Assembly: GCA_041288095.1 (NCBI GenBank) | Contig: JBGGMJ010000211.1 | Coordinates: forward strand, 63,725-127,724 | Direction of reading: 5' to 3' | Length of the DNA stretch: 64,000 nt | Source: Myxococcota bacterium | GTDB lineage: Bacteria; Myxococcota; XYA12-FULL-58-9; JALHOP01 | In this document: piece by piece, positions 1-64,000 of the stretch | How positions within the stretch are numbered: position 1 is the stretch's first letter | Layout of the letters: every line of letters begins with the position of its first letter | The notes under the pieces: model-generated | Told to the model about the DNA's origin: nothing | Databases searched by the model: none | Seen by the model: the letters and a program-made list of their open reading frames with translations, nothing else | Made by a program: the position numbers and the translations under genes

Positions 1-826
1 GCGCGGCGGCCGCCGCTTCCTCGTCTACGGCGGCGCGGGTCGAATCATCGGCGGCGCGGTCGTCGACGCGCTCCGTAACATGAAGAAGCTCTCGGTAGCG
101 GTCGTCGATCCGTGGCTCGCCACGCCCGAGGGTAAAGCCAAGCGCGAAGCCTTGATCGCTCAGGGAGTCGACATCATCGACAGCGACGCGGAGCTCGAGC
201 ACGAGCTGCGCACCAAGAGCTTGTTCATCGTCAACGCCACCGCCGACGACGCGTTCTATCACCGCGACTACACGCGCATCGGCAAGAACAAGGCGGTCGT
301 GCTCAACCTCGGCACCGGCCAGCGCGGCTTCTCCATGAAGCACCTCGAGGAGCTGGCGTTCGACCAACGCACCGGCGGGCTGCAACGGCGACGCCTCGTG
401 GGCGAGATCGATCGGCATCAAGCGTCGTACGCCTACAAGATCTTGAACGACCAAGGGTTGCCGGTCGACGTCTTCGCCCTCGGTGACGGCGCCGTTTACA
501 ACCTCGGCGAGCGCAGCCCCAACCCACGCGAGCTGTCGGCCTTCAACAACCTTTTGATCCTCGAGTCACTTCATCAAGCCGCGCATGACCGTTCGAGCGG
601 ACTGCTAGGGCCGCGGGTCCTCGGCTCGGTTCGCGTGGCATTCACGGACGAGGCCGACCCGCGCCCGGTCATTGCTTTCCTGCCTCGCGACATGGAGCAC
701 ACGCTCCCTTGGCCGAAGATCTGGCCGGACGCCATCGCCGCGGACCATGACGGGCCGGTGATTCGCGTCGACCTCACGAAGTCACCCGACGAGGTTCGTC
801 GCATCGCCGCCCACTGCGTCAGCTAG
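1..826 (+). CDS. NAD-binding Rossmann-fold protein resembling the C-terminal half of S-adenosylhomocysteine hydrolase (5'-truncated by window edge)
   Basis: The frame of the 80..826 ORF is open back to base 2: RGGRRFLVYGGAGRIIGGAVVDALRNMKKLSVAVVDP is a beta-alpha-beta dinucleotide fold. Later FIVNAT, VLNLG and ALGDGAVYNLG resemble the AdoHcyase motifs IFVTAT, xNxG and LAEGRLVNLG. Confidence 0.5.
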   Translation, partial: RGGRRFLVYGGAGRIIGGAVVDALRNMKKLSVAVVDPWLATPEGKAKREALIAQGVDIIDSDAELEHELRTKSLFIVNATADDAFYHRDYTRIGKNKAVVLNLGTGQRGFSMKHLEELAFDQRTGGLQRRRLVGEIDRHQASYAYKILNDQGLPVDVFALGDGAVYNLGERSPNPRELSAFNNLLILESLHQAAHDRSSGLLGPRVLGSVRVAFTDEADPRPVIAFLPRDMEHTLPWPKIWPDAIAADHDGPVIRVDLTKSPDEVRRIAAHCVS

Positions 827-2434
827 CTACTTGACCTCGGAGCTACCGCTCTCGCTGCGATTCTCGACCGGCTGGGCCTGGACGCCGTTGCGATCAATCT
901 CCGCCAGACGCCGACTCATGCGGTCGTTGTCCACCCGCAAGAAGCGCTGCTCTTCGCGCAGGGCCATCAGCTCGCTCGCGAGATCGGCCGCCTTGGTCTC
1001 GGCTGTGCTGCTGCCCTCGCGCACCAGGCGCAGCTCTGCCTCGGAGGCGTCGAGCTGACGCTGGAGCGTCGCGACGTCGGTCTTCAAGCCTTCGATCTCG
1101 CGCTTCTGGTCGTCGAGCGACTTCTGCCGGTCGGTGATCTCGAGCTTCAGAGCCTCTTGCGCTCGGCCGGCGTCCTCGATGGCGAGCTCGCGCTCGCGGA
1201 TGGTGCCTTGCAGCTCGGCGGCGCGAGTTTCTCGCTCGTTACGGGCCTCCGCGGCTTCGTCGCCCAGCTCTTGCAGGCGCTTGTCGCGTTCGCTGACCGT
1301 GGCGCGGAGCTCCTCGATACCGCGGTTGGCGTCGCTGAGCTGCGCCTCGAAGGTGGCGACCTTGTTCTCGAGCTCGCTGCGCACACGCGCAAGCTCGCTC
1401 TCCAGCTCACCTCGCACGCGGCCAAGCTCGTCGTTCGCGGCGGTCAGCTGGGTCTCGCGCTCGCTGAGCGCCGTGCGGGTGCTCTCGAGGTCACGCGTGG
1501 TGATGGCGTATTGATCGACCAGCTCGACTTGCCGCGAGTCGGCCGCCGCGAGTCCCGCGGTGAGCTCGTCGATTTGCTGGCGAGCACCCGTCAGGTCGTT
1601 CTGCGTCGTCGTCAGCTCGTTGGTGAGCGACGCGATGCGCGCCTCACCTTCGGCGATGGTGCGCGTCGAGGTTTCGCGCATCTCGTTGAAGACTTGCTGC
1701 GCCGTCTCGATCTTGCTGCGGAAGTCCGCGAGCAGCGCGTTCTTTTCGTCGCGCTCCTGCTCGAGCTTCATGTGCCAAGCTTCGTTGGCGGCGTCCATCT
1801 CCTGACGCAGGGCGGCGAGCTCGCCTTGGAGCTGAGAGTTGGCCGCGACACCTTCGTTGATCATGGCGTTCAGGCGCGCTTCCTCGGTGCGGAAGGCCTG
1901 GGCGCTACGGGTCGCCTGGTCGCGGACGGTGGCATACCGCTCGACAGCGGACGCGCGTTCGCTCTCTTTGGCGTCGACGAGCTGATCGACGGCGTCGACC
2001 TGGCGCTGCTTGATGCTCCAGACCCAGCCGACCCGGGCCAAGTCGCGCTCGAGCTCTCGCACACGGTCCCGCAAGAACTGCATTTTCTTGTCGAGCCCAG
2101 CGAGGTTTTTGCGAGGAGGAGGTGGCGGCGCCGAACGGAAGTCGACGTCTCTGACCTGATTGAAGACGCGGTGGATGAAGGCGCGGTCTTCTTCGGTGAT
2201 TTCGCCGATGTCCGGGAGATTGGCGCGGGCCCGCATGGCAGGCGGAGCGTTGGGGTCGGCTATCTCGACGATTTCCTGGGTGTCGTAGCTTTCGACCTCG
2301 TCGACGGCCTCGACTGAAACAGCTGAAACCTCATCGAGGGGCAGCTCTTCAGGTGCCTGCTCTTCAGTAGGTTCGGCTGCGGCGTCGGCAGAGTACTGCG
2401 CGGACGCGGCGTCGTCGGTTGGTTCCGTCGCCAT
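827..2434 (-). CDS. long coiled-coil protein with acidic N-terminus
   Basis: 535 aa, about 400 aa of E/R/L/A heptad pattern, no enzyme motifs; SD-like GGGGA upstream. Confidence 0.75.
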   Translation of the reverse strand: MATEPTDDAASAQYSADAAAEPTEEQAPEELPLDEVSAVSVEAVDEVESYDTQEIVEIADPNAPPAMRARANLPDIGEITEEDRAFIHRVFNQVRDVDFRSAPPPPPRKNLAGLDKKMQFLRDRVRELERDLARVGWVWSIKQRQVDAVDQLVDAKESERASAVERYATVRDQATRSAQAFRTEEARLNAMINEGVAANSQLQGELAALRQEMDAANEAWHMKLEQERDEKNALLADFRSKIETAQQVFNEMRETSTRTIAEGEARIASLTNELTTTQNDLTGARQQIDELTAGLAAADSRQVELVDQYAITTRDLESTRTALSERETQLTAANDELGRVRGELESELARVRSELENKVATFEAQLSDANRGIEELRATVSERDKRLQELGDEAAEARNERETRAAELQGTIRERELAIEDAGRAQEALKLEITDRQKSLDDQKREIEGLKTDVATLQRQLDASEAELRLVREGSSTAETKAADLASELMALREEQRFLRVDNDRMSRRLAEIDRNGVQAQPVENRSESGSSEVK

Positions 2435-2511
2435 CGTTCCCCTAATCCCTTAACGTTCGAGTCTTTCGCCAGCGTACCCGGTTCTGTCTTCTATGCAAGC
2501 GCCGACTGTAG

Positions 2512-5094
2512 GTGCGTGCTAACCTCGCGTCGGTGCTCGCGGTCGCCGTCGTTGCCTGGGTCACAGTCGCTTCGCCGCCGGCGGTGTCGCCGTGTGCGCG
2601 GGTCACCGTCACGGCCTCCCTCGACCCCAGATCCCATGACATCACCGGGACCGCCACATGCACCGTAGCCCGCGATACGCGCCTGCGCGCCGCGACCTAC
2701 CCCCGTCTCCTGCGCACGCCTGCCGGGGTCAATGATGTGCGGCAGCCATGGTTCTATCCGCAAGGCTTCGACCCTGCCGACATGGCACTCAGCGACGAGG
2801 CAGGCGTGGCGCTGAACGGCGACGGCGCCTGGCAGGACCTGGGTGCCCGACGGGCCGGCGAGCTCGTCACGCTCCACTTCGTGACCCGCGTGCCGCGGCG
2901 TAACGGCGTCCTGGGCGAGCGTGACGGCACCTTCTATATGCTCGGCGGCTGGCACCCGGCGTTCGCCGACGAAGGCACCCCGGTCGCGGCGACGACCGTC
3001 GAGCTCCACCTGACGGCGCCGCGCCACACCGTCGGCTTCGCGGGCGAGACGCCATTTGGTGCGCACGCGCCCAGGCGGGTCGACGGCGTCATGGAAGCGC
3101 GGTTCGTGCCCTGGCTGGTCGCCGGCTCGGCCTCGGTGAAGCTGCGCGACGCGGCCGTGGTCATCACGCCGGCGGCCGCGCCGCGGGGCGAGACGCCTTA
3201 TGACCTGCGCGAAATCACGGCTGGGCTCGATGGGCTCGCGTCCCGTGAGCTCTCCGAGACCCTCGAGGTCGGCGCCAACTGGGCCGATGCCCAAGTCCTG
3301 CCGCGCCGCCGGCTCATCGTCGTGCTGGCGCCGCTCCGAGAACGCCTGGTCGAGCGCTTCGACGGTGGCTTCGCGGTCTCGGATCGAGCTTTTCACGTCG
3401 CGTCGATCTTGCAGCGCCTGCATCGCCTGGCCATTTGGCGCGCCCAGCTCGCGAGCTATGCCCTGCCCAAGGCTCGGTCCGCTGAAGCGGGTCCTGACGC
3501 TCTACCCGCCGAGCTCGTCGCCGATACGCTCGGGGTCATCATGCGCGACGCCTTGGCGCGCAATCTCTACCGCAGCAACGAGCACGCGGCACAGATGCTC
3601 GAGCACATCGCCATCATCCCGGAGATCGACTCTCTCATCTTCGCTCCGCAAGTGGCCTTCGCCGACGCTTACTACGAAGCCATCGACGAGACGCCGGTCG
3701 TCGCCAATCACCTCGACGACTTCGACACGACGCTCCCGCGCGGCAAGATGGTCGCCGTAAAGCTCGTCGACCGCGTCGGTGACGCCGGCGCGCTCGCCAT
3801 CGCCCAGGCGTATCTGCCGAGCACCTCGAACTGGCTCTCGCTGGTGCGGGCCGGTGCCGGCGACGAGGTGGTGACCGCCCTGCGCGAGTGGCTGGGGCCG
3901 GCGCCGAAGGTCGACTATGTCCTCGCGGATATCGAGACCCTGCCGGAGGGCACGCGCGTCCGCATAGATGCCGTCGGGCCCGACGCCGACAAGGTGCACG
4001 AGCCGATCATGGTGCGCCTGCGCCTCCCCGGCAAACATCGGCTCGAGGCGACGCGTATCGGCCCCGGTGAGCTGTTTTTTCCGGGCAAGGAGAAGCCGAA
4101 GCTCGTCGAGCTCGATCCGTTCGAGCGGACGGTCCAGCTCGCGACCCAGCCCGGAGAGACCACGCGCTACAACGACCGCAGCACGCCGCGCTGGCGCTTT
4201 CTCTTGAACGACATCACCGGCCTCTTCCAGATCACCAATCAGCAAGTGAGCGCCAGCGCCGACTTCGCGCTGCGGCGCATTCACGACCTTCGCTACGCCT
4301 TCGGCTTCAGCGCCTCTTACGCGCCGGAGTCGGTGGGCGTATCGGCGAGCGCGGCCTACAAGTTCGGAAAGGCCGTGACACCCTTGCAGCTCGCCGACCG
4401 CATCGGTGTCGGCATCGGCTACAATCGCCTGCGCGGCGAGTTCGACGACGCGACTCCAGGCGATCTCTTGTCGCTGTCTATCGGCTACGGCCACGACGAC
4501 CGCCTGAATCCGTACTTCAGCTTCGAAGGCTCGGGCTGGTCTCTGTCGAGCGGCGTCGCTTATGGCCGCGATGACCGCGGCGTCGACTACGTCTTCGGGC
4601 AGGTCGGCGCCGGCGTGCTCCACATCTGGCAGCTCGCGTTGGGCCACGCCCTGGTCGGCCGACTACGAGGCGACGTGTTGATCGGCCAGGCTCCCAAGCA
4701 GAGCGAGCTGCGCCTCGGCGGCCGCTATCGCGGCGGGCGCGGTTACGAGGTCAACGAGGCGCGCGGCACGGAGCGCATCACCGCCAGCGCCGAGTATCGC
4801 CACATCCTCGAGAACGACATGCGCTCGGACTGGCTGCGCCTCTTCACGTTCACGCGTGTCGAAGGCGCCTTCTTCTCCGACGTCATCGTGCTACCGGTTG
4901 ACCGCGCCGGCTGCCAGCGCTCGGTGTTCACCGATGTCGGCTACAGCGTTCGCTTCATCGGCGACGTGTTCAACCTCTACACCAGCTCCCTGGGCTTCGA
5001 CTTCGGCTTCCCGCTCAACCGCTGTCCCGACGAGAGCGACCGCTTCCCGGTCACCATCTACGCGTCGTTCTTACAGTCGTTCGCGTCGTTCTAA
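2512..5094 (+). CDS. exported protein: M1-aminopeptidase-like N-terminal region lacking HEXXH plus Omp85-like C-terminal beta-barrel
   Basis: Signal peptide; beta-rich N-terminus; VELDP motif typical of M1 C-domains; amphipathic strands, RLGG..RGY loop, ASAEYR and terminal Phe (SFASF). Confidence 0.6.
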   Translation: MRANLASVLAVAVVAWVTVASPPAVSPCARVTVTASLDPRSHDITGTATCTVARDTRLRAATYPRLLRTPAGVNDVRQPWFYPQGFDPADMALSDEAGVALNGDGAWQDLGARRAGELVTLHFVTRVPRRNGVLGERDGTFYMLGGWHPAFADEGTPVAATTVELHLTAPRHTVGFAGETPFGAHAPRRVDGVMEARFVPWLVAGSASVKLRDAAVVITPAAAPRGETPYDLREITAGLDGLASRELSETLEVGANWADAQVLPRRRLIVVLAPLRERLVERFDGGFAVSDRAFHVASILQRLHRLAIWRAQLASYALPKARSAEAGPDALPAELVADTLGVIMRDALARNLYRSNEHAAQMLEHIAIIPEIDSLIFAPQVAFADAYYEAIDETPVVANHLDDFDTTLPRGKMVAVKLVDRVGDAGALAIAQAYLPSTSNWLSLVRAGAGDEVVTALREWLGPAPKVDYVLADIETLPEGTRVRIDAVGPDADKVHEPIMVRLRLPGKHRLEATRIGPGELFFPGKEKPKLVELDPFERTVQLATQPGETTRYNDRSTPRWRFLLNDITGLFQITNQQVSASADFALRRIHDLRYAFGFSASYAPESVGVSASAAYKFGKAVTPLQLADRIGVGIGYNRLRGEFDDATPGDLLSLSIGYGHDDRLNPYFSFEGSGWSLSSGVAYGRDDRGVDYVFGQVGAGVLHIWQLALGHALVGRLRGDVLIGQAPKQSELRLGGRYRGGRGYEVNEARGTERITASAEYRHILENDMRSDWLRLFTFTRVEGAFFSDVIVLPVDRAGCQRSVFTDVGYSVRFIGDVFNLYTSSLGFDFGFPLNRCPDESDRFPVTIYASFLQSFASF

Positions 5095-5372
5095 CGGCGT
5101 TCGGCACGCATCGCCGCTTGGGCGCCCAGCAAGAACGCCGGCACCAGGTCGCTATTGAGCTTCGTGAAATCACCGATGGTGTAAACGCCGAGGCGCGACA
5201 ACTTCGCGGCGCGCTCGGGGCCGACCTGCAGCAGCGACTGGACGCTCTCGCGCGAGAGGTTGACCAGAGGCGTGAGGCCGTTGCGGCGGCGATAGGCGTT
5301 CTCGTCGACCAAGGCGCGGCGAACAGGCGCGTCGAGGTAGGCCGCGGTGCGTTGGGTAAGACCGATTCTCAT
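5091..5372 (-). CDS. small helix-hairpin-helix protein (93 aa)
   Basis: GGAGG 7 nt before ATG at 5372; LLQVGPERAAKLSRLGVYTIGDF is an HhH-like motif. Confidence 0.6.
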   Translation of the reverse strand: MRIGLTQRTAAYLDAPVRRALVDENAYRRRNGLTPLVNLSRESVQSLLQVGPERAAKLSRLGVYTIGDFTKLNSDLVPAFLLGAQAAMRAERR

Positions 5373-5396
5373 GGGGAAGCCTCCGAGGGGAGCCCT

Positions 5397-5425
5397 GTTA
5401 TCGTGCGCGAGGCGGTCGGTGTTTC
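5397..5425 (-). promoter_or_regulatory. putative sigma28-like promoter (GAAAC-N16-ACGATAAC)
   Basis: Copy of a motif recurring five times in the window; 24 nt upstream of ATG 5372. Confidence 0.5.
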
Positions 5426-5442
5426 GCCCGAGCGCGCGGCTG

Positions 5443-5712
5443 TCAGGTGGAACGTTGGTCATCCCGGAGGGCGGCTTCGGCCAAGGCGCGGACGTCCTCC
5501 GTCAATCCGAGGTGGCGCGCGCCTCCCGAAAACGGGCACTTGCCGGACTTTCCGGTCGCCCCGCTGCCGCCGCTCTTGGCCGCCTCGGTGTGCGCCGCGA
5601 GGAAGGCCTCGAGGGTGATGCCGTCTGACAAAGTGGCAGCAACGGCCGCCGGTTGCGCGGGGGCCGGGCTGAGAACCGCTGCGTCACGAAGGGCTTCGAG
5701 CTTCACGTCCAT
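5443..5712 (-). CDS. hypothetical protein (89 aa)
   Basis: GGAGG SD before ATG; low-complexity Ala/Gly/Ser sequence with a KCPF motif. Confidence 0.55.
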   Translation of the reverse strand: MDVKLEALRDAAVLSPAPAQPAAVAATLSDGITLEAFLAAHTEAAKSGGSGATGKSGKCPFSGGARHLGLTEDVRALAEAALRDDQRST

Positions 5713-5734
5713 GCTACCTCCGGGGGAGGTAGAC

Positions 5735-5762
5735 GTTATCGGGACGTGGGTGGCGGCGTTGC
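5735..5762 (-). promoter_or_regulatory. putative sigma28-like promoter (GCAAC-N15-CCGATAAC)
   Basis: The -10 box resembles the FliA GCCGATAA box; 22 nt upstream of ATG 5712. Confidence 0.6.
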
Positions 5763-5788
5763 GCGGGCCGCGCCGCGAAGGCGCAGAC

Positions 5789-8401
5789 CTAGAAGAAGTT
5801 GCCGATGGTGAACTCGAAGATGAGGCTCCGGTCGGTGGGCCGCACCTTGGTGATCGGGATACCCCACTCGAAGCGCAGCGGACCGATCGGCGAGAGCCAG
5901 CGCAAGCCGAAGCCGAACGAGTAGTAGAGGCCGAGTGGCGGCTTGATCGGATCGGTGCTGTTGAAGAGGTACGCGTTCGGACGCAGGTCCTTCGGCGTGT
6001 CGAGATAGAAGAAGCCTTCGTTGTCGTCGTAAGCGTTGCCGGCGTCTGTGAAAAGGACGCCCTTGATGCCGGCGGCGGTGAGGATGGGGAACTCGAGCTC
6101 GAGATTGAACACGACCTCTTTGTTACCGCCGCGCACGAACTCGGTGGTCTCGCCGAGTGGCTCGCCCTTGTAGCCGACGTTGACGCGGGGCCCGAGCGAG
6201 CGTGGATTGAAGCCGCGGACCGAGTAGATGCCGCCCGGGAAGAAGCGCTCGGAGATCTGCACGCCCTGCTCGCCGTTCCCGGTGATGTAGCCGAACTGCC
6301 CGCGGAACTTGAGCGTGAAGTTCAACGGCAGCGGCACGTAGCGTTGGATGTTCAAGGTGTAGCGCTGGTACTCGAGGCCGGTGTCCGAGCCCCACGCCTT
6401 GTTCGAAACCTCGGTCGCGAGGATGTGGTAGTGGCCTGACCGCGGAAACAGACGGTTGTCGCGCGTGTCGTAGGCGATACTCGCGTTGAACGCCGAGTTC
6501 ATGCCGTTGTTGTTGAGGTTCTCGTAGTCAATCTGGCGGCCGCCGCCGACCTCGTCGATGTTGATCTGCTCGAGCGTATAACCGACGTTGACGCGCCAGT
6601 CGGGCGTGATCGGATAGCCGAGCGTCGGCGAGAAGCCGGTCGCCGAGCGCGCGAAGTCTTGGTAGAAGCGCTTGGTGATGTAGGCCTTGAAGCCGAGCTG
6701 CCAGCGCGTATCGAGGAAATACGGCTCGATGAAGTCGAAGGTCGCGAGCTGGCGCGCGAACGTACCGAACGAGAGCTGCGCCGACAGCGACAGAAGGTTG
6801 CCGTTCCCCAGGAAGTTGTTCTGGGAGATCTGCATCGTCGCGATGAACGATTCGACGCTCGAGAAGCCGGCGCCAATCTGGAACGTGCCGGTCGACTTCT
6901 CCTTGATCTCGACCTGGACGTTCATGGTGTCCGGGCGCGAGCCGCGATTGGTCGTGATCTCGACGGTCTCGAAGTAACCGAGCTGGTAGATGCGCGCCTT
7001 CGAGCGCGCGATGCCGGTGGCGCTGTACTTGTCGCCCTCGAAGATACGCATCTCGCGGCGCACGACCTTGTCGCGGGTCTTGGTGTTGCCGACGATGTCG
7101 ATGCGGTCGAAGTAGACGAGGTCGCCGCGCTGGACCTGCAGCTCGAGGTCGACCGTCCTGGTCTTGGGGTCCGTCCGCGTCAGCGGATTGACGTTGGTGT
7201 AAGCGTAGCCCTGGTCGCGATAGGCGTCGGTGACGGCTTGCAGGTCGGCGAAGAGCTTGGTGCGATTGAAGAGCTCGCCGCGCGCGATGGTGAGACGCTG
7301 GCGCAGCGAGCTCTCGCTGACCACGACCTTGCCGGCCTCGTCGGCGAGCTCGACGTCACCACTGAAGCTGATCTTGCCGATGTCGTATTGCTCGCCTTCG
7401 TCGATCGGCACCGACAAGTAGATGTAACGGCGGTCGGGCGAGATGGTCGCCGAGGGCTCGCCGACTTTCACCGACACGAAACCGTTGTCGTAATAGAGCG
7501 CCTGGATGCGGAACATGTCGGTCTCGAAGAACTCGCGCTTGTAAGTTCCCGCTTGCGACAAGAACGAGAGCTCGTTGCCCTCGCGCGTTTGCAGCACGGC
7601 CTTGATCTGGTCGTCGGGGATCTTCTTGTTGCCGACGAAGGCGATGTGCTTGACGATGACCTTGGCGTTCTCCTGGATCTCGAAGACGACGTTCACTTCG
7701 GCGTCGTCGCCGTCGATGGGCTCGATGCGATAGCGGACTTGCGCGAGGAAGTAGCCCTTCTCGACGTAGAGGTCCTTGATCTTCTCGACGTTGCGCTTGA
7801 GCTGGTCGGTGTTGAGGATGCTGTACGGTTTGACGTCGACGACCGGTTTCATGTCGTCTTCGCCCAGGTCATCGAGGCCGACGAACTTGACCTCTTGAAC
7901 GGCCGGCCGCTCCACGACCACGAACACCAGGCGCACGCCTCCGGTCGCCGGCTCGGTCTCGGCGCGCACGTCGCGGAAGAACGTCGTCCCCCAGATGGCA
8001 CGCAAGTCGGTGGTGACGACCGTCGGGTCGAGAGCGCTACCGGCGCGTGACTTCACGACCGCGAGCACCGCCTCGGGATCGACGCGGCGCACACCTTCGA
8101 CGCTCACATCGACGATACGGAGCTCGTCGGCATCGCCCTTCGGCGCCGGTGGGCGCTTGCCGCGCGTCGGAGTCGGCGCTGGTTGCGGCTGCGGTTGCGC
8201 TGGCGGGTTGACCTCGGTGGCCTCCCCTGGTCGCGGCGGGTAGTTCTTGATCGTCGAATCGGGGTCGGTCGTCGAAGGCGCGGGCTGCGTCGGCGACGCG
8301 GGCGCCCGTGAGGTCGACGGATCGCGGGCCGGCGGCGTCGCCTCCTGAGCGGCCACCGTCGCGGACCACGCGACGATGCATGCTACCGCAAGGAGTCTCA
8401 C
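5789..8401 (-). CDS. bamA: outer membrane protein assembly factor BamA
   Basis: Signal peptide, POTRA repeats ([13 protein letters not shown]), SVRGF loop 6, [14 protein letters not shown]-terminal FEFTIGNFF. Confidence 0.97.
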
Positions 8402-9090
8402 GCCCGCTCCTCGACCAGTCCGTCGTGCAACACCAGGCGGCGCGACATACGGTCCGCGAGACCACGGTTGTGCGTGACGACGATGAGCGTGATGCCGCGG
8501 GTCGCGTTCAGGCGGAAGAGCAGCTCGTGGATCTCTTCGCCGGTCTTCTCGTCGAGGTTGCCGGTCACCTCGTCCGCCAAGAGCAGCGGCGGGTCGAGCA
8601 CCAAAGCGCGCGCCAGAGCGACGCGTTGCTGCTCGCCACCCGACAGCTCGCCAGGGCGATGCTCGACGCGGGCAGCGAGCCCAACGTCGGTCAAGGCGCG
8701 CATGGCTCGCTCGCGGGCCTCGTCGCGCGACTGACGGCGGATGAGCGCCGGCATCATGACGTTTTCGAGGGCGCTGAACTCGGGCAACAGGTGGTGGAAC
8801 TGGAAGACGAAGCCGAGCTCGCGGTTGCGGAAGTCGGCGAGCTCCGACGGCGACAAAGCGGTGAGATCCCGTCCGTCATAGTGGATGGTGCCGCTGTCCG
8901 GGAGGTCGAGGGTGCCGAGGGTGTGCAGGAGCGTGCTCTTCCCCGCCCCCGACGCGCCGATGATCGAGACGACTTCGCCCTTCCTGATGACGAGCGACGC
9001 GCCACGCAGCACGTCGATGACGGCGCCGCCCTTGCGATAGCGTTTGTTCAAGGCCCGCGCTTCCAAAAGCACGGAGGAGCTATCCGTCAC
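8398..9090 (-). CDS. lolD: lipoprotein-releasing ABC transporter ATP-binding protein
   Basis: [37 protein letters not shown]; lies between lolC/E and bamA. Confidence 0.93.
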
Positions 9091-10831
9091 GCAAACCCTC
9101 GACCGGCGTCAGGGAGGACCCACGGAGCGCGGGGAAAACAGCGAAATTCCAAACGATGAGAAGAGCGGAAAGGGCTACGAGGACGACGTCAGAGACCTCC
9201 AGATGCACGGGGAGCGCATCGATATAGTAGACGTCGTTGGGAAGCCAGAGCCTCCGGAGGCCGGCAACGAGGATGAGCGCGAGCACCACCCCGACGGCGA
9301 TCCCGAAGCCGCCGACGAGCAAGCCTTGGGTGATGAAGATCTTCATGATGCCCGCGTCGTGGGCACCCATGGTCTTCAAGATGGCGATCTCTTTCTTCTT
9401 CTCGATGACGCTCATGGTGAGCGTGTTCACGATCGAGAAGCTCGCGACCAAGATGATGAAGACCAGCACGATGAAGGCAACGACACGCTCGAGCTTCAAG
9501 GCCGCGAACAGCGTCTGGTTGCGAACCTTCCAGTCCACCAAGGTGAGCGGCGCGGTCGCGCTCTTGGCGTTCGCGAGCGCGGCGTTGCCGTAGATGTCGC
9601 TCTTCTCTGGATCGGCGGTGAGGATCTGAACGCCGGTCGCCTCGTGGGGGCCGAGCTCGTAGAAGCGGCGCGCTTCGTCGAGGGACACGAAGGTGAGGTG
9701 CGCGTCGTATTCGTACATCTTGCTCGAAAAGACACCGACCACCTGGAGGCTCACCGACTTGGGCGCGACCCCGACGGGTGTCAGCACTTCGAGGAGTGGT
9801 GAAAGGACGCGCAGCTTGTCGCCCACCTTCACCTGGAGGCTGTTCGCCATCTCGACGCCGATGACGATGCCGGGCACCTTCGCCGGAGGCGCGAACTCGG
9901 CGTCACTCTCGATCGGCTTGCCCGCGTCCAGCGGCGCCTTGAGGCCGTCGAGGCTGCCGCGGGTGATCTGGCCGAGCACGGTGATCACGCTCGGCGCTCG
10001 GAAGGGATCGATGCCGACCATCAGCGCGGTGCCGGTATAGTTGGCGCCGGGATTCGCGACCGCGACCTCACCTTGAACGTAAGGAGACGCCGCGACCACA
10101 CCGGAAGTCGCGGCGATTTCGTCGACCAGCGTAGGTGTCAGCTGCAGCGGACGCCCGTCGGCGGCCTCGATGCTCGCATGCGCATTGGCGCCGATAATCT
10201 TGGTGCGCAGGTCGCCTTCGAACCCCGACAGCACCGCGAGAGCGCCGATGACGGCCATGACGCCGACCGCGACACCGATGATCGAGATGGCGGTGACGAT
10301 CGAGACCGCCTGCGAGCTCTTCGACAAGAGAAAGCGCCGACCAATCATCGCCTCGTAGCCGAGGCGCATGCTCGACGGCCCGCTGGTGAGGAAGAGAAAG
10401 CCGACCGAGGCTCCGAAGTAGGTGCACGCCGCGAGGGCCGCCGGCGCGATGAGCAAGGCGCGCAAGGGAGCGGAGGTGAGGCCGTGCTCGCCCGGCCCCA
10501 TGACCGCGAGGACGGCGGCGAGGTCGAGCACGAGGAGGCAGCCGACGAACAGCTCCCAGGTAGGCATGCGCTTGAGCACCGCGGCGGCGGTGAGGCCGAC
10601 GAGCATGGACGTCGCGCAAGCCCAGAGCCACAGCAGTGTCGGCTCGCGCTCGAGCGTCAGCGACGAGCGCATGTAGATGACCCACAACACGCTGCCGGAG
10701 ACCGCGAGCGCGCCGGTGATCGCGGCGGCGGCGCGGAGCGAGAAGCGGCGTGAAGCAAGCCGTCGTCGCGCCAACCCCGTGAGTGCGAGCTGCACCAACA
10801 GGAGAATGGCGATGACGACGAGACCGCTCAC
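9080..10831 (-). CDS. lolE: lipoprotein-releasing ABC transporter permease LolC/E with an extra N-terminal membrane segment
   Basis: [54 protein letters not shown] start overlaps the lysS stop (GTGA). Confidence 0.88.
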
Positions 10832-12342
10832 GTCGTTCGGCGGAGCTGCGGGAAGAGGATGACCTCGCGGATCGAGAGCGCATTGGTGAAGAGCATCACC
10901 AAGCGATCGATACCGAGACCGAAACCGCCGGTCGGCGGCATGCCGTGCTCGAGGGCGCGGACGTAGTCCTCGTCCATTTGATGCGCTTCTTGGTCGCCTG
11001 CCTCGCGTTGAGCGAGCTGGCCTTCGAAGCGTGCCTTTTGATCGAGCGGATCGTTGAGCTCGGAGAAGCCGTTGGCGAACTCGCGTCCGGCGATGAAGAG
11101 CTCGAAGCGATCGACGAACCACGGGTTCGAAGGCTTCTTGCGCGCGAGCGGCGAGACGTCGAGTGGGAAGTCGTACACGAACGTGGGCTGAATGAGTTTC
11201 TGCTCGGCGAAGTGCTCGAAGAGCGCCACGACGCGCCCCCCCGACGTCATCCCCTTCTGCCAAAGACTCAAGCTCTTCAAGAGCTCCGTCGACTTGGCTT
11301 CGTCACGCGCCTCTTCGGGCGACGGGCCTCCGTGCTTATGGATGGCCTCGAGCATCGACAGGCGTTGAAACGGCGCCGCCATCGAGATCTCGTGTTCGCC
11401 AAAGCGGATGTTGGTGGTACCGAGCACCGCCTGGGCCGCGCCCGCGAGCAGGTCCTCGATGAACCGCATCAGCTTCTGGTAGTCGCTGTACGCTTCGTAC
11501 GACTCCAGCATGGTGAACTCCGGATTGTGGAAGGTGCTGATGCCCTCGTTCCGGAAGTTGCGGTTGATCTCGAAGACACGCTCGAGGCCGCCGACCACCA
11601 GGCGCTTCAAGTAGAGCTCCGGCGCGATGCGCAGGTAGAGGTCGACGTCGAGCGTGTTGTGATGCGTCTTGAACGGACGCGCCGCGGCGCCGCCGGCGAT
11701 TGGATGCATCATCGGCGTCTCGACCTCGAGGAAGTCGTTCTTCACGAAGAAGTCGCGGATCCAATGCACGAGGCGCGAGCGGATGCGGAAGATGCGGCGC
11801 GTCTCGGCGTTCGAGACCAAGTCGAGGTAGCGCTGGCGATAGCGGATCTCGGTATCGGTCACGCCGTGCCACTTTTCCGGAAGTGGCCGTAGGGTCTTGG
11901 TGATGATGCGGAACAGCGAAGCCGCGATGGACAGCTCGCCGGTCTTGGTCCGCATCGGCGTACCGACGACACCGATGAAGTCGCCGATGTCCATGTGCTT
12001 CAAGAGCTCGAAGGCCTTTTCGCCGACCTTGTCCTTCTTGAGGTAGATCTGGAGCTTGCCGACGGGCTCGTTGTTGGGGCCCAAGTCGTCGGTCGTGCCG
12101 TCCTGGATGCGCAGGAACGCGGCCTTGCCCATGAGGTTCACGGCGACGACACGGCCTGCGATGGCGTGATTCTCGGTCACGGCTTCGAGAGCGGCGGCTG
12201 ATTGCTCGGTGGCGTAGCGTTTCACGAAGGCCGCGACGGTGGTGTCGACCGCGAAGTCGTTGGCGTAGGGGTCGATTCCAAGCTCGCGCAATTCGTTGGT
12301 CTTGCGCAGGCGCTGCTCGTACTGCTCGTCGCGTTCAGTCAT
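10828..12342 (-). CDS. lysS: lysine--tRNA ligase (class II)
   Basis: YRQRYLDL, EVETPMM, LRIAPELYLKRL, FRNEGIS, GMPPTGGFGLGIDRL; true start MTERDEQ at 12342, the ORF-track extension is spurious. Confidence 0.97.
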   Translation of the reverse strand: MTERDEQYEQRLRKTNELRELGIDPYANDFAVDTTVAAFVKRYATEQSAAALEAVTENHAIAGRVVAVNLMGKAAFLRIQDGTTDDLGPNNEPVGKLQIYLKKDKVGEKAFELLKHMDIGDFIGVVGTPMRTKTGELSIAASLFRIITKTLRPLPEKWHGVTDTEIRYRQRYLDLVSNAETRRIFRIRSRLVHWIRDFFVKNDFLEVETPMMHPIAGGAAARPFKTHHNTLDVDLYLRIAPELYLKRLVVGGLERVFEINRNFRNEGISTFHNPEFTMLESYEAYSDYQKLMRFIEDLLAGAAQAVLGTTNIRFGEHEISMAAPFQRLSMLEAIHKHGGPSPEEARDEAKSTELLKSLSLWQKGMTSGGRVVALFEHFAEQKLIQPTFVYDFPLDVSPLARKKPSNPWFVDRFELFIAGREFANGFSELNDPLDQKARFEGQLAQREAGDQEAHQMDEDYVRALEHGMPPTGGFGLGIDRLVMLFTNALSIREVILFPQLRRTT

Positions 12343-12453
12343 GGGGGTCGCGCGCGCAATAGCGTGCGGAATCGAAGGGGTCAAGCAACGGATTTTGTGA
12401 GTCGAAACGCCATCGTAGAGGCCTGTCCGGGTATGTGGTAAACCCTGGAAACG

Positions 12454-14103
12454 ATGTGCTTGCGCACCGTGGCTCTGGCCACGACCATGGCCTTCCTCGC
12501 CACCGGCACCGCTGCCGAGGTTGCCGCCTCTCCCGAGCGCGTGGCGGTGGCGGGAAAGCGCGCTCCATCCAAGAAGGCCAAGGCCTCGAGCAAACGTCCA
12601 CCACCTCCCGAGCCGGAGCTCGAGGCACCGGCGCTCGAAGAGCCACCGAAGCCCGCAAGCGCCGCAACTCCAGTCGCGTCGCAGGGGCCGCCGACGCTCT
12701 CCACCAAGTACCGAGCGGTGGCCATTCTGCCCTTCGATACATCGGACGTTGGTGAGTCGCTCATCCGCTCGATCGAACAGGCCCTCATCAACGAGATCGA
12801 GGACAAAGGCGGGTTTCGCGCCGTGTCGCCGCGCGACGTCGTGAGCGAAGCGGCTTCCTACGACATGAGCCCGGGCAAGTGCGCGAACGAAGATGTTGCC
12901 TGCTGGGCTCAGGTGGCCCGTCACGCCCGCGCCCACCTCGCGATCGTCACGCGCGTCGCCGCCCTCGGCGGCGTGCTCAACTTGTCGCTCCGCCTGCTCG
13001 ATGCGCAGACCGGCAGCGAGGTCGGCCGCGTCGCCGAGGCTCTGTCCGAGAAAACGGACGAGCGCGCCGCCCAGATGCATCGGATGGCCGTGCAGTTGTT
13101 CACGCCGGCGGAGTACGTCGGCACGCTCATCGTCAAAAGCGACGAAGCCGGCGCCGACATCTACCTGAACGACAAGCTCGTCGGCACCACCCCGCTCAAG
13201 GCGCCGCTCAAGAGCTTGCCGGCGGGTCCCTACATCTTGCACGTCACCAAGGAAGGCTTCGCCGACGTCTACCAGTTCGTCGACGTCGCCTATAACCGCG
13301 TCTCGACCATCACGGTGAGCCTCGCCACCAACACCATTTCGGGCGCCATCGCTTTCGGCTCCGACACGGGCTTCGGCAGCGTGTACGTCATTTCGGACTT
13401 GCCCGAGGTCGAGGTGCGTATCGACGGCGAGCCCAAAGGCATGACGCCGCTCGAAGGCGCGATCTCGCAAGTCCCTGCCGGCAGCCGGCGCTTGTCTCTG
13501 CGTCGTGGCAACGCCGCGCCGCTGGTGCGCGAGCTCAAGGTCGAGAAAGGAAAGCGCACCGACGTCGGCGTCAGCGTGGGCCCGGACGGCACCCTCACGG
13601 CGGTGGTCATGGTGAGCTCCTTGGACAGCCCCTTGCCGGTCGACCCAGGCCTGTCGACGCCGGTCGCGGGCGTCAAGGCAGCCGGGCCCACCGCCGAAGC
13701 CAGCCATCCAGTCTTCACGAGCGGACTCGTGGTTGCCGGCGTGGGTGTGGTGGCGCTCGGCATCGGCGGCGTATTCGCGAGTCAAGTGCGCTCCGCCAAC
13801 AACGCGGCCAAGGACTACGAGCGCACCATTCGTGAAAGTGACGACCCCGTGGAGCGCAACGAGGCGCGCGAGGATCTCGCCCAGCTCAACGAGGACGGTC
13901 CGGGCAAGGAGCGCAATCAGTGGATCGCGCTCGGCATCGGAGGGGGCTTGTTGCTCACCGGGGGCCTGCTCATGGCGGCGGATCATTGGCACTGGTTCGG
14001 CATCGGCGCGCAGAGCGCCGGCCGCGACCGGGACGATGGGCTCCGTATCGGGGTGATGCCGGGCCCTGGCGGCGGAATGGTGAGCATCGCGACACCGTGG
14101 TAG
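12454..14103 (+). CDS. PEGA-domain exported protein
   Basis: Signal peptide, Pro-rich linker, two PEGA repeats (GADIYLNDKLVGTTPL; VEVRIDGEPKGMTPL), C-terminal glycine-rich hydrophobic hairpin. Confidence 0.85.
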   Translation: MCLRTVALATTMAFLATGTAAEVAASPERVAVAGKRAPSKKAKASSKRPPPPEPELEAPALEEPPKPASAATPVASQGPPTLSTKYRAVAILPFDTSDVGESLIRSIEQALINEIEDKGGFRAVSPRDVVSEAASYDMSPGKCANEDVACWAQVARHARAHLAIVTRVAALGGVLNLSLRLLDAQTGSEVGRVAEALSEKTDERAAQMHRMAVQLFTPAEYVGTLIVKSDEAGADIYLNDKLVGTTPLKAPLKSLPAGPYILHVTKEGFADVYQFVDVAYNRVSTITVSLATNTISGAIAFGSDTGFGSVYVISDLPEVEVRIDGEPKGMTPLEGAISQVPAGSRRLSLRRGNAAPLVRELKVEKGKRTDVGVSVGPDGTLTAVVMVSSLDSPLPVDPGLSTPVAGVKAAGPTAEASHPVFTSGLVVAGVGVVALGIGGVFASQVRSANNAAKDYERTIRESDDPVERNEAREDLAQLNEDGPGKERNQWIALGIGGGLLLTGGLLMAADHWHWFGIGAQSAGRDRDDGLRIGVMPGPGGGMVSIATPW

Positions 14104-16367
14104 CCGCCGGACGGGCCGGGCTTTTGCTGCTCGCCGGCCTCTTCGCTTGCAGCCCGAGCCTCGAGACGCCCAGCGGCGTGCGGATTCGCTGCGTCGACCA
14201 TGATGACTGCCCGAGCGAGCGCTGCAGCACCACCGTCGGCGTCTGCATCGCGAAGGACGACGACGACTCGCCTTTGCGGATCGTCAGCGTCGAGGCGCTC
14301 GACTCACGGCACATCGTGGTGCTCTTCAATCGTGTCGTCGACCCCTCGTCAGCCGGTGACTTCACGGTCTACGCGTTGAGCCCGGGGATTTCACCGGAGG
14401 CCGCTGAGGTCGCCGACGATCACTTGAGCGTCACCGTGCAGACGACTCAGCAAAAGCTCCGCACGTACCTGGTCGATGTCGTGGATGTGTTCGACCCCAT
14501 CGGTCGTCCACTGGAGCGGACACAGAAGACCTTCACCGGCATCGGCGAACAAGTGAGCGCACTGGCGCCGACGCCGTTGGCGCCGCTCGATCACAGCCTC
14601 TTCGGTGAGCCGGAGGTCGCCTTGACCTGGAGCGCTCTCGACGACGCGGTGGACTACTCGATCGAGGTGGTGCGTCTCACACCCGCCGGCGAGATACCCA
14701 TCGTCGGTTCGCCCTTCGTCACACGCGAAACCGAGCTGAACCTGACCGTCGAAGCAGACGCCACCTATTCATGGCGGGTCACCGCGGACACCAGCCGTGA
14801 GCCGCCGGTGACGTCGTCGTTTGCTGTCTTTGGCGACGCGATCCACGTCTACTGCGCGGCGACCGCCGACTGCTCGCTGGCCGACACCTGGGACGCCGGC
14901 ACCAGCGTCAACCCGAGCCGCCGCATCGGGCGAGCCCTGGCGCTCGCGGCGTTTCTGTCGCGCGGCGAGGTTCGCATCGCGGGTCGCGGCGCCGGCGGCG
15001 CCTATGACGAAGGCTTCATCGTGGCCGCGCCCATCACGCGCATCCGTGGCGGCTACGATCCGAGCTTCACGGTGCTCGACCCCGCGGCGACACCGACCAT
15101 CATCCGTGGCGATCCAGCGGCCGTGCGGGTCATCACCACCATCCCCCTCGAGCTCTTCGATCTCGAGCTGCACGCAAGCGGCGGGGTTGCCTTGGCCTTG
15201 ACCGGCGTCGCTCAGTTTGCGGCCACGCGCCTCAACTTGTTGGCGGCCAACGGTGGACGACCGCTCGACGCGCGCCGCTGCACGGACGGGATCGTCGTGA
15301 CGTTCTCGAATCTCAGCACCGGAACGTTGGATGGTCCTGGCTTTCCGGCGCAGAGCCGGGTCACGGGCGCCTGTGAGGTCGACTTCGATCACGCCGCGAT
15401 TGGTGGCGCGGGCATCGAGGTGGTCGCCGCCGGCGCAACCTTCCTCGATTCCACGATCGCCGTGACAACGGGGCGACCCACGGGCGATCAGGATTTCCTT
15501 GGTCTCGAGATCGAGGCCGTGCTCGTCCAACGCGGCTCGGTCACGCTCCTGCGCAGCTTCGTGCGCGCCGGCACCGATGACGGAGCCGAGCGCCGGGTTG
15601 CCTTGCGCGTCCTTGGCGGCGGTAACGCAAGGGTCGACTCCAGCACCCTCGTCGCGGCGCGGGTCGGCTATGGCGAATGCGACCCCGTGAGCTGCCAGGG
15701 CTACGCGTATGCCATCGAGGGCCGTGACGTCGACGGCGTCGGGGAAGTCGATATCGTCGTGACCAACTCGGTCTTGGCCGCGAGCAGCACGCCGTTCACG
15801 AACGAGCGGACCGCGTCGGCGGTGTATTGGGTTGGCCCCGGAAGAATGTCGCTCATCCACGACATTCTCTACGCGAGCGAAGGAACTGCCCTGCAGGTAA
15901 ACCCCGGGCAGGCGTCGGGCAACGACCTTCAGGTCCTCGATAGCGCTCTGGTGTGCAGCGGCACGAGCGTCGGCGGTGACAACGTCAGCGACGTTCCACC
16001 GCGCCTGCTGCGAGCCACCGCCATCGTCGGCTGCACGACGCCGTACATGCGCTTGGGGGCCAGCTACACGACCGCGTCCGCCATCATGAGCATCAGTGAC
16101 CCCGCGCCGCATTCCTTTTCCAACCTGCATGTCTTGGCTGCCCCGGTGTCGGCGACGTTCCCCCAGTACGCTGGCGCGGACACCATACCCGGCACCGCGG
16201 ACGACGACTGGTCGTGCGGTGCGGCCTGCTCGGGCCTCGGCGAGTCGAGCCAAAACCCAATCTGTGGGTCGAGCGGCGCGTCGACCTGCGCTGCTTCGGT
16301 CACGGTGGACAGCGCGGGCGTCAATCGGACCTCGCCGGTGAGCCTCGGCCCCCGGGAGGTCGATTGA
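14097..16367 (+). CDS. lipoprotein with Cys knot, Ig/FnIII-like domains and a parallel beta-helix-like region
   Basis: GTG start at 14097, lipobox LFAC, CVDHDDCPSERC, YSWRV, GTSVNPSRRI motif, C-terminal DSAGVNR..GPRE. Confidence 0.65.
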   Translation: MVAAGRAGLLLLAGLFACSPSLETPSGVRIRCVDHDDCPSERCSTTVGVCIAKDDDDSPLRIVSVEALDSRHIVVLFNRVVDPSSAGDFTVYALSPGISPEAAEVADDHLSVTVQTTQQKLRTYLVDVVDVFDPIGRPLERTQKTFTGIGEQVSALAPTPLAPLDHSLFGEPEVALTWSALDDAVDYSIEVVRLTPAGEIPIVGSPFVTRETELNLTVEADATYSWRVTADTSREPPVTSSFAVFGDAIHVYCAATADCSLADTWDAGTSVNPSRRIGRALALAAFLSRGEVRIAGRGAGGAYDEGFIVAAPITRIRGGYDPSFTVLDPAATPTIIRGDPAAVRVITTIPLELFDLELHASGGVALALTGVAQFAATRLNLLAANGGRPLDARRCTDGIVVTFSNLSTGTLDGPGFPAQSRVTGACEVDFDHAAIGGAGIEVVAAGATFLDSTIAVTTGRPTGDQDFLGLEIEAVLVQRGSVTLLRSFVRAGTDDGAERRVALRVLGGGNARVDSSTLVAARVGYGECDPVSCQGYAYAIEGRDVDGVGEVDIVVTNSVLAASSTPFTNERTASAVYWVGPGRMSLIHDILYASEGTALQVNPGQASGNDLQVLDSALVCSGTSVGGDNVSDVPPRLLRATAIVGCTTPYMRLGASYTTASAIMSISDPAPHSFSNLHVLAAPVSATFPQYAGADTIPGTADDDWSCGAACSGLGESSQNPICGSSGASTCAASVTVDSAGVNRTSPVSLGPREVD

Positions 16368-18601
16368 TGCGCCGCATCGCCCTTCTGCTCGCGCTCTCGT
16401 CGGCCTGCAGCGTGTCCCTCGTCACTCCAGACGACGCCGTTATCGTGTGCGACGAGGACGCCGACTGCCCACTCGGCCGCTGCGATGTGGCGCTCCAGCG
16501 CTGCGTCGGAGCGGGCAGTGGCACGCCACTGCGCTTCACGTCCGCTATCGCGACCTCGTCGGTGCGGGTCGATGCCGTGTTCAATCAGCCGCTGGCGCCG
16601 CGAAGTGTCGTCGGCGCGGCGCAGGTGACGATCGTTCCAGCTCTCGCGGTCACAGGGCTCGCGCTCGACGAAACCAATCAGCGCCTCTCGGTCACTACCG
16701 AGCAGCAAGCCTTCGATGTCGTCTACACACTGACGGTCACCGGTTTTTTGGCCAGCGCCGGCGACCCGCTCGAGGAAACAGCGCGCAGCCAATCGTTCAC
16801 GTCCTTTCTCGGGCTCGCTGACCGGAATCCGCCCGCCATCATCCGGCCCGCGGACGGCAGTCGGGTGCGCGGCGGTGACGTGGACTTCGCTTGGCAAGCA
16901 ATCGGTGGCGCCACCAGCTACACGCTGGAAGTCTTCCGGCGCGGTGAGGCCGCGCCACTCGCCCTCGTCGAGGTTCCGGCCACCACGACGACCATCAGCA
17001 TCGCGCTGCCGCTCGAAGGCACGTACGACTGGCGCGTACGCGCCGACACCACCACCGCGGGCGTCTACAACAACGCCGCCTTCGATGCTCTCGTCGACGC
17101 CGTCTACGTCTCCTGTTCCGAGCCAGAGTGTCCGCCGCGTCTCGGCAATGGCAGCAGGCGGGCGCCGGTCCAACGCATCAACGAGGGTCTGGTGCTCGCG
17201 CGTCAGCTAGGCATCGGCTCGGTGCGCGTCGCGGCCCGCGCCGACGGTGGCACCTACGACGAGATCTTGGTGCTCGCGGACACACCAGTGACGATCGATG
17301 GTGGATTCGACGCCGCCTTTACCCCCGGCGCAGGCCGCGCCGAAATCGCAGCCGTCGGCACCGTGATTGTCGCCCGACCGGCCTCGGGACCGTTGCGTAT
17401 CGCCAACGTTCTGCTCTCGGCTCTGTCGGCGCCGAACCTCGAGGTCGTCAGCGTCGAGGGCGCCACCGACATCACCTTCGACGACGTCGTCATCCTGGCC
17501 GAGCCGACCATCGATACGAGCGTCGGTATCAACTGTGACGGCCGCCCGGGTATCGCCGACGTGCACCTCGCCGACGTGACCATGCTCCTCAGCACCAGCG
17601 CATCCGTGGGGGTCGAGCCCAGCGAGTCGATGGTGGGAATTCGCGGGCGCGATGCGCGTCTCGACGTCCGCGATAGCTTCCTCTCCGTGGGCTTGGAGCC
17701 GGCTGGCGGCGGAGGCCCGAACCAGATTCGCGGCATCGAGCTGCTCGGCAACGGTACGTTCGCCGCCACGCGTCTCACGGTGGGCGTCGGCTACGCGGTC
17801 GCCGTGTCGACGGCATACTTCGATGACCGCAGCGCGCGGCCGAGCGGCGCCCCGGCGTACGATTTGATCGAGGCCTCGCGTTTTTTCGTGCCGGTCAGCA
17901 ACAGCGCCATCATTGCCGTGTACATCACCCATTTGCGACGCATTGTTGTCCGCAATAGCGTCGTGGTCGCGGGCGGCGCCCCCGCGGTCGACGCGGTGCG
18001 TATCCTCGGCGGCCTCGAGGACGGCTCGCCCGGCGACGGGCCCAATTTCATCCACGACCTCATTCAGGTCACGAACGACCGGCCCTCGAACGCCATCGCG
18101 AGCAACGTCAAGGGGTTCATGGTCGCCAATTCGATCATCACGACCGATGCGTGCACCAACGTGGCCTGCGGTTCGACGACCAATCGCTGCCTATTCGTCA
18201 ACGGCGACGTGGGCCCCGCCGCGCTCGTCGGCACGGCCCTCGCGTGCGAGGCGCCCTACGCGGGCTTCGGTCTTGGCTCCCCCGACTTCAGCCAGCCCTC
18301 TCCCAGCTGCGCCGACGGCCAGGGACGCGTCATTCGCTGCACCGGCACCACCCTCGTCACGCCACCGCTCGGCGCCTATTTCACCGATGGCGACGGCGCC
18401 GACGCCAGCATCGGCACAGCCGCGGACAATGACTACCACCTGCTCGTCGGCGCACCGGCAAGCCTGCGCACCGGAGGCGTCAACTTGGCCGGCAACGTTT
18501 GCGGGTACGCCGATCAGTCATTGCCCTGCAACGCCGGCACCACCGACGCCGATGGCGTCACGCGCTCCAATCCGTTTTCGATGGGCCCCTACGAGTACTG
18601 A
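16367..18601 (+). CDS. lipoprotein, tandem paralog of 14097..16367
   Basis: TGATG coupling, lipobox SSAC, CDEDADCPLGRC, YDWRV, GSRRAPVQRI, C-terminal DADGVTR..GPYE. Confidence 0.7.
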   Translation: MRRIALLLALSSACSVSLVTPDDAVIVCDEDADCPLGRCDVALQRCVGAGSGTPLRFTSAIATSSVRVDAVFNQPLAPRSVVGAAQVTIVPALAVTGLALDETNQRLSVTTEQQAFDVVYTLTVTGFLASAGDPLEETARSQSFTSFLGLADRNPPAIIRPADGSRVRGGDVDFAWQAIGGATSYTLEVFRRGEAAPLALVEVPATTTTISIALPLEGTYDWRVRADTTTAGVYNNAAFDALVDAVYVSCSEPECPPRLGNGSRRAPVQRINEGLVLARQLGIGSVRVAARADGGTYDEILVLADTPVTIDGGFDAAFTPGAGRAEIAAVGTVIVARPASGPLRIANVLLSALSAPNLEVVSVEGATDITFDDVVILAEPTIDTSVGINCDGRPGIADVHLADVTMLLSTSASVGVEPSESMVGIRGRDARLDVRDSFLSVGLEPAGGGGPNQIRGIELLGNGTFAATRLTVGVGYAVAVSTAYFDDRSARPSGAPAYDLIEASRFFVPVSNSAIIAVYITHLRRIVVRNSVVVAGGAPAVDAVRILGGLEDGSPGDGPNFIHDLIQVTNDRPSNAIASNVKGFMVANSIITTDACTNVACGSTTNRCLFVNGDVGPAALVGTALACEAPYAGFGLGSPDFSQPSPSCADGQGRVIRCTGTTLVTPPLGAYFTDGDGADASIGTAADNDYHLLVGAPASLRTGGVNLAGNVCGYADQSLPCNAGTTDADGVTRSNPFSMGPYEY

Positions 18602-18604
18602 CGC

Positions 18605-19718
18605 CTACTCGAGCTCTTTCTGATCGGTCGCTGTCTTACCCAGCAGATACGACTCGATGAAGCCATCGAGGTCGCCGTCGAGGACAGCGTCGGTGTTGCC
18701 CGCTTCGTGTCCGGTGCGATGATCCTTCACGAGACGATACGGCTGCAGAACGTACGAACGGATCTGCGAGCCCCACTCGATCTTCTTGCGGTCACCGGCG
18801 AGCTTCTCGCGCTCTTCATCGCGCTTGCGCAGCTCGAGCTCGAAGAGCTTGGCGCGCAGCATCTTCATCGCCTTGGCGCGGTTCTTGTGCTGGCTACGCT
18901 CCGCCTGACAGGCGACGACGATGCCGGTGGGCATGTGCGTCAGGCGGATGGCCGACTCCGTCTTGTTGACGTGCTGACCGCCCGCTCCGCTCGAGCGGTA
19001 GGTATCGACACGCAGATCTTCGTCGCGGATCTCCACCTGCACGTCGTCGTCGATCTCGGGCGCTGTCGCGACCGAGGCAAACGAGGTGTGACGACGCTTG
19101 GCCGAGTCGTAGGGGCTGATGCGCACCAAGCGGTGCACTCCCTGCTCCGCCTTCAGATACCCATAGGCGTACGGGCCGGTGATCTCGAGCGAGGCGCTCT
19201 TGATGCCGGCTTCTTCGCCGTGCTGGATGTCGAGCACCTCGACCTTGAAGTCGTGCTGCTCGGCCCAGCGGCTGAGCATGCGCATGAGCATCTGCGCCCA
19301 ATCCTGGCTCTCGGTGCCGCCGGCTCCGGCGTTGATCGAGAGGAGCGCGTTGTTCTTGTCGTATTCGCCACCGAGCATGCGCTGCAGCTCGAACTGCTCG
19401 ATGGTCTTCTTCGCCGTGCCGATGTTGTTGTCGACCTCGGCGGCAATCTCGGCGTCCTGGTCGGCGAGCTCGAGCAAGCCGTCGGCGTCCGAGATCAGCT
19501 TTCCCACGTAGCGGAACTGCTGCACGACGCGCTCGAGCCGCGTGCGTTCTTGCTGGAGCTTGGCGGCGGCCTGGGCGTCTTGCCAGAGGGCGGGGTCACC
19601 CGAGCGTTCTTCTATCTCGACGAGCTGTCTCTCCAAGCCGGCGATGTCAAAGATGCCTCCGCAGCAAGGAGACTCGGTCTTGGAGCTGCGTGAGGAGTGG
19701 CTTGCGGTCGTCGCTCAT
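18605..19718 (-). CDS. prfB: peptide chain release factor 2, expressed via programmed +1 frameshift
   Basis: GGTESQDWA, GVHRLVRISPY, GAGGQHVN. The upstream ORF MSDDRKPLLTQLQDRVSLLRRHL ends in CTT-TGA-C and continues in the +1 frame as DIAGLERQ. Confidence 0.96.
19646..19660 (-). promoter_or_regulatory. prfB programmed ribosomal frameshift site
   Basis: GGAGG-CAT-CTTTGAC: internal SD 3 nt before the slippery CTT TGA C. Confidence 0.95.
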
Positions 19719-19752
19719 GGAGCAGGCATCTGCATGCCCAGCCTCGTGAAAG

Positions 19753-22365
19753 TCAACCGCTCTGCGCGACTCGGTCGGCGATAGTCTTGGCGAACTGGTG
19801 CACGTTCGCCATCGTGCTCATCGAGAGGACCTCATTGGCGTAGAAAATCCCGCCCTCGCCTTGGAGGTTTCGGGCGCGCTCGAAGAACTTCTCCATGCGC
19901 ATGGCGTCGCCGTCGACATGAGGGAAGAACTTCCAGCGTCGGGCTTCGACGAGCTCGACCGAGGTAGCTCCGAGCTTCTCCATGTCGCCACGGATCTTGG
20001 CTACGACATCGGCGTCGCTGAGCTGCTCCGGCGCAAAGAGGTGGAAGATGCAGAGGTCGTCGTCGGGGTAGCGCTTGATCCACGCCATCGGGTGACCGGC
20101 GCGGTCCTCGCGCATGTTTTCGCGCAGGTACCCGACTTCGGCGCGCCCGTCGGCAACGCCCCGCACGCGGCAGGCGAAGGTGCTGTACGGCATGTGCTTG
20201 ACCAGGCCGAAGAGCTGCTGCTGTTCGGGTGGCGCGTCGATGAATTCGAGCGACTGCTTGAGGTCGCAAGCGACGACGACGCGATCGAAGTGTTGCTTGC
20301 CGGCGGCGGTGTGCACGATGGCGGTGCCGTCATCGCGCGACTCCAGGCGCCGCACCGGGGTCGACAGCTTGACGTCGAGGTCCTTGGCGACGCCTTCCCA
20401 GATGGGAGTCGTGCCGTGCTTCCACATGAGGAGCTCGCCGCTGCCGGCGCCGACGATGGTCTGCGGCCCGAGCATGCGCATGCCGAACACCGACGGTGTG
20501 TCGCCGGGGAAACCGTAGCCGTAACCAGTCAGATAGGTATCGAGCGCCGGCGCGAAGGCTTCGAAACCCTGGCGTGAGGCTACGATGCCGAGCGGCTCGG
20601 CGAGGTCTTCGTGGGGCACTTCGAGGCCGTCGCCGGCCTGATTACGAGCCTTGAAGTTCGTGACCATGTAGCGCAGCGCGCCGGCGTAGAACGCGGCCGT
20701 CTCCGAGAACGTGCGCGGTGGTCGGGCTTTGCCGGTCGAGAGGTCGTACTGCACCTGCTGCGGAAAGCTCGTGGTGTGCACGCCGTGCTCTAGGCCCAGC
20801 GCCACGATCCCGTCGTACATGCGTGGCACGCCCATGGTTGCGCCCATGTCGTGCTCGCGTCCGTTGAAGCGGACGGTGAAGCTCTTGCCTCCGACGCGGT
20901 CGTCGGCCTCGAGAACCGTGACGTTGGCGTAGCCCTGGCTGCGCAGATCGTGCGCAACCGAGAGGCCCGAAGGACCGGCGCCGACCACGCAGATCGCTGC
21001 GTTCTTCGCGAGCGGCTCGTCGCGTGGGGGTCGTGGCTTCGCGGCGGCATCGACCGCCTGGGTGTGCGCCTCGACCTCGTCGACACAGGCGCGGATCGCC
21101 GCCACCTGCTCGGGCGTCGCACGCAGGGCGTCGAGCTTGGCGCGGCTCGGCATCTCGCGCACCGGCTTGACGCTCGCGTCCGGTCCGCCTTTGCGGAAAA
21201 CGAACTGGTCGACGTTCATGTGTCCGCTGCGGAAGCCACCGGCGATGCCCAGCAGATACATGTCCTGCATGCGCTTGAATCGGTCGTTGTAGCGCTCGCC
21301 GCGCAGCTCGGGCCAGGCGGCTTCGAAGTTCGCATGCCAGGCGAGCAACGTCTTGTCGTAGCTGTCGGTGATGCGCTGTACGTCCTCGGCCGCCCCGAAC
21401 CAGTCCGCCGCCGCGGTGTCGATCTGCTCGCGCGAGGGACACAGACCGTCGCGGAAGATGTACTCGCCCATCCAGGCGTTGCAGCGCACCTTGCTCTTGG
21501 GCTCGAGGATGGCTTGCAGAGCGAAGCTGCCGCCGGGCTTCAGGCACGCCTGGGCGCATTCGAAGTAGCCGCGGAAGTTCTTGGGACCGACCGCTTCGAT
21601 CATCTCGATGGAGACCACGTGATCGAAGTGGTCCTTGGGGAAGCGCTTCGCGAGGTCGCGATAGTCGCTGTAGATGAACGACACGCCGCCGATGTCCTTC
21701 GAGAGCGCGCGGGCGAGCTTGAGCTGCTCGTTCGAGATGGTGATGCCGACGACCTCGGCGCCGTAGTGCTTGGCGGCGTAGCGGGCAAAGCCGCCGAAGC
21801 CGCAGCCGATGTCGAGGACGCGGTCACCGGGCTTCAACCCCATCTTACGACACAAGAGATCGTGCTTGGCGTTCTGCGCGTCCTCGAGGGTGTAGCCGTC
21901 GGCATAGACGCCGCTGGTGTACGCCAGGGTCGGCCCGAGCATGCGCGCGTAGAGGGGGTTGCCAACGTCGTAGTGTTCCTTGGCGACGTTGGTCGAGCGC
22001 GTGATGGTCTGGCGGTTGAAGAAGATGGCGAGGGCGTCGCGGTAGAGGTGGCGTGCCGCGGCCTCGGCGAGGAGCAACGGCGTCCGCGTGATCACGTCGG
22101 CCGTGAACAGGCGCTCCTTGGCCTTGATGGCGGTGAGCCGCGCGGTCAGCTCGTCGAGCGACTTACAGTCCCAGAGGCCGTCCATGTATGTGACGCCGAG
22201 CTGCATGTCCGGGTCACGGAGGACCCGGGCGTAGAAGCTCGGGTCGTGGACGGTGACGTCCTGAGGTGCGTTGCCGCCGATGCGGACGCCGGCAGCGGCC
22301 AGGAGCTCGGTGACGGTGCGTTGTGCGGGCGAAATAGCGCCCTTACCGACGTGTCCGTTGCTCAT
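19753..22365 (-). CDS. fusion: cyclopropane-fatty-acyl-phospholipid synthase-like SAM methyltransferase plus FAD-dependent PUFA-isomerase-like domain
   Basis: N-half: HYDVGN, LEDAQ, VLDIGCGFGG, GITISNEQ, EMIEAVG, YDKTL. C-half: VVGAGPSG, RVGGKS, MGATMGVP, GYG, W..GT, WKFFPHV, QG..FYANE. Confidence 0.85.
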   Translation of the reverse strand: MSNGHVGKGAISPAQRTVTELLAAAGVRIGGNAPQDVTVHDPSFYARVLRDPDMQLGVTYMDGLWDCKSLDELTARLTAIKAKERLFTADVITRTPLLLAEAAARHLYRDALAIFFNRQTITRSTNVAKEHYDVGNPLYARMLGPTLAYTSGVYADGYTLEDAQNAKHDLLCRKMGLKPGDRVLDIGCGFGGFARYAAKHYGAEVVGITISNEQLKLARALSKDIGGVSFIYSDYRDLAKRFPKDHFDHVVSIEMIEAVGPKNFRGYFECAQACLKPGGSFALQAILEPKSKVRCNAWMGEYIFRDGLCPSREQIDTAAADWFGAAEDVQRITDSYDKTLLAWHANFEAAWPELRGERYNDRFKRMQDMYLLGIAGGFRSGHMNVDQFVFRKGGPDASVKPVREMPSRAKLDALRATPEQVAAIRACVDEVEAHTQAVDAAAKPRPPRDEPLAKNAAICVVGAGPSGLSVAHDLRSQGYANVTVLEADDRVGGKSFTVRFNGREHDMGATMGVPRMYDGIVALGLEHGVHTTSFPQQVQYDLSTGKARPPRTFSETAAFYAGALRYMVTNFKARNQAGDGLEVPHEDLAEPLGIVASRQGFEAFAPALDTYLTGYGYGFPGDTPSVFGMRMLGPQTIVGAGSGELLMWKHGTTPIWEGVAKDLDVKLSTPVRRLESRDDGTAIVHTAAGKQHFDRVVVACDLKQSLEFIDAPPEQQQLFGLVKHMPYSTFACRVRGVADGRAEVGYLRENMREDRAGHPMAWIKRYPDDDLCIFHLFAPEQLSDADVVAKIRGDMEKLGATSVELVEARRWKFFPHVDGDAMRMEKFFERARNLQGEGGIFYANEVLSMSTMANVHQFAKTIADRVAQSG

Positions 22366-22373
22366 GGTCCTAG

Positions 22374-22402
22374 TTTTTCGGCAACCCACCCGCCGGCGGT
22401 GC
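22374..22402 (-). promoter_or_regulatory. putative sigma28-like promoter (GCACC-N16-CCGAAAAA) for the cfa fusion
   Basis: Recurring motif immediately upstream of ATG 22365. Confidence 0.5.
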
Positions 22403-22413
22403 GTGGACCCGCC

Positions 22414-22442
22414 GCACCGCCGCGTACCTTTTGGCCGATAAA
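22414..22442 (+). promoter_or_regulatory. putative sigma28-like promoter (GCACC-N16-CCGATAAA) for the desaturase
   Basis: Contains an exact GCCGATAA at 22434-22441. Confidence 0.6.
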
Positions 22443-23356
22443 TGGTCGTCTTGGTCGCTATCGAGCGAAATTCCCCCGTTCAGACCGCCGGATCGCCGCC
22501 GCCAGGGCCCGAAAGCGCCATTCTGGCACCGACCAAGGCCGCGCCCGCCGCGCTCCCTGATCTGCCCAAGCGCCCGGAATCGTGGGGCCCGTTCCTCTAC
22601 AAGGAGGACCGTCTGCCCACCGCCGTGGTCGCGGCGGGGGTCGCCCTATCGCTCGCGCCCTTCCTGGTGCCGATGAGCGCCGGGACCATCGCCTGTCTCC
22701 TGCCGGTCGCTCTGGCGGCGCGGGTCATGGCCCCGGTGCATCAGCACCACCACGCCCACCTCAAGGTCTTCACCAACCGCTGGCTCAACAAGCTCTACGA
22801 CACCGTGCTCATGCTCGGCGGCGGTAACGTCACGACCGGATGGGAGATGCAGCACTGCCGCGGCCATCACACCCAGTATCTCGACCACGAGAAGGACGTC
22901 GCCGGGTCCATGCGCTTCACGAAGAGTGGTCCGTTCCGGCGGATCATCTACACGGTGCTGGGTGATGCGAGCTCGCTGCGCGATGCCTGGAAGATCGCCG
23001 GCCAGAGCCGCGACCCCGGCAAAGTCCGCCGCCGGCTCGCCGGCGAGGTCGCCCTGCAGGTCGCGGTGAACGGTGCGCTGCTCGCCATCAATCCGCCCCT
23101 GGCGCTTGCGACCATCATCCTGCCCAACGTGCTCCTGCGCTGGATGGTCTTCTGGAAGTCATTCGACCAGCACGACGCCGCGCCGGGCAACGATGTTTAC
23201 GACGGCTCGGTGAACGTCTCGGGGCGCATCCAGGAGCTCTTCCTGAACGTCGGCCACCACACGGCGCATCACAAGAAGCCGACACTCCACTGGTCACGGC
23301 TGCCGGAGCTGACCGACCAGATCAAAGACAAGATCCCCACGGTGCTCATGCGCTAG
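22442..23356 (+). CDS. membrane fatty acid desaturase family protein
   Basis: Three His boxes (HQHHH, HCRGHH, HHTAHH) with hydrophobic segments; start may be TTG at 22451. Confidence 0.88.
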   Translation: MVVLVAIERNSPVQTAGSPPPGPESAILAPTKAAPAALPDLPKRPESWGPFLYKEDRLPTAVVAAGVALSLAPFLVPMSAGTIACLLPVALAARVMAPVHQHHHAHLKVFTNRWLNKLYDTVLMLGGGNVTTGWEMQHCRGHHTQYLDHEKDVAGSMRFTKSGPFRRIIYTVLGDASSLRDAWKIAGQSRDPGKVRRRLAGEVALQVAVNGALLAINPPLALATIILPNVLLRWMVFWKSFDQHDAAPGNDVYDGSVNVSGRIQELFLNVGHHTAHHKKPTLHWSRLPELTDQIKDKIPTVLMR

Positions 23357-24833
23357 ACATCACGCGCCTCACCGTCGCGCGATCGACGAGGCGGATGAAC
23401 CCGACCCCCACGGCAATCAAGGCGAGCCACACCACGACGTCGCCAGCGCGCACATAGACGGTCAACGAGTCGCGCAAGCCGACATCACCGGTGAGCACGG
23501 TTTGCTCACCCAGGGACGTCTGGCCACGCACCCGGCCGCGCGGATCGATGATGGTCGAGATACCGGTGTTGGTCGCGCGGGCCACCCAGCGATCGGTTTC
23601 GACGGCACGCAACACGTACGCGTCGCGGTGCTGGTACGGCCCGCTCGAGGCGCCATACCAGGCGTCGTTGGTGATATTCACGAGCAGACGCGACCCGTGC
23701 AGCGCGAGATTGCGACTGATGGCGGGGAAGATTCCGTCATAGCACACAAGCGCGCCCGCCTGCATGGTGCCGATGGGATCGGTGCGGCGCCCGGCGCTCA
23801 CCTCGCCCAGCTCGGGAACGATCGCGCTGACGGCCAAGAGACGCGCCAGCGGCACGTACTCTCCGAACGGCACCAAGGCGATCTTGTCGTGACGGCCGAG
23901 CACGGTGCCGTCCGGGCCGACCGCGAAAGCGGAGTTCGTCACGACGCTGCCGCCGTCCTCGAAGCGCAGGGTCGCCGCGCCCACGATCATGGGCACCGTG
24001 CCGGTCGCGAACGGGAACAAGGCGATGCGGGGATCGGGCCGGCCGGGCCACGCTGCCTCCGGCCAGACGACGAGCTGCGCGCCCTCGCCTTGCGCGCGCT
24101 TACTCAGCTCCTCGTAGGTCGCACGAATGGTCACGGCATTGTCGAGGTCGCGGTTCTTGATGTCCTGGGCGATGTTGCCCTGCAAGAGCCCCACGCGCAG
24201 CGTCTGCCCATCGGTGCCGGGATAGAACATGCGTATGCCGCCGGCGAGATGAATGAGCGCGACGAGGAGCCCTACCACCGCGCTCGACCAGGGTCGGCCG
24301 CGCATGTCGCCGATAGCCGCGCCACAGAGCGCCACCACCGCGGTGACGGCGTGGCTACCGCCCACGGCGGCAAGCTGCACCAGCGGCAGATCGCGCGCCA
24401 TCGCCCAGCTCCACTCGCCCCAGGGAAACGCGGCGATGACCCAGCCGCGCAACCAATCCACCGTGAGCACCGCCGCCGCGAACGCGAGATACGGGTGCAC
24501 CACGCGCACCGCTAACGCGGACAGTCGGGGAATGAGCGCCCAGTACGCGGCGCAATAGGCCACGAGCAACACCAAGGCAGGCAGCGCTTGCCAGGGCGGC
24601 ATGCCGCCGTAGCGGATCATGGCGATCGACAACCACCAGAGAAGCACCGAGAAGAAGCCGAGCCCCGCGGCGAAAGGCTCTCGTCCGCGATAGAGGTAAG
24701 CGACGCCGGCCAGCAGGAAGACCTCGCGAGGCAGCCACTCGAAGAGCGGCCCATCGCCGAACCCGGGCACGGCGAATGGGAAGGCCAGGGCCGAGAGGGC
24801 TCCGACCATCAAACCGAAGAGAATGCGGGTCAC
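23346..24833 (-). CDS. lnt: apolipoprotein N-acyltransferase
   Basis: FPW, QGNI, VWPEAA, KIALVPFGEYVP, CYDGIF, NITNDAWYG, RATNTGIS; start GTG at 24833. Confidence 0.93.
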   Translation of the reverse strand: MTRILFGLMVGALSALAFPFAVPGFGDGPLFEWLPREVFLLAGVAYLYRGREPFAAGLGFFSVLLWWLSIAMIRYGGMPPWQALPALVLLVAYCAAYWALIPRLSALAVRVVHPYLAFAAAVLTVDWLRGWVIAAFPWGEWSWAMARDLPLVQLAAVGGSHAVTAVVALCGAAIGDMRGRPWSSAVVGLLVALIHLAGGIRMFYPGTDGQTLRVGLLQGNIAQDIKNRDLDNAVTIRATYEELSKRAQGEGAQLVVWPEAAWPGRPDPRIALFPFATGTVPMIVGAATLRFEDGGSVVTNSAFAVGPDGTVLGRHDKIALVPFGEYVPLARLLAVSAIVPELGEVSAGRRTDPIGTMQAGALVCYDGIFPAISRNLALHGSRLLVNITNDAWYGASSGPYQHRDAYVLRAVETDRWVARATNTGISTIIDPRGRVRGQTSLGEQTVLTGDVGLRDSLTVYVRAGDVVVWLALIAVGVGFIRLVDRATVRRVMSSA

Positions 24834-24912
24834 TCCGGGGTGGGTACGCCATTGGCGTGCTCGCTTCCAGCCGTGTGTTACCTTCTTGTGTCCGGAGAGG
24901 GGCCGCTCCGGG

Positions 24913-26685
24913 ATGAAAGGTACCTCTTCGATGCTACTCGCTTGCTTGCGTGGGCGTGCTTGTCGCGGTGGATTCTTGATAGCGGCGTTGACGGTGGCGG
25001 GATGTGACGGTGACGACGGGCGCAATGGCCGCGATGGCGTTGACGGCGTCGACGGCACCAACGGCACGCCTGGCCAGGACGGCAGCGCCGGTTCGAGCTG
25101 CACGACTTCACAGAACGCGGCCGGCGATACCGTCATCAGTTGCACCGACGGCACCAGCGTCACCATCGACGCCAGCGGCAACGTCGTACCGCCGCCGCCC
25201 GTGGGTCTCGATCACCAGGCACAACAGCTGGTGCTGTCGGTCGACGTTCAGGCCGCTTACAACGGCACGACCATGTTCTGGCGCACGCGCTTCAAAGGTA
25301 ACGAGGGCAAGTACCAAGACTATTATCACTTCACGGGCGGTCGCTGGACGCTCGAAGGCCGCTCGCGGCGCGACACGGCGGCCAGCCTGCGCAACCCCAC
25401 CGATCCGCGCCAAGGGGACATCGACCCCGCGGTCGCCAATACGCATGAGTCGCGGATCGCGCTCATGTTCCATGACCCGGCGAACCCCAAGGTCCAGCAC
25501 TTCGAGAAGTACGGCTGCTTCATGACCTGCCATGACCGTCTGCGGCAGATGCCGCGCTGGACCAGCTCCGATGGCGACCGCACCAAATACATTCGCTTCG
25601 ATGACTCGGCGAATTGGTGGGACAAGCCGGTGGAAGCGAGCATCACGGTCGCGGGCACGCCGGTGCTCGACCTCTGGCATTGGCGGGCGCACCGCGGCCA
25701 TTTGATTGGCGCCGCCGACGACCAGACGGTGACCGCTGTCCGCGAGGCCGACAATGCGACGTCCGCGACGGCGGGCGCCGGCCGCAAGAGCGATGCGGGC
25801 ACGGCCGTCGTAAGCACGCAGAACCGCGTCGATGGCGGCGCCGGCACGTGCGTGGGGAGCGGCACTCAGCTCTGCACCGAGTTCGTCCTCGATCCGCTGA
25901 CGACCGGCGGCAAGTTCGTCTTCAAGTGGGAAGACTTCTTCAGAACGCCCTCGTTCTACATGACCACCGAAGCGGATGCGCAGACCGGGCCGCTGGCGCC
26001 GAATCCGACGCGTCTCGCCTGGGCTCAGGCGGTTGCCGGCGGCTACACGCCGAGTGAAGGCGACACCGTTCCCCGCCGCATCCTGCGCGCCGGCTCGGGC
26101 AGCGCCGCCGACATCAAGGACACCGGCACCACCTTCACGCGCCTGTCGCAATACGACGACTATGGCTTGTGGGACGTGCGCATGAGCCGCGCCTTGACCA
26201 CCGCCAACGCCGACGACGTCGACTTCACCGACGGCAACACGTACCACGTCGGCATCTCGTCGCATCTCTGGGAGTACGGCGGTCGCGACCACTATGCATC
26301 GCTCCCCTACTCGGTCGAGCTCACGGGCGCGGACCCCAGCGGCTCTGTCGCCGACATCAAAGCGGTACTCTTCGTGGGTACGACGCCCGATTGGGCGACC
26401 GTGCCGACGTTCCGTGCTTACCTCGTGCAGCCGGGCATCATGTCCTGGGACTTCCTCGTCGGCAATCTCACCGCGGCGACGTACAACGACCCGCTCACGG
26501 GCGACCCCGTCGACAACACACACGAAGGGGCCGACGAAATGCGGGCAGCGACGCACACGTGCGCCGATTGCCACACGGTGACCGAGGCGCAAGACCGCGC
26601 CACGCCGAGCACGGGCGGTTCGCTGGAGAAGACCATGCCGCAGCGCAAAGGCATCTTCTCCCTGACGCCGTTGCCGCCACTGTAA
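24913..26685 (+). CDS. lipoprotein c-type cytochrome with collagen-like repeat and ethylbenzene-dehydrogenase-gamma (EB_dh/DOMON-like) heme domain
   Basis: Lipobox VAGC, G-x-x repeats, VQAAYNG, ESRIALM, GCFMTCH (CxxxCH), DLWHWRAHR, C-terminal CADCH; start 24913 or 24931. Confidence 0.75.
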   Translation: MKGTSSMLLACLRGRACRGGFLIAALTVAGCDGDDGRNGRDGVDGVDGTNGTPGQDGSAGSSCTTSQNAAGDTVISCTDGTSVTIDASGNVVPPPPVGLDHQAQQLVLSVDVQAAYNGTTMFWRTRFKGNEGKYQDYYHFTGGRWTLEGRSRRDTAASLRNPTDPRQGDIDPAVANTHESRIALMFHDPANPKVQHFEKYGCFMTCHDRLRQMPRWTSSDGDRTKYIRFDDSANWWDKPVEASITVAGTPVLDLWHWRAHRGHLIGAADDQTVTAVREADNATSATAGAGRKSDAGTAVVSTQNRVDGGAGTCVGSGTQLCTEFVLDPLTTGGKFVFKWEDFFRTPSFYMTTEADAQTGPLAPNPTRLAWAQAVAGGYTPSEGDTVPRRILRAGSGSAADIKDTGTTFTRLSQYDDYGLWDVRMSRALTTANADDVDFTDGNTYHVGISSHLWEYGGRDHYASLPYSVELTGADPSGSVADIKAVLFVGTTPDWATVPTFRAYLVQPGIMSWDFLVGNLTAATYNDPLTGDPVDNTHEGADEMRAATHTCADCHTVTEAQDRATPSTGGSLEKTMPQRKGIFSLTPLPPL

Positions 26686-26691
26686 GCGACG

Positions 26692-27057
26692 CTAGGCGCC
26701 GAGGACCTTTTTGATGCCGGCGAGCAAGGCGTCGGGCTTGTACGGCTTGACGATCCAGGCCGTCGCGCCGGCGGCCTTACCCCGCTGAGCCGACTCCATG
26801 GCCGCGTCGGTGGTGAGGACGAAGATCGGCGTCTTGGCGTGCGCGGGGATCTGACGCACCTGACGGATCATCTCGAGGCCGTCCATCATGGGCATGTTCA
26901 TGTCGACGATGATGAGATCGATGGCGCTGCGTTGCGCGAGGGTCACGCCGCCGATGCCGTCTTGAGCCTCGACGACACCGAAGCCGCGGCCCTCCAGAAA
27001 AACGCGTAGCTGTTGGCGTACGGTCGCAGAGTCGTCGACCACCATGATCTGTTTCAT
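26692..27057 (-). CDS. stand-alone CheY-like response regulator
   Basis: VVDDS, D-MNMP-MDG, LTT, GATAWIVKP; GGAG SD before ATG 27057. Confidence 0.9.
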   Translation of the reverse strand: MKQIMVVDDSATVRQQLRVFLEGRGFGVVEAQDGIGGVTLAQRSAIDLIIVDMNMPMMDGLEMIRQVRQIPAHAKTPIFVLTTDAAMESAQRGKAAGATAWIVKPYKPDALLAGIKKVLGA

Positions 27058-27064
27058 GAGCTCC

Positions 27065-28162
27065 TCAGGGGCATGACACGAGGTTGGCGATCCATTCGCG
27101 AATGACATCGGCCGAGGGGTCCAACGTAAACGAGCCCAGCGGCGGCATCGTCGTCTCCAGCGGATCGGGCACTTCGGCGATCTCGTGCACCGTCGTCCAG
27201 AGCGGAGAGCCGTTCGGGTTGCGTGGTGTCACCTTGCTGCAAATCGCCGAATCGAGGAGCGACGTATCCCAGCGCATGTCGAGCACACTCGATACCACGG
27301 AGCCGCCCGGTTGATGGCAGTGCGCGCAATTGATGTGCAGATAACTGCGCATGCGCTCGTAGGTAGGCACGGCACTATCGGTGCTCGAAACCAGCGCGGG
27401 CAGCGTCGCTATCGCGGACTCCTCCGGCGGCGTGGTGAACAGGCCTATGTGCCCAATGGCGCGGATCTGGTTGTCGACCACGCCCGCGTAGTCGAAGTCC
27501 ATGTTCATGGTCGGCGTGTGGAGGCCAATCACGGAGCCGGCCTCCGCGGGATGGCACCGCAAGCAGTTGACGCGCGAGGGGAACAGATGCCGATGCGTCC
27601 CGGCCGGTAGATCGTAGGAGCCGACCTCTTGCGTCGCGAGCAGATCGGCATCGCTGCCGTCTTCACGCCAGCGATAGGTGTAGCCCCGCCAACGGTCAGG
27701 GTCGCGCAGGAAAAAGCGTGTCTCGAGCAGCCGTGCGCTGGTGTCGTCGCCGGGCACGACGTTGACGTAGAACTCCTTCATGATGATGGTGCCGACCGGC
27801 ATGATCCACGCGCCCGTCGTCGTGAAGCCGATGGTCGTGCCCGCCGGGATCGCGAAGTAGCGCTTCTTGTGCTCGCCGTCGGTCCACAGATGGATGCGCA
27901 GGTCATACGGGACGAATTCGGCGGCCGGCGTGTGCGCCGCGAGGTTGGCGTAGCAGTTGGTCTGCGAAACCAGCGGCGAGAGTAATGGCGGTTGTCCCGG
28001 TACCGGCGTCTGCACGACGCAGCTCACGGTGTCGACCCGCGCGGTTAGGCCATAAGGCTTGGGGCCGTCGTCATGTGTGTCCTGGTCGGTGTCGCCACCA
28101 CCACCCGGGGAAGGGCTGCAGGCGGCAAGCAAGAGGACCAACGGGCAACACCAACGCTTCAC
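27065..28162 (-). CDS. diheme c-type cytochrome lipoprotein (SO2930-like)
   Basis: Lipobox LAAC, LWTDG.HK.R, PVGT..KEF, LETR, CLRCH and RSYLHINCAHCH, MPPLG. Confidence 0.8.
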   Translation of the reverse strand: MKRWCCPLVLLLAACSPSPGGGGDTDQDTHDDGPKPYGLTARVDTVSCVVQTPVPGQPPLLSPLVSQTNCYANLAAHTPAAEFVPYDLRIHLWTDGEHKKRYFAIPAGTTIGFTTTGAWIMPVGTIIMKEFYVNVVPGDDTSARLLETRFFLRDPDRWRGYTYRWREDGSDADLLATQEVGSYDLPAGTHRHLFPSRVNCLRCHPAEAGSVIGLHTPTMNMDFDYAGVVDNQIRAIGHIGLFTTPPEESAIATLPALVSSTDSAVPTYERMRSYLHINCAHCHQPGGSVVSSVLDMRWDTSLLDSAICSKVTPRNPNGSPLWTTVHEIAEVPDPLETTMPPLGSFTLDPSADVIREWIANLVSCP

Positions 28163-28232
28163 ACCATCTTTGTCGTCGTGCGGCGACTGTTGTGCAAGCT
28201 CGGCGAGCCGCATCGTGGTAATTTCAAGACAC

Positions 28233-29105
28233 GTGTCACTTCCGAAGCAGGCGGTGCTGATCGGGCCCGCGAACGACGTTCGCAAGGCAGTCCAGGAGCG
28301 GCTGGCGGCGCTCGGGTTGCGGTGTGTCGTCGATGAAGGCGGCCGCGCCGAGAGCGTCCTCCGCACCACGCGACGGGTCGTCTTGGTGCTCATCGATGGC
28401 CGTAGCGCCATCGAGAATGTTGCCTGGGTGAAGTGGGCGAAAGACGCACATCCGCAAGCCGCAATCGCTTGGTTGCCGCCGGCGAAGAACGCTCCGGGAG
28501 AGTTGCGTGCGCTGGTCACCAAGGTCATCGACGAGACCCAACCGCAGCCCGTGCTCCGCGCCGCCGAGCTCACCCTCTCTTCCGCCCTCTTCCCACCCAA
28601 GCTCGTCGGAGTGTTGCGCGAGGCGGCCCAGGTAACGTTGCAGGAGCAGTTCAAGGTGACGCTGCCGCCAGCTCCGGCCGAGCTGCGTGGCGACTACGAG
28701 CCGCGTGACGAGGTCGCCGTCGCCGTCGCCTTCAACAGCGCGGCGCTGACTGGACATCTCACGCTGTTCGCTACCGCGGTCATGCTCGAAGAGCTGATGG
28801 TCGACGCCCATCGCACGCGCTCACCGGGTGAGGAGATCGCCGTCGAGCTCGCGAACCTCGTCGCCGGACACATGCGCAGCTTGTTGCTGCGCAGCCTCTC
28901 GGATTTCAGTTACAAAATCCCCGTGCGTTGGTCCGCCTCGAGCCGGGCGAGCATGGGGCCGCCGCCCGCGCTCGTGCTACCCGTGAGCCGCGGCACCCAG
29001 CGGCTCTGGCTCGAGCTGCGGCTCAATCACTTGGACGGGGAAGCGTTGAACCAGGTCAGCGAGCAAACGATTCTGCCAACGGGCTCTCTGAGCTTTCTCG
29101 AATGA
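28233..29105 (+). CDS. degenerate receiver plus CheX-like phosphatase
   Basis: N-terminal receiver-like VVLVLID; C-terminal CheX motif ELANLVAG; start estimated (GTG 28233). Confidence 0.6.
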   Translation: MSLPKQAVLIGPANDVRKAVQERLAALGLRCVVDEGGRAESVLRTTRRVVLVLIDGRSAIENVAWVKWAKDAHPQAAIAWLPPAKNAPGELRALVTKVIDETQPQPVLRAAELTLSSALFPPKLVGVLREAAQVTLQEQFKVTLPPAPAELRGDYEPRDEVAVAVAFNSAALTGHLTLFATAVMLEELMVDAHRTRSPGEEIAVELANLVAGHMRSLLLRSLSDFSYKIPVRWSASSRASMGPPPALVLPVSRGTQRLWLELRLNHLDGEALNQVSEQTILPTGSLSFLE

Positions 29106-30355
29106 CCCGTTCCGGTCCTCTGCGTGTCGCGGGTCTGTTGCTGCTCGGTTCCACCCTCACGGGCAGCAAGTGCGTGAGCTACGACGAGCGGCTGACGGTG
29201 CCCAGCGATCCGAACAACGCCGGTGACGCCGACGGCGATGCCGACCCCGGCGACGGGACCGTGACGGAGTGCCTGCCGCCCGAGCCGGTTTACGACCTGA
29301 ACGAGATGCGTCGCGCCGCCTGTGTCGGCCTGCGCTGCGCCTCACAGCGCGCCTCTGCATTCTGGTTCGACGCTTGGGAAGATCACGACGTCGTCCGTGT
29401 CGTCCGCTTTCGCGATGACGCTCCGGGGCCGCGCTTCGACGTCACCGACGAGCAAGGCGCGCCGTCGAGCCTCGCGTTCGTCCAGGGTACGCCGGTGACG
29501 CTGATCGTCCGCAACGAGGGTGATGCCGGGGTCAGCCGAGCTTATGACTTCACCGCGCCGCTCCTCTTCCACCACGTCGCCTGGCGCGACATCGCGACGA
29601 GCGACGGCACCTACGAAGCCGCGACCTTCGACGCGGTGTTGCCCGGCTACGCTAGTGGCCAGCGGCGCGAGGTCGTGATCGCGTTCGTCCCCATCGAGCG
29701 CGGCACCTTCGACGTCTACTCGTCGGGCGGCGTCGTCAACGGCACCGCCTATTCCGCTATCGCGTCCGGAACGGCGACGCCTGATCTCGCGACCGGCGAC
29801 GCGGGCCAGGGCATGAAGACGACGCTCACGATCACGGGCGATTCCCCGTTGACTCTGTTTCGGGGCAGCGACGTCGACCGCGATGCGCGCCTCGACGACG
29901 ATCCGCGCCGCGCCGCGAGCGACCCAGTATGGGACCCAGGCAACCTGCGCACGGTGACCATCGACGCGGTCGAGGCACAGAACCCCGATACCGGCGGAGA
30001 CATCTTCACCTTTCAGTGGAGCTCACTCGCCTTCCCGGTGAACGTCGCTCACGTGATCGAGCTGCACAGTGTCGCGGCCAACCGCTACCAGCACAACTTC
30101 ACCGCCCTGGGTCTCATGCGTGGCTCGGTGAACCGCGGCGTCAGCGACAGCCAAACCGAGGTGCGCGCGGCTTCGTACGACAGCATCAACATCGTCGCGG
30201 GCAAGACCATCCGCATCTACTTCGTGCCCACCGTCATCGCCCGCTACGAAGTTTTCTGCCAGCTGGGGATCGTCTTCAGCAGCAACGGTCAGCCCGACCT
30301 GCAATCGGGACACGCGGGCGCCGGCATGCACGATGTGGTCGAGGTCGTGCCGTGA
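29102..30355 (+). CDS. exported two-domain cupredoxin-like protein
   Basis: ATGA coupling; internal repeat. Domain 2 has HNF...FC...GH...GM (type-1 Cu ligands); domain 1 has YDF...YS...GD...GM. Confidence 0.7.
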   Translation: MTRSGPLRVAGLLLLGSTLTGSKCVSYDERLTVPSDPNNAGDADGDADPGDGTVTECLPPEPVYDLNEMRRAACVGLRCASQRASAFWFDAWEDHDVVRVVRFRDDAPGPRFDVTDEQGAPSSLAFVQGTPVTLIVRNEGDAGVSRAYDFTAPLLFHHVAWRDIATSDGTYEAATFDAVLPGYASGQRREVVIAFVPIERGTFDVYSSGGVVNGTAYSAIASGTATPDLATGDAGQGMKTTLTITGDSPLTLFRGSDVDRDARLDDDPRRAASDPVWDPGNLRTVTIDAVEAQNPDTGGDIFTFQWSSLAFPVNVAHVIELHSVAANRYQHNFTALGLMRGSVNRGVSDSQTEVRAASYDSINIVAGKTIRIYFVPTVIARYEVFCQLGIVFSSNGQPDLQSGHAGAGMHDVVEVVP

Positions 30356-31167
30356 GAGCGATCTGGGTCGTCGTCGCGGGCCTCATGGTGTCCTCGGCGG
30401 CACGCGCGTATCCCCCGTATCGCCGGCTCGCCATGGTGCACTACGGGGCACCCGTGGGCTGCGAGCTATGCCACGCGCGCGCCGACAGCACCGAGCGCAG
30501 CGCCTACGGACGGGCGTGGCACGACAAGGGCGAAAACGAGAGCGCCTTCGGACCGCTCGAGGGGGGCGACCTCGACGGCGACGGCACGCGCAACGTCGAC
30601 GAGATTCGCGGCGGCTCCGACCCCAATGACCGGGAAAGCACGCCGTCGAGCCCGGGCAAATACGCCAAGCGGGCACAGGTCACGCACATTCCCGTCGAGC
30701 AGCTCCAACTCGTGGCCGAGGCCGTCGAGCGTTACGACGTCGTCGAGCCCACCTTGAGTCCCGCCCAACTCGCGAAGCTCGAAGCAGGCCTCGGCCGCAC
30801 CGCCACAGCGGACGAGAGATTGCCTACCCTTTATCTCGCGGTGCGCGGGGGCAAGCCCGACGAGGTGTTGGTCTTCAGCCACGCCGGCGCCGGCAAGCTC
30901 GAGGTGTCGCTGTTGCTCGCGATTGGCACCGACGGCAGAGCACGGCGCATCGCCCTCTATCGCGCTGGTGGCGATGACGGCGCGCGTTTCCAAGCTTATC
31001 TGCGCTGTTTCAGCGGACGCGGAAAAGACGACATCGCGAGACGCGCCGCGCTCGAGTGCGCCGGCGCCTCCGCCAAGAACGCGACCGACAAACAGCTGAA
31101 CGCGGTCATCGCGGAATCCGTGCGGGCGGCGCTATGGCTGGTGTTCACCGCCTTCGGAGCGAGCTGA
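30352..31167 (+). CDS. monoheme cytochrome c with a DxDGDG calcium-binding-like repeat
   Basis: GTG start overlapping the previous stop; signal peptide ending ARA-YP; CELCH; DLDGDGTRNVDEI..GSDPND. Confidence 0.7.
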   Translation: MRAIWVVVAGLMVSSAARAYPPYRRLAMVHYGAPVGCELCHARADSTERSAYGRAWHDKGENESAFGPLEGGDLDGDGTRNVDEIRGGSDPNDRESTPSSPGKYAKRAQVTHIPVEQLQLVAEAVERYDVVEPTLSPAQLAKLEAGLGRTATADERLPTLYLAVRGGKPDEVLVFSHAGAGKLEVSLLLAIGTDGRARRIALYRAGGDDGARFQAYLRCFSGRGKDDIARRAALECAGASAKNATDKQLNAVIAESVRAALWLVFTAFGAS

Positions 31168-31177
31168 TGGTGCGACC

Positions 31178-31783
31178 TTGAACCCAGAAGGTCTCGACCT
31201 CAATCGGTACGCTCCTGTCGCGAGCGCCCCGCCACCGGCGAGCGTCGGCTGGGTCGTGGCGGCAATCGTCCTGTTCGTGCTGTTCATCGCGCTATCAGCG
31301 ACATTGGCGGCGCGCTGGCTGCCGTCCGCTATCGAAGACGACGCCCTGCTCCCACGCGCGTCGCGTCCGGTGCGACTGCTCGTGCTCGTTACCTTGGTCG
31401 CGCTCCTCGGGGTCCAAGCGCTCGGGGCCATCGACGTCTTCGTCCAGACGCGCATCGTCTACGACGACGCCGGGGCCTACTTCGCGCACCTGTCGCTGGG
31501 ACGTCTCGTCGGCACCAGCCATGCGCACCTATTCGGCTACGCCTTGCTCTACGGCATGGTGGCGCTCTTTGCCTGCATGAGCGCCGCGCCGCCGGCGTGG
31601 AAGCGCTGGCTGGTGGCGGCGTTGTGCTGGGCTGGCCCGTTCGACATCGCGTCGTGGTGGGGCATGAAGTATCTCACCGCGCGCTTCGAGCTGCTGTCGC
31701 ATGCCACCGCGCTGGCGAGCGTCGGCGCTAGTCTCGCGACTCTGCTGCTCGTCGCATCCGCCGTTCGCAAGGCGCCCGCGTGA
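31178..31783 (+). CDS. multi-pass membrane protein with SHAHLFG motif
   Basis: About 5 hydrophobic segments; His pair could ligate heme or metal. Confidence 0.65.
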   Translation: MNPEGLDLNRYAPVASAPPPASVGWVVAAIVLFVLFIALSATLAARWLPSAIEDDALLPRASRPVRLLVLVTLVALLGVQALGAIDVFVQTRIVYDDAGAYFAHLSLGRLVGTSHAHLFGYALLYGMVALFACMSAAPPAWKRWLVAALCWAGPFDIASWWGMKYLTARFELLSHATALASVGASLATLLLVASAVRKAPA

Positions 31784-34437
31784 GCCGACAAACCACCAGC
31801 ATTCGGCGGCGCCTGTTGCTCGCCGTTCTGCCGGTGATGACGGTGGCTCTGCTCGCGGCGCTGCTCGTCGCCACCGCCACCGCGCGGCGCGGCCTGTCAT
31901 CGCTTTCGGATACGAACCTGACGCTCACCGCCGAAAGCCTGGCTGACGCCATCGGCCAGACCGTCGCGGACGCTTTGGCGGACACGGTGACCGCGGCGCG
32001 GCTCGATCTCGCTGCCGAAGCCGTCGAGACCGGTGACCCGAAGAACTTCGACTGGTACGCCGACGAGCTGGTGCTGGGGAAACGCAAGTACTCGGGGCTC
32101 GCGGTCGCCGACAACGCCGGCAAGGCGGTCGCGGCGAACGCCATCGACCGCACGGGCAAGCCCCTGACGCAGCTCATTCGCGGCGGCGTCCTCGAGGCCG
32201 CGGTGGTCGGCCGGCTCGCGGGCGCGGGCAAAGACGCCTCGGCGGCGTTCGGCCCCGGCGAGGCAAGCGCGTTCGCCGGCGGGCGCAGCGTCGGCTTCGT
32301 CGCGCCGGTGTTCGATATCGTCGACGAGCGCATCGGCACCGTGGTGCTCGGGCTCGCGCTCGACTACTTCGCGGCGCGGCTGGCCGCGGCGAGCGTGGTC
32401 AGCTCGAGCCGCGTGGATTCGCTCGCGGTGATCGTCGACGGCCAGGGCAGTCCGCTCGTTTGGCCGGAAGGTATCGCGGCGGAGGGCTGGCGGACGGGTG
32501 GCGAGAGCTGGCGCGCAGCCGATGGCTCGCTCTATCGGGCGGTGAGCCGCCCCGTCCCCCCGCCGGCGGACCGCTTCGGCTGGTCGATCGTCGCGCTCAA
32601 GACCGATGCGGCGCTCGCCGCGCCGGTGAACGCCATCACCAACCGTATCCTGCTCGGCACCGGCATCTCGCTGCTCGCCGCGCTGGCGCTGCTCATGTTC
32701 ACCACCACGCGCATCGTCGAACCACTACGGCGGCTCACCCGCGCCGTCACCACCACCGAACGGGCCGGCGGCTTCGTCGCGTTACCGGTCGAGACGAACG
32801 ACGAGACAGGCGCGTTGACGGCATCGGTGAACGCCATGATGGACACGATCCGATCCTACGAGAGCGACCTCGAGGCCAAAGTGCGCGCCCGCACCGCCGA
32901 GCTCGCCGCCGCCAAGCGTGAGCTCACCGACATCTTCGACAACATGGAGCAAGCCATCTTCACGGTGAACGCCGAGGGGACGGTAAACGCCCAGTACTCC
33001 GCGGCGTCGCGACGCATCTTCGGTCACGAAGACATCGCCAAGCGGCCGGCGCACGAGCTGCTGCAGTTCGCGGCGCCCTGGAACGGCGCCGACGAACGCA
33101 TGCGGCTTTGGCTCGCCAGCATCATCGGTGCCGATGACCTTCAGTGGACGCTGGCCGCCGAGGACCCGCCCTCACGCGTCCGCTATCGCAAGCAGGACGA
33201 CGAGACGCCGCGCAACGTCATCGATCTGCAGTATGTGCCCATTTACGACGCCGGCGCGGTGGCCAAGGTGATGATCATCGCCACCGACGTGACCCGCGTC
33301 GTCGACCTCGAGCACGAGCTGCGCGCGCAGGCCGAAGAGAACCGACTGACCGTGGAGCGCGTCAGCGAGATCATCAGCATCGACCCGCGGCTATTCACTA
33401 CCTTCATGAACGAGGCGCGGGCGCTGACCGACGATGCCCAGACGAAGTTGGATGCGATTGGCGGGGGCGACGAGGCGGCGCTGCGCGAGCTGTTCCGCGC
33501 CATGCATACGCTCAAGGGTAACGCGCGTATCTTCCGCCTCACCAGCATCCAGAATGCCGCGCACGCCGTCGAAGACGAGCTCGACATCATGCGGGCGGGC
33601 AAGGCAAGCCAGGAGGCGCTGCCGCGCTTGCGCGAGAGTGTCGCGACGCTCACCAAGCTGGTCACGGAGTTCGAGAGACTCGCGACGCGCGTTGTCGGCA
33701 CCCAGGGCGCCGGTGACGCCGTGGGGCAAGCCGTGGTGCGTGTGCGCGAGGCTCACGTGCTCGCGCTGCGCCGCGCCTTCAAGGATCTGCGCGAGCGGCT
33801 GCGCGCGACTGGCGGCGAAGGGGAAGCGCTGGCGCCGCTCGGCGAAGCCATCGTCGCTCTCGGCCGCGTACCTTTCGGCAGCGTCATTGCGCGCTATCAA
33901 CGCGAGGTGCTCGACATCGCCCGCGAGCAGCAGAAACGCGTCCACGAGGTCGCGGTCATCGGCGAGGCTGTCGAGGTGGATGGACGCCTGGCGGACAAGC
34001 TCGGCATCGTTCTCATGCACGTCCTGCGCAACGCCATCGATCACGGCATCGAAGCGCCGGACCAGCGAGCGGCCGCCGGCAAGACGGCTCAGGGCACCAT
34101 CAAGGTCGAGCTCGTCGTGACCGGCGACACGCTGCGGCTCAGCGTCACCGACGATGGCGGCGGCATCGACTACGCTCACGTACGCGATCTCGCATACGAG
34201 CGCGGCCTGCTCGGCGAAGACGCCATCGCGGACGATGCGGCGCTCACCGAGCTGCTCTTCACGCCCGGCTTCTCGACCGCCCGCGTCGTCACCGCCATCT
34301 CGGGTCGCGGCGTCGGCCTGGACGTGGTACGCACAGCGGTGCGAGACCTTCGGGGCGAAGTCCACATGACGTCGCGGCGCGGGCAAGGCGCGACGATCGA
34401 GGTCCACCTGCCGTTACGCGACCAAGAGGCGATTTGA
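31780..34437 (+). CDS. transmembrane CheA-like histidine kinase: periplasmic Cache-like, HAMP, PAS, HPt, HATPase; no CheW domain
   Basis: Two TMs, HAMP (NDETGALTASVNAM), HPt LFRAMHTLKGNA, HVLRNAIDHGIE, DDGGGID, FTPGFST, SGRGVGLD; protein ends right after the ATPase. Confidence 0.88.
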   Translation: MSRQTTSIRRRLLLAVLPVMTVALLAALLVATATARRGLSSLSDTNLTLTAESLADAIGQTVADALADTVTAARLDLAAEAVETGDPKNFDWYADELVLGKRKYSGLAVADNAGKAVAANAIDRTGKPLTQLIRGGVLEAAVVGRLAGAGKDASAAFGPGEASAFAGGRSVGFVAPVFDIVDERIGTVVLGLALDYFAARLAAASVVSSSRVDSLAVIVDGQGSPLVWPEGIAAEGWRTGGESWRAADGSLYRAVSRPVPPPADRFGWSIVALKTDAALAAPVNAITNRILLGTGISLLAALALLMFTTTRIVEPLRRLTRAVTTTERAGGFVALPVETNDETGALTASVNAMMDTIRSYESDLEAKVRARTAELAAAKRELTDIFDNMEQAIFTVNAEGTVNAQYSAASRRIFGHEDIAKRPAHELLQFAAPWNGADERMRLWLASIIGADDLQWTLAAEDPPSRVRYRKQDDETPRNVIDLQYVPIYDAGAVAKVMIIATDVTRVVDLEHELRAQAEENRLTVERVSEIISIDPRLFTTFMNEARALTDDAQTKLDAIGGGDEAALRELFRAMHTLKGNARIFRLTSIQNAAHAVEDELDIMRAGKASQEALPRLRESVATLTKLVTEFERLATRVVGTQGAGDAVGQAVVRVREAHVLALRRAFKDLRERLRATGGEGEALAPLGEAIVALGRVPFGSVIARYQREVLDIAREQQKRVHEVAVIGEAVEVDGRLADKLGIVLMHVLRNAIDHGIEAPDQRAAAGKTAQGTIKVELVVTGDTLRLSVTDDGGGIDYAHVRDLAYERGLLGEDAIADDAALTELLFTPGFSTARVVTAISGRGVGLDVVRTAVRDLRGEVHMTSRRGQGATIEVHLPLRDQEAI

Positions 34438-34438
34438 C

Positions 34439-34924
34439 GTGAGCGGTCCGCCGAAGCTGTTGGGTCTCGCCGCGCTGCTGTGCGCCGTCGTCTCGCCGAG
34501 TCGCGCTCGTGCTGAGCTCAAGACCCTCGGCGTCGGCGACAAGATGGCCATGGTGCGCGACCAGTTTCCGCCGGAGCAGCAGGCCCGCTACGATGTCTTC
34601 AAGGTGCGCTGCACCAAATGCCACGCCATGGCGCGCCCCATCGCCGCCTTGCGCACCGGTACTTCGCCCGTGACCGGCGGCGTGTTCGACCAGGACACCT
34701 TGAAGAAGTACGTCGTGAAGATGATGCGCAAACCCAACTCGGGCATCGCCAAGGACGAGGCACGCGAGATCCTCACCTTCCTCTCGTTCGCGTTGACGCT
34801 CACTGAAGACGAGCGGGCCCACATGCCGCCACAGCTGCCCCCATCCGAATCGGCGGAACCCCCAGCAAGCGAGCAGCGTGCCAGTGATTCTCCGACACCA
34901 TCGCCAGAGCCGGCCCCGCACTGA
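34439..34924 (+). CDS. periplasmic monoheme cytochrome c
   Basis: Signal peptide ending ARA, CTKCH, distal Met region KMMRK. Confidence 0.8.
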   Translation: MSGPPKLLGLAALLCAVVSPSRARAELKTLGVGDKMAMVRDQFPPEQQARYDVFKVRCTKCHAMARPIAALRTGTSPVTGGVFDQDTLKKYVVKMMRKPNSGIAKDEAREILTFLSFALTLTEDERAHMPPQLPPSESAEPPASEQRASDSPTPSPEPAPH

Positions 34925-34961
34925 AGTCTGCTATGATGAAGCCCGAGGTAGTCGCTTGATC

Positions 34962-35846
34962 GTGAAGAAGTACCTCCTCATCTTCGTTGGCTCGGGCCGC
35001 GACGAGCTCCTCCATCTGACACCGCATTTGAAGGCGTTGAACTTCGAAGTCGGTTGGATCGCGCAAAGCGAGCAAGCCAGGGAGGTACTCTCAAGCGCGG
35101 ATTGCCTCTCGCTGGTGCTCATCGATGCGACCGACACGGCCGAGACCGAGCGCGGCGTCGTTAGCTTCATTCGCGAGCGGCAACCGCGGCTCCCGATCAT
35201 CTGGATCCAGCGCAAGGGCGCGGTACCGATCTTCAGTGGTCCTCCTCCCGACGTGATCTTGCAGGGCCATGTCGAGCCGGATGTCCTGACCGCTGTAGCG
35301 GCCACGCTGCTGCGCGAGCGCTTCTACACGCGCGGCCTCGTCGACGACCTGGTGGCGAGCGTCGTCGGCATCGGTCGCGAGAGCTTCGGCACCGAGCTCA
35401 CCCCGGCGGATCCAGTGCTGAAGTCGACCACCGAACAGATCTCGGGTCTGTCTACCCTGCTCTACTTCGCCGGCAGCGGTGTAGCCGGGCACGTCATCGC
35501 TGGTGCCGCGCCCGAGTACCTCATCACCCTGCACCAGCGTTTGCTGCCGAACATCGCGAAGCCCACTCTCGAACAGCTCGCGGATCTTCTGGGCGAGCTC
35601 GCAAACCAAGTCGTCGGCCGCCTCCGCTCGCAGCACGGGCTGGTCTTCGATGTCGGCGCACCCCTGCTCGTGCGCGGTGCCAATGTCGTCGTGCGCCAGG
35701 TCGCCGGCAGCCCGGCGCTGCTCGTCTCGTTCCACGATGGTCCGTCGCGCATCGACATCGAGCTGTGCCTGCACCGCTTCGATGAGCGATTGACAGTGCG
35801 GCAAGTCACCTCGTCGCTACCCCCCGGCGAGCTCGTTTTCTTGTGA
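34962..35846 (+). CDS. degenerate receiver plus CheX-like phosphatase (second copy)
   Basis: LSLVLID; ADLLGELANQVVG CheX motif; TGcTATGAT extended -10 upstream. Confidence 0.7.
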   Translation: MKKYLLIFVGSGRDELLHLTPHLKALNFEVGWIAQSEQAREVLSSADCLSLVLIDATDTAETERGVVSFIRERQPRLPIIWIQRKGAVPIFSGPPPDVILQGHVEPDVLTAVAATLLRERFYTRGLVDDLVASVVGIGRESFGTELTPADPVLKSTTEQISGLSTLLYFAGSGVAGHVIAGAAPEYLITLHQRLLPNIAKPTLEQLADLLGELANQVVGRLRSQHGLVFDVGAPLLVRGANVVVRQVAGSPALLVSFHDGPSRIDIELCLHRFDERLTVRQVTSSLPPGELVFL

Positions 35847-36292
35847 GGAAGCTCGGCACGCTGTCGCTCACCGTAGCGCTTTGGCTCGGCACGACCGCCG
35901 GCAAGTGTGTCGGTTACGATGAACGCTTGGTGCCCCCGACGGCGCTGCCGGGGGGTGATGGCGGTGCCGTGGTCAGCGCGACGCCCTGCCCAGACCCGAG
36001 CGAAGCGATCCTCGCGGTCGAGGAGTTCGCATTCATCGTCCGGTGCGGCTGCCTCGAGCCGCCGGGCGTCTACACCGAAGACGACAAGCACTGCACCATT
36101 CCCGTTGGGACCACCGTGACCTGGATGTTCCAGGGCAGCCAGCAGCACAATGTCGCGAGTGAAGCCTTCGCCGACTCGCGGCCGCGCACCACCGGCCGAT
36201 ATTCGGTGCCGTTCGATACACCGGGCGTCTACGACTACTCGTGCTCGTTGCACATCGGGCAAATGAGCGGCTACTCGATCATCGTCCGCTAA
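35843..36292 (+). CDS. plastocyanin-like blue copper protein
   Basis: VGTTVTW, HNV, FDTPGVYDYSCSLH...M (C-x2-H-x3-M). Confidence 0.85.
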   Translation: MRKLGTLSLTVALWLGTTAGKCVGYDERLVPPTALPGGDGGAVVSATPCPDPSEAILAVEEFAFIVRCGCLEPPGVYTEDDKHCTIPVGTTVTWMFQGSQQHNVASEAFADSRPRTTGRYSVPFDTPGVYDYSCSLHIGQMSGYSIIVR

Positions 36293-36297
36293 AGCGA

Positions 36298-37479
36298 CTA
36301 AATACCCACGAGGAGCTGCAACGACCCGAAGAGCGAGTCGTCATCGTCGGCGTAGCCCATCGCGAGGCGCGCCCGAACGTTCTCGAACGCCAACGCCAAG
36401 AGGCCGAGCTGATACTGGGTGAAGGCGCTACGAGCCGCGGCGGCGTCCTGATAGTCGATCTGGCCGGCCACGGTGAGCCAAGCGGTGACGCCGTACGAAA
36501 GCTCCGTGGTGTTGGTGATGCTGCGGTTGGTGAGGTCGACGCGCCGGTCGACGTCGGCGCCGAGCATCACGCCGTTGCGCAGTCTCAAAGCACGAAAACC
36601 GAAGCGGATGTCGCCGCCCACGCGCCGCAGCTCGTATCCAGGCACGCCGAAGTCACCACTCAGCCCGTAGTAACCCCACTGCGCCAGCTCGACGGAGATG
36701 TCGTCGACCCACGACGTTTCTTCGAGGTCGATGTCGGGCTCCTCGCCCAACCAATTGGCGCCGCCGAGCTTCAGGCTCGCATGATAGTAGGCGTCGAAGT
36801 TCGAGTCCGCCCCGGCGTTCTGCACCATGCCTACCGCGTAGAAGCCGCGTTTCCACAAGACGCCGTTCACCTCGAGACCGTTGCGCCCCTGGCCGAGCAC
36901 GTGACCGTCGACCGGCGAGCCGCTGACCGCGAAGGTATCGAAATAGCTGTCGTTGGCGCGTAGGAGCGTCGTCGTCGGCTCGAAGCGACCGATGATGACG
37001 TTGAGCTCGCGGCGGTTGGCGAGACGCGTGAGGTGGACGAACAACCGGTTCGGCGCGCCGCTGCCTGTCCATTCCGTGAACAGGGCCGCGTGCTCACCAA
37101 GCGTCGTTCCCAACATCACCTTGAGCGACGGCGAGCCGAAGCCGATGGGATGCTCGAGCTCATCGTCGTTGCTGTAGCTTGCGCCGAAGGTGCCGATGAA
37201 CGCGACGGGCACCACGAGCGGAAAGGTCGCGTCCATGAAGCCGATGCCGAGCATGGGCAGAGGCTCGGGCTTACGCGCGCGCGCATCGACGTCGAGCTCA
37301 CCCGGCCAACGATAGCCGTTGCGACGGAAGATCTCGCCGAACTCGTTACGCACCGGGATGGTCGCGTGACACGTCGAGCACGGCACCTGGTAGGCGCGGG
37401 CGAACGCCGGCAAGGCCCGTGCTACCGACGGCACCGCTACGCTCGCGAGCACGATGAGCCCGAACCAGGCGAAACGCAC
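36298..37479 (-). CDS. Cyc2-like fused monoheme cytochrome c / outer membrane porin
   Basis: After the signal peptide: ALPAFARAYQVPCSTCH..P..NEFG..F..NGY, followed by about 300 aa of amphipathic beta-strands. Confidence 0.75.
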   Translation of the reverse strand: MRFAWFGLIVLASVAVPSVARALPAFARAYQVPCSTCHATIPVRNEFGEIFRRNGYRWPGELDVDARARKPEPLPMLGIGFMDATFPLVVPVAFIGTFGASYSNDDELEHPIGFGSPSLKVMLGTTLGEHAALFTEWTGSGAPNRLFVHLTRLANRRELNVIIGRFEPTTTLLRANDSYFDTFAVSGSPVDGHVLGQGRNGLEVNGVLWKRGFYAVGMVQNAGADSNFDAYYHASLKLGGANWLGEEPDIDLEETSWVDDISVELAQWGYYGLSGDFGVPGYELRRVGGDIRFGFRALRLRNGVMLGADVDRRVDLTNRSITNTTELSYGVTAWLTVAGQIDYQDAAAARSAFTQYQLGLLALAFENVRARLAMGYADDDDSLFGSLQLLVGI

Positions 37480-37511
37480 GCCGCGAGGATACGTGAGAAG
37501 CGGCCGACGAC

Positions 37512-37937
37512 CTAACGTTTCAACAAACGCAGGAGCCGCTCTTCTTCGCGCTTCATCTTGCGGGCCTGGGTGCCCCCATGAACGTGGTCGTGTCCGACGA
37601 GATGCAAGATGCCGTGGACGAGCAGCCGGTCGAGCTCGGCCTTCAAGTCGTTACCGAACTTCGGCGCCTGGCGCGCGGCGGTCTCGACGCTGATGATGAC
37701 GTCACCCAGGACGCGCGTGCGCTCGAAGTCCGCCTGAGGGAACGAGAGGACATCGGTCGGCTTGTCCTTGTCGCGCCACTGCCGATTCAGCCCGTGGATG
37801 GTCGCGTCATCGGTGAGCACGAGCGAGAGCTCGGCGTCCTCGAAACCGATGCCGGCGAGAACCTGTTTGGCTTTTCGACTCAGGTCGCGGACCGACACCC
37901 GTCGGTCACGCGCCTGATTATCGATGATTACACTCAA
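37512..37937 (-). CDS. ybeY: rRNA maturation RNase YbeY
   Basis: LNRQWRDKDKPTDVLSF, LGDVIIS, HGILHLVGHDH. Confidence 0.95.
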   Translation of the reverse strand: MSVIIDNQARDRRVSVRDLSRKAKQVLAGIGFEDAELSLVLTDDATIHGLNRQWRDKDKPTDVLSFPQADFERTRVLGDVIISVETAARQAPKFGNDLKAELDRLLVHGILHLVGHDHVHGGTQARKMKREEERLLRLLKR

Positions 37938-38426
37938 CTACTTCCGCTCGATGTACTCGGCTTCGTAGTAGTTGCCCTTCTTCTCGCCGATGCGGACAGC
38001 GACCTTGTCGCCTTCCTGCAGGTAGAACGCGCCCGCGTTGAGCATGGTCTGCGGGTCCTTGAGCTCGACGTTGCCGCCCGTGATCTTGAGCTTCGGCACG
38101 ACGACGATCTTCTCGTTCGACTTCACATCCTTGCCGGCCCCTTCCTTGGCGGGCTTCTGCACGTTGAGGCGCAGCGCCACGACCGGGAAGCCCTTGGTGT
38201 TCACCTCGACGACCTTGGCCTCGAAGTTCTTGCCGTCGTTGAGCCGCTGCGTGCGGCCGACGTCGCCTTCTTTCTTGGCGCGAATCGAACCACCGGCTTC
38301 CGGCTGCGCCTCACCGACGGCGTTGCCCAACGCGGCGAGCTCCGCGAGTGGATCGGACCCTTGCGCAAGAACGCGCGCGGCTGCCAGCAGAATTACACCC
38401 ATCACCAACACCTTGTTCATTGTCAT
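37938..38426 (-). CDS. exported hypothetical protein
   Basis: Signal peptide, GGAG SD, Lys-rich beta-strand body. Confidence 0.7.
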   Translation of the reverse strand: MTMNKVLVMGVILLAAARVLAQGSDPLAELAALGNAVGEAQPEAGGSIRAKKEGDVGRTQRLNDGKNFEAKVVEVNTKGFPVVALRLNVQKPAKEGAGKDVKSNEKIVVVPKLKITGGNVELKDPQTMLNAGAFYLQEGDKVAVRIGEKKGNYYEAEYIERK

Positions 38427-38929
38427 TCTCCCTGAGGCACAGGCTGTTGTTCGCTCTTCGAGGAGTCAATGCGCGGTTTGCGCAAGACGCCGTACTTCGT
38501 GACTTTGAGCTCGCCGGATAGCAGCTTCGTGCCGGCGACCCAAACCTTGGCACCGGCCATGGGCATGAGCTTGCTCAAGGTCCGTGCACCGAGATTCAAT
38601 GGAATGGCGTCGGCATCGCCGTCGCGCAAGGCCAAGCGGTCGCCTGTCCGCTCGAGCATACCGACGAAAGGCTTCACTCCACCGCCGACGTCGATGATGC
38701 GGTACTCGCGGACGTCCATGCCGTCCTTGGCGGGAAAGCCGACGATCTCGACTTTCAAGGATTGGAGCTGGGCCACTTCCTCGGCGAGCTCGCCGGTTAC
38801 CGTCATGGTCTTGGCGTCGTCGAACACCTGGACGCCACGATCCTGCGCGGGGCCAACCACCCGTACCATGCCGACCATGGTGATCGGGTCATTGGCCGCC
38901 AGCGTCAACGCCAGAGCGAGGGTCAACAT
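38423..38929 (-). CDS. exported hypothetical protein (two short beta-rich repeats)
   Basis: ATG overlapping the upstream stop, signal MLTLALALTLAA. Confidence 0.65.
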   Translation of the reverse strand: MLTLALALTLAANDPITMVGMVRVVGPAQDRGVQVFDDAKTMTVTGELAEEVAQLQSLKVEIVGFPAKDGMDVREYRIIDVGGGVKPFVGMLERTGDRLALRDGDADAIPLNLGARTLSKLMPMAGAKVWVAGTKLLSGELKVTKYGVLRKPRIDSSKSEQQPVPQGE

Positions 38930-40572
38930 CACTGCACCTTGATGGCGTCGATGTTGATATCCGAGGCGTCGTCGGCCGTGAGGTTCACGGTCACCGAGCC
39001 GTCCCCGCCGGTCACCAGGTAGTAGCGGGCGCCCGAGGAAGCGATCGAATCGCTCACTTCGCTGAAGCCCGAGTCGTTGCTGTCGTCGACTCCACCCGGT
39101 CCGTTGAGCGGCACGTCCTCGCCGCGGGCGTTCACGTAGGTGTGGAACGGGCTGAAGCCCATCCATTGACCGTTGGCTTGGGTCGAGCTCGCCACCGCGA
39201 GGAAACGCGGCAAGGTCTCCGACGGCAGCGCCGTGACGTCCGGATTGCTGGTGGCGAACACAGCGCGCACCCAGTTGAGGATGCGTCCGTCATTGCGGGC
39301 ATCCTGCATGAGCGCGTGTTGGAAGCCACGGCGCTCTTGCGTGTAGAGCGGCGCCAAGAGGTCGTGGGCCTGGGTGATGACCGCCGCCGCGTTGGCGCTG
39401 TTCTGTCCCGCGGCGCGCACCTTGGCGTCGATGAGGTAGCGCAGCAACGTGTAGGCGCGGCCACGCTGAGCCACGGTGTCGTTCGGACCGGCGAACGGCG
39501 CGCTGTCCCACTGCTCGAGCGCCAAGGCGTAAGCGTCGACGGTCGAGCCGCCCCAGCCGGTGAGGTCCTCCATCAAGTGGGAGACGCCCTCGTCGAGCCA
39601 CAAGGTCTCGCGGAGCTGGGCCGCGTCGCCGAGCTTGCTGCGCAGCGCGAAGCTCACGAGGTGCTGGTACTCGTGGGCCAGCGTACCAATGATGAGCGCG
39701 TCGGTGTTGCTGCCGTCGGGGAGACGCGCCCAGAGGATGTCGGACTGATTGCCGGTGGCGCCGCTGACGCCCGAGGCGAGGTAGTCGCCGAACACGAACA
39801 CGCCAACGACACTCGCCGGGAGCGTGCCGAAGTTGTTGGTGAAGGCGACCGTGATGCTCTCGCTGCCGTCGACGTCGAGCTCGTCGACGTGACCATCCTG
39901 GCCCATGACCTCGAGCACGGTGTCGGCGGCGACACCGAACTCCGAAGCGACCGCGGTCAGCGCGGCGCCGCTGATCGCGGACGGCCCCGTGGGTCCGAGT
40001 ACGGTGATCTTCACACCACCCGGTGACGTGACGTTGCCGACGACGTCCATCTGACGGCTGGCACCCGCGAGGGTGAGCGTCACGTTATCGACGCAAGTGC
40101 TGGTGCCGGGGGTGCACGTCTGGTCCGTCGGGCAGTCGCAAGCGGCGCGAAGCTCCTGACGATTGACGAGCTGCAGCGATTGCCTACGCGCGGTAAGGTC
40201 GGCCGCCAGCCGATCGATGCCATCGCGGCGCTGCTTCTCGACCGCGAGGCGCGCGTTCCAGTACGCGTGGTCGATGTTCGTGCCCAGCGTCAGAGCCTGC
40301 CCCGCTCGGTTCACGCGCAAGCCCGAGGTCTGCGCGGCGGGCGCGATCTCGTAGAGCACATCGGCGGCCGGACTGGCTTCGCTGACACCGGGAGTGCTGT
40401 AGACGCTCAACAAGAAGACGTCGCTGGGCGAGGAGAAATTCAGCGTCGCTTCACGCTCTTGCTCCGGAAACTTCAGATCGCCGCCGCCATCTCCGCCGTC
40501 GGTACCGCACGCCGCGAGCAAAACGAACGACGCGGCCATGGCAATGTCTCTCAGATTGCGCTTCTCGAACAT
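38929..40572 (-). CDS. lipoprotein zinc metallopeptidase (M30/gluzincin-like)
   Basis: Lipobox LAAC; TLAHEYQHL ... WLDEGVSH. Confidence 0.8.
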   Translation of the reverse strand: MFEKRNLRDIAMAASFVLLAACGTDGGDGGGDLKFPEQEREATLNFSSPSDVFLLSVYSTPGVSEASPAADVLYEIAPAAQTSGLRVNRAGQALTLGTNIDHAYWNARLAVEKQRRDGIDRLAADLTARRQSLQLVNRQELRAACDCPTDQTCTPGTSTCVDNVTLTLAGASRQMDVVGNVTSPGGVKITVLGPTGPSAISGAALTAVASEFGVAADTVLEVMGQDGHVDELDVDGSESITVAFTNNFGTLPASVVGVFVFGDYLASGVSGATGNQSDILWARLPDGSNTDALIIGTLAHEYQHLVSFALRSKLGDAAQLRETLWLDEGVSHLMEDLTGWGGSTVDAYALALEQWDSAPFAGPNDTVAQRGRAYTLLRYLIDAKVRAAGQNSANAAAVITQAHDLLAPLYTQERRGFQHALMQDARNDGRILNWVRAVFATSNPDVTALPSETLPRFLAVASSTQANGQWMGFSPFHTYVNARGEDVPLNGPGGVDDSNDSGFSEVSDSIASSGARYYLVTGGDGSVTVNLTADDASDINIDAIKVQ

Positions 40573-40625
40573 GAGTGCCCCCAGGGATGCATCAAAGACG
40601 CATGCAGGATGGGCACTTATTCAGT

Positions 40626-41852
40626 TCAGTAGAGCGGGCGCAATAGCTCGTAACGACCGTCGCGCGTCGCGTAGAAGTAAGGCTGTTTCCACGGGAAGCG
40701 GATGTCGTTCGACTTGAGCAAGCCGGCATCGACGAGGACCGCGAGCTCCTTGGGATAGTCGCCGGCCTCGGCGCGGTAGACCGCGAGGGCGCGCTCGATC
40801 TTCTGCATCTGCGTCGCCGAGACCACCGACTGCACGTCTTGCGCGACGTAGCCGGTGGATTCACGCAGCGAGACCCAGCCGCGCAAACGCAAGCCGTAGG
40901 TGCGCTGGCCGACCATGAAGAGGACGACGAGCCCGGCCGCCACCGCGGCGACCTTGAGCATCAGCGGCGCGACACCACCGACCCGACGCGCGGCGATGCC
41001 ACCACCGAGCGGCGCCGCCGCCTGCACCGCGCGCTGTTGACGCGTGTCGGCCACTGTCTCGGTCTCGATGATGCCGGCGCTGATGAGTGCCGCCAGCGCT
41101 TTGCAGGTCTCGAACTCGCCGAGGCGCGACAGATCGATGATCTTCTGCACGTCGCGGCCCGGAACGATGAGCTGATAGACCGTGCGCTCCTTGCGGCCGA
41201 TGTCCTTCAGGCGGCCGGTGCGCTCGCTCGACTGGCCGGACTCGAACTCCGCGAAAGCGTCATCGAAGTCGAGCTCCGCGTCAGCCTGCCCTTTTTCACC
41301 CGCGTCGAGCTTCTCGAGATCCTCGAGCTTGTGGAAGGTGATGGCGTAACCGGGGATCGACTTGCGGATGAGCGGCCACTCGTCGACCTGACGGAAGCCC
41401 TCCATGAGGACCGTCTCGCTGCGGATTGGCTCGACGTCCGTCGGCAAGCCGATCTCGGTCTGGTTGAACTCGTAGGTGCCGCTGGTCCACAGGAAGAGCT
41501 GATAGAGCGTCTCGTTGAGCTGCAGCTTGACGAACATCGCCAGGCTCGGAGGCTCGACCAGGCCCGAGTTGATGAGCACGTCACCCAGTCGGTCGCCGCT
41601 CTTCTTCTGGATGTCCAGCGCTTGGCCGAGCTGCTCGTGGGTAATGACCTCGGCGCGCACCAACAGGCCGCCCAGCATGTCGCGCTCGCGGCGCGTCGTC
41701 GAATGGGCGCTGACGACGTGGCCATCGCGGAAGCCAATCTTCACTTCGCGTCCGCGCTCGCGGACGATGAGAAAGCCGGTCTTTCCCTGGTGGCCGATGA
41801 GCTGGAAGATGTCGGCGATGCCGAAATCGCGGAGTGTGCCTCGCAGGGCCAT
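40626..41852 (-). CDS. DUF4388 domain protein with C-terminal TM and GspG-like tail
   Basis: MALRGTLRDFGIADIFQLI...KTG, LGGLLV, LMEGFRQVDEW; tail ALAVYRAEAGDYP..L..LV. Confidence 0.8.
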   Translation of the reverse strand: MALRGTLRDFGIADIFQLIGHQGKTGFLIVRERGREVKIGFRDGHVVSAHSTTRRERDMLGGLLVRAEVITHEQLGQALDIQKKSGDRLGDVLINSGLVEPPSLAMFVKLQLNETLYQLFLWTSGTYEFNQTEIGLPTDVEPIRSETVLMEGFRQVDEWPLIRKSIPGYAITFHKLEDLEKLDAGEKGQADAELDFDDAFAEFESGQSSERTGRLKDIGRKERTVYQLIVPGRDVQKIIDLSRLGEFETCKALAALISAGIIETETVADTRQQRAVQAAAPLGGGIAARRVGGVAPLMLKVAAVAAGLVVLFMVGQRTYGLRLRGWVSLRESTGYVAQDVQSVVSATQMQKIERALAVYRAEAGDYPKELAVLVDAGLLKSNDIRFPWKQPYFYATRDGRYELLRPLY

Positions 41853-43756
41853 TACAGGTCCTCCGTCTGGGCATCGATGAGGGACATCAAGTAGGCGACG
41901 CCCGCGGCGCCGGCGTAGATGATCAGCGCCAGCAGCGACGGACCACCAGCCAACGGCACCGGCGACGGCACGATGTCGAGGCCGATGAGCAGCATGAAGA
42001 CGCTGGTCATGAAGACGACGAGGAAGGCGAGGCCCGAGAGCGCGCGCCCCACCATGAGCTGACCGGCGCCGGCGATGAACACGGACGCGACCCGGCGCAT
42101 GCGCAACAGGCGGATGCTATGGCGGTGTACCTCGATCTCGTGGCGGATACGCTGGAGGGGCTCGATGGTGCTCTTGGTGAGATCCTGCTGCGCTTTCGCG
42201 GCCAGGGTGGTTGGAGCCTTGGTGCCCTTCTTGAAGATGCCGACGATGCCGACCAGGAAGCACAGCGCCACCGCGATGCCGATGTACCAGAGAGGAATGG
42301 TGCGTCCGGACAGCTCGCGCCATACGTCGTGCGCCGCGATCGAGACCAGGGGCGCGGGGGTATTGTGGCTCGCGAAGACACGACGCGGCACCTCGGCGGG
42401 CGCCATGTACGCGGGACCTTGCTGCTTGGCGTCGCGGTCGAAGAGCTCAACGATCTCGTAGTCGATCGCGGTCGCGGATCGATGCGCCTCGCCCGCCTTC
42501 TGGTGCTCGGTCATCGAGAAGTAGACGCGCGAGAGGTTGAACAACGCGGGCACGTGCTTGGGGTCGCGGCTCAGGGCCTTCTCGTAGGCGGCGATGGCGC
42601 CGGCGCGGTCGCCGGCGGCGAACTTCAGATTGCCGAGGATCGTGTAGACGCTCGGTTGCTCGATGCCGCGCTCGAGCGACTGCTCGATGAGGCGGGTCGC
42701 TTCGGGCAGACGTCCGGCATAGCGTTCACGCAGACCCAGCGCCAAGAGCTCCGCGCCGGTCGGCTTCGGCTGTGCCCGTACCCGCGCCGCGGCGGTCTCG
42801 GCGCCCATGTCGGTCGCGGCGAGATAGAGGTCTTGCGCCCGCGAGCCGGGGTAGCCGAGGTACTCCGTCGCTTTGGGCAAGAGCAGCGGCAGCACGGCGA
42901 GGAAGGCGATGATGATGCAGGCGCCGATGCGCTCGTTGCGATCATAATAGGCGATGGGCAACGCGATCCAAATGAGCACGGTCCACACCGGGCCCACCGC
43001 GACCAGCAACGGCGTCGCGATCACGGCGGTGACGATCAGCGCCGCTTGCAAGCGCGTCGCGCCGTTCGGCAGCACCTGCAAGACGCCGAAGATGAGCTCG
43101 CGGCCGTGTCGATAGAGCACGATGACCGCGAAAACGAAGGCACCAACGAGCACCGCGGCGATGGCGGCCAGAGCGAGGTTACCCAAGCGCAGGCGTAGCT
43201 CGATCGGATCAGTGAGGATGGCCGTCGCCGCATGCGCGAGGTCGGTCGCCGCCGCCAGCGGCTGGCCGCCGTCGAAGTTGGCGTGCGCCCGGGCGACCCA
43301 GGTCTCGGGACGCGACGGCGCGAGCTTGCTCGCGGCCTCGGACAGACGCAGCGCCCTCGCCACTTCACCGGTGTTGCCGATGGCGACGCTCTCACGCGCC
43401 ACGGCCAAGCCGTAAGTCGTCAGATTCGGCCAACCGGCAGCCTGCTTGGCCTCAACCATGGAGTTGAGCAAGGCGTCGGCCGCCGCCCGGTCGAAGTCGG
43501 CGAGCGCGCGGCGGCGCAGCCCCCAGAGATCGGCGAAGGTCGACGGCGGTGCGCCACGTAGTTGTTCGGTGCTGGGCGCCGCGACGACGACCGGCGCGTC
43601 CGCGGCGGCCGCTGGAGCTGCCGGCGCCGCGGCTGCTGCCGGCGCGGGCGGCGGCGCATCCCCGGTCTGCGCTCGGGCGATGCTCGCAATAACGGTCAAC
43701 GTAATGGCAACGACCGGCCGACCAGGGAGCCAACGCGACGCGCACCTTATCGACAC
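41852..43756 (-). CDS. TPR-containing membrane protein
   Basis: TPR helices (YTILGNL..AIAAYEKAL; ALFNLSRVY) interleaved with TM segments; start uncertain. Confidence 0.75.
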   Translation of the reverse strand: MSIRCASRWLPGRPVVAITLTVIASIARAQTGDAPPPAPAAAAAPAAPAAAADAPVVVAAPSTEQLRGAPPSTFADLWGLRRRALADFDRAAADALLNSMVEAKQAAGWPNLTTYGLAVARESVAIGNTGEVARALRLSEAASKLAPSRPETWVARAHANFDGGQPLAAATDLAHAATAILTDPIELRLRLGNLALAAIAAVLVGAFVFAVIVLYRHGRELIFGVLQVLPNGATRLQAALIVTAVIATPLLVAVGPVWTVLIWIALPIAYYDRNERIGACIIIAFLAVLPLLLPKATEYLGYPGSRAQDLYLAATDMGAETAAARVRAQPKPTGAELLALGLRERYAGRLPEATRLIEQSLERGIEQPSVYTILGNLKFAAGDRAGAIAAYEKALSRDPKHVPALFNLSRVYFSMTEHQKAGEAHRSATAIDYEIVELFDRDAKQQGPAYMAPAEVPRRVFASHNTPAPLVSIAAHDVWRELSGRTIPLWYIGIAVALCFLVGIVGIFKKGTKAPTTLAAKAQQDLTKSTIEPLQRIRHEIEVHRHSIRLLRMRRVASVFIAGAGQLMVGRALSGLAFLVVFMTSVFMLLIGLDIVPSPVPLAGGPSLLALIIYAGAAGVAYLMSLIDAQTEDL

Positions 43757-43841
43757 CCCTTGGGGTTAACACCCAACCAGGAGCGCTTCAACAATTGTGC
43801 AGACCTTCTCTGCCACATGCTCGCGGTGCTAAAGGCGCGCC

Positions 43842-44696
43842 GTGACCAACGTACCCACATCCCCTGACGCCCGCTTCGAACGAGCCGCCGCCGCCGTGGA
43901 GCGCTTGTGCCGTATCATGGCCCAGCTGCGCGCCCCCGGGGGCTGCCCCTGGGACCGCGAGCAGACGCTCGCGTCGCTGAAGACCTATCTGCTCGAAGAA
44001 ACCTACGAGACGCTCGACGCCATCGACGCAGGCGATCCCGGGGGGCACCGCGACGAGCTTGGAGACCTTCTCCTACAAATCGTCTTCCAATCCGAAATCA
44101 CGCAGGAAGCGGGTGCGTTCGGCCTCGCGGAAGTCGCGACCGCTATCGCCGACAAGCTCGTTCGTAGGCACCCGCACGTCTTCGGCGACACCGAAGCGCG
44201 GACGGCGTCCGACGTGAGCAAGAACTGGGAACGCATCAAGGCGGAAGAGCGCGCGAAGAGCGGCAAGAAGGACGCAAAGGGCACGCTCCACGGGGTTCCC
44301 AAGGCGTTTCCCGCCCTGCTCCGCGCCCTGCGTACCGGCGAAAAAGCAGCGGCGGTGGGCTTTGACTGGACCCGCGCCGCGGACGTTCGCGCCAAGGTGT
44401 ACGAGGAATGGTCCGAATTGGACCAAGCGCTGCTCCGTCGCGAGAAAGACGCCAATCCGACAAATCAGGCGCAAGTCGCCGAAGAGATTGGCGATTTACT
44501 CTTTTCGATTGCCAACCTGTCACGCCACCTCGGCGTCGATCCCGAAGATGCGCTGCGCCGGACGCTGGAAAAATTCCAGAAGAGATTCGAATACTTAGAG
44601 CAGGAATTGGCAAAAAAAGACAAGGTACCCAGCGAAGCAACTATTGACGAGCTAGAGCGATTATGGGAAGACGCCAAACTCTTTTTTCGCACCTGA
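43842..44696 (+). CDS. mazG: nucleoside triphosphate pyrophosphohydrolase MazG
   Basis: LRAPGGCPWDREQT, EETYE, DELGDLLLQ, RRHPHVF, GFDW, EEIGDLLF. Confidence 0.95.
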   Translation: MTNVPTSPDARFERAAAAVERLCRIMAQLRAPGGCPWDREQTLASLKTYLLEETYETLDAIDAGDPGGHRDELGDLLLQIVFQSEITQEAGAFGLAEVATAIADKLVRRHPHVFGDTEARTASDVSKNWERIKAEERAKSGKKDAKGTLHGVPKAFPALLRALRTGEKAAAVGFDWTRAADVRAKVYEEWSELDQALLRREKDANPTNQAQVAEEIGDLLFSIANLSRHLGVDPEDALRRTLEKFQKRFEYLEQELAKKDKVPSEATIDELERLWEDAKLFFRT

Positions 44697-44720
44697 GGCA
44701 TTTCTCCCTGTGCACTCCGG

Positions 44721-44934
44721 TGTGGATATCTAGAGCCGGCGGCGATTCCTGGCCCCGAGCACCTCTCCCCAAGGTCCCGAGCTCTTCCTGATACCCCCCT
44801 GATATCAGCCGCTTGGGCGATCGCCAGCGGACTGTCCGACATAGCGTTCACGCGCCCCTCGCGAGTCCCGCGAATTCACAAGCACCAACAGGTTATCCAC
44901 AGGGGCGGCGTCTGAGCCTATCGCGTTTTTCACG
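44721..44934. promoter_or_regulatory. cluster of DnaA-box-like 9-mers
   Basis: Exact TTATCCACA at 44893-44901; TGTGGATAT at 44721-44729 and TTTTTCACG at 44926-44934 (1 mismatch each); GAATTCACA at 44872-44880 (2 mismatches). Confidence 0.55.
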
Positions 44935-44962
44935 ATTCCGGGTGTCCCCTGACACCGGGCTG

Positions 44963-46516
44963 TCAGGCGCGTCGCCGACGGCGAAACAGCCGATTTCTCA
45001 AGGCATTGAGCTCGGGGGCACGGAAAGCGGTCTGGCAAAGGGCGTAGGCGAGCCCTCCGGCCGTGCATGAGCCGGTGAGGACCACCACGTTCCAGATCGT
45101 GAAGCCCTGCCCCCACGATCCATGAACCGCCACCTGCCAAGCGACTGCCCCCATGAACGCGGCAGCGAGGGTGTCCCGCAGGGCGCGCCCGATGATGCTG
45201 CCCATGCCTAGGCGCCCGGCACGACGGGACAGGAACCAGAGCGCGACCGCGAGCTGCAGCCAAGCCGAGGCGCTGATGCTCATGGGCAAGCCGACGAAGC
45301 CGTAGTTCAGCGCGAAGTATGGGGCGAGCCCAAGGTTCGCCAAGAAGCCGACCGCGCCACACACGACCGGCGTGCGCGTGTCCTGCAAGGCGAAGAACAC
45401 CTGCGAGGTGACGCGAATGTTCGCCACCGCGACGAGCCCCGCCGACAGCCAGATGAGGGCGTAGGCCGTATCGATCGACATCTGATGGGTGAACTGGCCG
45501 TGCTGCGAGATGGTCGCGGTGATCGGCAAGGCGAGCACGGCAAGGCCGACCGCCGACGGGATGGTAATGAAGTTGTTGAGCTGCACCGATTGGCGGAAGG
45601 TCGCCGCGAGCTTCTCCTTGCCGCCGCTGTTCAACGCTTCCGTGAGCGCTGGTAGCGACGCCGTGGCGATGGCGACCGCGAACACACCGAGCGGCAGCTG
45701 GAAAAAACGGTCGGCGCTGTAGAGATACGTGACCGCGCCCTCGCCGAGGTAGCTGGTGAAGTAGCGCAGCGCCGCGATGTTGAGCTGATAGATGGCGAGC
45801 GAGGCTACCGCCGGCCCCATGATCTTGAGGATGCGCCGGATCTCCGGCCCGAACACGAGGCGTGGCCGCACCCAGAGCTTCGCCTGCTTGAGCGCGACGA
45901 TCTGCACGATGACCTGCGCGACGCCGCCAGTGAGCACGCCGAAAGCGACGCCGAGCATGGGTGGATCGACGAGCCGCGCCGCCGTCACGATGAAGCAGAT
46001 GTGGACGCAGTTGAAAATCAGCTGCGAGGCGCTCGACGAGGCGAAGTAACCGCGCGCGTTCAAGGCGCCCATGGTGAGCGCGACGAAGCTCACCAGCGCC
46101 AGGTACATGAACATCCAGCGCACGAGCAGCACCGTCAGCTCGAACTTGCCCGGCACCAGCTTGAAGCCGGGCGCGAACAGATTGACGATCGGCGTCGCGC
46201 CCAGGATGCACAGCAGCGACACGCCGATGGCGAGCAGCGGAAAGACCGCGAGCGCTTGACCCATCAGGCGCCGCACCGCCTCGTCACCGCCCTCGCGCTC
46301 CGACTGCTTGAAGACCGGCAAGAACGCGACGGTCAGCGCGCCCTCGGCGACCAGGTTGCGAAAAGCGTTCGGAATGGTGAACGCCATCAGGAAGGCGTCG
46401 GCCATGTGGTTGGCGCCGAAGATGTGCAGAAAGATGGTGTCGCGGGCGAGCCCGGTGATGCGGCTCAACATCGTATAGAAGCTGACGATGCCGGCGTTAC
46501 GGGCGAGCGAGCTCAT
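44963..46516 (-). CDS. murJ: lipid II flippase MurJ (MviN)
   Basis: SRITGLARD, ADAF, PNAFR..AEG, ADR.FQLPLG, FFALQDTRTP. Confidence 0.95.
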   Translation of the reverse strand: MSSLARNAGIVSFYTMLSRITGLARDTIFLHIFGANHMADAFLMAFTIPNAFRNLVAEGALTVAFLPVFKQSEREGGDEAVRRLMGQALAVFPLLAIGVSLLCILGATPIVNLFAPGFKLVPGKFELTVLLVRWMFMYLALVSFVALTMGALNARGYFASSSASQLIFNCVHICFIVTAARLVDPPMLGVAFGVLTGGVAQVIVQIVALKQAKLWVRPRLVFGPEIRRILKIMGPAVASLAIYQLNIAALRYFTSYLGEGAVTYLYSADRFFQLPLGVFAVAIATASLPALTEALNSGGKEKLAATFRQSVQLNNFITIPSAVGLAVLALPITATISQHGQFTHQMSIDTAYALIWLSAGLVAVANIRVTSQVFFALQDTRTPVVCGAVGFLANLGLAPYFALNYGFVGLPMSISASAWLQLAVALWFLSRRAGRLGMGSIIGRALRDTLAAAFMGAVAWQVAVHGSWGQGFTIWNVVVLTGSCTAGGLAYALCQTAFRAPELNALRNRLFRRRRRA

Positions 46517-46573
46517 GATGCCGCGCCGTTAAATCATATCGATCGGCTACGCCCTAGGCGTTAAGGTGCCGCC

Positions 46574-47053
46574 ATGATCGTCTCGGCCTTGGCCCTGCTT
46601 TGTCTGACGGCCCCTTCCGCTCCAGCGGACACCGACTTCGCCTTGGCCTGGCGGAGCGGCGAAATCTCGCGCGACGCCTCGCACTTCGAGACCACGTGGA
46701 CGCTGAAGGACACGACCCTTACCGTCCACGGAACGGGCTCCGGGCACTCCGCCCTGCCAACCGAGAAGGATACGGAGAAGGTGACGACGCTCGCCGCGGA
46801 CGCTCTGAAGACGGTGGCGGAGCACCTGGCGGCGATTGACGCAGCCGCCAAGAAGCACCGGCGCAAGGACGTGAGCCGAGAGGGCCGCTTCACCCAGATT
46901 CGCTACGCCCATGGCAAGCAAACCCTCGAGCTCTTCTTCCCGTACTGGCTCGACGACGTCGAGCACCGGCCCAAAAACGAGTCCAAGGCCAGGCTCGAGG
47001 TGCTCGAGAAGCTCGAGGCCCTGCGGGCAAAGCTCTTCGCCATAGGGGGCTAG
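46574..47053 (+). CDS. exported hypothetical protein
   Basis: Signal peptide; coding-like composition. Confidence 0.6.
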   Translation: MIVSALALLCLTAPSAPADTDFALAWRSGEISRDASHFETTWTLKDTTLTVHGTGSGHSALPTEKDTEKVTTLAADALKTVAEHLAAIDAAAKKHRRKDVSREGRFTQIRYAHGKQTLELFFPYWLDDVEHRPKNESKARLEVLEKLEALRAKLFAIGG

Positions 47054-47065
47054 GGGCGAGTTTGG

Positions 47066-47095
47066 TTGACAGTCGCGCCCACCGTTTGGTAGACG
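47066..47095 (+). promoter_or_regulatory. sigma70-type promoter for rpsT
   Basis: TTGACA-N18-TAGACG. Confidence 0.5.
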
Positions 47096-47156
47096 CCCGC
47101 CCCTCGTAAGATGCCGAAAGCCCTGTGGGCTAACCCGGCCGTTTGGAGTCGAGATC

Positions 47157-47420
47157 GTGGCAACGCATAAGTCTGCAGAGAAGCGCGCGCGTCAGTCGGT
47201 GAAGCGGGCGGCCCGTAACGTCAGCCGTCGTAGCAAGGTGCGCGGCGCCATCCGGGCTTTTCGCGAGGTTCTGACCGCCGGTGACAAGAAGAAGGCCGAG
47301 AAGGCCCTCGCCGAAGCGACCCGCGAGATCCGCAAGGCCGCTTCGAAGGGCGTCGTTCACGCCCGTAACGCCAGCCGTCGCGTTTCGCGCATGGTGCTGG
47401 CGTTCAACAAGCTCGGCTAA
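47157..47420 (+). CDS. rpsT: 30S ribosomal protein S20
   Basis: MATHKSAEKRARQS...KGVVHARNASRRVSR. Confidence 0.96.
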   Translation: MATHKSAEKRARQSVKRAARNVSRRSKVRGAIRAFREVLTAGDKKKAEKALAEATREIRKAASKGVVHARNASRRVSRMVLAFNKLG

Positions 47421-47437
47421 CAACGCCGCAAGCGTCG

Positions 47438-47465
47438 AGGGCGCCGCGGCCTACGCTGGCGCCCT
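47438..47465 (+). terminator. probable rpsT terminator
   Basis: AGGGCGCC/GGCGCCCT stem followed by ATTCGTTTCTT. Confidence 0.45.
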
Positions 47466-47493
47466 ATTCGTTTCTTCAGAGAGCCCGAATGAG

Positions 47494-47898
47494 CTAGGGC
47501 TTCTGCTTGGGCTCTTCCGACACCACGTCAGCCAGGGCTAGCAACGCCGTCCCGACGTTGCCATGGGCCTCCGCGTGCGACGCCAAGACGCCCGCGAGGT
47601 GAGCGCTAAATCGCTCGGCAGCGCCAGGTCCGTCGGTCACGACGATGTAATTGGCGAAGCGTGGGCCGACCTTGCCAGCGTCGAGGCTACGGAGGTGCGC
47701 CAGGGCTGCCTCCATCCCCGCGTTCGTGTCGGTTCCGTCTGACTGTGGAGCGGCGGCGGCAAGCGCGGCGCGAAGCATCTTGGCGGTGAATGGTACGTGG
47801 ACCGCCTTGCCCTCCTCGAAGCCCAGGAGTGGTGCGTTGGGCTCATCCATCGAGCGAACGTCGAACATGGTGCGATTGAGCGGTGGGGTCGTCGTCAT
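47494..47898 (-). CDS. hypothetical protein (weak vWA-like fragment motifs)
   Basis: GGAG SD before ATG 47898; T...GMEAAL and IVVTDG resemble the vWA C-terminal half. Confidence 0.5.
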   Translation of the reverse strand: MTTTPPLNRTMFDVRSMDEPNAPLLGFEEGKAVHVPFTAKMLRAALAAAAPQSDGTDTNAGMEAALAHLRSLDAGKVGPRFANYIVVTDGPGAAERFSAHLAGVLASHAEAHGNVGTALLALADVVSEEPKQKP

Positions 47899-47947
47899 TG
47901 GTCTTCTCCAGACGCGAATTCCCGGCATTGTCGCGTCGTCTGTGACC

Positions 47948-47975
47948 AGTATCGGCCCATACACGTCCGCGTTGC
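47948..47975 (-). promoter_or_regulatory. putative sigma28-like promoter (GCAAC-N15-CCGATACT)
   Basis: Recurring motif, about 50 nt upstream of ATG 47898. Confidence 0.55.
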
Positions 47976-48018
47976 GTCGATCGTCGCGAGCGCACAGCAT
48001 GGGCGGGGTCTCGGGTGC

Positions 48019-49263
48019 TTAGCCCTCGTCGTCGTTGACGGCGGTCTCGAGGCCGGTGTCCGCGCCCGCCTCCAAGCGCCGCTGGACGCGCTCGCGCTGG
48101 CGCGCCTTGTAACGCGGGTGGGCGTTTTCGCCGGCGTTGTTCGCGCGTTCGGTCTCGACGTCGACGAGCTGAATCTCGGCCTGCACGTAGGCGATCGCGG
48201 GCGCCTCATCGGGAGCCAAGTCGTCGATGCGGATGGGGATGTCGGCGACGAAGTTCACGCAGCGGTACGTGGCGCCGGAGAACTCGTTCTGCGGCGTCGG
48301 TGATTGGCCGTCGACACCGACCTGTGCCGATGCCCCGCCCCAGCACGACTCGACCACGTCGAGCGGCAGCTCGAGGACGCGCGCGAGGTCCGCCGGCACG
48401 ATGATGCCGTTGAGCGATTGCTCGGGCACCACGTAGTTGTACGGGAACAGCTCGCGGATCATCAGCAAGAGCGCCTGGACGATGTTCTCGCGGCTCTCGA
48501 AGACGACGCGATAGCGGAGTCGGTCGAAGATGTGCGTCGCCAAGGTGTCGCGCTTGGCGAGGAGCTTGGTGACCAGCGAGTTGCGCGTCTTCTTGCCGGC
48601 GGCGAACTCGCGCACACCCAGCTTCTGCGCCCGCAGGCGATCGACGAGCGCGAAGACCTTGGCGTTGAGCCGGTCGAGCAACTGAGCCTCGGAGATCGGC
48701 ATATTGAAGGCGAGCTCGCGGCCGGCGATGTGCTGCAAGATGTGCATGACTTTGAGCGTCATGCAGGCCGGCCGGCGCAGGCGTTGCGGTCCGAACGACG
48801 CAACCAAGAAAAGATCGTGGATGTCGGCGGGCTCCTCGACATCGGCCGGGAGCTTGTAGCCGTGCACCTCGGTCAAATACGCGACGGCGTCTTCGTGGAG
48901 CTCTTGCAAGCGGGCCATGTCGAGCGGGTTGTCGGTGTCGTAACCCGAAAGGCGCAGGAACTCGTCGACCGCTTCACGCGAACGAAACCAAGCACGGCCG
49001 CCATCGATCACGGATTCGCCGGTCAGGAGCACCCGCAGCGCGGCCAGGTCAGCGAGCCGCGGAATGGCAGAGGCGTCGCGCAACAAGTCGCGACGAATTC
49101 CGCCGAGAGGGCCCGCACCCTTCCCGTCCGCTTTAGCGGTTAGCGTATTGTTTGCGGGAGTTCCTAGCATGGCTTCGATCGAGGGCTCGGCATCGTCGTC
49201 ATGACGCGCCGCTTCCAGGGGTTCCTTCGCCCGCGAGGTGCGCGGCGTGTGATCATCCAGCAT
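48019..49263 (-). CDS. TIGR04552-like protein (RelA/SpoT-type nucleotidyltransferase fold)
   Basis: KTRNSLVTKLL, IFDRLRYRVV, NEFSGATYR, EIQLVD, HPRYKARQ. Confidence 0.75.
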   Translation of the reverse strand: MLDDHTPRTSRAKEPLEAARHDDDAEPSIEAMLGTPANNTLTAKADGKGAGPLGGIRRDLLRDASAIPRLADLAALRVLLTGESVIDGGRAWFRSREAVDEFLRLSGYDTDNPLDMARLQELHEDAVAYLTEVHGYKLPADVEEPADIHDLFLVASFGPQRLRRPACMTLKVMHILQHIAGRELAFNMPISEAQLLDRLNAKVFALVDRLRAQKLGVREFAAGKKTRNSLVTKLLAKRDTLATHIFDRLRYRVVFESRENIVQALLLMIRELFPYNYVVPEQSLNGIIVPADLARVLELPLDVVESCWGGASAQVGVDGQSPTPQNEFSGATYRCVNFVADIPIRIDDLAPDEAPAIAYVQAEIQLVDVETERANNAGENAHPRYKARQRERVQRRLEAGADTGLETAVNDDEG

Positions 49264-49287
49264 CGAAGCCCCTCGCGATGTCCTGGG

Positions 49288-49316
49288 ACTATAAGCAGCG
49301 CAACTTAGCGGTGCAA
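49288..49316 (-). promoter_or_regulatory. sigma70-type promoter
   Basis: TTGCAC-N17-TATAGT upstream of ATG 49263. Confidence 0.6.
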
Positions 49317-49406
49317 TCGAAGAACGTTGGCGTGGCGCGTCAGAACGCAGGTTTTACGTACGTGTGGGCGCGCGTCAGCGGCTCTGTCACAAACGCCAAG
49401 GCGACG

Positions 49407-50573
49407 TCACGGGGGTGAGGCGAAGCGACTGTCGGTCGTGAACGACAGATCGGTCAGCGCCGTCATAAAAGCGACCACGGCGTCGACCTCGGCGGCCGTT
49501 GCCGTGAAGGGTCGGACGAGCCCTGATTTGATCGGGCTTGCGCGTCCGTCACCCGCGAACGGTCCGTCAGCGACCTCGCGGCCACCCGCGACGTAGTGCT
49601 CGACCACCGCGCGCAAGGTCGCGACCGTGCCATCGTGCATGTAGGGCGAGGTCAGGGCGACGTTGCGTAGGCTGGGCGGGCGGAACAGGCCGCGGTGCTC
49701 GGGGTTGCCCGTCAGATCGTAGAGCCCCTGATCGTGTGCCGGATAACTGCCGTCGCCGCCGACGTTGTAGAGCCCGTTGTTGAAGAACGCGAGACGCGGC
49801 TCGGTGTCGCGTGCGTCGCGGTAGCTGCCGGTGAACAGCGAGCCGTTGTGGCAATGGAAGCACTCGAAGCGCTCGCCGAAGAAGAGCTCGGCGCCGAGCT
49901 GCTGCTCTTCGGTCATCGCCGAGTCGTCGCCAGCGAGGTAACGGTCGAAGGCGGCGCCGCGACTCACCAGGGTGCGGCAGAAGCTCGCCAAGGCGAAGAT
50001 GATGCGCTCGAGGGTGACCGTGCCATCGGCGAACGCCGCGGCGAATGCGGCGGCATAGACCGGGTCGGCACCCAGCTGCGAGAAAACGCTATCGCGTACA
50101 CCGTCGGTCAAGCCGAGCTCGATGGGGTTGTCGCTGGTGAGGGGCACGTGAATCTGCTGCTCGAGCGTGAGCAGGCCGTCGCTTGCCCACGTCAAGCTCG
50201 CTGCATAGGCCACGTTCGCGAGCCCCTGACTGTTGCGCCGAAGCAGGACGCCGGTGGAGCCAACCGAGCGGGCTCTGCCGTCGCTGAAGGCGAGCGCTTG
50301 CACGTGGCAATCGGCGCAAGCTTGCGAGCCATTGGCCGACAGCCGCCGCTCGTAGAAGAGACGACGGCCAAGCGCGACCTTCGCCGCGGTCGGCGGATTC
50401 GCCGGCGGGATGTAGGGCACTTCCATGTCGTCCGCGAGACCGAGGACGGCGCGCAGCTCGGCCTTTCGCCCCGCGTCCTCGTCCACCGGTGGCGCGTCAG
50501 CGCCGTCGCCGCCGCAACCCGGCACCGCCAGCACCACGTACAGGGCGACGAGCTTCGTTGCAGCGCGGGTCAC
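49407..50573 (-). CDS. mbnH: MbnH-family diheme (cytochrome c peroxidase/MauG-like) enzyme
   Basis: LGRRLFY..LS.NG..CADCH, CFHCH, FRPPSLRNVALTSPYMHDG; lipoprotein-like N-terminus; follows mbnP. Confidence 0.82.
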   Translation of the reverse strand: MTRAATKLVALYVVLAVPGCGGDGADAPPVDEDAGRKAELRAVLGLADDMEVPYIPPANPPTAAKVALGRRLFYERRLSANGSQACADCHVQALAFSDGRARSVGSTGVLLRRNSQGLANVAYAASLTWASDGLLTLEQQIHVPLTSDNPIELGLTDGVRDSVFSQLGADPVYAAAFAAAFADGTVTLERIIFALASFCRTLVSRGAAFDRYLAGDDSAMTEEQQLGAELFFGERFECFHCHNGSLFTGSYRDARDTEPRLAFFNNGLYNVGGDGSYPAHDQGLYDLTGNPEHRGLFRPPSLRNVALTSPYMHDGTVATLRAVVEHYVAGGREVADGPFAGDGRASPIKSGLVRPFTATAAEVDAVVAFMTALTDLSFTTDSRFASPP

Positions 50574-51484
50574 TAGCGCACCGAGAAGACCTGATTGGCG
50601 GACGCGTCGCTCGCCCCAGTCGCGATGTCGACGCCGAGGCTCGCAAAGACCGCGCCACAGTCGGGCTGCGACGGGGCCGAGTGACATTCGATGCCGGGCG
50701 CCTCACCGATGACGGTCATCGTCTCGTCACGAAGAGGCACGACGAAGTCGACGTCAGCGAGCAGCACATCGAGGTTCAGATCGATCACGCGGTTGCCGAC
50801 GCCGTTTACCTCGAGCTCGACGCGCGGCGTGTTGATGAACCCGCACGTATCACGGTCGCTCAGCGCTTTCTGGCCAGCGCTGCCGCAGTCTCGGCTGCCA
50901 ACGTGAACGTACCCTTCACCGCTGCCGTTTGGTGTCTCGACTTGAGCGTTCATCACCAAATGCCGATAGCCGCTGGCCCACGACCAATACATCTCCCGCA
51001 ACGGCGACGGCGCGCCCTCCTCGCTCGTTGCCGCGATCACCTTGCGCATGAGCGCCTGCGGCACGCCGACGTCGAAGGAGATCTTGCGGACGCTATCGAC
51101 CTTGGCGCGCGCGGTGAACGCATCGTTCACGCGGGTCGTGCCCTCCGGGAAAGCAATGGCGCCGGTGTCACACGCGCCGGTGCTCGTGTCGGTTAGATCG
51201 ATGAGCGCCACGTGGCCCTCGAGCGCGTTGTACTGAAACTCGTTGATAATGATGTTGAGGTCGATGGGCTCGTCGTCCTCGCCCGTCAGAGTCATGTTGC
51301 TGACGTAGAAGCGCAGGTCCGCGAGCTGCGCCGTCGCATTGCCGGCGGAACCGAGCCCGGTGATGGAGGTGCCGCACGCGACCTCGGCGCCGTTCGAGAC
51401 CGCCGCGAAGCGCAGCGCGAAGTCACGTGGGTCCTCGCCGCAGGCGGCGCAGGCGAGCAAGAGACAGGGAACGAAGCGCTTCAT
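50573..51484 (-). CDS. mbnP: MbnP-family copper-binding lipoprotein
   Basis: Lipobox AAC, DLRFYVS, MYWSWASGY (WxW motif), HVGS..C, CHS.P...C. Confidence 0.82.
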   Translation of the reverse strand: MKRFVPCLLLACAACGEDPRDFALRFAAVSNGAEVACGTSITGLGSAGNATAQLADLRFYVSNMTLTGEDDEPIDLNIIINEFQYNALEGHVALIDLTDTSTGACDTGAIAFPEGTTRVNDAFTARAKVDSVRKISFDVGVPQALMRKVIAATSEEGAPSPLREMYWSWASGYRHLVMNAQVETPNGSGEGYVHVGSRDCGSAGQKALSDRDTCGFINTPRVELEVNGVGNRVIDLNLDVLLADVDFVVPLRDETMTVIGEAPGIECHSAPSQPDCGAVFASLGVDIATGASDASANQVFSVR

Positions 51485-51554
51485 GGATTTCTCCTCGGAG
51501 GTCGCCGCGATAGCGTACACATGCGGGCGGCGCCAGCGGCGAAGCGTCGCAGGT

Positions 51555-51584
51555 CGAGCTAGCGGACGAGCTAGCGGACGAGCT
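51555..51584. repeat. 12-bp tandem repeat (CGAGCTAGCGGA x2.5) duplicating a stop-codon region
   Basis: cgagctagcgga cgagctagcgga cgagct. Confidence 0.85.
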
Positions 51585-52380
51585 CGTCGAGCATGGTCGA
51601 CGCCGGCGTCGGCGCGCGGCGGGCGAGCTCGAGCTGCAGGCGGATGAAGAGCTGAACGGCGTCGCTCGTCGCCTGCGTGACGTTGCCCTGCTCGACCTGT
51701 TGGCGTGCCCGCTGGATCGATTCCTTCATGCCCGCGGCATTGCCGCCGAGCGCCATCACCTGGGACACGAGCTCTCGCACGTATTCGAGGAGCCGGCGGG
51801 TCCGCGCGTGACCACCCTGCTCGAGATCGGCGACGACCGTCATCGCGTCGTCGGCGTGCTCGACGAGGGACGTCACCAGGACGACGTCTTCGGGCACGGA
51901 CGCGAGGTGCTCATCGAGGCTGCGGCGGAGCCGGCGGAGAGTCGCGAGCTCGAGACGGGCTTCGTCACGCGCCAACGACATGGAAAGGACGCTCACGACC
52001 CGCGCATCGACGACGTTGAGCACGCGATGCAAGGTCGCGGTTGCCATGGCGCTCGACGGTCCGGAAAGGCGGACGCCGACGTTCGACGTGGTTGGCGGGC
52101 CTACCGGCGTATGCTCGCCGCTCAAGCGCATGCCGATCTGCGTACGACCAGCTCGCATCACGCGCGCAGCCGGATTCGGTGTCTTCTCGCCGATGAGCCG
52201 GCGGACACGTTCCTGCACCTGACGCGGCTCGGTCTGACCCTGCTCGAGCTGACCGGCGAGCGTCTCGAGCTGATTGATGCGTTCGTCGAGGTCCGCGACC
52301 ACTTGGTCCCGCCGGCCGCGAAGGTCGGCAAGCGCGGCGGCAATGTCTCGACTCGCTTGCTCGGACGGGGTGGTGCTCAT
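51571..52380 (-). CDS. hypothetical helical/coiled-coil protein
   Basis: 269 aa, ATGA-coupled to the upstream gene. Confidence 0.65.
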   Translation of the reverse strand: MSTTPSEQASRDIAAALADLRGRRDQVVADLDERINQLETLAGQLEQGQTEPRQVQERVRRLIGEKTPNPAARVMRAGRTQIGMRLSGEHTPVGPPTTSNVGVRLSGPSSAMATATLHRVLNVVDARVVSVLSMSLARDEARLELATLRRLRRSLDEHLASVPEDVVLVTSLVEHADDAMTVVADLEQGGHARTRRLLEYVRELVSQVMALGGNAAGMKESIQRARQQVEQGNVTQATSDAVQLFIRLQLELARRAPTPASTMLDELVR

Positions 52381-53597
52381 CTCGGGTGCCCTACATCCCC
52401 CACTGGCGCTCGAAATACCAGCGTACCAAATCGGTCTAAGTTGTGAAAATCCCCCATCAAAGGGGGGGACCAGGCGCTCTCGTCACCTACCGGACGATCG
52501 CCGTCGCCCCCGGCCAGTCGCGACGCATCCTTCGCCACGCGAAAGAAGTTCACCCGCCAGCTCGTCCCCGCCGCCATCGGCATGCTCACACCGGGGATGC
52601 TCGCGAGGCCGACCCGCCACTCGCAGGACCACCCCTCGTCGGTGTCGGTCGCGTCGTCTATGCTCCCCTTGGTCACGCAAACGGCTTTGAAATCGGCGTC
52701 ATAGCCGACCTGCATGTTGCGGCGCGCGCCGCCGCTGAAGGATGCATCGAAGGTGACGCCGCGCGGGCTCGATTGCAGCTCGACGTAGCCGCCGGGCTCG
52801 CCGGCGGCAATGAACATCTCGACGGTCTCTTCGCGATAGATCGGCTCATCGTGCTTCGTCATGGTGGCGCGGATGTCGGGATCGCGGGTGGTGAAGGCGA
52901 CATAGAGCGCCTCGTCGTCCCAAGCGGCGACGATGTTGGTCTGCACGCGAGCCGGACCGTCACCGCGGCTCTTGGTGAGCCCTTCGATGCCGGCCAAGCC
53001 CTTCCAGCTTTCGTCCTCGAGCAGGCCGTCGATGAACGGCGGCTTGGCGATGCGCTGAGCCTCGTAGATCGGCTTGGGGAGCGCGCTGCCGGCCACGGCG
53101 ATGCGCCCCGCGCGCACGCGGCGCGTGCCGTCATCACGGACGGCATCATCCACCGGCAGCCGCTGCTCGCCCGCGAACAAGCCGACGCGGAGCTCGAGCT
53201 GCGCGCCGGGGAGATAGTCGGGCAGCTTCACCTCGCTGTGCGTGACGATCACCTCGCCGGGACGCCACGCGGAGGTCGGAGGCCGCGGCGTGTGATCGCC
53301 GTTCTTTACCCAACCGGCGGCGCCTTCGAGCAGGAAGTGGACGAAGACTTGATAGTCGCGCTCCAGCACACGGTCGCAGGCCCAGTAATGCACGACACCG
53401 AGCTTCGCGCCCGGCGTACCGAGAGCCGGCATCGCGACGTATCCGAGATAGCGGACAGCACCACCGCCCAGCGTAACGTCGACGGTCTGCCCGTCACGCT
53501 CGAGCAGCTTCAAGGCCGCGGCGGCGTCACCCTTGAACCGCCCGCTCTGCTGACAGGCGCACACGAGGAGCAACATGACGGTTACGGCGGACTTCAC
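52377..53597 (-). CDS. lipoprotein with CBM9-like (DOMON) sugar-binding domain
   Basis: Lipobox CAC; IDGLLEDESW, AWDDEALYVAF, EETVEMFI, WRVNFFR, WSP...FH; N-terminal YQVFVH..DH..W.PGE domain. Confidence 0.75.
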   Translation of the reverse strand: MKSAVTVMLLLVCACQQSGRFKGDAAAALKLLERDGQTVDVTLGGGAVRYLGYVAMPALGTPGAKLGVVHYWACDRVLERDYQVFVHFLLEGAAGWVKNGDHTPRPPTSAWRPGEVIVTHSEVKLPDYLPGAQLELRVGLFAGEQRLPVDDAVRDDGTRRVRAGRIAVAGSALPKPIYEAQRIAKPPFIDGLLEDESWKGLAGIEGLTKSRGDGPARVQTNIVAAWDDEALYVAFTTRDPDIRATMTKHDEPIYREETVEMFIAAGEPGGYVELQSSPRGVTFDASFSGGARRNMQVGYDADFKAVCVTKGSIDDATDTDEGWSCEWRVGLASIPGVSMPMAAGTSWRVNFFRVAKDASRLAGGDGDRPVGDESAWSPPLMGDFHNLDRFGTLVFRAPVGDVGHPR

Positions 53598-53610
53598 GCC
53601 GCAGGTTTGG

Positions 53611-55380
53611 TCATGGACGGCGCGGCGACGCAACCGCCAGAGCGTCGTTTTTCGCGGGAGGAGCCTTGGTGGCGACGGTGGCGGGCGCTTTGCCTCGTCC
53701 GGACTTCGCGGCGAGCTTGCGCGCTGCTTTCGCGGGCGGTGCCTTGGCGATGTTGGCGGGTGCCTTGGCCGGTGCCGCCTTCTCGAGGCTCGCTTCCACC
53801 GCCTGCGTGATCGCTCGGGCGAGACGCTTCTGATAGCCGGCGCTCACCAAGAGCTTTTCCTCTGCTTGGTTCGAAATGAACCCGGCCTCGATGAGCACGG
53901 CGGGCATGCGCGCGCCCAGGAGCACGTAGAACAGCGAGCTCTTCACGCCGTGGTCCTTGGCCGCGGCGTCGGCGGCGTGGGCGCTCTCGTAGACGTTCTT
54001 CTGGACCTTCTGCGCCAGCCTCTTGGCCTCGCGCACCGCGGCTTTGGTCGCGACGTCGGCGAGCGCGAGCTCGGTGTCGCTGACGCGGTCCTCGCTGACG
54101 CGGTTCTCACGAGCCGCGAGCCGCAGCGCGTAGCGGTTGCTCGTGGTGTCGAGATAGTAGGTCTCGACCCCGCGCGCCGTGCCGCTCTTGGTCGCGTTCA
54201 AGTGGATCGACACGAAGAAGTCCGCCTCGGCCTTGTTTGCGATAGCGGTGCGTTCCTCCAGCGAGACGAAGGTGTCGTCGCTTCTGGTCAACACGACCTC
54301 GAGGCCCGCGGCCCGAAGCTGCTCGGCGGTCTGCCTGGCGATGGCGAGCGCCACGTCCTTCTCGCGCGCCCCACCCGGCCCGCTGGCTCCGACGTCCTTG
54401 CCGCCGTGACCCGGATCGATGACGACGACCGACTTGGCGCGCTGGGGCGCCTTGGTCTCGGCCACCGCTGGAGGCTTGGCGGCGGCGCCCGGCGTTGGCT
54501 CGTCACCGCTGACGTCGACGACGACGCGATACGGGTTCTCGAGGATCATGATGCGCTGCTTGGCGGCGCGCGCCAGCGAGAGGGTCAGGCGCACCGTGTT
54601 GTCGTTGCGCGCTTCGGCACTGACCTTGGTGACCAGCGTATCCTCGGCCATCGGGAGTTGCAGGTCCGCGGGCAGCCGTGCCGGGCTCACGTCGACGATG
54701 AGAGAGCGCGGAGCTCCCGGCGTCGCGCCCGGAACCCAACCGCTGCGCGCTTGGGCTGCTCCCGCGAGGGTGATCGCGAGACGCGAATAGGTCGGCGTGC
54801 TCCAGCGCTTCACCTCGACGACGTCGTGCCGGTCGGCTTCGTTCTCGCGGCGGCCGAAAACCTGGGCGGCCGTCTCTTCTTTCGCGGCCGGCGTGACGCC
54901 CAGCGCGGCGAGCTTGCCCATGAGGTCGCGCGCTTTTGCCGCCATGTCCCCCGCGGCGTGACCTTCGATGATCTGCGTGACGGCACGGGCCGCCTTGGCG
55001 TCGTCGCGCCGTCGCGCATGGTAGATGACCGCCGCTGCGTACAAGGCGTCGTCGGCCAGGCTGCTCGTCGGATGCTCGCTCGCGACCCGTTCGTAGTTCG
55101 CGAGCGCCTGATCGACGTCCGACCCCAGGTGCGAGATCGCCGACAGGTCGTTCCACAGCTCGGCCGCAGTGTAGAGCGCCCGCGCCCCCTCGTCGCTCTT
55201 CGGATAGTCCTCAGCGACGCTCGTGAACGCCGCGATGGCGCGCAGCCAGTTGTGCCGGAGCTGCTGCCCGGCGGCGTTGGCCTTGAGCCGGTAGTAACTT
55301 GCCCGCGCCGCCTCGTAGCCGGCACGCGCGTCACTCGGCGCTTGCGCGGACAAGGCTACGGCGAGGACGAGGCCCAACAT
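53611..55380 (-). CDS. N-acetylmuramoyl-L-alanine amidase (TPR + AMIN + Amidase_3)
   Basis: VIDPGHGGKD, EKDVAL, LTRSDD, SIHLNA, LIEAGFISN. Confidence 0.92.
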   Translation of the reverse strand: MLGLVLAVALSAQAPSDARAGYEAARASYYRLKANAAGQQLRHNWLRAIAAFTSVAEDYPKSDEGARALYTAAELWNDLSAISHLGSDVDQALANYERVASEHPTSSLADDALYAAAVIYHARRRDDAKAARAVTQIIEGHAAGDMAAKARDLMGKLAALGVTPAAKEETAAQVFGRRENEADRHDVVEVKRWSTPTYSRLAITLAGAAQARSGWVPGATPGAPRSLIVDVSPARLPADLQLPMAEDTLVTKVSAEARNDNTVRLTLSLARAAKQRIMILENPYRVVVDVSGDEPTPGAAAKPPAVAETKAPQRAKSVVVIDPGHGGKDVGASGPGGAREKDVALAIARQTAEQLRAAGLEVVLTRSDDTFVSLEERTAIANKAEADFFVSIHLNATKSGTARGVETYYLDTTSNRYALRLAARENRVSEDRVSDTELALADVATKAAVREAKRLAQKVQKNVYESAHAADAAAKDHGVKSSLFYVLLGARMPAVLIEAGFISNQAEEKLLVSAGYQKRLARAITQAVEASLEKAAPAKAPANIAKAPPAKAARKLAAKSGRGKAPATVATKAPPAKNDALAVASPRRP

Positions 55381-55424
55381 CCCGCGACCTTACGGTGGCC
55401 GATCGGAACCCGCAAAAAACGTGC

Positions 55425-58046
55425 TCAGGCGTCGAGCAGCCGCCGCAAGCGCTCCAGGTGCGCCAGGGCCTGCATGGGCGTCGTCGCCATGGGATCGATG
55501 TCGCGCAGCTCGGCTTCGACCGCCGAGGGGCTCGGCCGCGGCGCCGCGAACAAGGCGAGCTGTGGCCCGCTATCGTGCCGCTCGCGCCGGCTGTACGCCA
55601 ACACCGGCATGCCTTTGCTGTCGAGCTCGCCGCTCTCGAGATTCGTGAGGATTTCGCGTGCCCGCGCCAGCACCGGCTCGGGCACCCCAGCGAGCTGCGC
55701 CACCTGAATGCCGTAGCTACGGTTGGCCGCGCCGTCGACCAATCGTCGCAAGAACACGATGGTTCCCTGACTCTCTTTGACCGCGACTGAGACGTTGACG
55801 ATGCGTGGACGCTCGCGCGTGAGGTCGGTGAGCTCGTGGTAGTGCGTCGCGAACATGGCGCGACACCCGAGGACGTCATGCACGTGCTCGGCCACCGCCC
55901 AGGCGATCGACACGCCGTCGAAGGTGCTGGTGCAACGCCCGATCTCATCGAGCAGCACCAACGAGCGCGCCGATGCTTGCTTCAGGATGGTGGCGGTCTC
56001 GAGCATCTCGACCATGAACGTCGACTGGCCGCGCCCGAGATTGTCGGAGGCGCCCACGCGCGTGAAGACCCGGTCACAAAGGCCGATGAGCGCACGCTGC
56101 GCCGGCACGAATGAACCGACATGCGCGAGCACCGCCGTTAGCCCCACCTGACGCATGATGGTCGACTTGCCGGCCATGTTTGGCCCGGTGACCACTAGAA
56201 GCTGACGCGTCGCCGCGTCGAGCTTCACGTCGTTGGCGATGAAGCGCTCACCGTTCGGCAAGAGCCGCTCGATGACCGGATGCCGGCTCTGGGTGAGCTC
56301 GAGCACCGGCGCCTCGGTGAGCTCCGGCTGGACATAGCGGCACTCGTCGGCCACCTGGGCGAGCGACGCCAAGGCGTCGGTCTCGGCGACCAGGCGCGAG
56401 ACGGCGCGCAGGCGCGCCGTGAAGCCGCCAACCTCGGCGGCCAACGACTCGAACAAGAGCTGCTCGCGGGTGCGCCGGCGCTCGTCCGCCCCCAAGACGC
56501 GGTCTTCATAGGTCTTGAGCTCGGGGGTGATGAAGCGCTCGGCCCCGACCAGGGTTTGCTTGCGCACGTAGTCGGCGGGCGCCTGCGCGAGGTTCGCCTT
56601 GGTGATCTCGATGTAGTAACCGAAGACTCTGTTGTAGCGGACTTTCAGGTTCGTGATGCCAGTGCGGGCACGCTCGCGCTTCTCGAGCTCGTCGAGAAAG
56701 CCGTGACCCTCGGTCGAAGCATCGATGAGCAGGTCGAGATCGGCGTCGAAGCCCTTGGCGAAGATGCCACCCTCGTTGGTCGCGAACGGTGGGTCGTCGA
56801 CCAGCGCCCGCGCCAGCAGGTGCTGCAGATCGCTGACGACGTCGGCATCGGCCCAAGCCGCGCCCAGATAGGATGCGAGCTTCGCCACCACGTTCTTCAC
56901 GTCGGGCAGGCGTGCGAGCGACAGGCGCAGAAGCCCGAGGTCTTTCGGCGTAGCCCGGCCGACGGCGACACGGCCCACCAGGCGCTCGATGTCGCGCACG
57001 CCTTCGAGCGCGGCTTGCGCCTTTTCACGCACCGCCCGTTCGCTCTTGAACGCCGCGACCGCGCCCTGGCGGCGCTCGATGGCCGACCGCTCACGCAGCG
57101 GGAAGAGCAGCCATTGATGGAGGGTGCGCGAGCCCAATGCCGTGCGGCAGCGATCGAGATGCCAGAGCAACGAGCCGCGACGCTCCGCGTCCCGCTGTGT
57201 GCGCGTCAGCTCGAGATTGCGCCGCGTGGCTTCGTCGAGCACGACATAATCGGCGATGCGATAGGTACGCGGCGGCATGATGTGCTTCAGCGGACGACGC
57301 TGGGTGCGCTCGGCGTAGCGCACCGCCATGCACACAGCGAGCTCTTCCTCGGCGAGGGCGGATGGCATTTCGCCGAAGATGCCCTGCCACGAGCCCTTCT
57401 CAGGCAACGCCTCGGCCTCACGCACCGGCAAGCTACTTGCGACCAGCGCCGCAATCGCCGCCGCCCCATCGGGCACGGTCACGAGCTCGCGCGCGCCCAT
57501 GCGGCTGAGCTCGTCACCCAGCTGCGAGCGCGGCACGCGCGTCATCAAGACCTCGCCGGCCAAGAGATCGAGCAGCGCCAGCACCGCATCGTCGCCCGCG
57601 AGCACGACCGACGCGAGATATGCCGCCGCGCCAGGGTCGAGCGCTTCGAGCTCGCACACCGTACCCGGCGTAACCACGCGGGTGATGGCGCGCTTGACGA
57701 TACCCTTGGCGAGCTTGGGATCTTCGAGCTGATCACAAATGGCGACGGAGAACCCGCGCTCGACCAAACGCGCGATGTAGCCCTGCGCCGCGTGGTGCGG
57801 CACCCCAGCCATGGGCACGGGATCACCCGCGCTCTTGTCGCGGGAGGTGAGCGTGAGATCGAGCTCACGGGCCGCGATCTTCGCGTCGTCGAAAAACGTC
57901 TCGTAGAAGTCGCCCATCCTGAAGAAAAGGATGGCGTCGCGAGGCGCGTCGGCCTTCGCGTCCAAGAACTGGCGCAACATGGGGGTGATCTTGCGCTCGC
58001 CCACGCCGCCGTCAGCGGCACCGCTCAACCCGTCAGTCGCGCCCAT
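55425..58046 (-). CDS. mutS: DNA mismatch repair protein MutS
   Basis: TPMLRQF, FRMGDFYE, GPNMAGKST, STFMVEM, DEIGR(C)TST, FATHYHEL, SYGIQVA. Confidence 0.97.
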   Translation of the reverse strand: MGATDGLSGAADGGVGERKITPMLRQFLDAKADAPRDAILFFRMGDFYETFFDDAKIAARELDLTLTSRDKSAGDPVPMAGVPHHAAQGYIARLVERGFSVAICDQLEDPKLAKGIVKRAITRVVTPGTVCELEALDPGAAAYLASVVLAGDDAVLALLDLLAGEVLMTRVPRSQLGDELSRMGARELVTVPDGAAAIAALVASSLPVREAEALPEKGSWQGIFGEMPSALAEEELAVCMAVRYAERTQRRPLKHIMPPRTYRIADYVVLDEATRRNLELTRTQRDAERRGSLLWHLDRCRTALGSRTLHQWLLFPLRERSAIERRQGAVAAFKSERAVREKAQAALEGVRDIERLVGRVAVGRATPKDLGLLRLSLARLPDVKNVVAKLASYLGAAWADADVVSDLQHLLARALVDDPPFATNEGGIFAKGFDADLDLLIDASTEGHGFLDELEKRERARTGITNLKVRYNRVFGYYIEITKANLAQAPADYVRKQTLVGAERFITPELKTYEDRVLGADERRRTREQLLFESLAAEVGGFTARLRAVSRLVAETDALASLAQVADECRYVQPELTEAPVLELTQSRHPVIERLLPNGERFIANDVKLDAATRQLLVVTGPNMAGKSTIMRQVGLTAVLAHVGSFVPAQRALIGLCDRVFTRVGASDNLGRGQSTFMVEMLETATILKQASARSLVLLDEIGRCTSTFDGVSIAWAVAEHVHDVLGCRAMFATHYHELTDLTRERPRIVNVSVAVKESQGTIVFLRRLVDGAANRSYGIQVAQLAGVPEPVLARAREILTNLESGELDSKGMPVLAYSRRERHDSGPQLALFAAPRPSPSAVEAELRDIDPMATTPMQALAHLERLRRLLDA

Positions 58047-58096
58047 TGTAGCCAGACCCTAGCAGCAGGGTCTGACAACTACAGGCGGCACTAGCG

Positions 58097-58414
58097 TCAG
58101 CCCTCTTTGGCTTGCGACCCGTCGGTCGCCAAGCGACCCGCGTTCACCCGCTCGCGCAGCTCGTGCCCGACGGTGAAGAATGGCACGCGCTTCTCGGGCA
58201 CGGCGATCGCGTGTCCGGTCTTCGGATTGCGACCGGTCCGCGATCGTCGATGACGGACCGAGAAGCTCCCGAAGCCACGGATCTCGATGCGATCCCCGGC
58301 ACGCAGTGCCTGCGTCATGGCGTCGAAGATCGTGTTCACCACGATTTCGACATCGGTAGCGCGAAGATGCGAAAAACGCTGAGCGACCGCCTGAATGAGG
58401 CCACTCTTGGTCAT
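58097..58414 (-). CDS. ihfB: integration host factor beta / HU family DNA-binding protein
   Basis: MTKSGLI, RIEIRGFGSF, GRNPKTG, ELRERVN. Confidence 0.85.
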   Translation of the reverse strand: MTKSGLIQAVAQRFSHLRATDVEIVVNTIFDAMTQALRAGDRIEIRGFGSFSVRHRRSRTGRNPKTGHAIAVPEKRVPFFTVGHELRERVNAGRLATDGSQAKEG

Positions 58415-58697
58415 GCCCTGATTGCTGTCCACTACACGTCTCCGTGAGGACAACTACGCCCTATTGCCCGGAACCCGCAGGCCCCCGTCGCAAAAAGTCT
58501 CTGCGACGACGACCGTTGAGTGATGCTCGACTCGGACGTTAAACCCTCTCGCACCCCCTGTGCAAGCTCAGAGAAGCGAATGCACGGTTTCGCCCGACGG
58601 ATTGAGCAGAGTTTCCCCCGCTCCGGAGTCCAGGTATGAGGTGCCGCTCGCGATCGTCCGCCCGCGTCCGCCGGCGCTCTACGGGTTTTTGCCTCAC

Positions 58698-59375
58698 ATG
58701 CGTTTCATCCTCGTTGCTCTTTGCCTCGTGGTTCCGTCGCTGGCCTTGGCCGCCGATGAGAGTCACCAAATTTGGAGCTCGATCACCGTCCACAAGAAGC
58801 TGACCGACGCATGGTCCTTCTACTTCGACGGCAACCTCCGTCTCTACGACGACCACCACGGCTCGCAGATCCTCCTGCGCCCAGGCGTGATGCGGCGGCT
58901 CACAGAGGACCTCTCGGTGTATCTCGCCTACGCCTGGACGCCGAGCTGGGACGACGCGACCGGCGACATGACCGACGAGCATCGCATTTGGCAGCAGCTC
59001 GCTTGGAACATCGGCGGCATCGGCGCGTTCAGCTTCTACTCGCGGTCACGTCTAGAGGAGCGCTTTCGCCCCGCGACGAGCGACGACTTAGGTGTCCGCT
59101 TTCGCGAGCTCCTGCGCGTCATCTGGAAAGCGAACGACCTCTTCGGCATCTCGGTCTGGGACGAATTTTTCATCGACCTCAACGCGGCCGACGATGAGAA
59201 CGGCGAGCGTTGGCAGCGCTTCGGGCTCGATCAGAATCGCTTGTTCATCGGCCCCACCGCCTATTTCCCCTGCAACGTGCGCATCGAAATCGGCTACCTG
59301 AACCAGTACATCGACGTCAGCGTGCCGAATGAGATGCGGCACGTCGCGGCGCTCAACGGCTTCGTGGATTTTTGA
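58698..59375 (+). CDS. DUF2490-like outer membrane beta-barrel protein
   Basis: Signal peptide, EHRIWQQ, RSRLEERF, RFRE, DEFF, DQNR, EIGYLNQ, terminal F. Confidence 0.8.
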   Translation: MRFILVALCLVVPSLALAADESHQIWSSITVHKKLTDAWSFYFDGNLRLYDDHHGSQILLRPGVMRRLTEDLSVYLAYAWTPSWDDATGDMTDEHRIWQQLAWNIGGIGAFSFYSRSRLEERFRPATSDDLGVRFRELLRVIWKANDLFGISVWDEFFIDLNAADDENGERWQRFGLDQNRLFIGPTAYFPCNVRIEIGYLNQYIDVSVPNEMRHVAALNGFVDF

Positions 59376-59381
59376 CCGACG

Positions 59382-60275
59382 CTACCCGTGCGGTCCGAAG
59401 ACGAGCTCGCGATGCGCGGAGGCGCCGGCCATGACGCCGTCCGCGGTCGCGAACGTCGCGTTGTGCATGTCGCGAGTGATGTCGCCGGCGGCGAACACCC
59501 CCGGCACGGTAGTCGCCCGCATGCCGTCGGTGCGCAGGTATCCGCCGAATCTCCCCTCATCGAAGGCGCAGCCGAGTTGCTCGCCAAGAGAGCTGTTCGG
59601 CTTCACCTGGGTCGCCACGTACAACGAGCTCATGGGCAGCGCGCGGCCGTCAGCGAGGTGCACGGTGGCTTCGCCCGCGATAGCGGTCACCGGCGCTCGC
59701 TCGATCACCACATTGCGCCGGCGCAGCTCGTCGACGATCTCGTGGTCGAAGTCCGTGCCGTTCGCGAACAACGTCGTCGGTCCCCACTCGGTGATGAGCA
59801 TCGCCTGGTGCGCCGACATTGGTGACACGGCGAGCACGGCCTGCGGCCCGGTAAGCTCGTAACCGTGGCAATACGGGCAGTGAACCACGGTCTTGCCCCA
59901 GCGCTCGGCGAGCCCGGGAATCGCCGGCAAGATGTCACTCACGCCATAGGCGAGAACGACCTTTCGCGCCGCCAGCGTGCCGTGCTCGAGCGTGTCGATC
60001 GCGAAGGCGTTGTCGCCACCACGCGCGGCGACGGCTGCGTCCCGCAGCAGGCGAACGGTCGGATACGCAAGCACCTTGTCGCGGCCCGTCGCGAGCATGC
60101 TGTCGGGCGTCGCGCCATCCTGACCGAAGAAGCCGTGCGAGTGGCTGGCGAAGCGATTGCGCGGCGTGCGCGTGTCCAGAATCACGACGTCACGACGCCC
60201 GCGCGCGAGCATCATCGCGGCGGAGAGTCCCGCATAGCTACCTCCGACGATGACGACGTCACATTGCATGGTCAT
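59382..60275 (-). CDS. thioredoxin-reductase-like NAD(P)/FAD oxidoreductase
   Basis: IVGGSYAG, HCPYCHGYE, TTVPGVFAAGD. Confidence 0.88.
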   Translation of the reverse strand: MTMQCDVVIVGGSYAGLSAAMMLARGRRDVVILDTRTPRNRFASHSHGFFGQDGATPDSMLATGRDKVLAYPTVRLLRDAAVAARGGDNAFAIDTLEHGTLAARKVVLAYGVSDILPAIPGLAERWGKTVVHCPYCHGYELTGPQAVLAVSPMSAHQAMLITEWGPTTLFANGTDFDHEIVDELRRRNVVIERAPVTAIAGEATVHLADGRALPMSSLYVATQVKPNSSLGEQLGCAFDEGRFGGYLRTDGMRATTVPGVFAAGDITRDMHNATFATADGVMAGASAHRELVFGPHG

Positions 60276-60711
60276 GCGTGCCTCCGTGAGCTTTCATGCG
60301 GCGGTGGAAGTCGCGCGCGAGCCGGTCGAGGGTGACGGCGCCAAAACGATCGAGCAGCAGTTGCTCGGCGTCGCGGAATGCCTCCGCCAAAGCGGCATTG
60401 ACCGCCTGTTCGACCAGACAACCCGGCGACTCGCTGCGATTGCCCATGGCAAACGGTTCGGGCGAGCCCAACGCTTCGTAGATGTCCCGCATGGTGATGC
60501 TGGCTAGCGGCGCGGCGATGACCCAACCACCGCCATGGCCGCGCCCGGCGGCGACCAAGCCGGCGTTGCGCAGGGGCCCCATGTTGCGGCGCACCACCAC
60601 GGGATTGGTGCGCATCGCCTTCGCCAAAGCCTCGGAGGTCATGGGCTCGCCCGCCTCCGCCATGTGGAGCAGGACGTGCAGAACCCCCGAAAGCCGGCTG
60701 TCGCGCTTCAT
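60259..60711 (-). CDS. Rrf2 family redox-sensing regulator (SaiR/HypR-like)
   Basis: SRLSGVLHVL, TSEALA...TNPVVVRR, GHGGGW, single C-terminal Cys (GCLVE). Confidence 0.9.
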   Translation of the reverse strand: MKRDSRLSGVLHVLLHMAEAGEPMTSEALAKAMRTNPVVVRRNMGPLRNAGLVAAGRGHGGGWVIAAPLASITMRDIYEALGSPEPFAMGNRSESPGCLVEQAVNAALAEAFRDAEQLLLDRFGAVTLDRLARDFHRRMKAHGGTHDHAM

Positions 60712-60731
60712 GTAACTATCAATGTTACATG
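60709..60731. promoter_or_regulatory. putative Rrf2 autoregulatory operator
   Basis: Perfect 8-7-8 inverted repeat CATGTAAC-N7-GTTACATG overlapping the Rrf2 start codon. Confidence 0.75.
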
Positions 60732-60752
60732 ATGACGGTTCCGTCAATGCCC

Positions 60753-60796
60753 AAAAGAAAAACGGCGCGCTCCGAGTCTCCTCGAGAGCGCGCCGT
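60753..60796 (-). terminator. rho-independent terminator of rpsA
   Basis: 11-bp stem ACGGCGCGCTC/GAGCGCGCCGT followed on the minus strand by TTTTCTTTT. Confidence 0.85.
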
Positions 60797-60823
60797 CATT
60801 CAGACTGGCTATACGACTAAGGC

Positions 60824-62539
<1,716 letters not shown>

Positions 62540-62719
62540 TCTTTTTTAACTCTACTTACCCGGGCCTAATTGCGGCGCGGGGCAAAGGACTTGGCTCAAG
62601 CTCCCAGATGCACCATGCATCGGTAGCGCGGGCACACGTCCGCTCGAAGGCGCCCCTCCTACAGATCAGGCGCGCAAATGTCTAGCGGAACCGGGTGCTG
62701 GCTGCTGCCCTACCGGCGC

Positions 62720-63940
62720 TTACTGGGAAGTCGGTACCTTGGGTCCGTGCTGTTCCCACCAGGCGTCACGGGCGGCGGCGACCTGGGGGCGCAGGTCGCG
62801 GGTCGCGAGCGGTCCCCAGTAGTCCGAGGAGGCGCGCACGCGCTCGACCAAGGGCTCGTAGACCGACCAGGGCATGGTCAAGACGAGGGGGTGCATCGCG
62901 GTGCCGCTCGTGGGCGCGACGAGCGCTTGGTAGAGCCGCACCCGCTGATCGTGGAGCATCCCACGCGCGAAGAGCTCGCCGGTGAGGTGCTGGGCGAGCG
63001 GCGACGGGACCGTGCGCATCGGCGCGGCCCAGGGGGTGTCATGGAGGCGGCGCAGGAAGGCAATGGCGGCCTCGGGTCGGCTCGCGGAGATGTTCTCGTG
63101 GAGCTGCGCCAGCGTCGCCTCGCGCAAGGCGGGGATGCCCGCGGTCAGCGTCACGATGGCCGCGGCGTCGTCTGGCATGCTGGTCACCGCGTAGCGTACG
63201 TCGTTGGGAGCCAAGCGCTCGGGTGGCGTGCGCCGCACGTAGTCGCCGCGCAAGAGGTGCCACGCAGCGTTGTAGCTCACCTGGTCGCCGGCGTTCGCCC
63301 CCAACGTGAAGGGGCTGAGCTGGGCTCCGCCGGTGAGGGCCGCGAGCGTCGCCGGGTCGAGTTGCTTGTAGCGGTCGTTCTCTCCGGCATAGCGCACGGC
63401 GTTCGCGAGCACCGGCTCGCTATCGCGGCGCTCGCGCAGGCTCCGTATCAGCTCGGCGGCGGGCGCGCCGCGGTTCGCGGTCACGAAGTCGACGACCTGA
63501 GCGCCCGTGAGGTTGGGATCGGCGAGGAGCGACTGGACCGTGACCACGGGGCGAGGCGGCTCCGGAGGCTCGACGCGCGCTGGACCCTCGCCCTGCCTCG
63601 GCTCCTGTGTCGCGCCTCCCGCTTGATTGTAGCGACCCTCGTTGATCGCCTGGCGAATCGCGTCACGACGCTCGCGCCGTTGACGCATCATCTCGAGACC
63701 TTCGACGGTCGTGCGGGCGCGCGGGCGTTGCAGGCCGGTCTGTAGCGGTTCGCGGCCGTTGGCGAAATGATGGGCGAGTCCGCCGGTGACCTCGGTGCCG
63801 ACGACGCCGTTGTCGACGCGGGCGCCGATACCGATCTCGGTCTGTACGGTGTCGCGGGCCAGCGCCTGCGTGAAGGCGCGGTTCAGAGGTCTTGCGTCCT
63901 CACGGCGGCGCGCGGCGCGCACCAAGAAGTCGAACGCCAT
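62720..63940 (-). CDS. hypothetical protein (406 aa)
   Basis: Long ORF with GAGG SD before ATG; no recognisable motif. Confidence 0.55.
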   Translation of the reverse strand: MAFDFLVRAARRREDARPLNRAFTQALARDTVQTEIGIGARVDNGVVGTEVTGGLAHHFANGREPLQTGLQRPRARTTVEGLEMMRQRRERRDAIRQAINEGRYNQAGGATQEPRQGEGPARVEPPEPPRPVVTVQSLLADPNLTGAQVVDFVTANRGAPAAELIRSLRERRDSEPVLANAVRYAGENDRYKQLDPATLAALTGGAQLSPFTLGANAGDQVSYNAAWHLLRGDYVRRTPPERLAPNDVRYAVTSMPDDAAAIVTLTAGIPALREATLAQLHENISASRPEAAIAFLRRLHDTPWAAPMRTVPSPLAQHLTGELFARGMLHDQRVRLYQALVAPTSGTAMHPLVLTMPWSVYEPLVERVRASSDYWGPLATRDLRPQVAAARDAWWEQHGPKVPTSQ

Positions 63941-64000
63941 GACCTCGTCGCCCGTCGCGCCTGGTCCGAGAAAGCGGACAGCGCCACCACGACCACCGCC

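Follow-up and report, generated by a model that had tools for sequence, protein, structure and literature searches.

The window, the whole 64,000-nt stretch of DNA analysed here, comes from a Myxococcota assembly whose source organism is a soil myxobacterium. It carries five copies of a two-box motif, each facing a gene (Table 1), and these are predicted promoters of one genome-wide class. The preliminary description had reported these sites, and their boxes, spacers, coordinates and strands were all recovered on re-reading the sequence. It had also placed every copy between genes and close to a start codon. Our own gene calls agree, with all five copies intergenic and CCGATA ending 1-51 nt before the start codon served.

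Table 1. Promoter motifs of the window, the genes behind them and the two FliA/WhiG-like sigma genes of the assembly (G000). Distances run from the end of CCGATA to the start codon served. PWM, position weight matrix score.
Feature	Position	Strand	Basis	Remarks
Promoter motif GCAAC-N15-CCGATAAC	5735-5762	-	read from sequence	PWM 24.3; intergenic; ATG 5712, 24 nt
Promoter motif GAAAC-N16-ACGATAAC	5397-5425	-	read from sequence	PWM 18.5; ATG 5372, 26 nt
Promoter motif GCACC-N16-CCGAAAAA	22374-22402	-	read from sequence	PWM 19.5; ATG 22365, 10 nt
Promoter motif GCACC-N16-CCGATAAA	22414-22442	+	read from sequence	PWM 19.3; divergent from 22374-22402; ATG 22442, 1 nt
Promoter motif GCAAC-N15-CCGATACT	47948-47975	-	read from sequence	PWM 24.3; ATG 47898, 51 nt
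89-aa orphan	5443-5712	-	gene call	no signal peptide; no Pfam family
93-aa protein (earlier 'HhH protein')	5091-5372	-	gene call	orthologue in G001
870-aa CMAS-like (cyclopropane-fatty-acid-synthase-like) and flavin amine oxidase fusion	19753-22365	-	Pfam PF02353 + PF01593	
Fatty-acid desaturase	22442-23356	+	Pfam PF00487	residues 85-300
134-aa orphan	47494-47898	-	gene call	no signal peptide; no Pfam family
sigma1, 270 aa	C127:21759-22571		best family FliA_WhiG	166 bits
sigma2, 293 aa, sigma-28-family paralogue	C92:35188-36072		profile and PDB matches	

The loose consensus of the preliminary description, G[CA]A[AC]C-N15,16-[AC]CGA[AT]A, has six matches in the window: the five sites and one intragenic antisense match at 13391-13417. 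Over 200 shuffles of the window that preserve dinucleotides, its count was 0.67 +/- 0.85, with a maximum of 4. At PWM >=16, the intergenic sites of the window are the five reported and no others, while two intragenic matches, at 8117 and 44662 (both +), score 16-17. The motif had been described as absent before housekeeping genes, and none at PWM >=16 precedes the seven such genes of the window (lysS, prfB, rpsT, rpsA, mutS, murJ and bamA).

The genes behind the sites are a mixed group. The 89-aa orphan is missing from its locus in the same-genus genome G001, where 57 nt replace a 360-nt stretch. The 134-aa orphan was not found at its locus in G001-G003, where matches end before the gene; its promoter stretch is kept in G002 and not in G001 or G003. 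The identification of the 93-aa product as an HhH protein could not be sustained, as a Pfam search returned no family at E<=0.01; in G001 both boxes of its promoter are kept and the spacer has diverged. The 870-aa fusion has two paralogues elsewhere in the genome, both motif targets too. Its ATG follows so closely that an mRNA from its promoter would have almost no leader, and in G002 the boxes of this promoter are kept while 6 spacer bases differ. The boxes of the divergent desaturase promoter are also kept in G002, but the called desaturase ATG overlaps the -10 box and is AGA at that place in G002, so the true start probably lies downstream.

The motif is far more widespread than the five copies first described, as a genome-wide scan of the 5.85-Mb assembly gives about 400. 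The class consensus is cGCAAC-N15/16-GCCGATAA, with cGCAAC as the -35 box of the PWM and the -10 box written gCCGATAa, in which CGA is invariant. About 390 intergenic copies face 347 genes. At PWM >=16, 396 sites are intergenic and 129 coding, the coding DNA being 13 times larger, and the intergenic site density is about 40 times that of coding DNA, with genes, starts, signal peptides and intergenic classes taken from crude in-house callers. The strict form, GCA[AC]C-N15,16-CCGATA, occurs 142 times in a genome whose bases are only 7% intergenic: 105 copies are intergenic with a start no more than 120 nt ahead of them, another 21 are intergenic without such a start, and the remaining 16 lie in coding DNA in the sense orientation, with 0 in the antisense. 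The scan that the preliminary description had proposed thus finds strong intergenic enrichment upstream of starts relative to coding DNA. An unbiased comparison of hexamers across 3145 upstream regions ranks CGATAA and CCGATA as the two with the strongest strand asymmetry. The distance from box to start codon peaks at 30-40 nt, and sequence information is confined to the two boxes, with none outside them.

Comparison with sister species adds conservation to the motif and its enrichment as computed observations. Across nine pairwise comparisons of seven orthologous promoters, the -35 box is identical at 45 of 45 positions, the -10 box at 58 of 63 and the spacer at 97 of 141, with flanks 72-79% identical; a further five of the 12 promoters tried have no alignable counterpart in sister genomes. 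The motif is rich across the whole order and at baseline level in the rest of the phylum.

The preliminary description had proposed that the motif is read by an alternative, sigma-28-like factor with an altered -35 element, and this proposal is supported. The -10 box carries the sigma-28 hallmark and equals the known sigma-28 GCCGATAA as given in the available text of PMC12784957, while the -35 box has cGCAAC in place of TAAA. The suggested search for fliA/whiG found two FliA/WhiG-like sigma genes in the genome, sigma1 and sigma2, and sigma2 is changed in exactly its -35-reading helix. The best NCBIfam family of sigma2 is FliA_WhiG (163.7 bits, under the curated cut-off of 189.6), and the PDB entries most closely related to it are chains of FliA. 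When residues are matched to bases by inference from a Pseudomonas structure, sigma2 keeps equivalents of Pseudomonas aeruginosa sigma-28 D66, R82 and R97, with Y76 replaced by F; R stands in place of the -35 contact Q228, and W in place of the adjacent R. The helix SKSWTSRLH shows no variation among 22 aligned family members and is identical in four of five orthologues from motif-rich genomes (G006 has SKSWVSRLH), and its SKSW core is retained in four distant orthologues. In the other two FliA-like paralogues this helix has the canonical form ESRVxQL, and the flagellin gene of the sister genome G001 has the canonical promoter CTAAAG-N15-GGCGATGA. The changed helix of sigma2 matches the changed -35 box, and sigma2 is most likely the factor that reads the motif.

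The distribution of the motif follows that of sigma2. Of 40 relatives, 20 have at least 15 strict copies and all 20 carry a sigma2 orthologue of at least 63% identity, whereas each of the 18 genomes lacking such an orthologue has fewer than 15, an association that overstates the support because related genomes are not independent. In six families, the motif stands ahead of the sigma2 operon. A strong copy is found on the same strand as sigma2, at 1.5-2.0 kb upstream of it in G000, G029, G030, G037 and G040 and at 0.7 kb in G025; in G005, a contig end truncates sigma2, but its operon has the motif in front of it too. The sigma genes of G000 have no copy of the motif within 200 nt, and autoregulation of sigma2 would need read-through over three genes with 113-178-nt gaps.

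Computation also links the motif, like sigma2, to the needle-less type III secretion system (T3SS*) of myxobacteria. The preliminary description had pointed to flagellar or T3SS export genes as worth seeking, and T3SS* sct genes were found, preceded by the motif. In G000, one motif (score 20.2) precedes an operon that opens with an sctI-like gene and sctJ and leads towards sctL, sctN and sctQRST, and another (score 19.1) lies 384 nt ahead of sctV. In the Myxococcus-like G029, the order is motif, 191-aa gene, TPR gene, 131-aa gene, sigma2, sctI-like gene and sctJ, and the cluster continues by way of sctL and sctQRSTU to sctV, with four further motifs inside it. Genome-wide, G029 has 13 motif copies (control 1), 4 in the T3SS* cluster and 9 dispersed. 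The gene order around its sigma2 is that of MXAN_2434-2442 (supplementary tables, PMC9548883), within the M. xanthus T3SS* cluster (mxan_2434-2464), and gene lengths match as well. Sigma2 stands at the place of MXAN_2437, which is annotated only as 'sigma-70 family' and for which a literature search found no main-text discussion; reviews of myxobacterial T3SS*, in their available text, name no regulator or effector. The G000 sigma2 operon is orthologous to that of M. xanthus (first gene 36%, TPR gene 38%, sigma2 45% identity), but lies about 11 kb from sctI-sctJ, with efflux genes among those between. Regulon size differs too, with about 13 sites in G029 and about 390 in G000. Judged from these sequences, the promoter class is probably both read by sigma2 and tied to the T3SS*.

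The targets fit the earlier picture of accessory and orphan genes dispersed over the genome. Among 82 of the 347 targets, sampled from the densest windows, 65 have no Pfam family, against 18 of 46 and 15 of 39 non-target neighbours, although E cut-offs differed (1e-6 versus 1e-5 and 1e-4). Seven of the 17 annotated targets are peptidases, and the others include SLT_2, serpin and beta-lactamase-fold proteins. Several targets had also been said to lack signal peptides, with export by a non-Sec route as a speculation; by a crude test, signal-peptide-like N-termini occur in 7% of 341 targets and 25% of 4672 other proteins. This difference, together with the place of sigma2 in the T3SS* gene set, lends the speculation real though indirect support. 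A hydrophobic N-terminal segment is found in 10% of the same targets and 31% of 2260 other first-in-unit genes, and P, Q, S and T are over-represented in target residues 1-25. The SLT_2 transglycosylase, S8/M14/S41 peptidase, serpin and beta-lactamase-fold targets have long polar N-terminal extensions and no signal peptides. Dispersed targets in G029 include LysM+SLT and PG_binding+CHAP proteins, both without signal peptides. Of five small LcrH/SycD-like TPR genes, four are no more than two genes away from a target, a proximity for which the background is 27%. Many targets may tentatively be regarded as T3SS* substrates (effectors), but some are plainly not secreted (for example the membrane desaturase, the CFA-synthase fusion and metabolic enzymes), so this term cannot cover all of them.

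A possible, if somewhat doubtful, alternative accepts the class and sigma2 but takes the regulon for a stress, developmental or lifestyle programme of cytoplasmic proteins, co-located with the T3SS* through co-regulation only. Cytoplasmic proteins have no signal peptides either, and the targets include the desaturase, CFA-synthase/amine-oxidase fusions, an aminotransferase, an adenosine deaminase, a PNP and an M20 peptidase. Precedents exist, as chlamydial sigma-28 runs a developmental regulon. So does WhiG, according to the available text of PMC12871210. Such a programme accounts poorly for polar extensions in place of signal peptides on the SLT_2, peptidase, serpin and beta-lactamase-fold targets, for the LysM-SLT and PG_binding-CHAP hydrolases of G029, since cell-wall enzymes must exit the cytoplasm, and for the LcrH-like chaperone genes adjoining targets. 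Moreover, the M. xanthus T3SS* is required for prey lysis, and its effectors are described as unknown in the available text of PMC10433427 and PMC12075869.

It is unlikely that sigma1, the other FliA-like paralogue, reads the motif wholly or partly and that the regulon is a FlgM-gated sigma1 expansion. The gene following sigma1 encodes a protein of 80 aa that scores above the Pfam cut-off for FlgM (31.3 versus 25 bits), close sigma1 orthologues are confined to G001-G003 and G005, whose strict motif counts are the highest (60-143), and both factors should read a GCCGATAA-like -10 box. Since the five highest counts sit in sigma1-bearing genomes, sigma1 may share or enlarge the regulon. However, a sigma1-like match at E<=1e-20 is absent from the motif-rich G004, G009, G010 and G015 (19-42 copies). 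The canonical helix DSRVCQLH, kept by sigma1 and its relatives in G005, G006 and G012, predicts a TAAA -35 box, yet TAAA-N14-16-CCGATA has one copy in G000. Sigma1 has no motif nearby, and the motif did not resolve into two subclasses, whether by -35 variant, by spacer or by -10 variant.

Reading by an ECF (group 4) sigma is very improbable. The -35 AAC and -10 CGA are ECF-like, we take GCAAC-N16-CGA to resemble ECF consensus forms, and sigma genes of ECF size number about 28 in G000. ECF factors usually control their own expression, but the motif lies within 200 nt of 0 of 32 sigma genes tied to a gene call (of 36 Sigma70_r2 matches); the -10 element is the full 8-nt sigma-28 box, and the motif follows sigma2 in its distribution among genomes and stands before the sigma2 operon. 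That the many intergenic copies represent a dispersed repeat or transcription factor binding site is hardly credible, given two short boxes at a fixed 15/16-nt gap with unconserved spacer and flanks, a strict orientation to the downstream gene (none of the strict copies is antisense in coding DNA) and a box spacing and box-to-start distance of sigma-28 promoter geometry.

The promoters assigned to sigma2 resemble class 3 flagellar promoters of E. coli, Salmonella and P. aeruginosa (sigma-28 FliA, anti-sigma FlgM) in the extended -10 GCCGATAA and box spacing. Like FliA, sigma2 is a group-3 sigma of the FliA/WhiG kind with D66, R82 and R97 kept and an aromatic residue still at Y76, and it would likewise drive genes for type III export-gate substrates. 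Unlike FliA, it has a cGCAAC rather than TAAA -35 box, with R at the Q228 contact, scores under the curated FliA_WhiG cut-off, has no adjoining FlgM gene and is tied to a non-flagellar T3SS* cluster, while the G001 flagellin gene has a canonical promoter. Its motif regulon comprises about 350 genes, compared with a few dozen for class 3 flagellar promoters.

In Pseudomonas syringae and Erwinia, the T3SS-encoded alternative sigma HrpL drives the apparatus and scattered effector genes, and its two-box hrp promoter has been used for genome-wide effector finding. HrpL is an ECF sigma with the box GGAACC-N15/16-CCACNNA, whereas sigma2 is a sigma-28 paralogue. Chlamydia sigma-28 is, like sigma2, a sigma-28-family factor outside flagellar motility, as is WhiG, which retains a canonical TAAA -35 and is under the control of RsiG and c-di-GMP. 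Control of secretion-system substrates on such a scale is not known for either factor. The reuse of WhiG outside flagellar motility in Streptomyces is described in the available text of PMC12871210 and PMC8325347.

In the proposed mechanism, RNA polymerase with sigma2 (MXAN_2437 family) would read cGCAAC-N15/16-gCCGATAa, recognizing the extended -10 in the sigma-28 way and the changed -35 through the changed helix. The motif before its own operon would provide positive feedback, and further copies would drive the T3SS* structural operon and sctV. In the source genus, the motif would additionally drive about 340 scattered genes, mostly orphans with fast turnover and no Sec signals, as well as peptidases and cell-wall hydrolases. 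By analogy to sigma-28 with exported late flagellar proteins, or HrpL with effectors, many of these products might be exported via the T3SS*. The motif may thus flag unknown secreted proteins of the needle-less T3SS*.

The cGCAAC-N15/16-gCCGATAa motif (hereafter the GCAAC class) is well supported as a sigma-28-type promoter class whose -35 box is new and which is tied to the sigma-28-family paralogue sigma2 and to T3SS*, the needle-less type III secretion system of myxobacteria. The five sites picked out in the preliminary description recur in the window with exactly the sequences claimed, and their intergenic placement and orientation hold as well; our own gene calls put the start codon 1-51 nt beyond the CCGATA hexamer. 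The loose consensus proposed there matches the window six times, against 0.67 +/- 0.85 matches in 200 dinucleotide shuffles. The whole assembly containing the window (G000; 5.85 Mb, 212 contigs, 66% GC, about 90% complete) was annotated with our own codon-usage caller, giving 5081 genes and 93% coding DNA; genes, starts and signal peptides are products of our own crude callers. Across this assembly the suggested genome-wide scan revealed clear enrichment. The strict pattern GCA[AC]C-N15,16-CCGATA occurs 142 times, with 126 copies in the 7% of the DNA that is intergenic and none of the 142 antisense within a gene. CGATAA and CCGATA are the top two strand-asymmetric hexamers in 3145 upstream regions, in an analysis that did not use the motif as input.

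Refinement on intergenic hits (542 sites) gave a position weight matrix (PWM) that reads cGCAAC-N15/N16-gCCGATAa, with a spacer of 15 nt at 359 sites and 16 nt at 168. It carries the sigma-28 extended -10 box GCCGATAA (per-position counts, n = 542: G 309, C 337, C 530, G 542, A 542, T 418, A 468, A 296), while cGCAAC stands in place of the canonical -35 TAAA(G); TAAA-N14-16-CCGATA is found in a single copy in G000, antisense in coding sequence. Purines account for 92 of 141 bases at the position where transcription would be expected to start, about 8 nt beyond the -10 box. At PWM scores of at least 16, 396 sites are intergenic versus 129 in coding DNA, which is 13 times larger, so that about 10 intergenic hits are expected by chance, a contrast that is partly circular because the matrix was trained on intergenic hits; the strict count and a reversed-pattern control (117 versus 4 in G000) are non-circular measures. 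Within 200 nt of a start lie 348 of 393 sites, most commonly at 30-40 nt, and they face 347 genes, referred to here as targets. A division into two promoter subclasses, one per sigma-28 paralogue, found no support, as the -35 variant, the spacer and the -10 variant are uncorrelated.

The motif is conserved among relatives. Strict GCAAC-N15,16-CCGATA was counted in 40 related genomes alongside the reversed-pattern control: three same-genus genomes hold 91-143 copies (control 2-3), 18 same-order genomes 1-60 (14 of them at least 17; control 1-9), two genomes of one other family 45 and 15 (control 4 and 2), and 17 other genomes of the phylum 0-14 (control 0-3). Between sister species, orthologous promoters are identical at 45/45 positions in the -35 box and 58/63 in the -10 box, compared with 97/141 in the spacer and 72-79% in the flanks; this comparison covers nine pairs at 7 of 12 tested sites, the other five being without an alignable counterpart. 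Two orphan targets of the window are absent from their loci in sister genomes, which indicates rapid turnover of such genes. The interval downstream of bamA is variable between sister species; in place of the 89-aa orphan, which has its own promoter in the window, G001 has 57 nt and G002, like G001 a genome of the same genus, has about 2 kb of other DNA. The called start of the window desaturase is probably wrong, since its ATG overlaps the -10 box and the position reads AGA in G002; the FA_desaturase domain starts only at residue 85 of the called protein.

The sigma genes of G000 comprise RpoD, two RpoD-like genes, RpoH, about 28 of ECF size and two with FliA/WhiG as best family. The latter, sigma1 (270 aa) and sigma2 (293 aa), are what the recommended fliA/whiG search returned; both fall below the NCBIfam TIGR02479 cut-off of 189.6 bits (166.1 and 163.7, respectively), which is still the best family for both. 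Residues of sigma2 were placed by ungapped alignment to the P. aeruginosa (Pa) sigma-28 chain 9wsm_F, for which PMC12784957 describes the residues that read the -10, extended -10 and -35 elements. The -10 and extended -10 residues are kept (Pa D66, Y76, R82 and R97 corresponding to D117, F127, R133 and R148). The canonical region 4.2 helix ESRVSQLH, which includes Pa S224 and Q228, is KSWTSRLH in sigma2: the serine is retained, Q228 is replaced by R and a neighbouring R by W. In Pa, Q228 makes a base-specific -35 contact, according to the same paper (PMC12784957). The SKSWTSRLH helix is invariant in 22 family members and present exactly or as its SKSW core in 9/9 readable orthologues, a G040 sequence in the wrong frame being left out. 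Sigma1 retains the canonical ESRVxQL helix, as does sigma3, a third, canonical FliA that the same-genus genomes encode beside flagellins and a second FlhA in a flagellar cluster. The flagellin promoter of G001 is itself canonical (CTAAAG-N15-GGCGATGA), which sets the GCAAC class apart.

Sigma2 also follows the motif across genomes. All 20 relatives with at least 15 strict copies have a sigma2 orthologue at 63% identity or more, and all 18 relatives without such an orthologue have fewer than 15, an association that is suggestive rather than statistical because related genomes are not independent; the distributions of sigma1 and sigma3 do not track the motif. One apparent counter-example (G005; 60 copies, no sigma2 match) was dismissed, as its sigma2 operon meets a contig end, which truncates sigma2 after 17 aligned residues. 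In G000 and four relatives (G029, G030, G037 and G040), the same strand carries a strong motif 1.5-2.0 kb upstream of sigma2; in G025 the distance is 0.7 kb, and the sigma2 operon of G005 is also preceded by a motif. Some genomes with this arrangement hold only 5-9 strict copies in total. Together, the residues, the separate promoter class, the phyletic pattern and the gene position point to sigma2 as the predicted reader of the motif. The earlier proposal of an alternative sigma factor with an altered -35 driving scattered genes is thus matched by an altered -35 helix in sigma2 and by 347 motif-faced genes. An ECF-type sigma of the HrpL hrp-box kind, its gene preceded by its own promoter, found no support: of 36 Sigma70_r2 hits in G000, 32 could be assigned to called genes, and no copy of the motif occurs within 200 nt of any of these 32; simple ECF-style autoregulation was therefore dropped. 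M. xanthus SigF was considered as the sigma2 orthologue and rejected, since it is MXAN_0785, a different gene.

T3SS* lacks secretin, needle and translocon and is needed for prey lysis, and its effectors are unknown, according to the accessible portions of PMC10433427, PMC12075869 and PMC10849154; the same portions of these reviews of myxobacterial predation name no regulator or sigma factor for it. It is the earliest-branching non-flagellar T3SS and has been proposed as an intermediate between flagellum and injectisome (PMC3459982). MXAN_2437, which occupies the place of sigma2 in M. xanthus, is not mentioned in the main text of any paper found by our literature search. That search, confined to openly accessible papers, found no paper describing the motif or a T3SS* sigma factor.

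The sigma gene is encoded together with sct genes. In G029, a 9-Mb Myxococcus-like genome of another family, sigma2 lies immediately upstream of sctI-like and sctJ, within a cluster that reads, on one strand, a motif (score 23.4), a 191-aa gene, an LcrH-like TPR gene, a 131-aa gene, sigma2, sctI-like, sctJ, a 732-aa gene, sctL, YscO-like, FliK-like, sctQ (FliM/N), FliO, sctR, sctS, sctT and sctU. Three tandem 73-aa paralogues with four motifs around them (scores 17-25) follow, and then a 156-aa gene, a TPR gene and sctV, making five PWM sites inside the T3SS* cluster. This order is that of the M. xanthus T3SS* cluster in the supplementary tables of PMC9548883, and the G000 sigma2 operon is orthologous. 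In G000, sigma2 shares a contig with sctI-like and sctJ, 11 kb away, and the motif stands ahead of both the apparatus genes and the sigma operon (Table). The suggested search for flagellar or T3SS export genes was likewise productive, yielding T3SS* genes in G000 and a flagellar cluster in same-genus genomes.

Table. Positions of the motif sites, genes and loci discussed in the text (C, contig; L, position in an extracted stretch; score, PWM score)
Feature	Position	Extracted stretch	Size or score	Context
GCAAC-class sites of the window	window 5735-5762 (-), 5397-5425 (-), 22374-22402 (-), 22414-22442 (+), 47948-47975 (-)			
Motif	G000 C92:24293		20.2	directly before operon starting sctI-like, sctJ, FliG-like, running towards sctL, sctN, sctQRST
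Motif	G000 C92:38060		19.3	before sigma2 operon
Motif	G000 C31:5776		19.1	384 nt before sctV
sigma2	G000 C92:35188-36072			
157-aa protein gene	G000 C92:36185-36661	L041:10186-10659		directly upstream of sigma2
First gene of sigma2 operon (MXAN_2434 position)	G000 C92:37386-37943	L041:11390-11944		
First gene of sigma2 operon	G029	L114:9899-11028		
sigma1 and FlgM-like pair	G000 C127:21759-22805	L039:9760-10851	FlgM-like 80 aa, PF04316, 31 bits	non-flagellar neighbourhood: DEAD helicase, phytase-like gene, glycosyltransferase
Three top-scoring targets	G000 C10:79858-83033	L047:16417-19589	66, 402 and 207 aa	orphan genes on either side of a 198-aa gene
Flagellar cluster	G001 C2:510001-530000	L068		two flagellins, FlhA, canonical FliA
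Variable interval	window 5373-5790			downstream of bamA
Called desaturase ATG	window 22442			
Unannotated gene block	window 28254-36292			beside CheA-like kinase (Hpt, HATPase, HAMP) and CheX-like protein
DUF4388 protein	window 40626-41852			
MbnP-like gene and di-haem MauG/CCP peroxidase gene	window 49407-51520			adjacent to each other

A FlgM-like gene comes after sigma1, not sigma2; close sigma1 orthologues occur in this genus and G005 only. The gene next to sigma2, which takes the position of MXAN_2436, codes for a 157-aa protein that is conserved in 21 relatives, belongs to no Pfam family and combines a disordered N-terminus with a helical C-terminus. Its location and shape make it a candidate secretion-coupled anti-sigma factor.

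The first gene of the sigma2 operon has no Pfam or NCBIfam family. A conserved domain of about 60 aa (...SNIMKTKHDTAKNAINNVR) forms the C-terminus of its product and recurs in 1514 cluster representatives, some just 68-90 aa long. A profile of this C-terminal domain matched no solved needle protein (best hit E = 2.3, unrelated), and an AlphaFold model shows a single long helix (pLDDT 71), a shape with too few features for fold searching. The sole hint of a needle is an Atlas neighbour cluster at 0.90 with T3SS_needle_F on 11% of its members. This domain and the tandem 73-aa proteins of G029 could be axial or needle-like subunits of a T3SS* described as needle-less.

The targets are distinctive in several respects. 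A Pfam scan covered 82 of the 347 target proteins, a sample biased towards the windows densest in targets, and 65 of the 82 have no family at E<=1e-6, versus 18/46 and 15/39 of non-target neighbours at slightly looser cut-offs. Seven of the 17 annotated targets are peptidases (S8, M14, two S9, S41, M20 and C26), and the others include a serpin, a beta-lactamase-fold protein and an SLT_2 transglycosylase; several annotated targets have long polar extensions at the N-terminus. Signal peptides are scarce among targets, as the preliminary description had noted for several of its genes: signal-peptide-like N-termini occur in 7% of 341 targets versus 25% of 4672 others by a crude hydropathy test. 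A hydrophobic N-terminal segment is present in 10% of targets versus 31% of 2260 other first-in-unit genes, a gap that still holds when the first 150 residues are considered. Within the N-terminal 25 residues of targets, P (1.5x), Q (1.4x), S and T are over-represented and L, K, D, E, F, Y and C under-represented. Paralogy within the target set is limited to 42 of the 347. Of the five small LcrH-like TPR genes in G000, four have a target no more than two genes away (background 27%). In G029, GCAAC-N15,16-NCGATAA occurs 13 times (control 1), four times inside the T3SS* cluster; the nine dispersed sites face six orphans, one secretin-like gene of uncertain start and two cell-wall hydrolases (LysM+SLT and PG_binding_1+CHAP) in which no signal peptide is seen. 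From these features, and by analogy, we infer that many targets may be T3SS* substrates. This reading cannot cover all of them, since the window desaturase and CFA-synthase fusion are lipid enzymes.

One locus on contig C10 has a layout resembling translocator-chaperone modules; the best family of its 198-aa gene is the LcrH/SycD T3SS chaperone, at 82 bits, below the cut-off of 105.

Flagellin and rod genes are missing from G000, and a non-flagellate organism was considered and rejected. A single cluster in same-genus genomes holds flagellins together with a second FHIPEP and a third FliA-like sigma, and the absence is not real because this cluster falls outside the 90%-complete G000 assembly. 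With the absence thus confined to G000, this Myxococcota genus is probably both flagellated and T3SS*-bearing. Sigma-54 -24/-12 hexamers (TGGCAC, CTTGCT, TTGCTA and TGCTAG) likewise rank with the upstream words that show the strongest strand bias in the whole genome, which suggests a large sigma-54 regulon in G000. In the window, the block of unannotated genes beside the CheA-like kinase, together with the DUF4388 protein, is a chemosensory-type module. Pairs of MbnP-like and MauG/CCP genes, such as the one in the window, are often tied to copper handling.

A broader reading, which we hold tentatively and rate as somewhat short of probable, is that the motif is a genome-readable tag of T3SS* exports. 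A sigma-28 paralogue would have been retained when the earliest-branching non-flagellar T3SS left the flagellum, would have altered its -35 specificity, and would now drive the T3SS* apparatus and its substrates. In the Myxococcus-like genome, the tag would mark about nine dispersed genes, among which the two hydrolases that appear to lack signal peptides would be consistent with the so far unexplained prey lysis that depends on T3SS*. In the genus of the window, the same circuit would have expanded to about 350 mostly orphan, fast-turning-over genes.

If true, this set would rank with the largest effector repertoires yet proposed in bacteria. With a dedicated sigma factor and a promoter that can be recognised, the effectors and the regulation of T3SS* would both become directly testable, and lists of candidate substrates could be drawn up from the sequence of any myxobacterial genome, that of M. 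xanthus included. It would add a regulatory link to the proposal of a flagellum-injectisome intermediate, as put forward in PMC3459982. A flagellar-type sigma would then have stayed with T3SS*, offering a clean natural case of promoter-sigma co-evolution after duplication. For the annotation of uncultured Myxococcota, a large share of uninterpretable orphans may be explained as one co-regulated set.

Follow-up and report, generated by a model that had tools for sequence, protein, structure and literature searches.

A strain-specific gene island of a Myxococcota bacterium combines a Cyc2-related haem-porin with a sensor kinase and may encode an envelope electron-transfer module

Introduction

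What would a bacterium do with twelve contiguous genes that encode haem and copper proteins together with a membrane-bound kinase and proteins of the chemotaxis type? Such a set lies between lnt (23346-24833, minus strand) and ybeY (37512-37937, minus strand) in a 64,000-nucleotide stretch of Myxococcota DNA (the window). A first-pass annotation of the window had read it as an envelope electron path whose redox state is sensed by a CheA-like kinase. The gene content, the acquisition of the block and its conservation at other loci were analysed here, and the readings that they allow are compared.

Results

The twelve genes were recovered, contiguous between lnt and ybeY, in the ORF listing, in a GC3 analysis and in Pfam/NCBIfam scans. 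They make up four transcription blocks, with genes on either strand, and eight of them form one operon with overlapping codons. The overlapping stop/start junctions noted in the first-pass annotation are real, the ATGA type occurring once and the GTGA type three times, and all seven of its haem motifs were located where it had placed them (CFMTCH and a C-terminal CADCH in the EB_dh protein, CLRCH and CAHCH in the SO2930-family protein, and CELCH, CTKCH and CSTCH in one protein each).

The whole block (approximately 24834-37517, about 12.7 kb) was present here and absent from three genomes of the same genus (G001, G002 and G003), in all of which the homology blocks of lnt and ybeY are only 14-43 bp apart by DNA comparison. 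Because the block is missing from 3/3 congeners, where lnt abuts ybeY, it is a strain-specific island; this absence is what is new here. Contigs assembled per run from two sets of public DNA reads bridge both island junctions with zero differences, and the arrangement is therefore not an assembly artefact. No repeats of at least 10 nt were found at the island ends, and no integrase or transposase domain was found among the twelve products scanned. The host is a soil bacterium, and G001-G003 are its three closest relatives.

The gene next to ybeY (36298-37479, minus strand) encodes a fused monohaem cytochrome-porin of 393 aa, assigned to a sister clade of Cyc2 (the 'RRNE' type) from a motif table, a tree and an AF2 model. 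Its CSTCH (residues 34-38) is the sole CXXCH and is invariant in 12/12 aligned homologues. The AF2 model has a barrel of about 15-16 strands at residues 86-391, with moderate confidence (pLDDT 63.5), and Foldseek returned 248 matches at E <= 0.001, headed by 16-strand porins including OprP (2o4v) and OprO (4rjw). As criteria for Cyc2, Keffer et al. (2021; PMC8406198) give a single N-terminal CXXCH after a signal peptide, AXPXFAR[Q/K][T/Y] upstream of it, PXL downstream of it, and a 16-strand porin in a protein no shorter than 365 aa. Measured against these criteria, the haem-porin resembles A. ferrooxidans Cyc2 and Mariprofundus Cyc2PV-1 in its signal peptide and single N-terminal CXXCH, in an AxPxFAR.Y placed three residues ahead of the haem site, and in exceeding 365 aa with a predicted OprO/OprP-resembling porin of about 16 strands. 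It differs at the [Q/K] position, where its A-L-P-A-F-A-R-A-Y has Ala (A, T, N, E or Q in the clade, with Thr, Asn or Glu in relatives; two members have FGR instead of FAR), in the 'VPC' that replaces 'TSC' before the haem site, and in the PXL, which is P-V-R in the haem-porin and gives way to x-R-R-N/S-E in the clade. Among the canonical-type loci in the same motif table P-[KVR]-L prevails, and PKN, PNL and PAL are among the few variants. Clade members are also shorter (385-450 aa versus about 440-600 aa for Cyc2), and the clade of 14 rows stands apart from 73 canonical-motif rows on a branch of length 1.49 (SH-aLRT 100). The earlier label 'Cyc2-like' thus holds as a resemblance but not for two of the published motifs ([Q/K] and PXL), and a screen by the published motifs would drop most of the clade. 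Motifs and tree together place the haem-porin in a separate sister clade of Cyc2; its haem environment, and hence its substrate, may differ from that of Cyc2.

Two type-1 copper proteins had been proposed. The smaller, a Cys-rich type-1 cupredoxin (35843-36292, plus strand), stands on both a model match (PF00127, 23.2 bits; cut-off 21.2) and the His/Cys/His/Met ligand set, H102, C134, H137 and M141 being invariant in 9/9 orthologues; C49, C68, C70 and C84 are likewise invariant in 9/9. The larger, a two-domain cupredoxin-like protein (29102-30355, plus strand), is so labelled only from a pattern in the homologue alignment, as neither Pfam nor the PDB gave a significant sequence match: a C-terminal H...C...H-x4-M is kept in 3/3 homologues. 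In the window copy the N-terminal site is degenerate. Two homologues are encoded at L122 (aligned) and further ones at L129 and L130.

The small monohaem cytochrome c (34439-34924, plus strand) has CTKCH and, in the alignment, a conserved MMRKPNS. In the CELCH protein (30352-31167, plus strand) the single haem motif is accompanied by a TSP3-type calcium repeat and, at the C-terminus, by an RnfG/NqrC-like domain of the FMN_bind fold. In RnfG/NqrC, covalent flavinylation takes place at a Ser/Thr-Gly-Ala-Thr motif; no conserved motif of this S/T-G-A-T type was seen by eye in the alignment of four CELCH sequences. Unlike the RnfG/NqrC periplasmic FMN-binding subunits, this protein begins with a region that bears a c-type haem motif, it has a calcium-type repeat, and its gene is not accompanied by an Rnf or Nqr complex. 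The following gene (31178-31783, plus strand) encodes a helical inner-membrane protein of the Aq_1264_TM type, in which SHAHLFG and SWWG are invariant and about four membrane helices were counted by eye; compared with PF27139 clusters it gave an Atlas feature score of 0.95 and a structure TM of 0.84. The remaining haem proteins are an EB_dh (DOMON-type haem) lipoprotein with collagen-like repeats and a VAGC lipobox (24913-26685, plus strand; PF09459, 97.7 bits) and a dihaem c-type cytochrome lipoprotein of the SO2930 family (27065-28213, minus strand), which scored 183.8 bits with TIGR03806, below the cut-off of 313, and has four paralogues elsewhere in the genome.

The transmembrane sensor kinase (31780-34437, plus strand) was confirmed by Pfam and NCBIfam as a membrane sensor with an HPt and a HATPase domain and without a CheW domain, as had been proposed. 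It consists of a periplasmic Cache-type domain (residues about 36-285; dCache and PAS matches both weak), HAMP, a PAS-like domain, HPt and a CheA-type ATPase. Its likeness to CheA lies in the HPt (P1; PF01627, E 1e-11), with an H-T-L-K-G phospho-His context, and in the ATPase (P4; PF02518, E 3e-19); NCBIfam CheA models cover residues 681-878, at scores far under their cut-offs (200 versus 950 bits). Unlike CheA, it is anchored in the membrane and brings a periplasmic sensor, HAMP and PAS of its own, and the scans showed no P2, no detectable H-kinase_dim (P3; no PF02895 match at E <= 0.01, a domain that the canonical CheA of L207 does show at E 9e-13) and no CheW-like P5 (no PF01584 match). Among the invariant residues of the sensor domain there is no Cys, His or Met able to hold a redox cofactor. 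At L121, L123 and L124, full-length orthologues of the kinase adjoin the gene for the Cyc2-like protein, and across the genomes with the sensor its outputs vary, being HPt-ATPase, adenylate cyclase or a HisKA kinase. A search of 1.84 billion representatives with the sensor domain gave 35 proteins at E <= 1e-30, and 6 of the 38 best matches scanned carry an MCP signalling domain.

A single-domain CheY-like response regulator (26692-27108, minus strand) matched PF00072 at E 7e-26, which bears out the lone CheY of the first-pass annotation. Its best NCBIfam matches include CheY, all below cut-off; the DD, D, T and K positions were read from the sequence. It is the presumed phosphoacceptor of the kinase. 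Of the two receiver-CheX proteins proposed, one (34962-35846, plus strand) matched CheX (PF13690, 32.5 bits; cut-off 27) and the other (28233-29105, plus strand), with no Pfam match itself, is linked to CheX by paralogy: the two are collinear over their full length (26% identity, pairwise E 2e-8), and an E-L-A-N motif lines up between them. The E-x-x-N of both copies, the motif of the catalytic pair, likens them to CheX/CheC-type CheY-P phosphatases. The receiver half of the claim fared less well, since neither N-terminal part matched PF00072 and that of 34962-35846 gave weak receiver-like-fold matches only. Unlike those phosphatases, each copy is fused to a degenerate receiver-like domain in which the acidic pair is missing when read from the sequence, and the island has two diverged paralogues. 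No MCP, CheW, CheR or CheB domain was found by Pfam scan in the twelve products, in agreement with the earlier description; the 13 CheW-domain matches in the genome are all on other contigs.

Synteny was compared at seven related genome loci besides the window; as related genomes are not independent of one another, all of the synteny evidence comes from about nine lineages. The small cupredoxin lies beside the haem-porin at 7/7 loci and the small cytochrome c at 6/7 (the contig ends at the seventh), the latter occurring also at L128, L129 and L207; the Aq_1264-type membrane protein is encoded at four (L121-L124; also at L207) and the CELCH protein at three. Two of four metagenome contigs of the haem-porin clade likewise carry the small cupredoxin and cytochrome c, a pair found at 0/76 canonical Cyc2-like loci. 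In a phylum-wide profile search, the full-length small-cupredoxin family comprised exactly the eight haem-porin genomes and G228, in which no Cyc2-like gene was detected. The first-pass annotation had named failure to co-occur in other genomes as the observation that would count against it. In the event, the haem-porin, small cupredoxin and small cytochrome c travel together, and the sensor domain, present in 7/401 genomes of the phylum, lies beside the core, within 7 bp-2.4 kb of the haem-porin, in six of those seven; five of the twelve genes (EB_dh protein, SO2930 dihaem protein, CheY and both CheX), however, were found at 0/7 related loci. Only part of the island is a conserved unit, and the EB_dh, SO2930 dihaem and large cupredoxin-like proteins are accessory additions of the island.

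The genomes G083 and G228 depart from this arrangement. In G083 the redox core is present with no sensor match. In G228 the sensor is on C48, with no island genes within 10 kb, and the redox core is on C243, where the cytochrome c, CELCH, membrane-protein and cupredoxin genes lie directly upstream of an operon for a globin-MCP, CheB, CheA and CheW. This position of the core, together with the fusion of the sensor domain to MCP modules, makes a link of the module to chemotaxis-type signalling plausible. CheY and CheX were not found beside the orthologous kinases, and the phosphorelay partners are accordingly guesses from adjacency in one genome.

Discussion

The observed gene content, island status, conserved neighbourhoods, and motif and fold assignments are best accommodated, in our view, by a horizontally acquired island that has at its centre a conserved module for electron transfer in the envelope, probably linked to Fe(II) and served by a sensor of its own, a reading that we hold tentatively and at somewhat under even chances. 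The electron path, its substrate, the sensor ligand and the phosphotransfer would then be as follows. The outer-membrane monohaem porin would exchange electrons with a small, diffusible redox species, for which the analogy with Cyc2 makes Fe(II) the most likely candidate, and pass them to the dedicated small cytochrome c and the dedicated Cys-rich blue-copper protein in the periplasm; the RnfG/NqrC-like haem-c protein and the Aq_1264-type membrane protein would be the likely inner-membrane end. The Cache-type sensor most likely binds a small periplasmic ligand, for example the metal substrate or product, in a predicted pocket of conserved Asp, Glu, Lys, Tyr and Trp residues, and we consider such binding likelier than direct electron uptake by the sensor. 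Because the sensor is fused directly to the HPt and CheA-type ATPase core, receptor and kinase would be one chain, working without CheW. The kinase may phosphorylate the island CheY, from which the two CheX-type proteins would quickly strip the phosphate.

In Acidithiobacillus ferrooxidans, the rus operon encodes an electron chain of Cyc2, Cyc1, rusticyanin and an aa3 oxidase. The island is like it in encoding an outer-membrane haem-porin with a cupredoxin and periplasmic cytochrome(s). It differs in its cupredoxin, which is of another, Cys-rich family with a C-x2-H-x3-M loop, in having the RnfG-like haem protein, the Aq_1264-type membrane protein and the sensor instead, and in its lack of oxidase genes: no oxidase domain was present among the twelve products, nor was a terminal oxidase or quinone-reducing enzyme found in the island, and the two COX1 genes of the genome are on other contigs. 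The host also lacks the autotrophy marker; a search of the genome, which is 90% complete, found no RuBisCO large subunit, and lithoautotrophic iron oxidation is therefore unlikely.

It is very improbable that the twelve genes came together by chance, as unrelated cargo of a variable region with no common function, and for the core this reading is already largely refuted. The five genes found at no related locus, the spread over both strands in four transcription blocks and the lack of a mobility gene marking a single transfer would suit it; against it, the seven genes of the core are found together again in several families of the phylum (GC 49% to 73%), eight genes share the overlapping-codon operon and the block is missing as one piece from the congeners. 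We also think it unlikely that the module serves periplasmic protection from metal or oxidative stress, oxidising Fe(II) or Cu(I) in the envelope with a stress-type signalling input, and not energy or taxis. A dihaem cytochrome c peroxidase neighbour at L123, an SCO1/SenC copper chaperone at L122 and, at L119 and L120, an ORF resembling desulfoferrodoxin immediately upstream of the haem-porin agree with protection, as do the undetected RuBisCO large subunit and the cyclase and Ser/Thr kinase outputs, which are not taxis outputs. These neighbours, however, vary between loci, the desulfoferrodoxin matches are weak (27 bits at L120, cut-off 22.2; 20.2 bits at L119, below cut-off), and the MCP and CheA-type partners favour behaviour over stress transcription.

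The redox chain could instead be the input, with the sensor docking the cupredoxin or cytochrome c and reading its oxidation state into CheY phosphorylation (redox or 'electron-donor' taxis). The tight co-localisation of sensor and redox proteins while outputs vary is consistent with this, as is the G228 core preceding a che operon with a globin-coupled, haem-based MCP for its receptor, and the four extra invariant cupredoxin cysteines are a possible second site or docking surface. Cache domains usually have small molecules as ligands, however, the sensor domain lacks an invariant Cys, His or Met, and in G228 it is on another contig than the core; docking is accordingly given a low probability beside the ligand-binding sensor preferred above. 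At a similarly low probability, the haem-porin, cupredoxin and cytochrome c may be the antenna of a behavioural pathway in which the Cache receptor senses electron flow from an extracellular donor, directly or via the redox state of a docked carrier, and drives CheY phosphorylation. If so, the outcome would be taxis, in either direction, in response to extracellular electron donors such as Fe(II), and the pathway would exist in two builds, the one-chain receptor-CheA fusion of the island and the classical MCP/CheW/CheA set represented by G228 and the MCP-fused sensors.

Gene content of the island

The first-pass annotation had placed twelve contiguous genes between lnt (23346-24833, - strand) and ybeY (37512-37937, - strand), and these were resolved by GC3 analysis, ORF listing and family scans; all of the haem motifs it named are present in the products of this island. 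Gene 1 (24913-26685, + strand) encodes a lipoprotein in which collagen-like repeats accompany an EB_dh haem domain (PF09459, 97.7 bits), a CFMTCH motif and a C-terminal CADCH. Gene 2 (26692-27108, - strand) codes for a CheY-like single receiver (PF00072, E = 7e-26) and gene 3 (27065-28213, - strand) for a dihaem lipoprotein of the SO2930 family (TIGR03806, 183.8 bits, under the cut-off). Four more paralogues of this dihaem cytochrome were found in the host genome (contigs C202, C164, C134 and C129; 30-38% identity). Genes 4 to 11 lie on the + strand and encode a receiver-like and CheX-like protein (gene 4, 28233-29105), a two-domain cupredoxin-like protein (gene 5, 29102-30355), the CELCH monohaem protein (gene 6, 30352-31167), a small membrane protein (gene 7, 31178-31783), the kinase (gene 8, 31780-34437), the CTKCH cytochrome c (gene 9, 34439-34924), a second receiver-like and CheX protein (gene 10, 34962-35846; PF13690, 32.5 bits against a cut-off of 27) and a small cupredoxin (gene 11, 35843-36292; PF00127, 23.2 bits against 21.2). 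Gene 12 (36298-37479, - strand) codes for the CSTCH haem-porin, a fused monohaem cytochrome-porin without a Pfam or NCBIfam family.

The translational coupling noted earlier was seen as four stop/start overlaps (one ATGA and three GTGA) at genes 4-5, 5-6, 7-8 and 10-11, and genes 8 and 9 are spaced one base apart. A domain scan of the twelve products detected no MCP, CheW, CheR or CheB domain, in agreement with the first-pass annotation. The GC content is about 0.64-0.70 across the island region. Scanning for promoters and terminators returned 0 promoter-like and 7 terminator-like sites, which is chance level.

Relationship of the haem-porin to Cyc2

Cyc2 is the main marker gene of neutral-pH microbial iron oxidation; to our knowledge, the envelope steps downstream of Cyc2 and the control of Cyc2 are largely open questions. 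A word-index search of 5.8 billion protein clusters with the haem-porin gave only 12 matches including itself, of which eight share 37-44% identity with it and three, which are longer proteins, about 30%. In the AlphaFold model (12-sequence alignment, mean pLDDT 63.5) the first 85 residues are of low confidence and a barrel of about 15-16 strands extends over residues 86-391. Foldseek with this model returned 248 PDB matches at E ≤ 0.001, topped by 16-strand porins and including OprP (2o4v) and OprO (4rjw), which are templates also reported for Cyc2 in excerpts of Keffer et al. (2021; PMC8406198). The Cyc2 criteria given in the same excerpts are a single CXXCH, AXPXFAR[Q/K][T/Y] upstream of it, PXL downstream of it, and a 16-strand porin in a protein of 365 residues or more (PMC8406198). 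The motif region of the window protein reads ALPAFARAY-QVP-CSTCH-ATI-PVR; the protein is Cyc2-like by architecture, yet departs from two of the published sequence criteria.

When the motifs of all related loci were tabulated, the rows split into two types. The canonical Cyc2 type (about 440-600 aa) carries FAR[K/R]Y-x-TSC-x-TCH-xxx-P[K/V/R]L, whereas the haem-porin clade (385-450 aa) carries FAR[A/T/N/E/Q]Y-x-VPCS-x-CH-xxxx-RRNE, with FGR in place of FAR in the haem-porins of two metagenome contigs (L127 and L130). In a quick maximum-likelihood tree (IQ-TREE) of 87 rows, 14 clade members were divided from 73 canonical-motif rows by a branch of length 1.49 (SH-aLRT 100). Given this split and the two motif types, the haem-porin group is best placed as a clade sister to Cyc2. 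Screening by the published motifs would discard most of its members; the types of part in the island are all known, and a sister clade missed by the standard screen is new.

Recurrence of the core at other loci

A Cyc2-like match of some kind was present in 88 of the 401 phylum genomes sampled, and an orthologue of the haem-porin clade in only seven of them besides the host (E ≤ 4e-54; next best 3e-26). Three of these belong to one family (about 49-51% GC) and four to another (64-68% GC). The island proteins were compared by tblastn with the seven related genome loci. The small cupredoxin was matched at all seven and the small cytochrome c at six, the contig ending at the seventh. Matches to the membrane protein were obtained at four loci, to the CELCH protein at three and to the large cupredoxin-like protein at one, where it is present in two copies. 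A full-length orthologue of the kinase was found at three loci, and its N-terminal 390 residues only at two further ones. The EB_dh protein, the SO2930 protein, CheY and both CheX-type proteins were each matched at none of the seven in this tblastn comparison, and the co-occurrence in other genomes on which the first-pass annotation had staked its reading extends to the core genes and not to these.

Four contigs from JGI metagenomes carry haem-porins of the clade: L128 with cupredoxin, cytochrome c and porin; L129 with cupredoxin, porin, cytochrome c and a large cupredoxin-like gene; L130 with a large cupredoxin-like gene and porin; and L127, probably the same locus as L130, with porin and then an overlapping Ser/Thr kinase. 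The partner families were found on none of 76 canonical Cyc2-like metagenome contigs. With a small-cupredoxin profile, the full-length family (E ≤ 3e-34) was detected in exactly the eight porin-bearing genomes and in G228, another genome of the phylum; the remaining matches (E ≥ 9e-13) cover the generic C-terminal half only. Several of these generic cupredoxins in the phylum sample lie at most 2.5 kb from canonical Cyc2-like genes, so that pairing of Cyc2 with a cupredoxin as such is common in the phylum; what is specific to the haem-porin clade is the partner family, not the pairing itself. A haem-porin clade with fixed partner families (one cupredoxin, one cytochrome c) is new.

In G228 (97% complete) a profile search found no Cyc2-like gene. 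Its redox core is located on contig C243 (G228:C243:1-8587), not on the sensor contig, and comprises a cytochrome c (64% identical), the CELCH protein, the membrane protein and the cupredoxin, directly upstream of, and on the same strand as, genes for a globin-PAS-MCP protein, CheB, a complete CheA and CheW. The end of C243 lies immediately upstream of the cytochrome c gene.

The Ser/Thr protein kinase of L127 (L127:1388-3592) has a PEGA domain and starts at the stop codon of the haem-porin gene; Ser/Thr kinases are also present near the cores of L129 and of L122, a phylum genome locus, which could be chance in kinase-rich genomes. At two loci of the low-GC family (L119:10096-10782 and L120:7092-7667) a desulfoferrodoxin-like ORF lies immediately upstream of the haem-porin gene, scoring 27 bits at L120, just over the cut-off, and 20 bits at L119, under it. 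This position is taken by different genes in the other clade family.

Partner proteins

In the small cupredoxin, H102, C134, H137, M141 and four more cysteines are invariant (9 of 9 sequences), and in the aligned small cytochromes c the C-x-x-C-H motif and an MMRKPNS stretch are likewise invariant. The membrane protein matches Aq_1264_TM clusters of the ESM Atlas (feature score 0.95, structure TM 0.84), and its SHAHLFG and SWWG motifs are invariant in the alignment; a full-text search of the open-access literature found no paper on Aq_1264. PDB sequence searches gave 0 matches for the large cupredoxin-like protein and only chance-level EF-hand matches for the CELCH protein. For the inner-membrane end of the path, the concrete candidates are the CELCH protein, with its haem and RnfG-like domain, and the His-bearing membrane protein; a candidate end made up of an RnfG-like haem protein and an Aq_1264-type protein is new.

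Both cupredoxin-type proteins (35843-36292 and 29102-30355) have an unusual N-terminal K-C-V-x-Y-D-E-R-L directly after the signal sequence, which is not a canonical lipobox because Lys precedes the Cys. K-C-[VI]-x-Y-D is present again in most full-length small-cupredoxin orthologues.

The kinase, its sensor domain and the CheY and CheX proteins

Between the two membrane helices of the kinase lies a periplasmic domain of roughly 250 residues (about 36-285) that matches dCache_1 weakly, and after it come HAMP, a PAS-like stretch, HPt (H-T-L-K-G) and a CheA-type ATPase; the domain scan found no H-kinase_dim or CheW domain in the kinase. A whole-kinase search of genome contigs was set aside, as it retrieved generic CheA cores from unrelated phyla only and had no synteny value. 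The periplasmic sensor domain alone was matched in 7 of the 401 phylum genomes. Six of these are porin-bearing, with 7 bp to 2.4 kb between the sensor and porin genes. The host and three genomes of one family have the sensor joined to an HPt-ATPase output; in G008 the output is an adenylate/guanylate cyclase, and in G016 it is a HisKA kinase, after which comes a receiver-cyclase. In the seventh, G228, the sensor stands at the head of a PAS-HATPase kinase with an HDOD regulator; no island genes were found within 10 kb of it.

A word-based protein search with the sensor region gave 2 matches only. Against 1.84 billion representatives, the sensor profile matched 35 proteins at E ≤ 1e-30 and 55 at E ≤ 1e-10. 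Domain scans of the best 38 matches showed the HAMP-HPt-ATPase architecture in about half, an MCP signalling domain in six, a HisKA or other HATPase kinase in about six and a cyclase in one. A dedicated sensor domain common to CheA-like, MCP, HisKA and cyclase outputs is new. One of the proteins with the HAMP-HPt-ATPase architecture (P0029; 4,858 aa) is an extreme multi-HPt kinase: it opens with this periplasmic sensor and HAMP, continues with 13 matched HPt stretches and closes with an ATPase domain at the C-terminus. In the sensor alignment no Cys, His or Met is invariant; the invariant residues are Asp, Lys, Phe, Tyr, Glu and Trp around a DPKNF-WYADEL block.

The two CheX-type proteins, earlier called receiver-CheX proteins, are collinear paralogues, and their N-terminal domains were not recognised as receivers. 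They have in common an E-L-A-N motif, which we take to be the CheX catalytic pair. The acidic pocket, Thr and Lys usual for CheY can be read in the sequence of the island CheY. A limited search of open-access titles and abstracts did not find the combination of a transmembrane CheA-like kinase without a CheW domain and a Cyc2-like module.

Boundaries and history of the island

A stretch of 19.9 kb around the island was compared with three genomes of the same genus (G001, G002 and G003). Homology to these congeners (76-87%) spans lnt, ends at 24833-24850 and restarts at 37518; in the congeners the flanking blocks are separated by 14 bp (G001), about 30 bp (G002) and 43 bp (G003). The kinase, haem-porin and cupredoxin were not found anywhere else in the three genomes either. 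Flank identity to the host is 86-87% for G002, 80% for G001 and 76-78% for G003. Since the nearest relative G002 as well as G001 and G003 are without the block, a single gain in the host lineage would be the simplest history, on a ranking of relatives taken from flank identity; loss of the block in the congeners is possible.

The island ends hold no repeat of at least 10 nt, the sole match being an inverted one of 9 nt. No integrase or transposase domain was found among the twelve products, and the base composition of the island is not different from that of the flanks. A search of sequencing runs found the stretch in three DNA runs of one soil study (possibly the assembly source) and in no RNA runs. 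Both junctions are crossed without difference by contigs that were built independently for each of two public DNA runs, which may be samples the genome came from, and no island-free junction was seen in the run contigs. Run-contig joints with sides of only 20-24 letters were not accepted as real. Another data set holds a kinase of 78% identity and a CELCH protein of 83% identity, apparently on one contig of 11,005 bp, to judge from the equal length given for the contig of each. A further public contig, of 223,741 bp, appears to carry a haem-porin together with a sensor hybrid kinase. The clean presence/absence polymorphism of the island within one genus is new and gives a natural contrast between strains that carry it and strains that do not.

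Host background and proposed function

The host genome (5.85 Mb, 90% complete) contains two haem-copper oxidase subunit I genes, one FliM and 13 CheW-domain matches on contigs other than that of the island, and at this completeness a RuBisCO large subunit was not detected. In appearance the host is an aerobic heterotroph and not a classical iron oxidiser, so the system may show a non-lithotrophic use of Cyc2-type proteins.

The haem-porin, small cupredoxin and small cytochrome c together with the sensor form a real recurrent unit, to which the CELCH, membrane and large cupredoxin-like proteins often belong. The core moves between lineages of very different GC content, and chance aggregation of its genes is essentially excluded. 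We tentatively favour a path of electron transfer in the envelope that serves a small redox-active solute, with Fe(II) as the probable one, combined with a dedicated ligand-binding sensor. In the island this sensor would be wired as a one-chain receptor-kinase to CheY, and the CheX-type proteins would reset the CheY signal. The stronger idea of the first-pass annotation, a kinase that monitors the redox state of the electron chain, is weakened by a sensor without cofactor ligands and seems improbable. Protection against metals or oxidants is a serious rival, if an unlikely one; peroxidase, desulfoferrodoxin-like and SCO1 neighbours at related loci speak for it, as does the heterotroph-like host. 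The module is a small, defined system in which to test what porin-cytochromes react with and how cells perceive it.

Flanking regions

At 19753-23356 an 878-aa protein is encoded in which a cyclopropane-fatty-acid-synthase-like methyltransferase is fused to a flavin amine-oxidase domain. Its gene is divergent from one of the fatty-acid-desaturase family, maybe as a lipid-modification pair, and the region of the fusion is conserved in the flank of the congeners. On the side of ybeY away from the island, three consecutive - strand ORFs (37938-40572; 162, 247 and 547 aa) are without a Pfam or NCBIfam family, in a region conserved at the DNA level in the three congeners.
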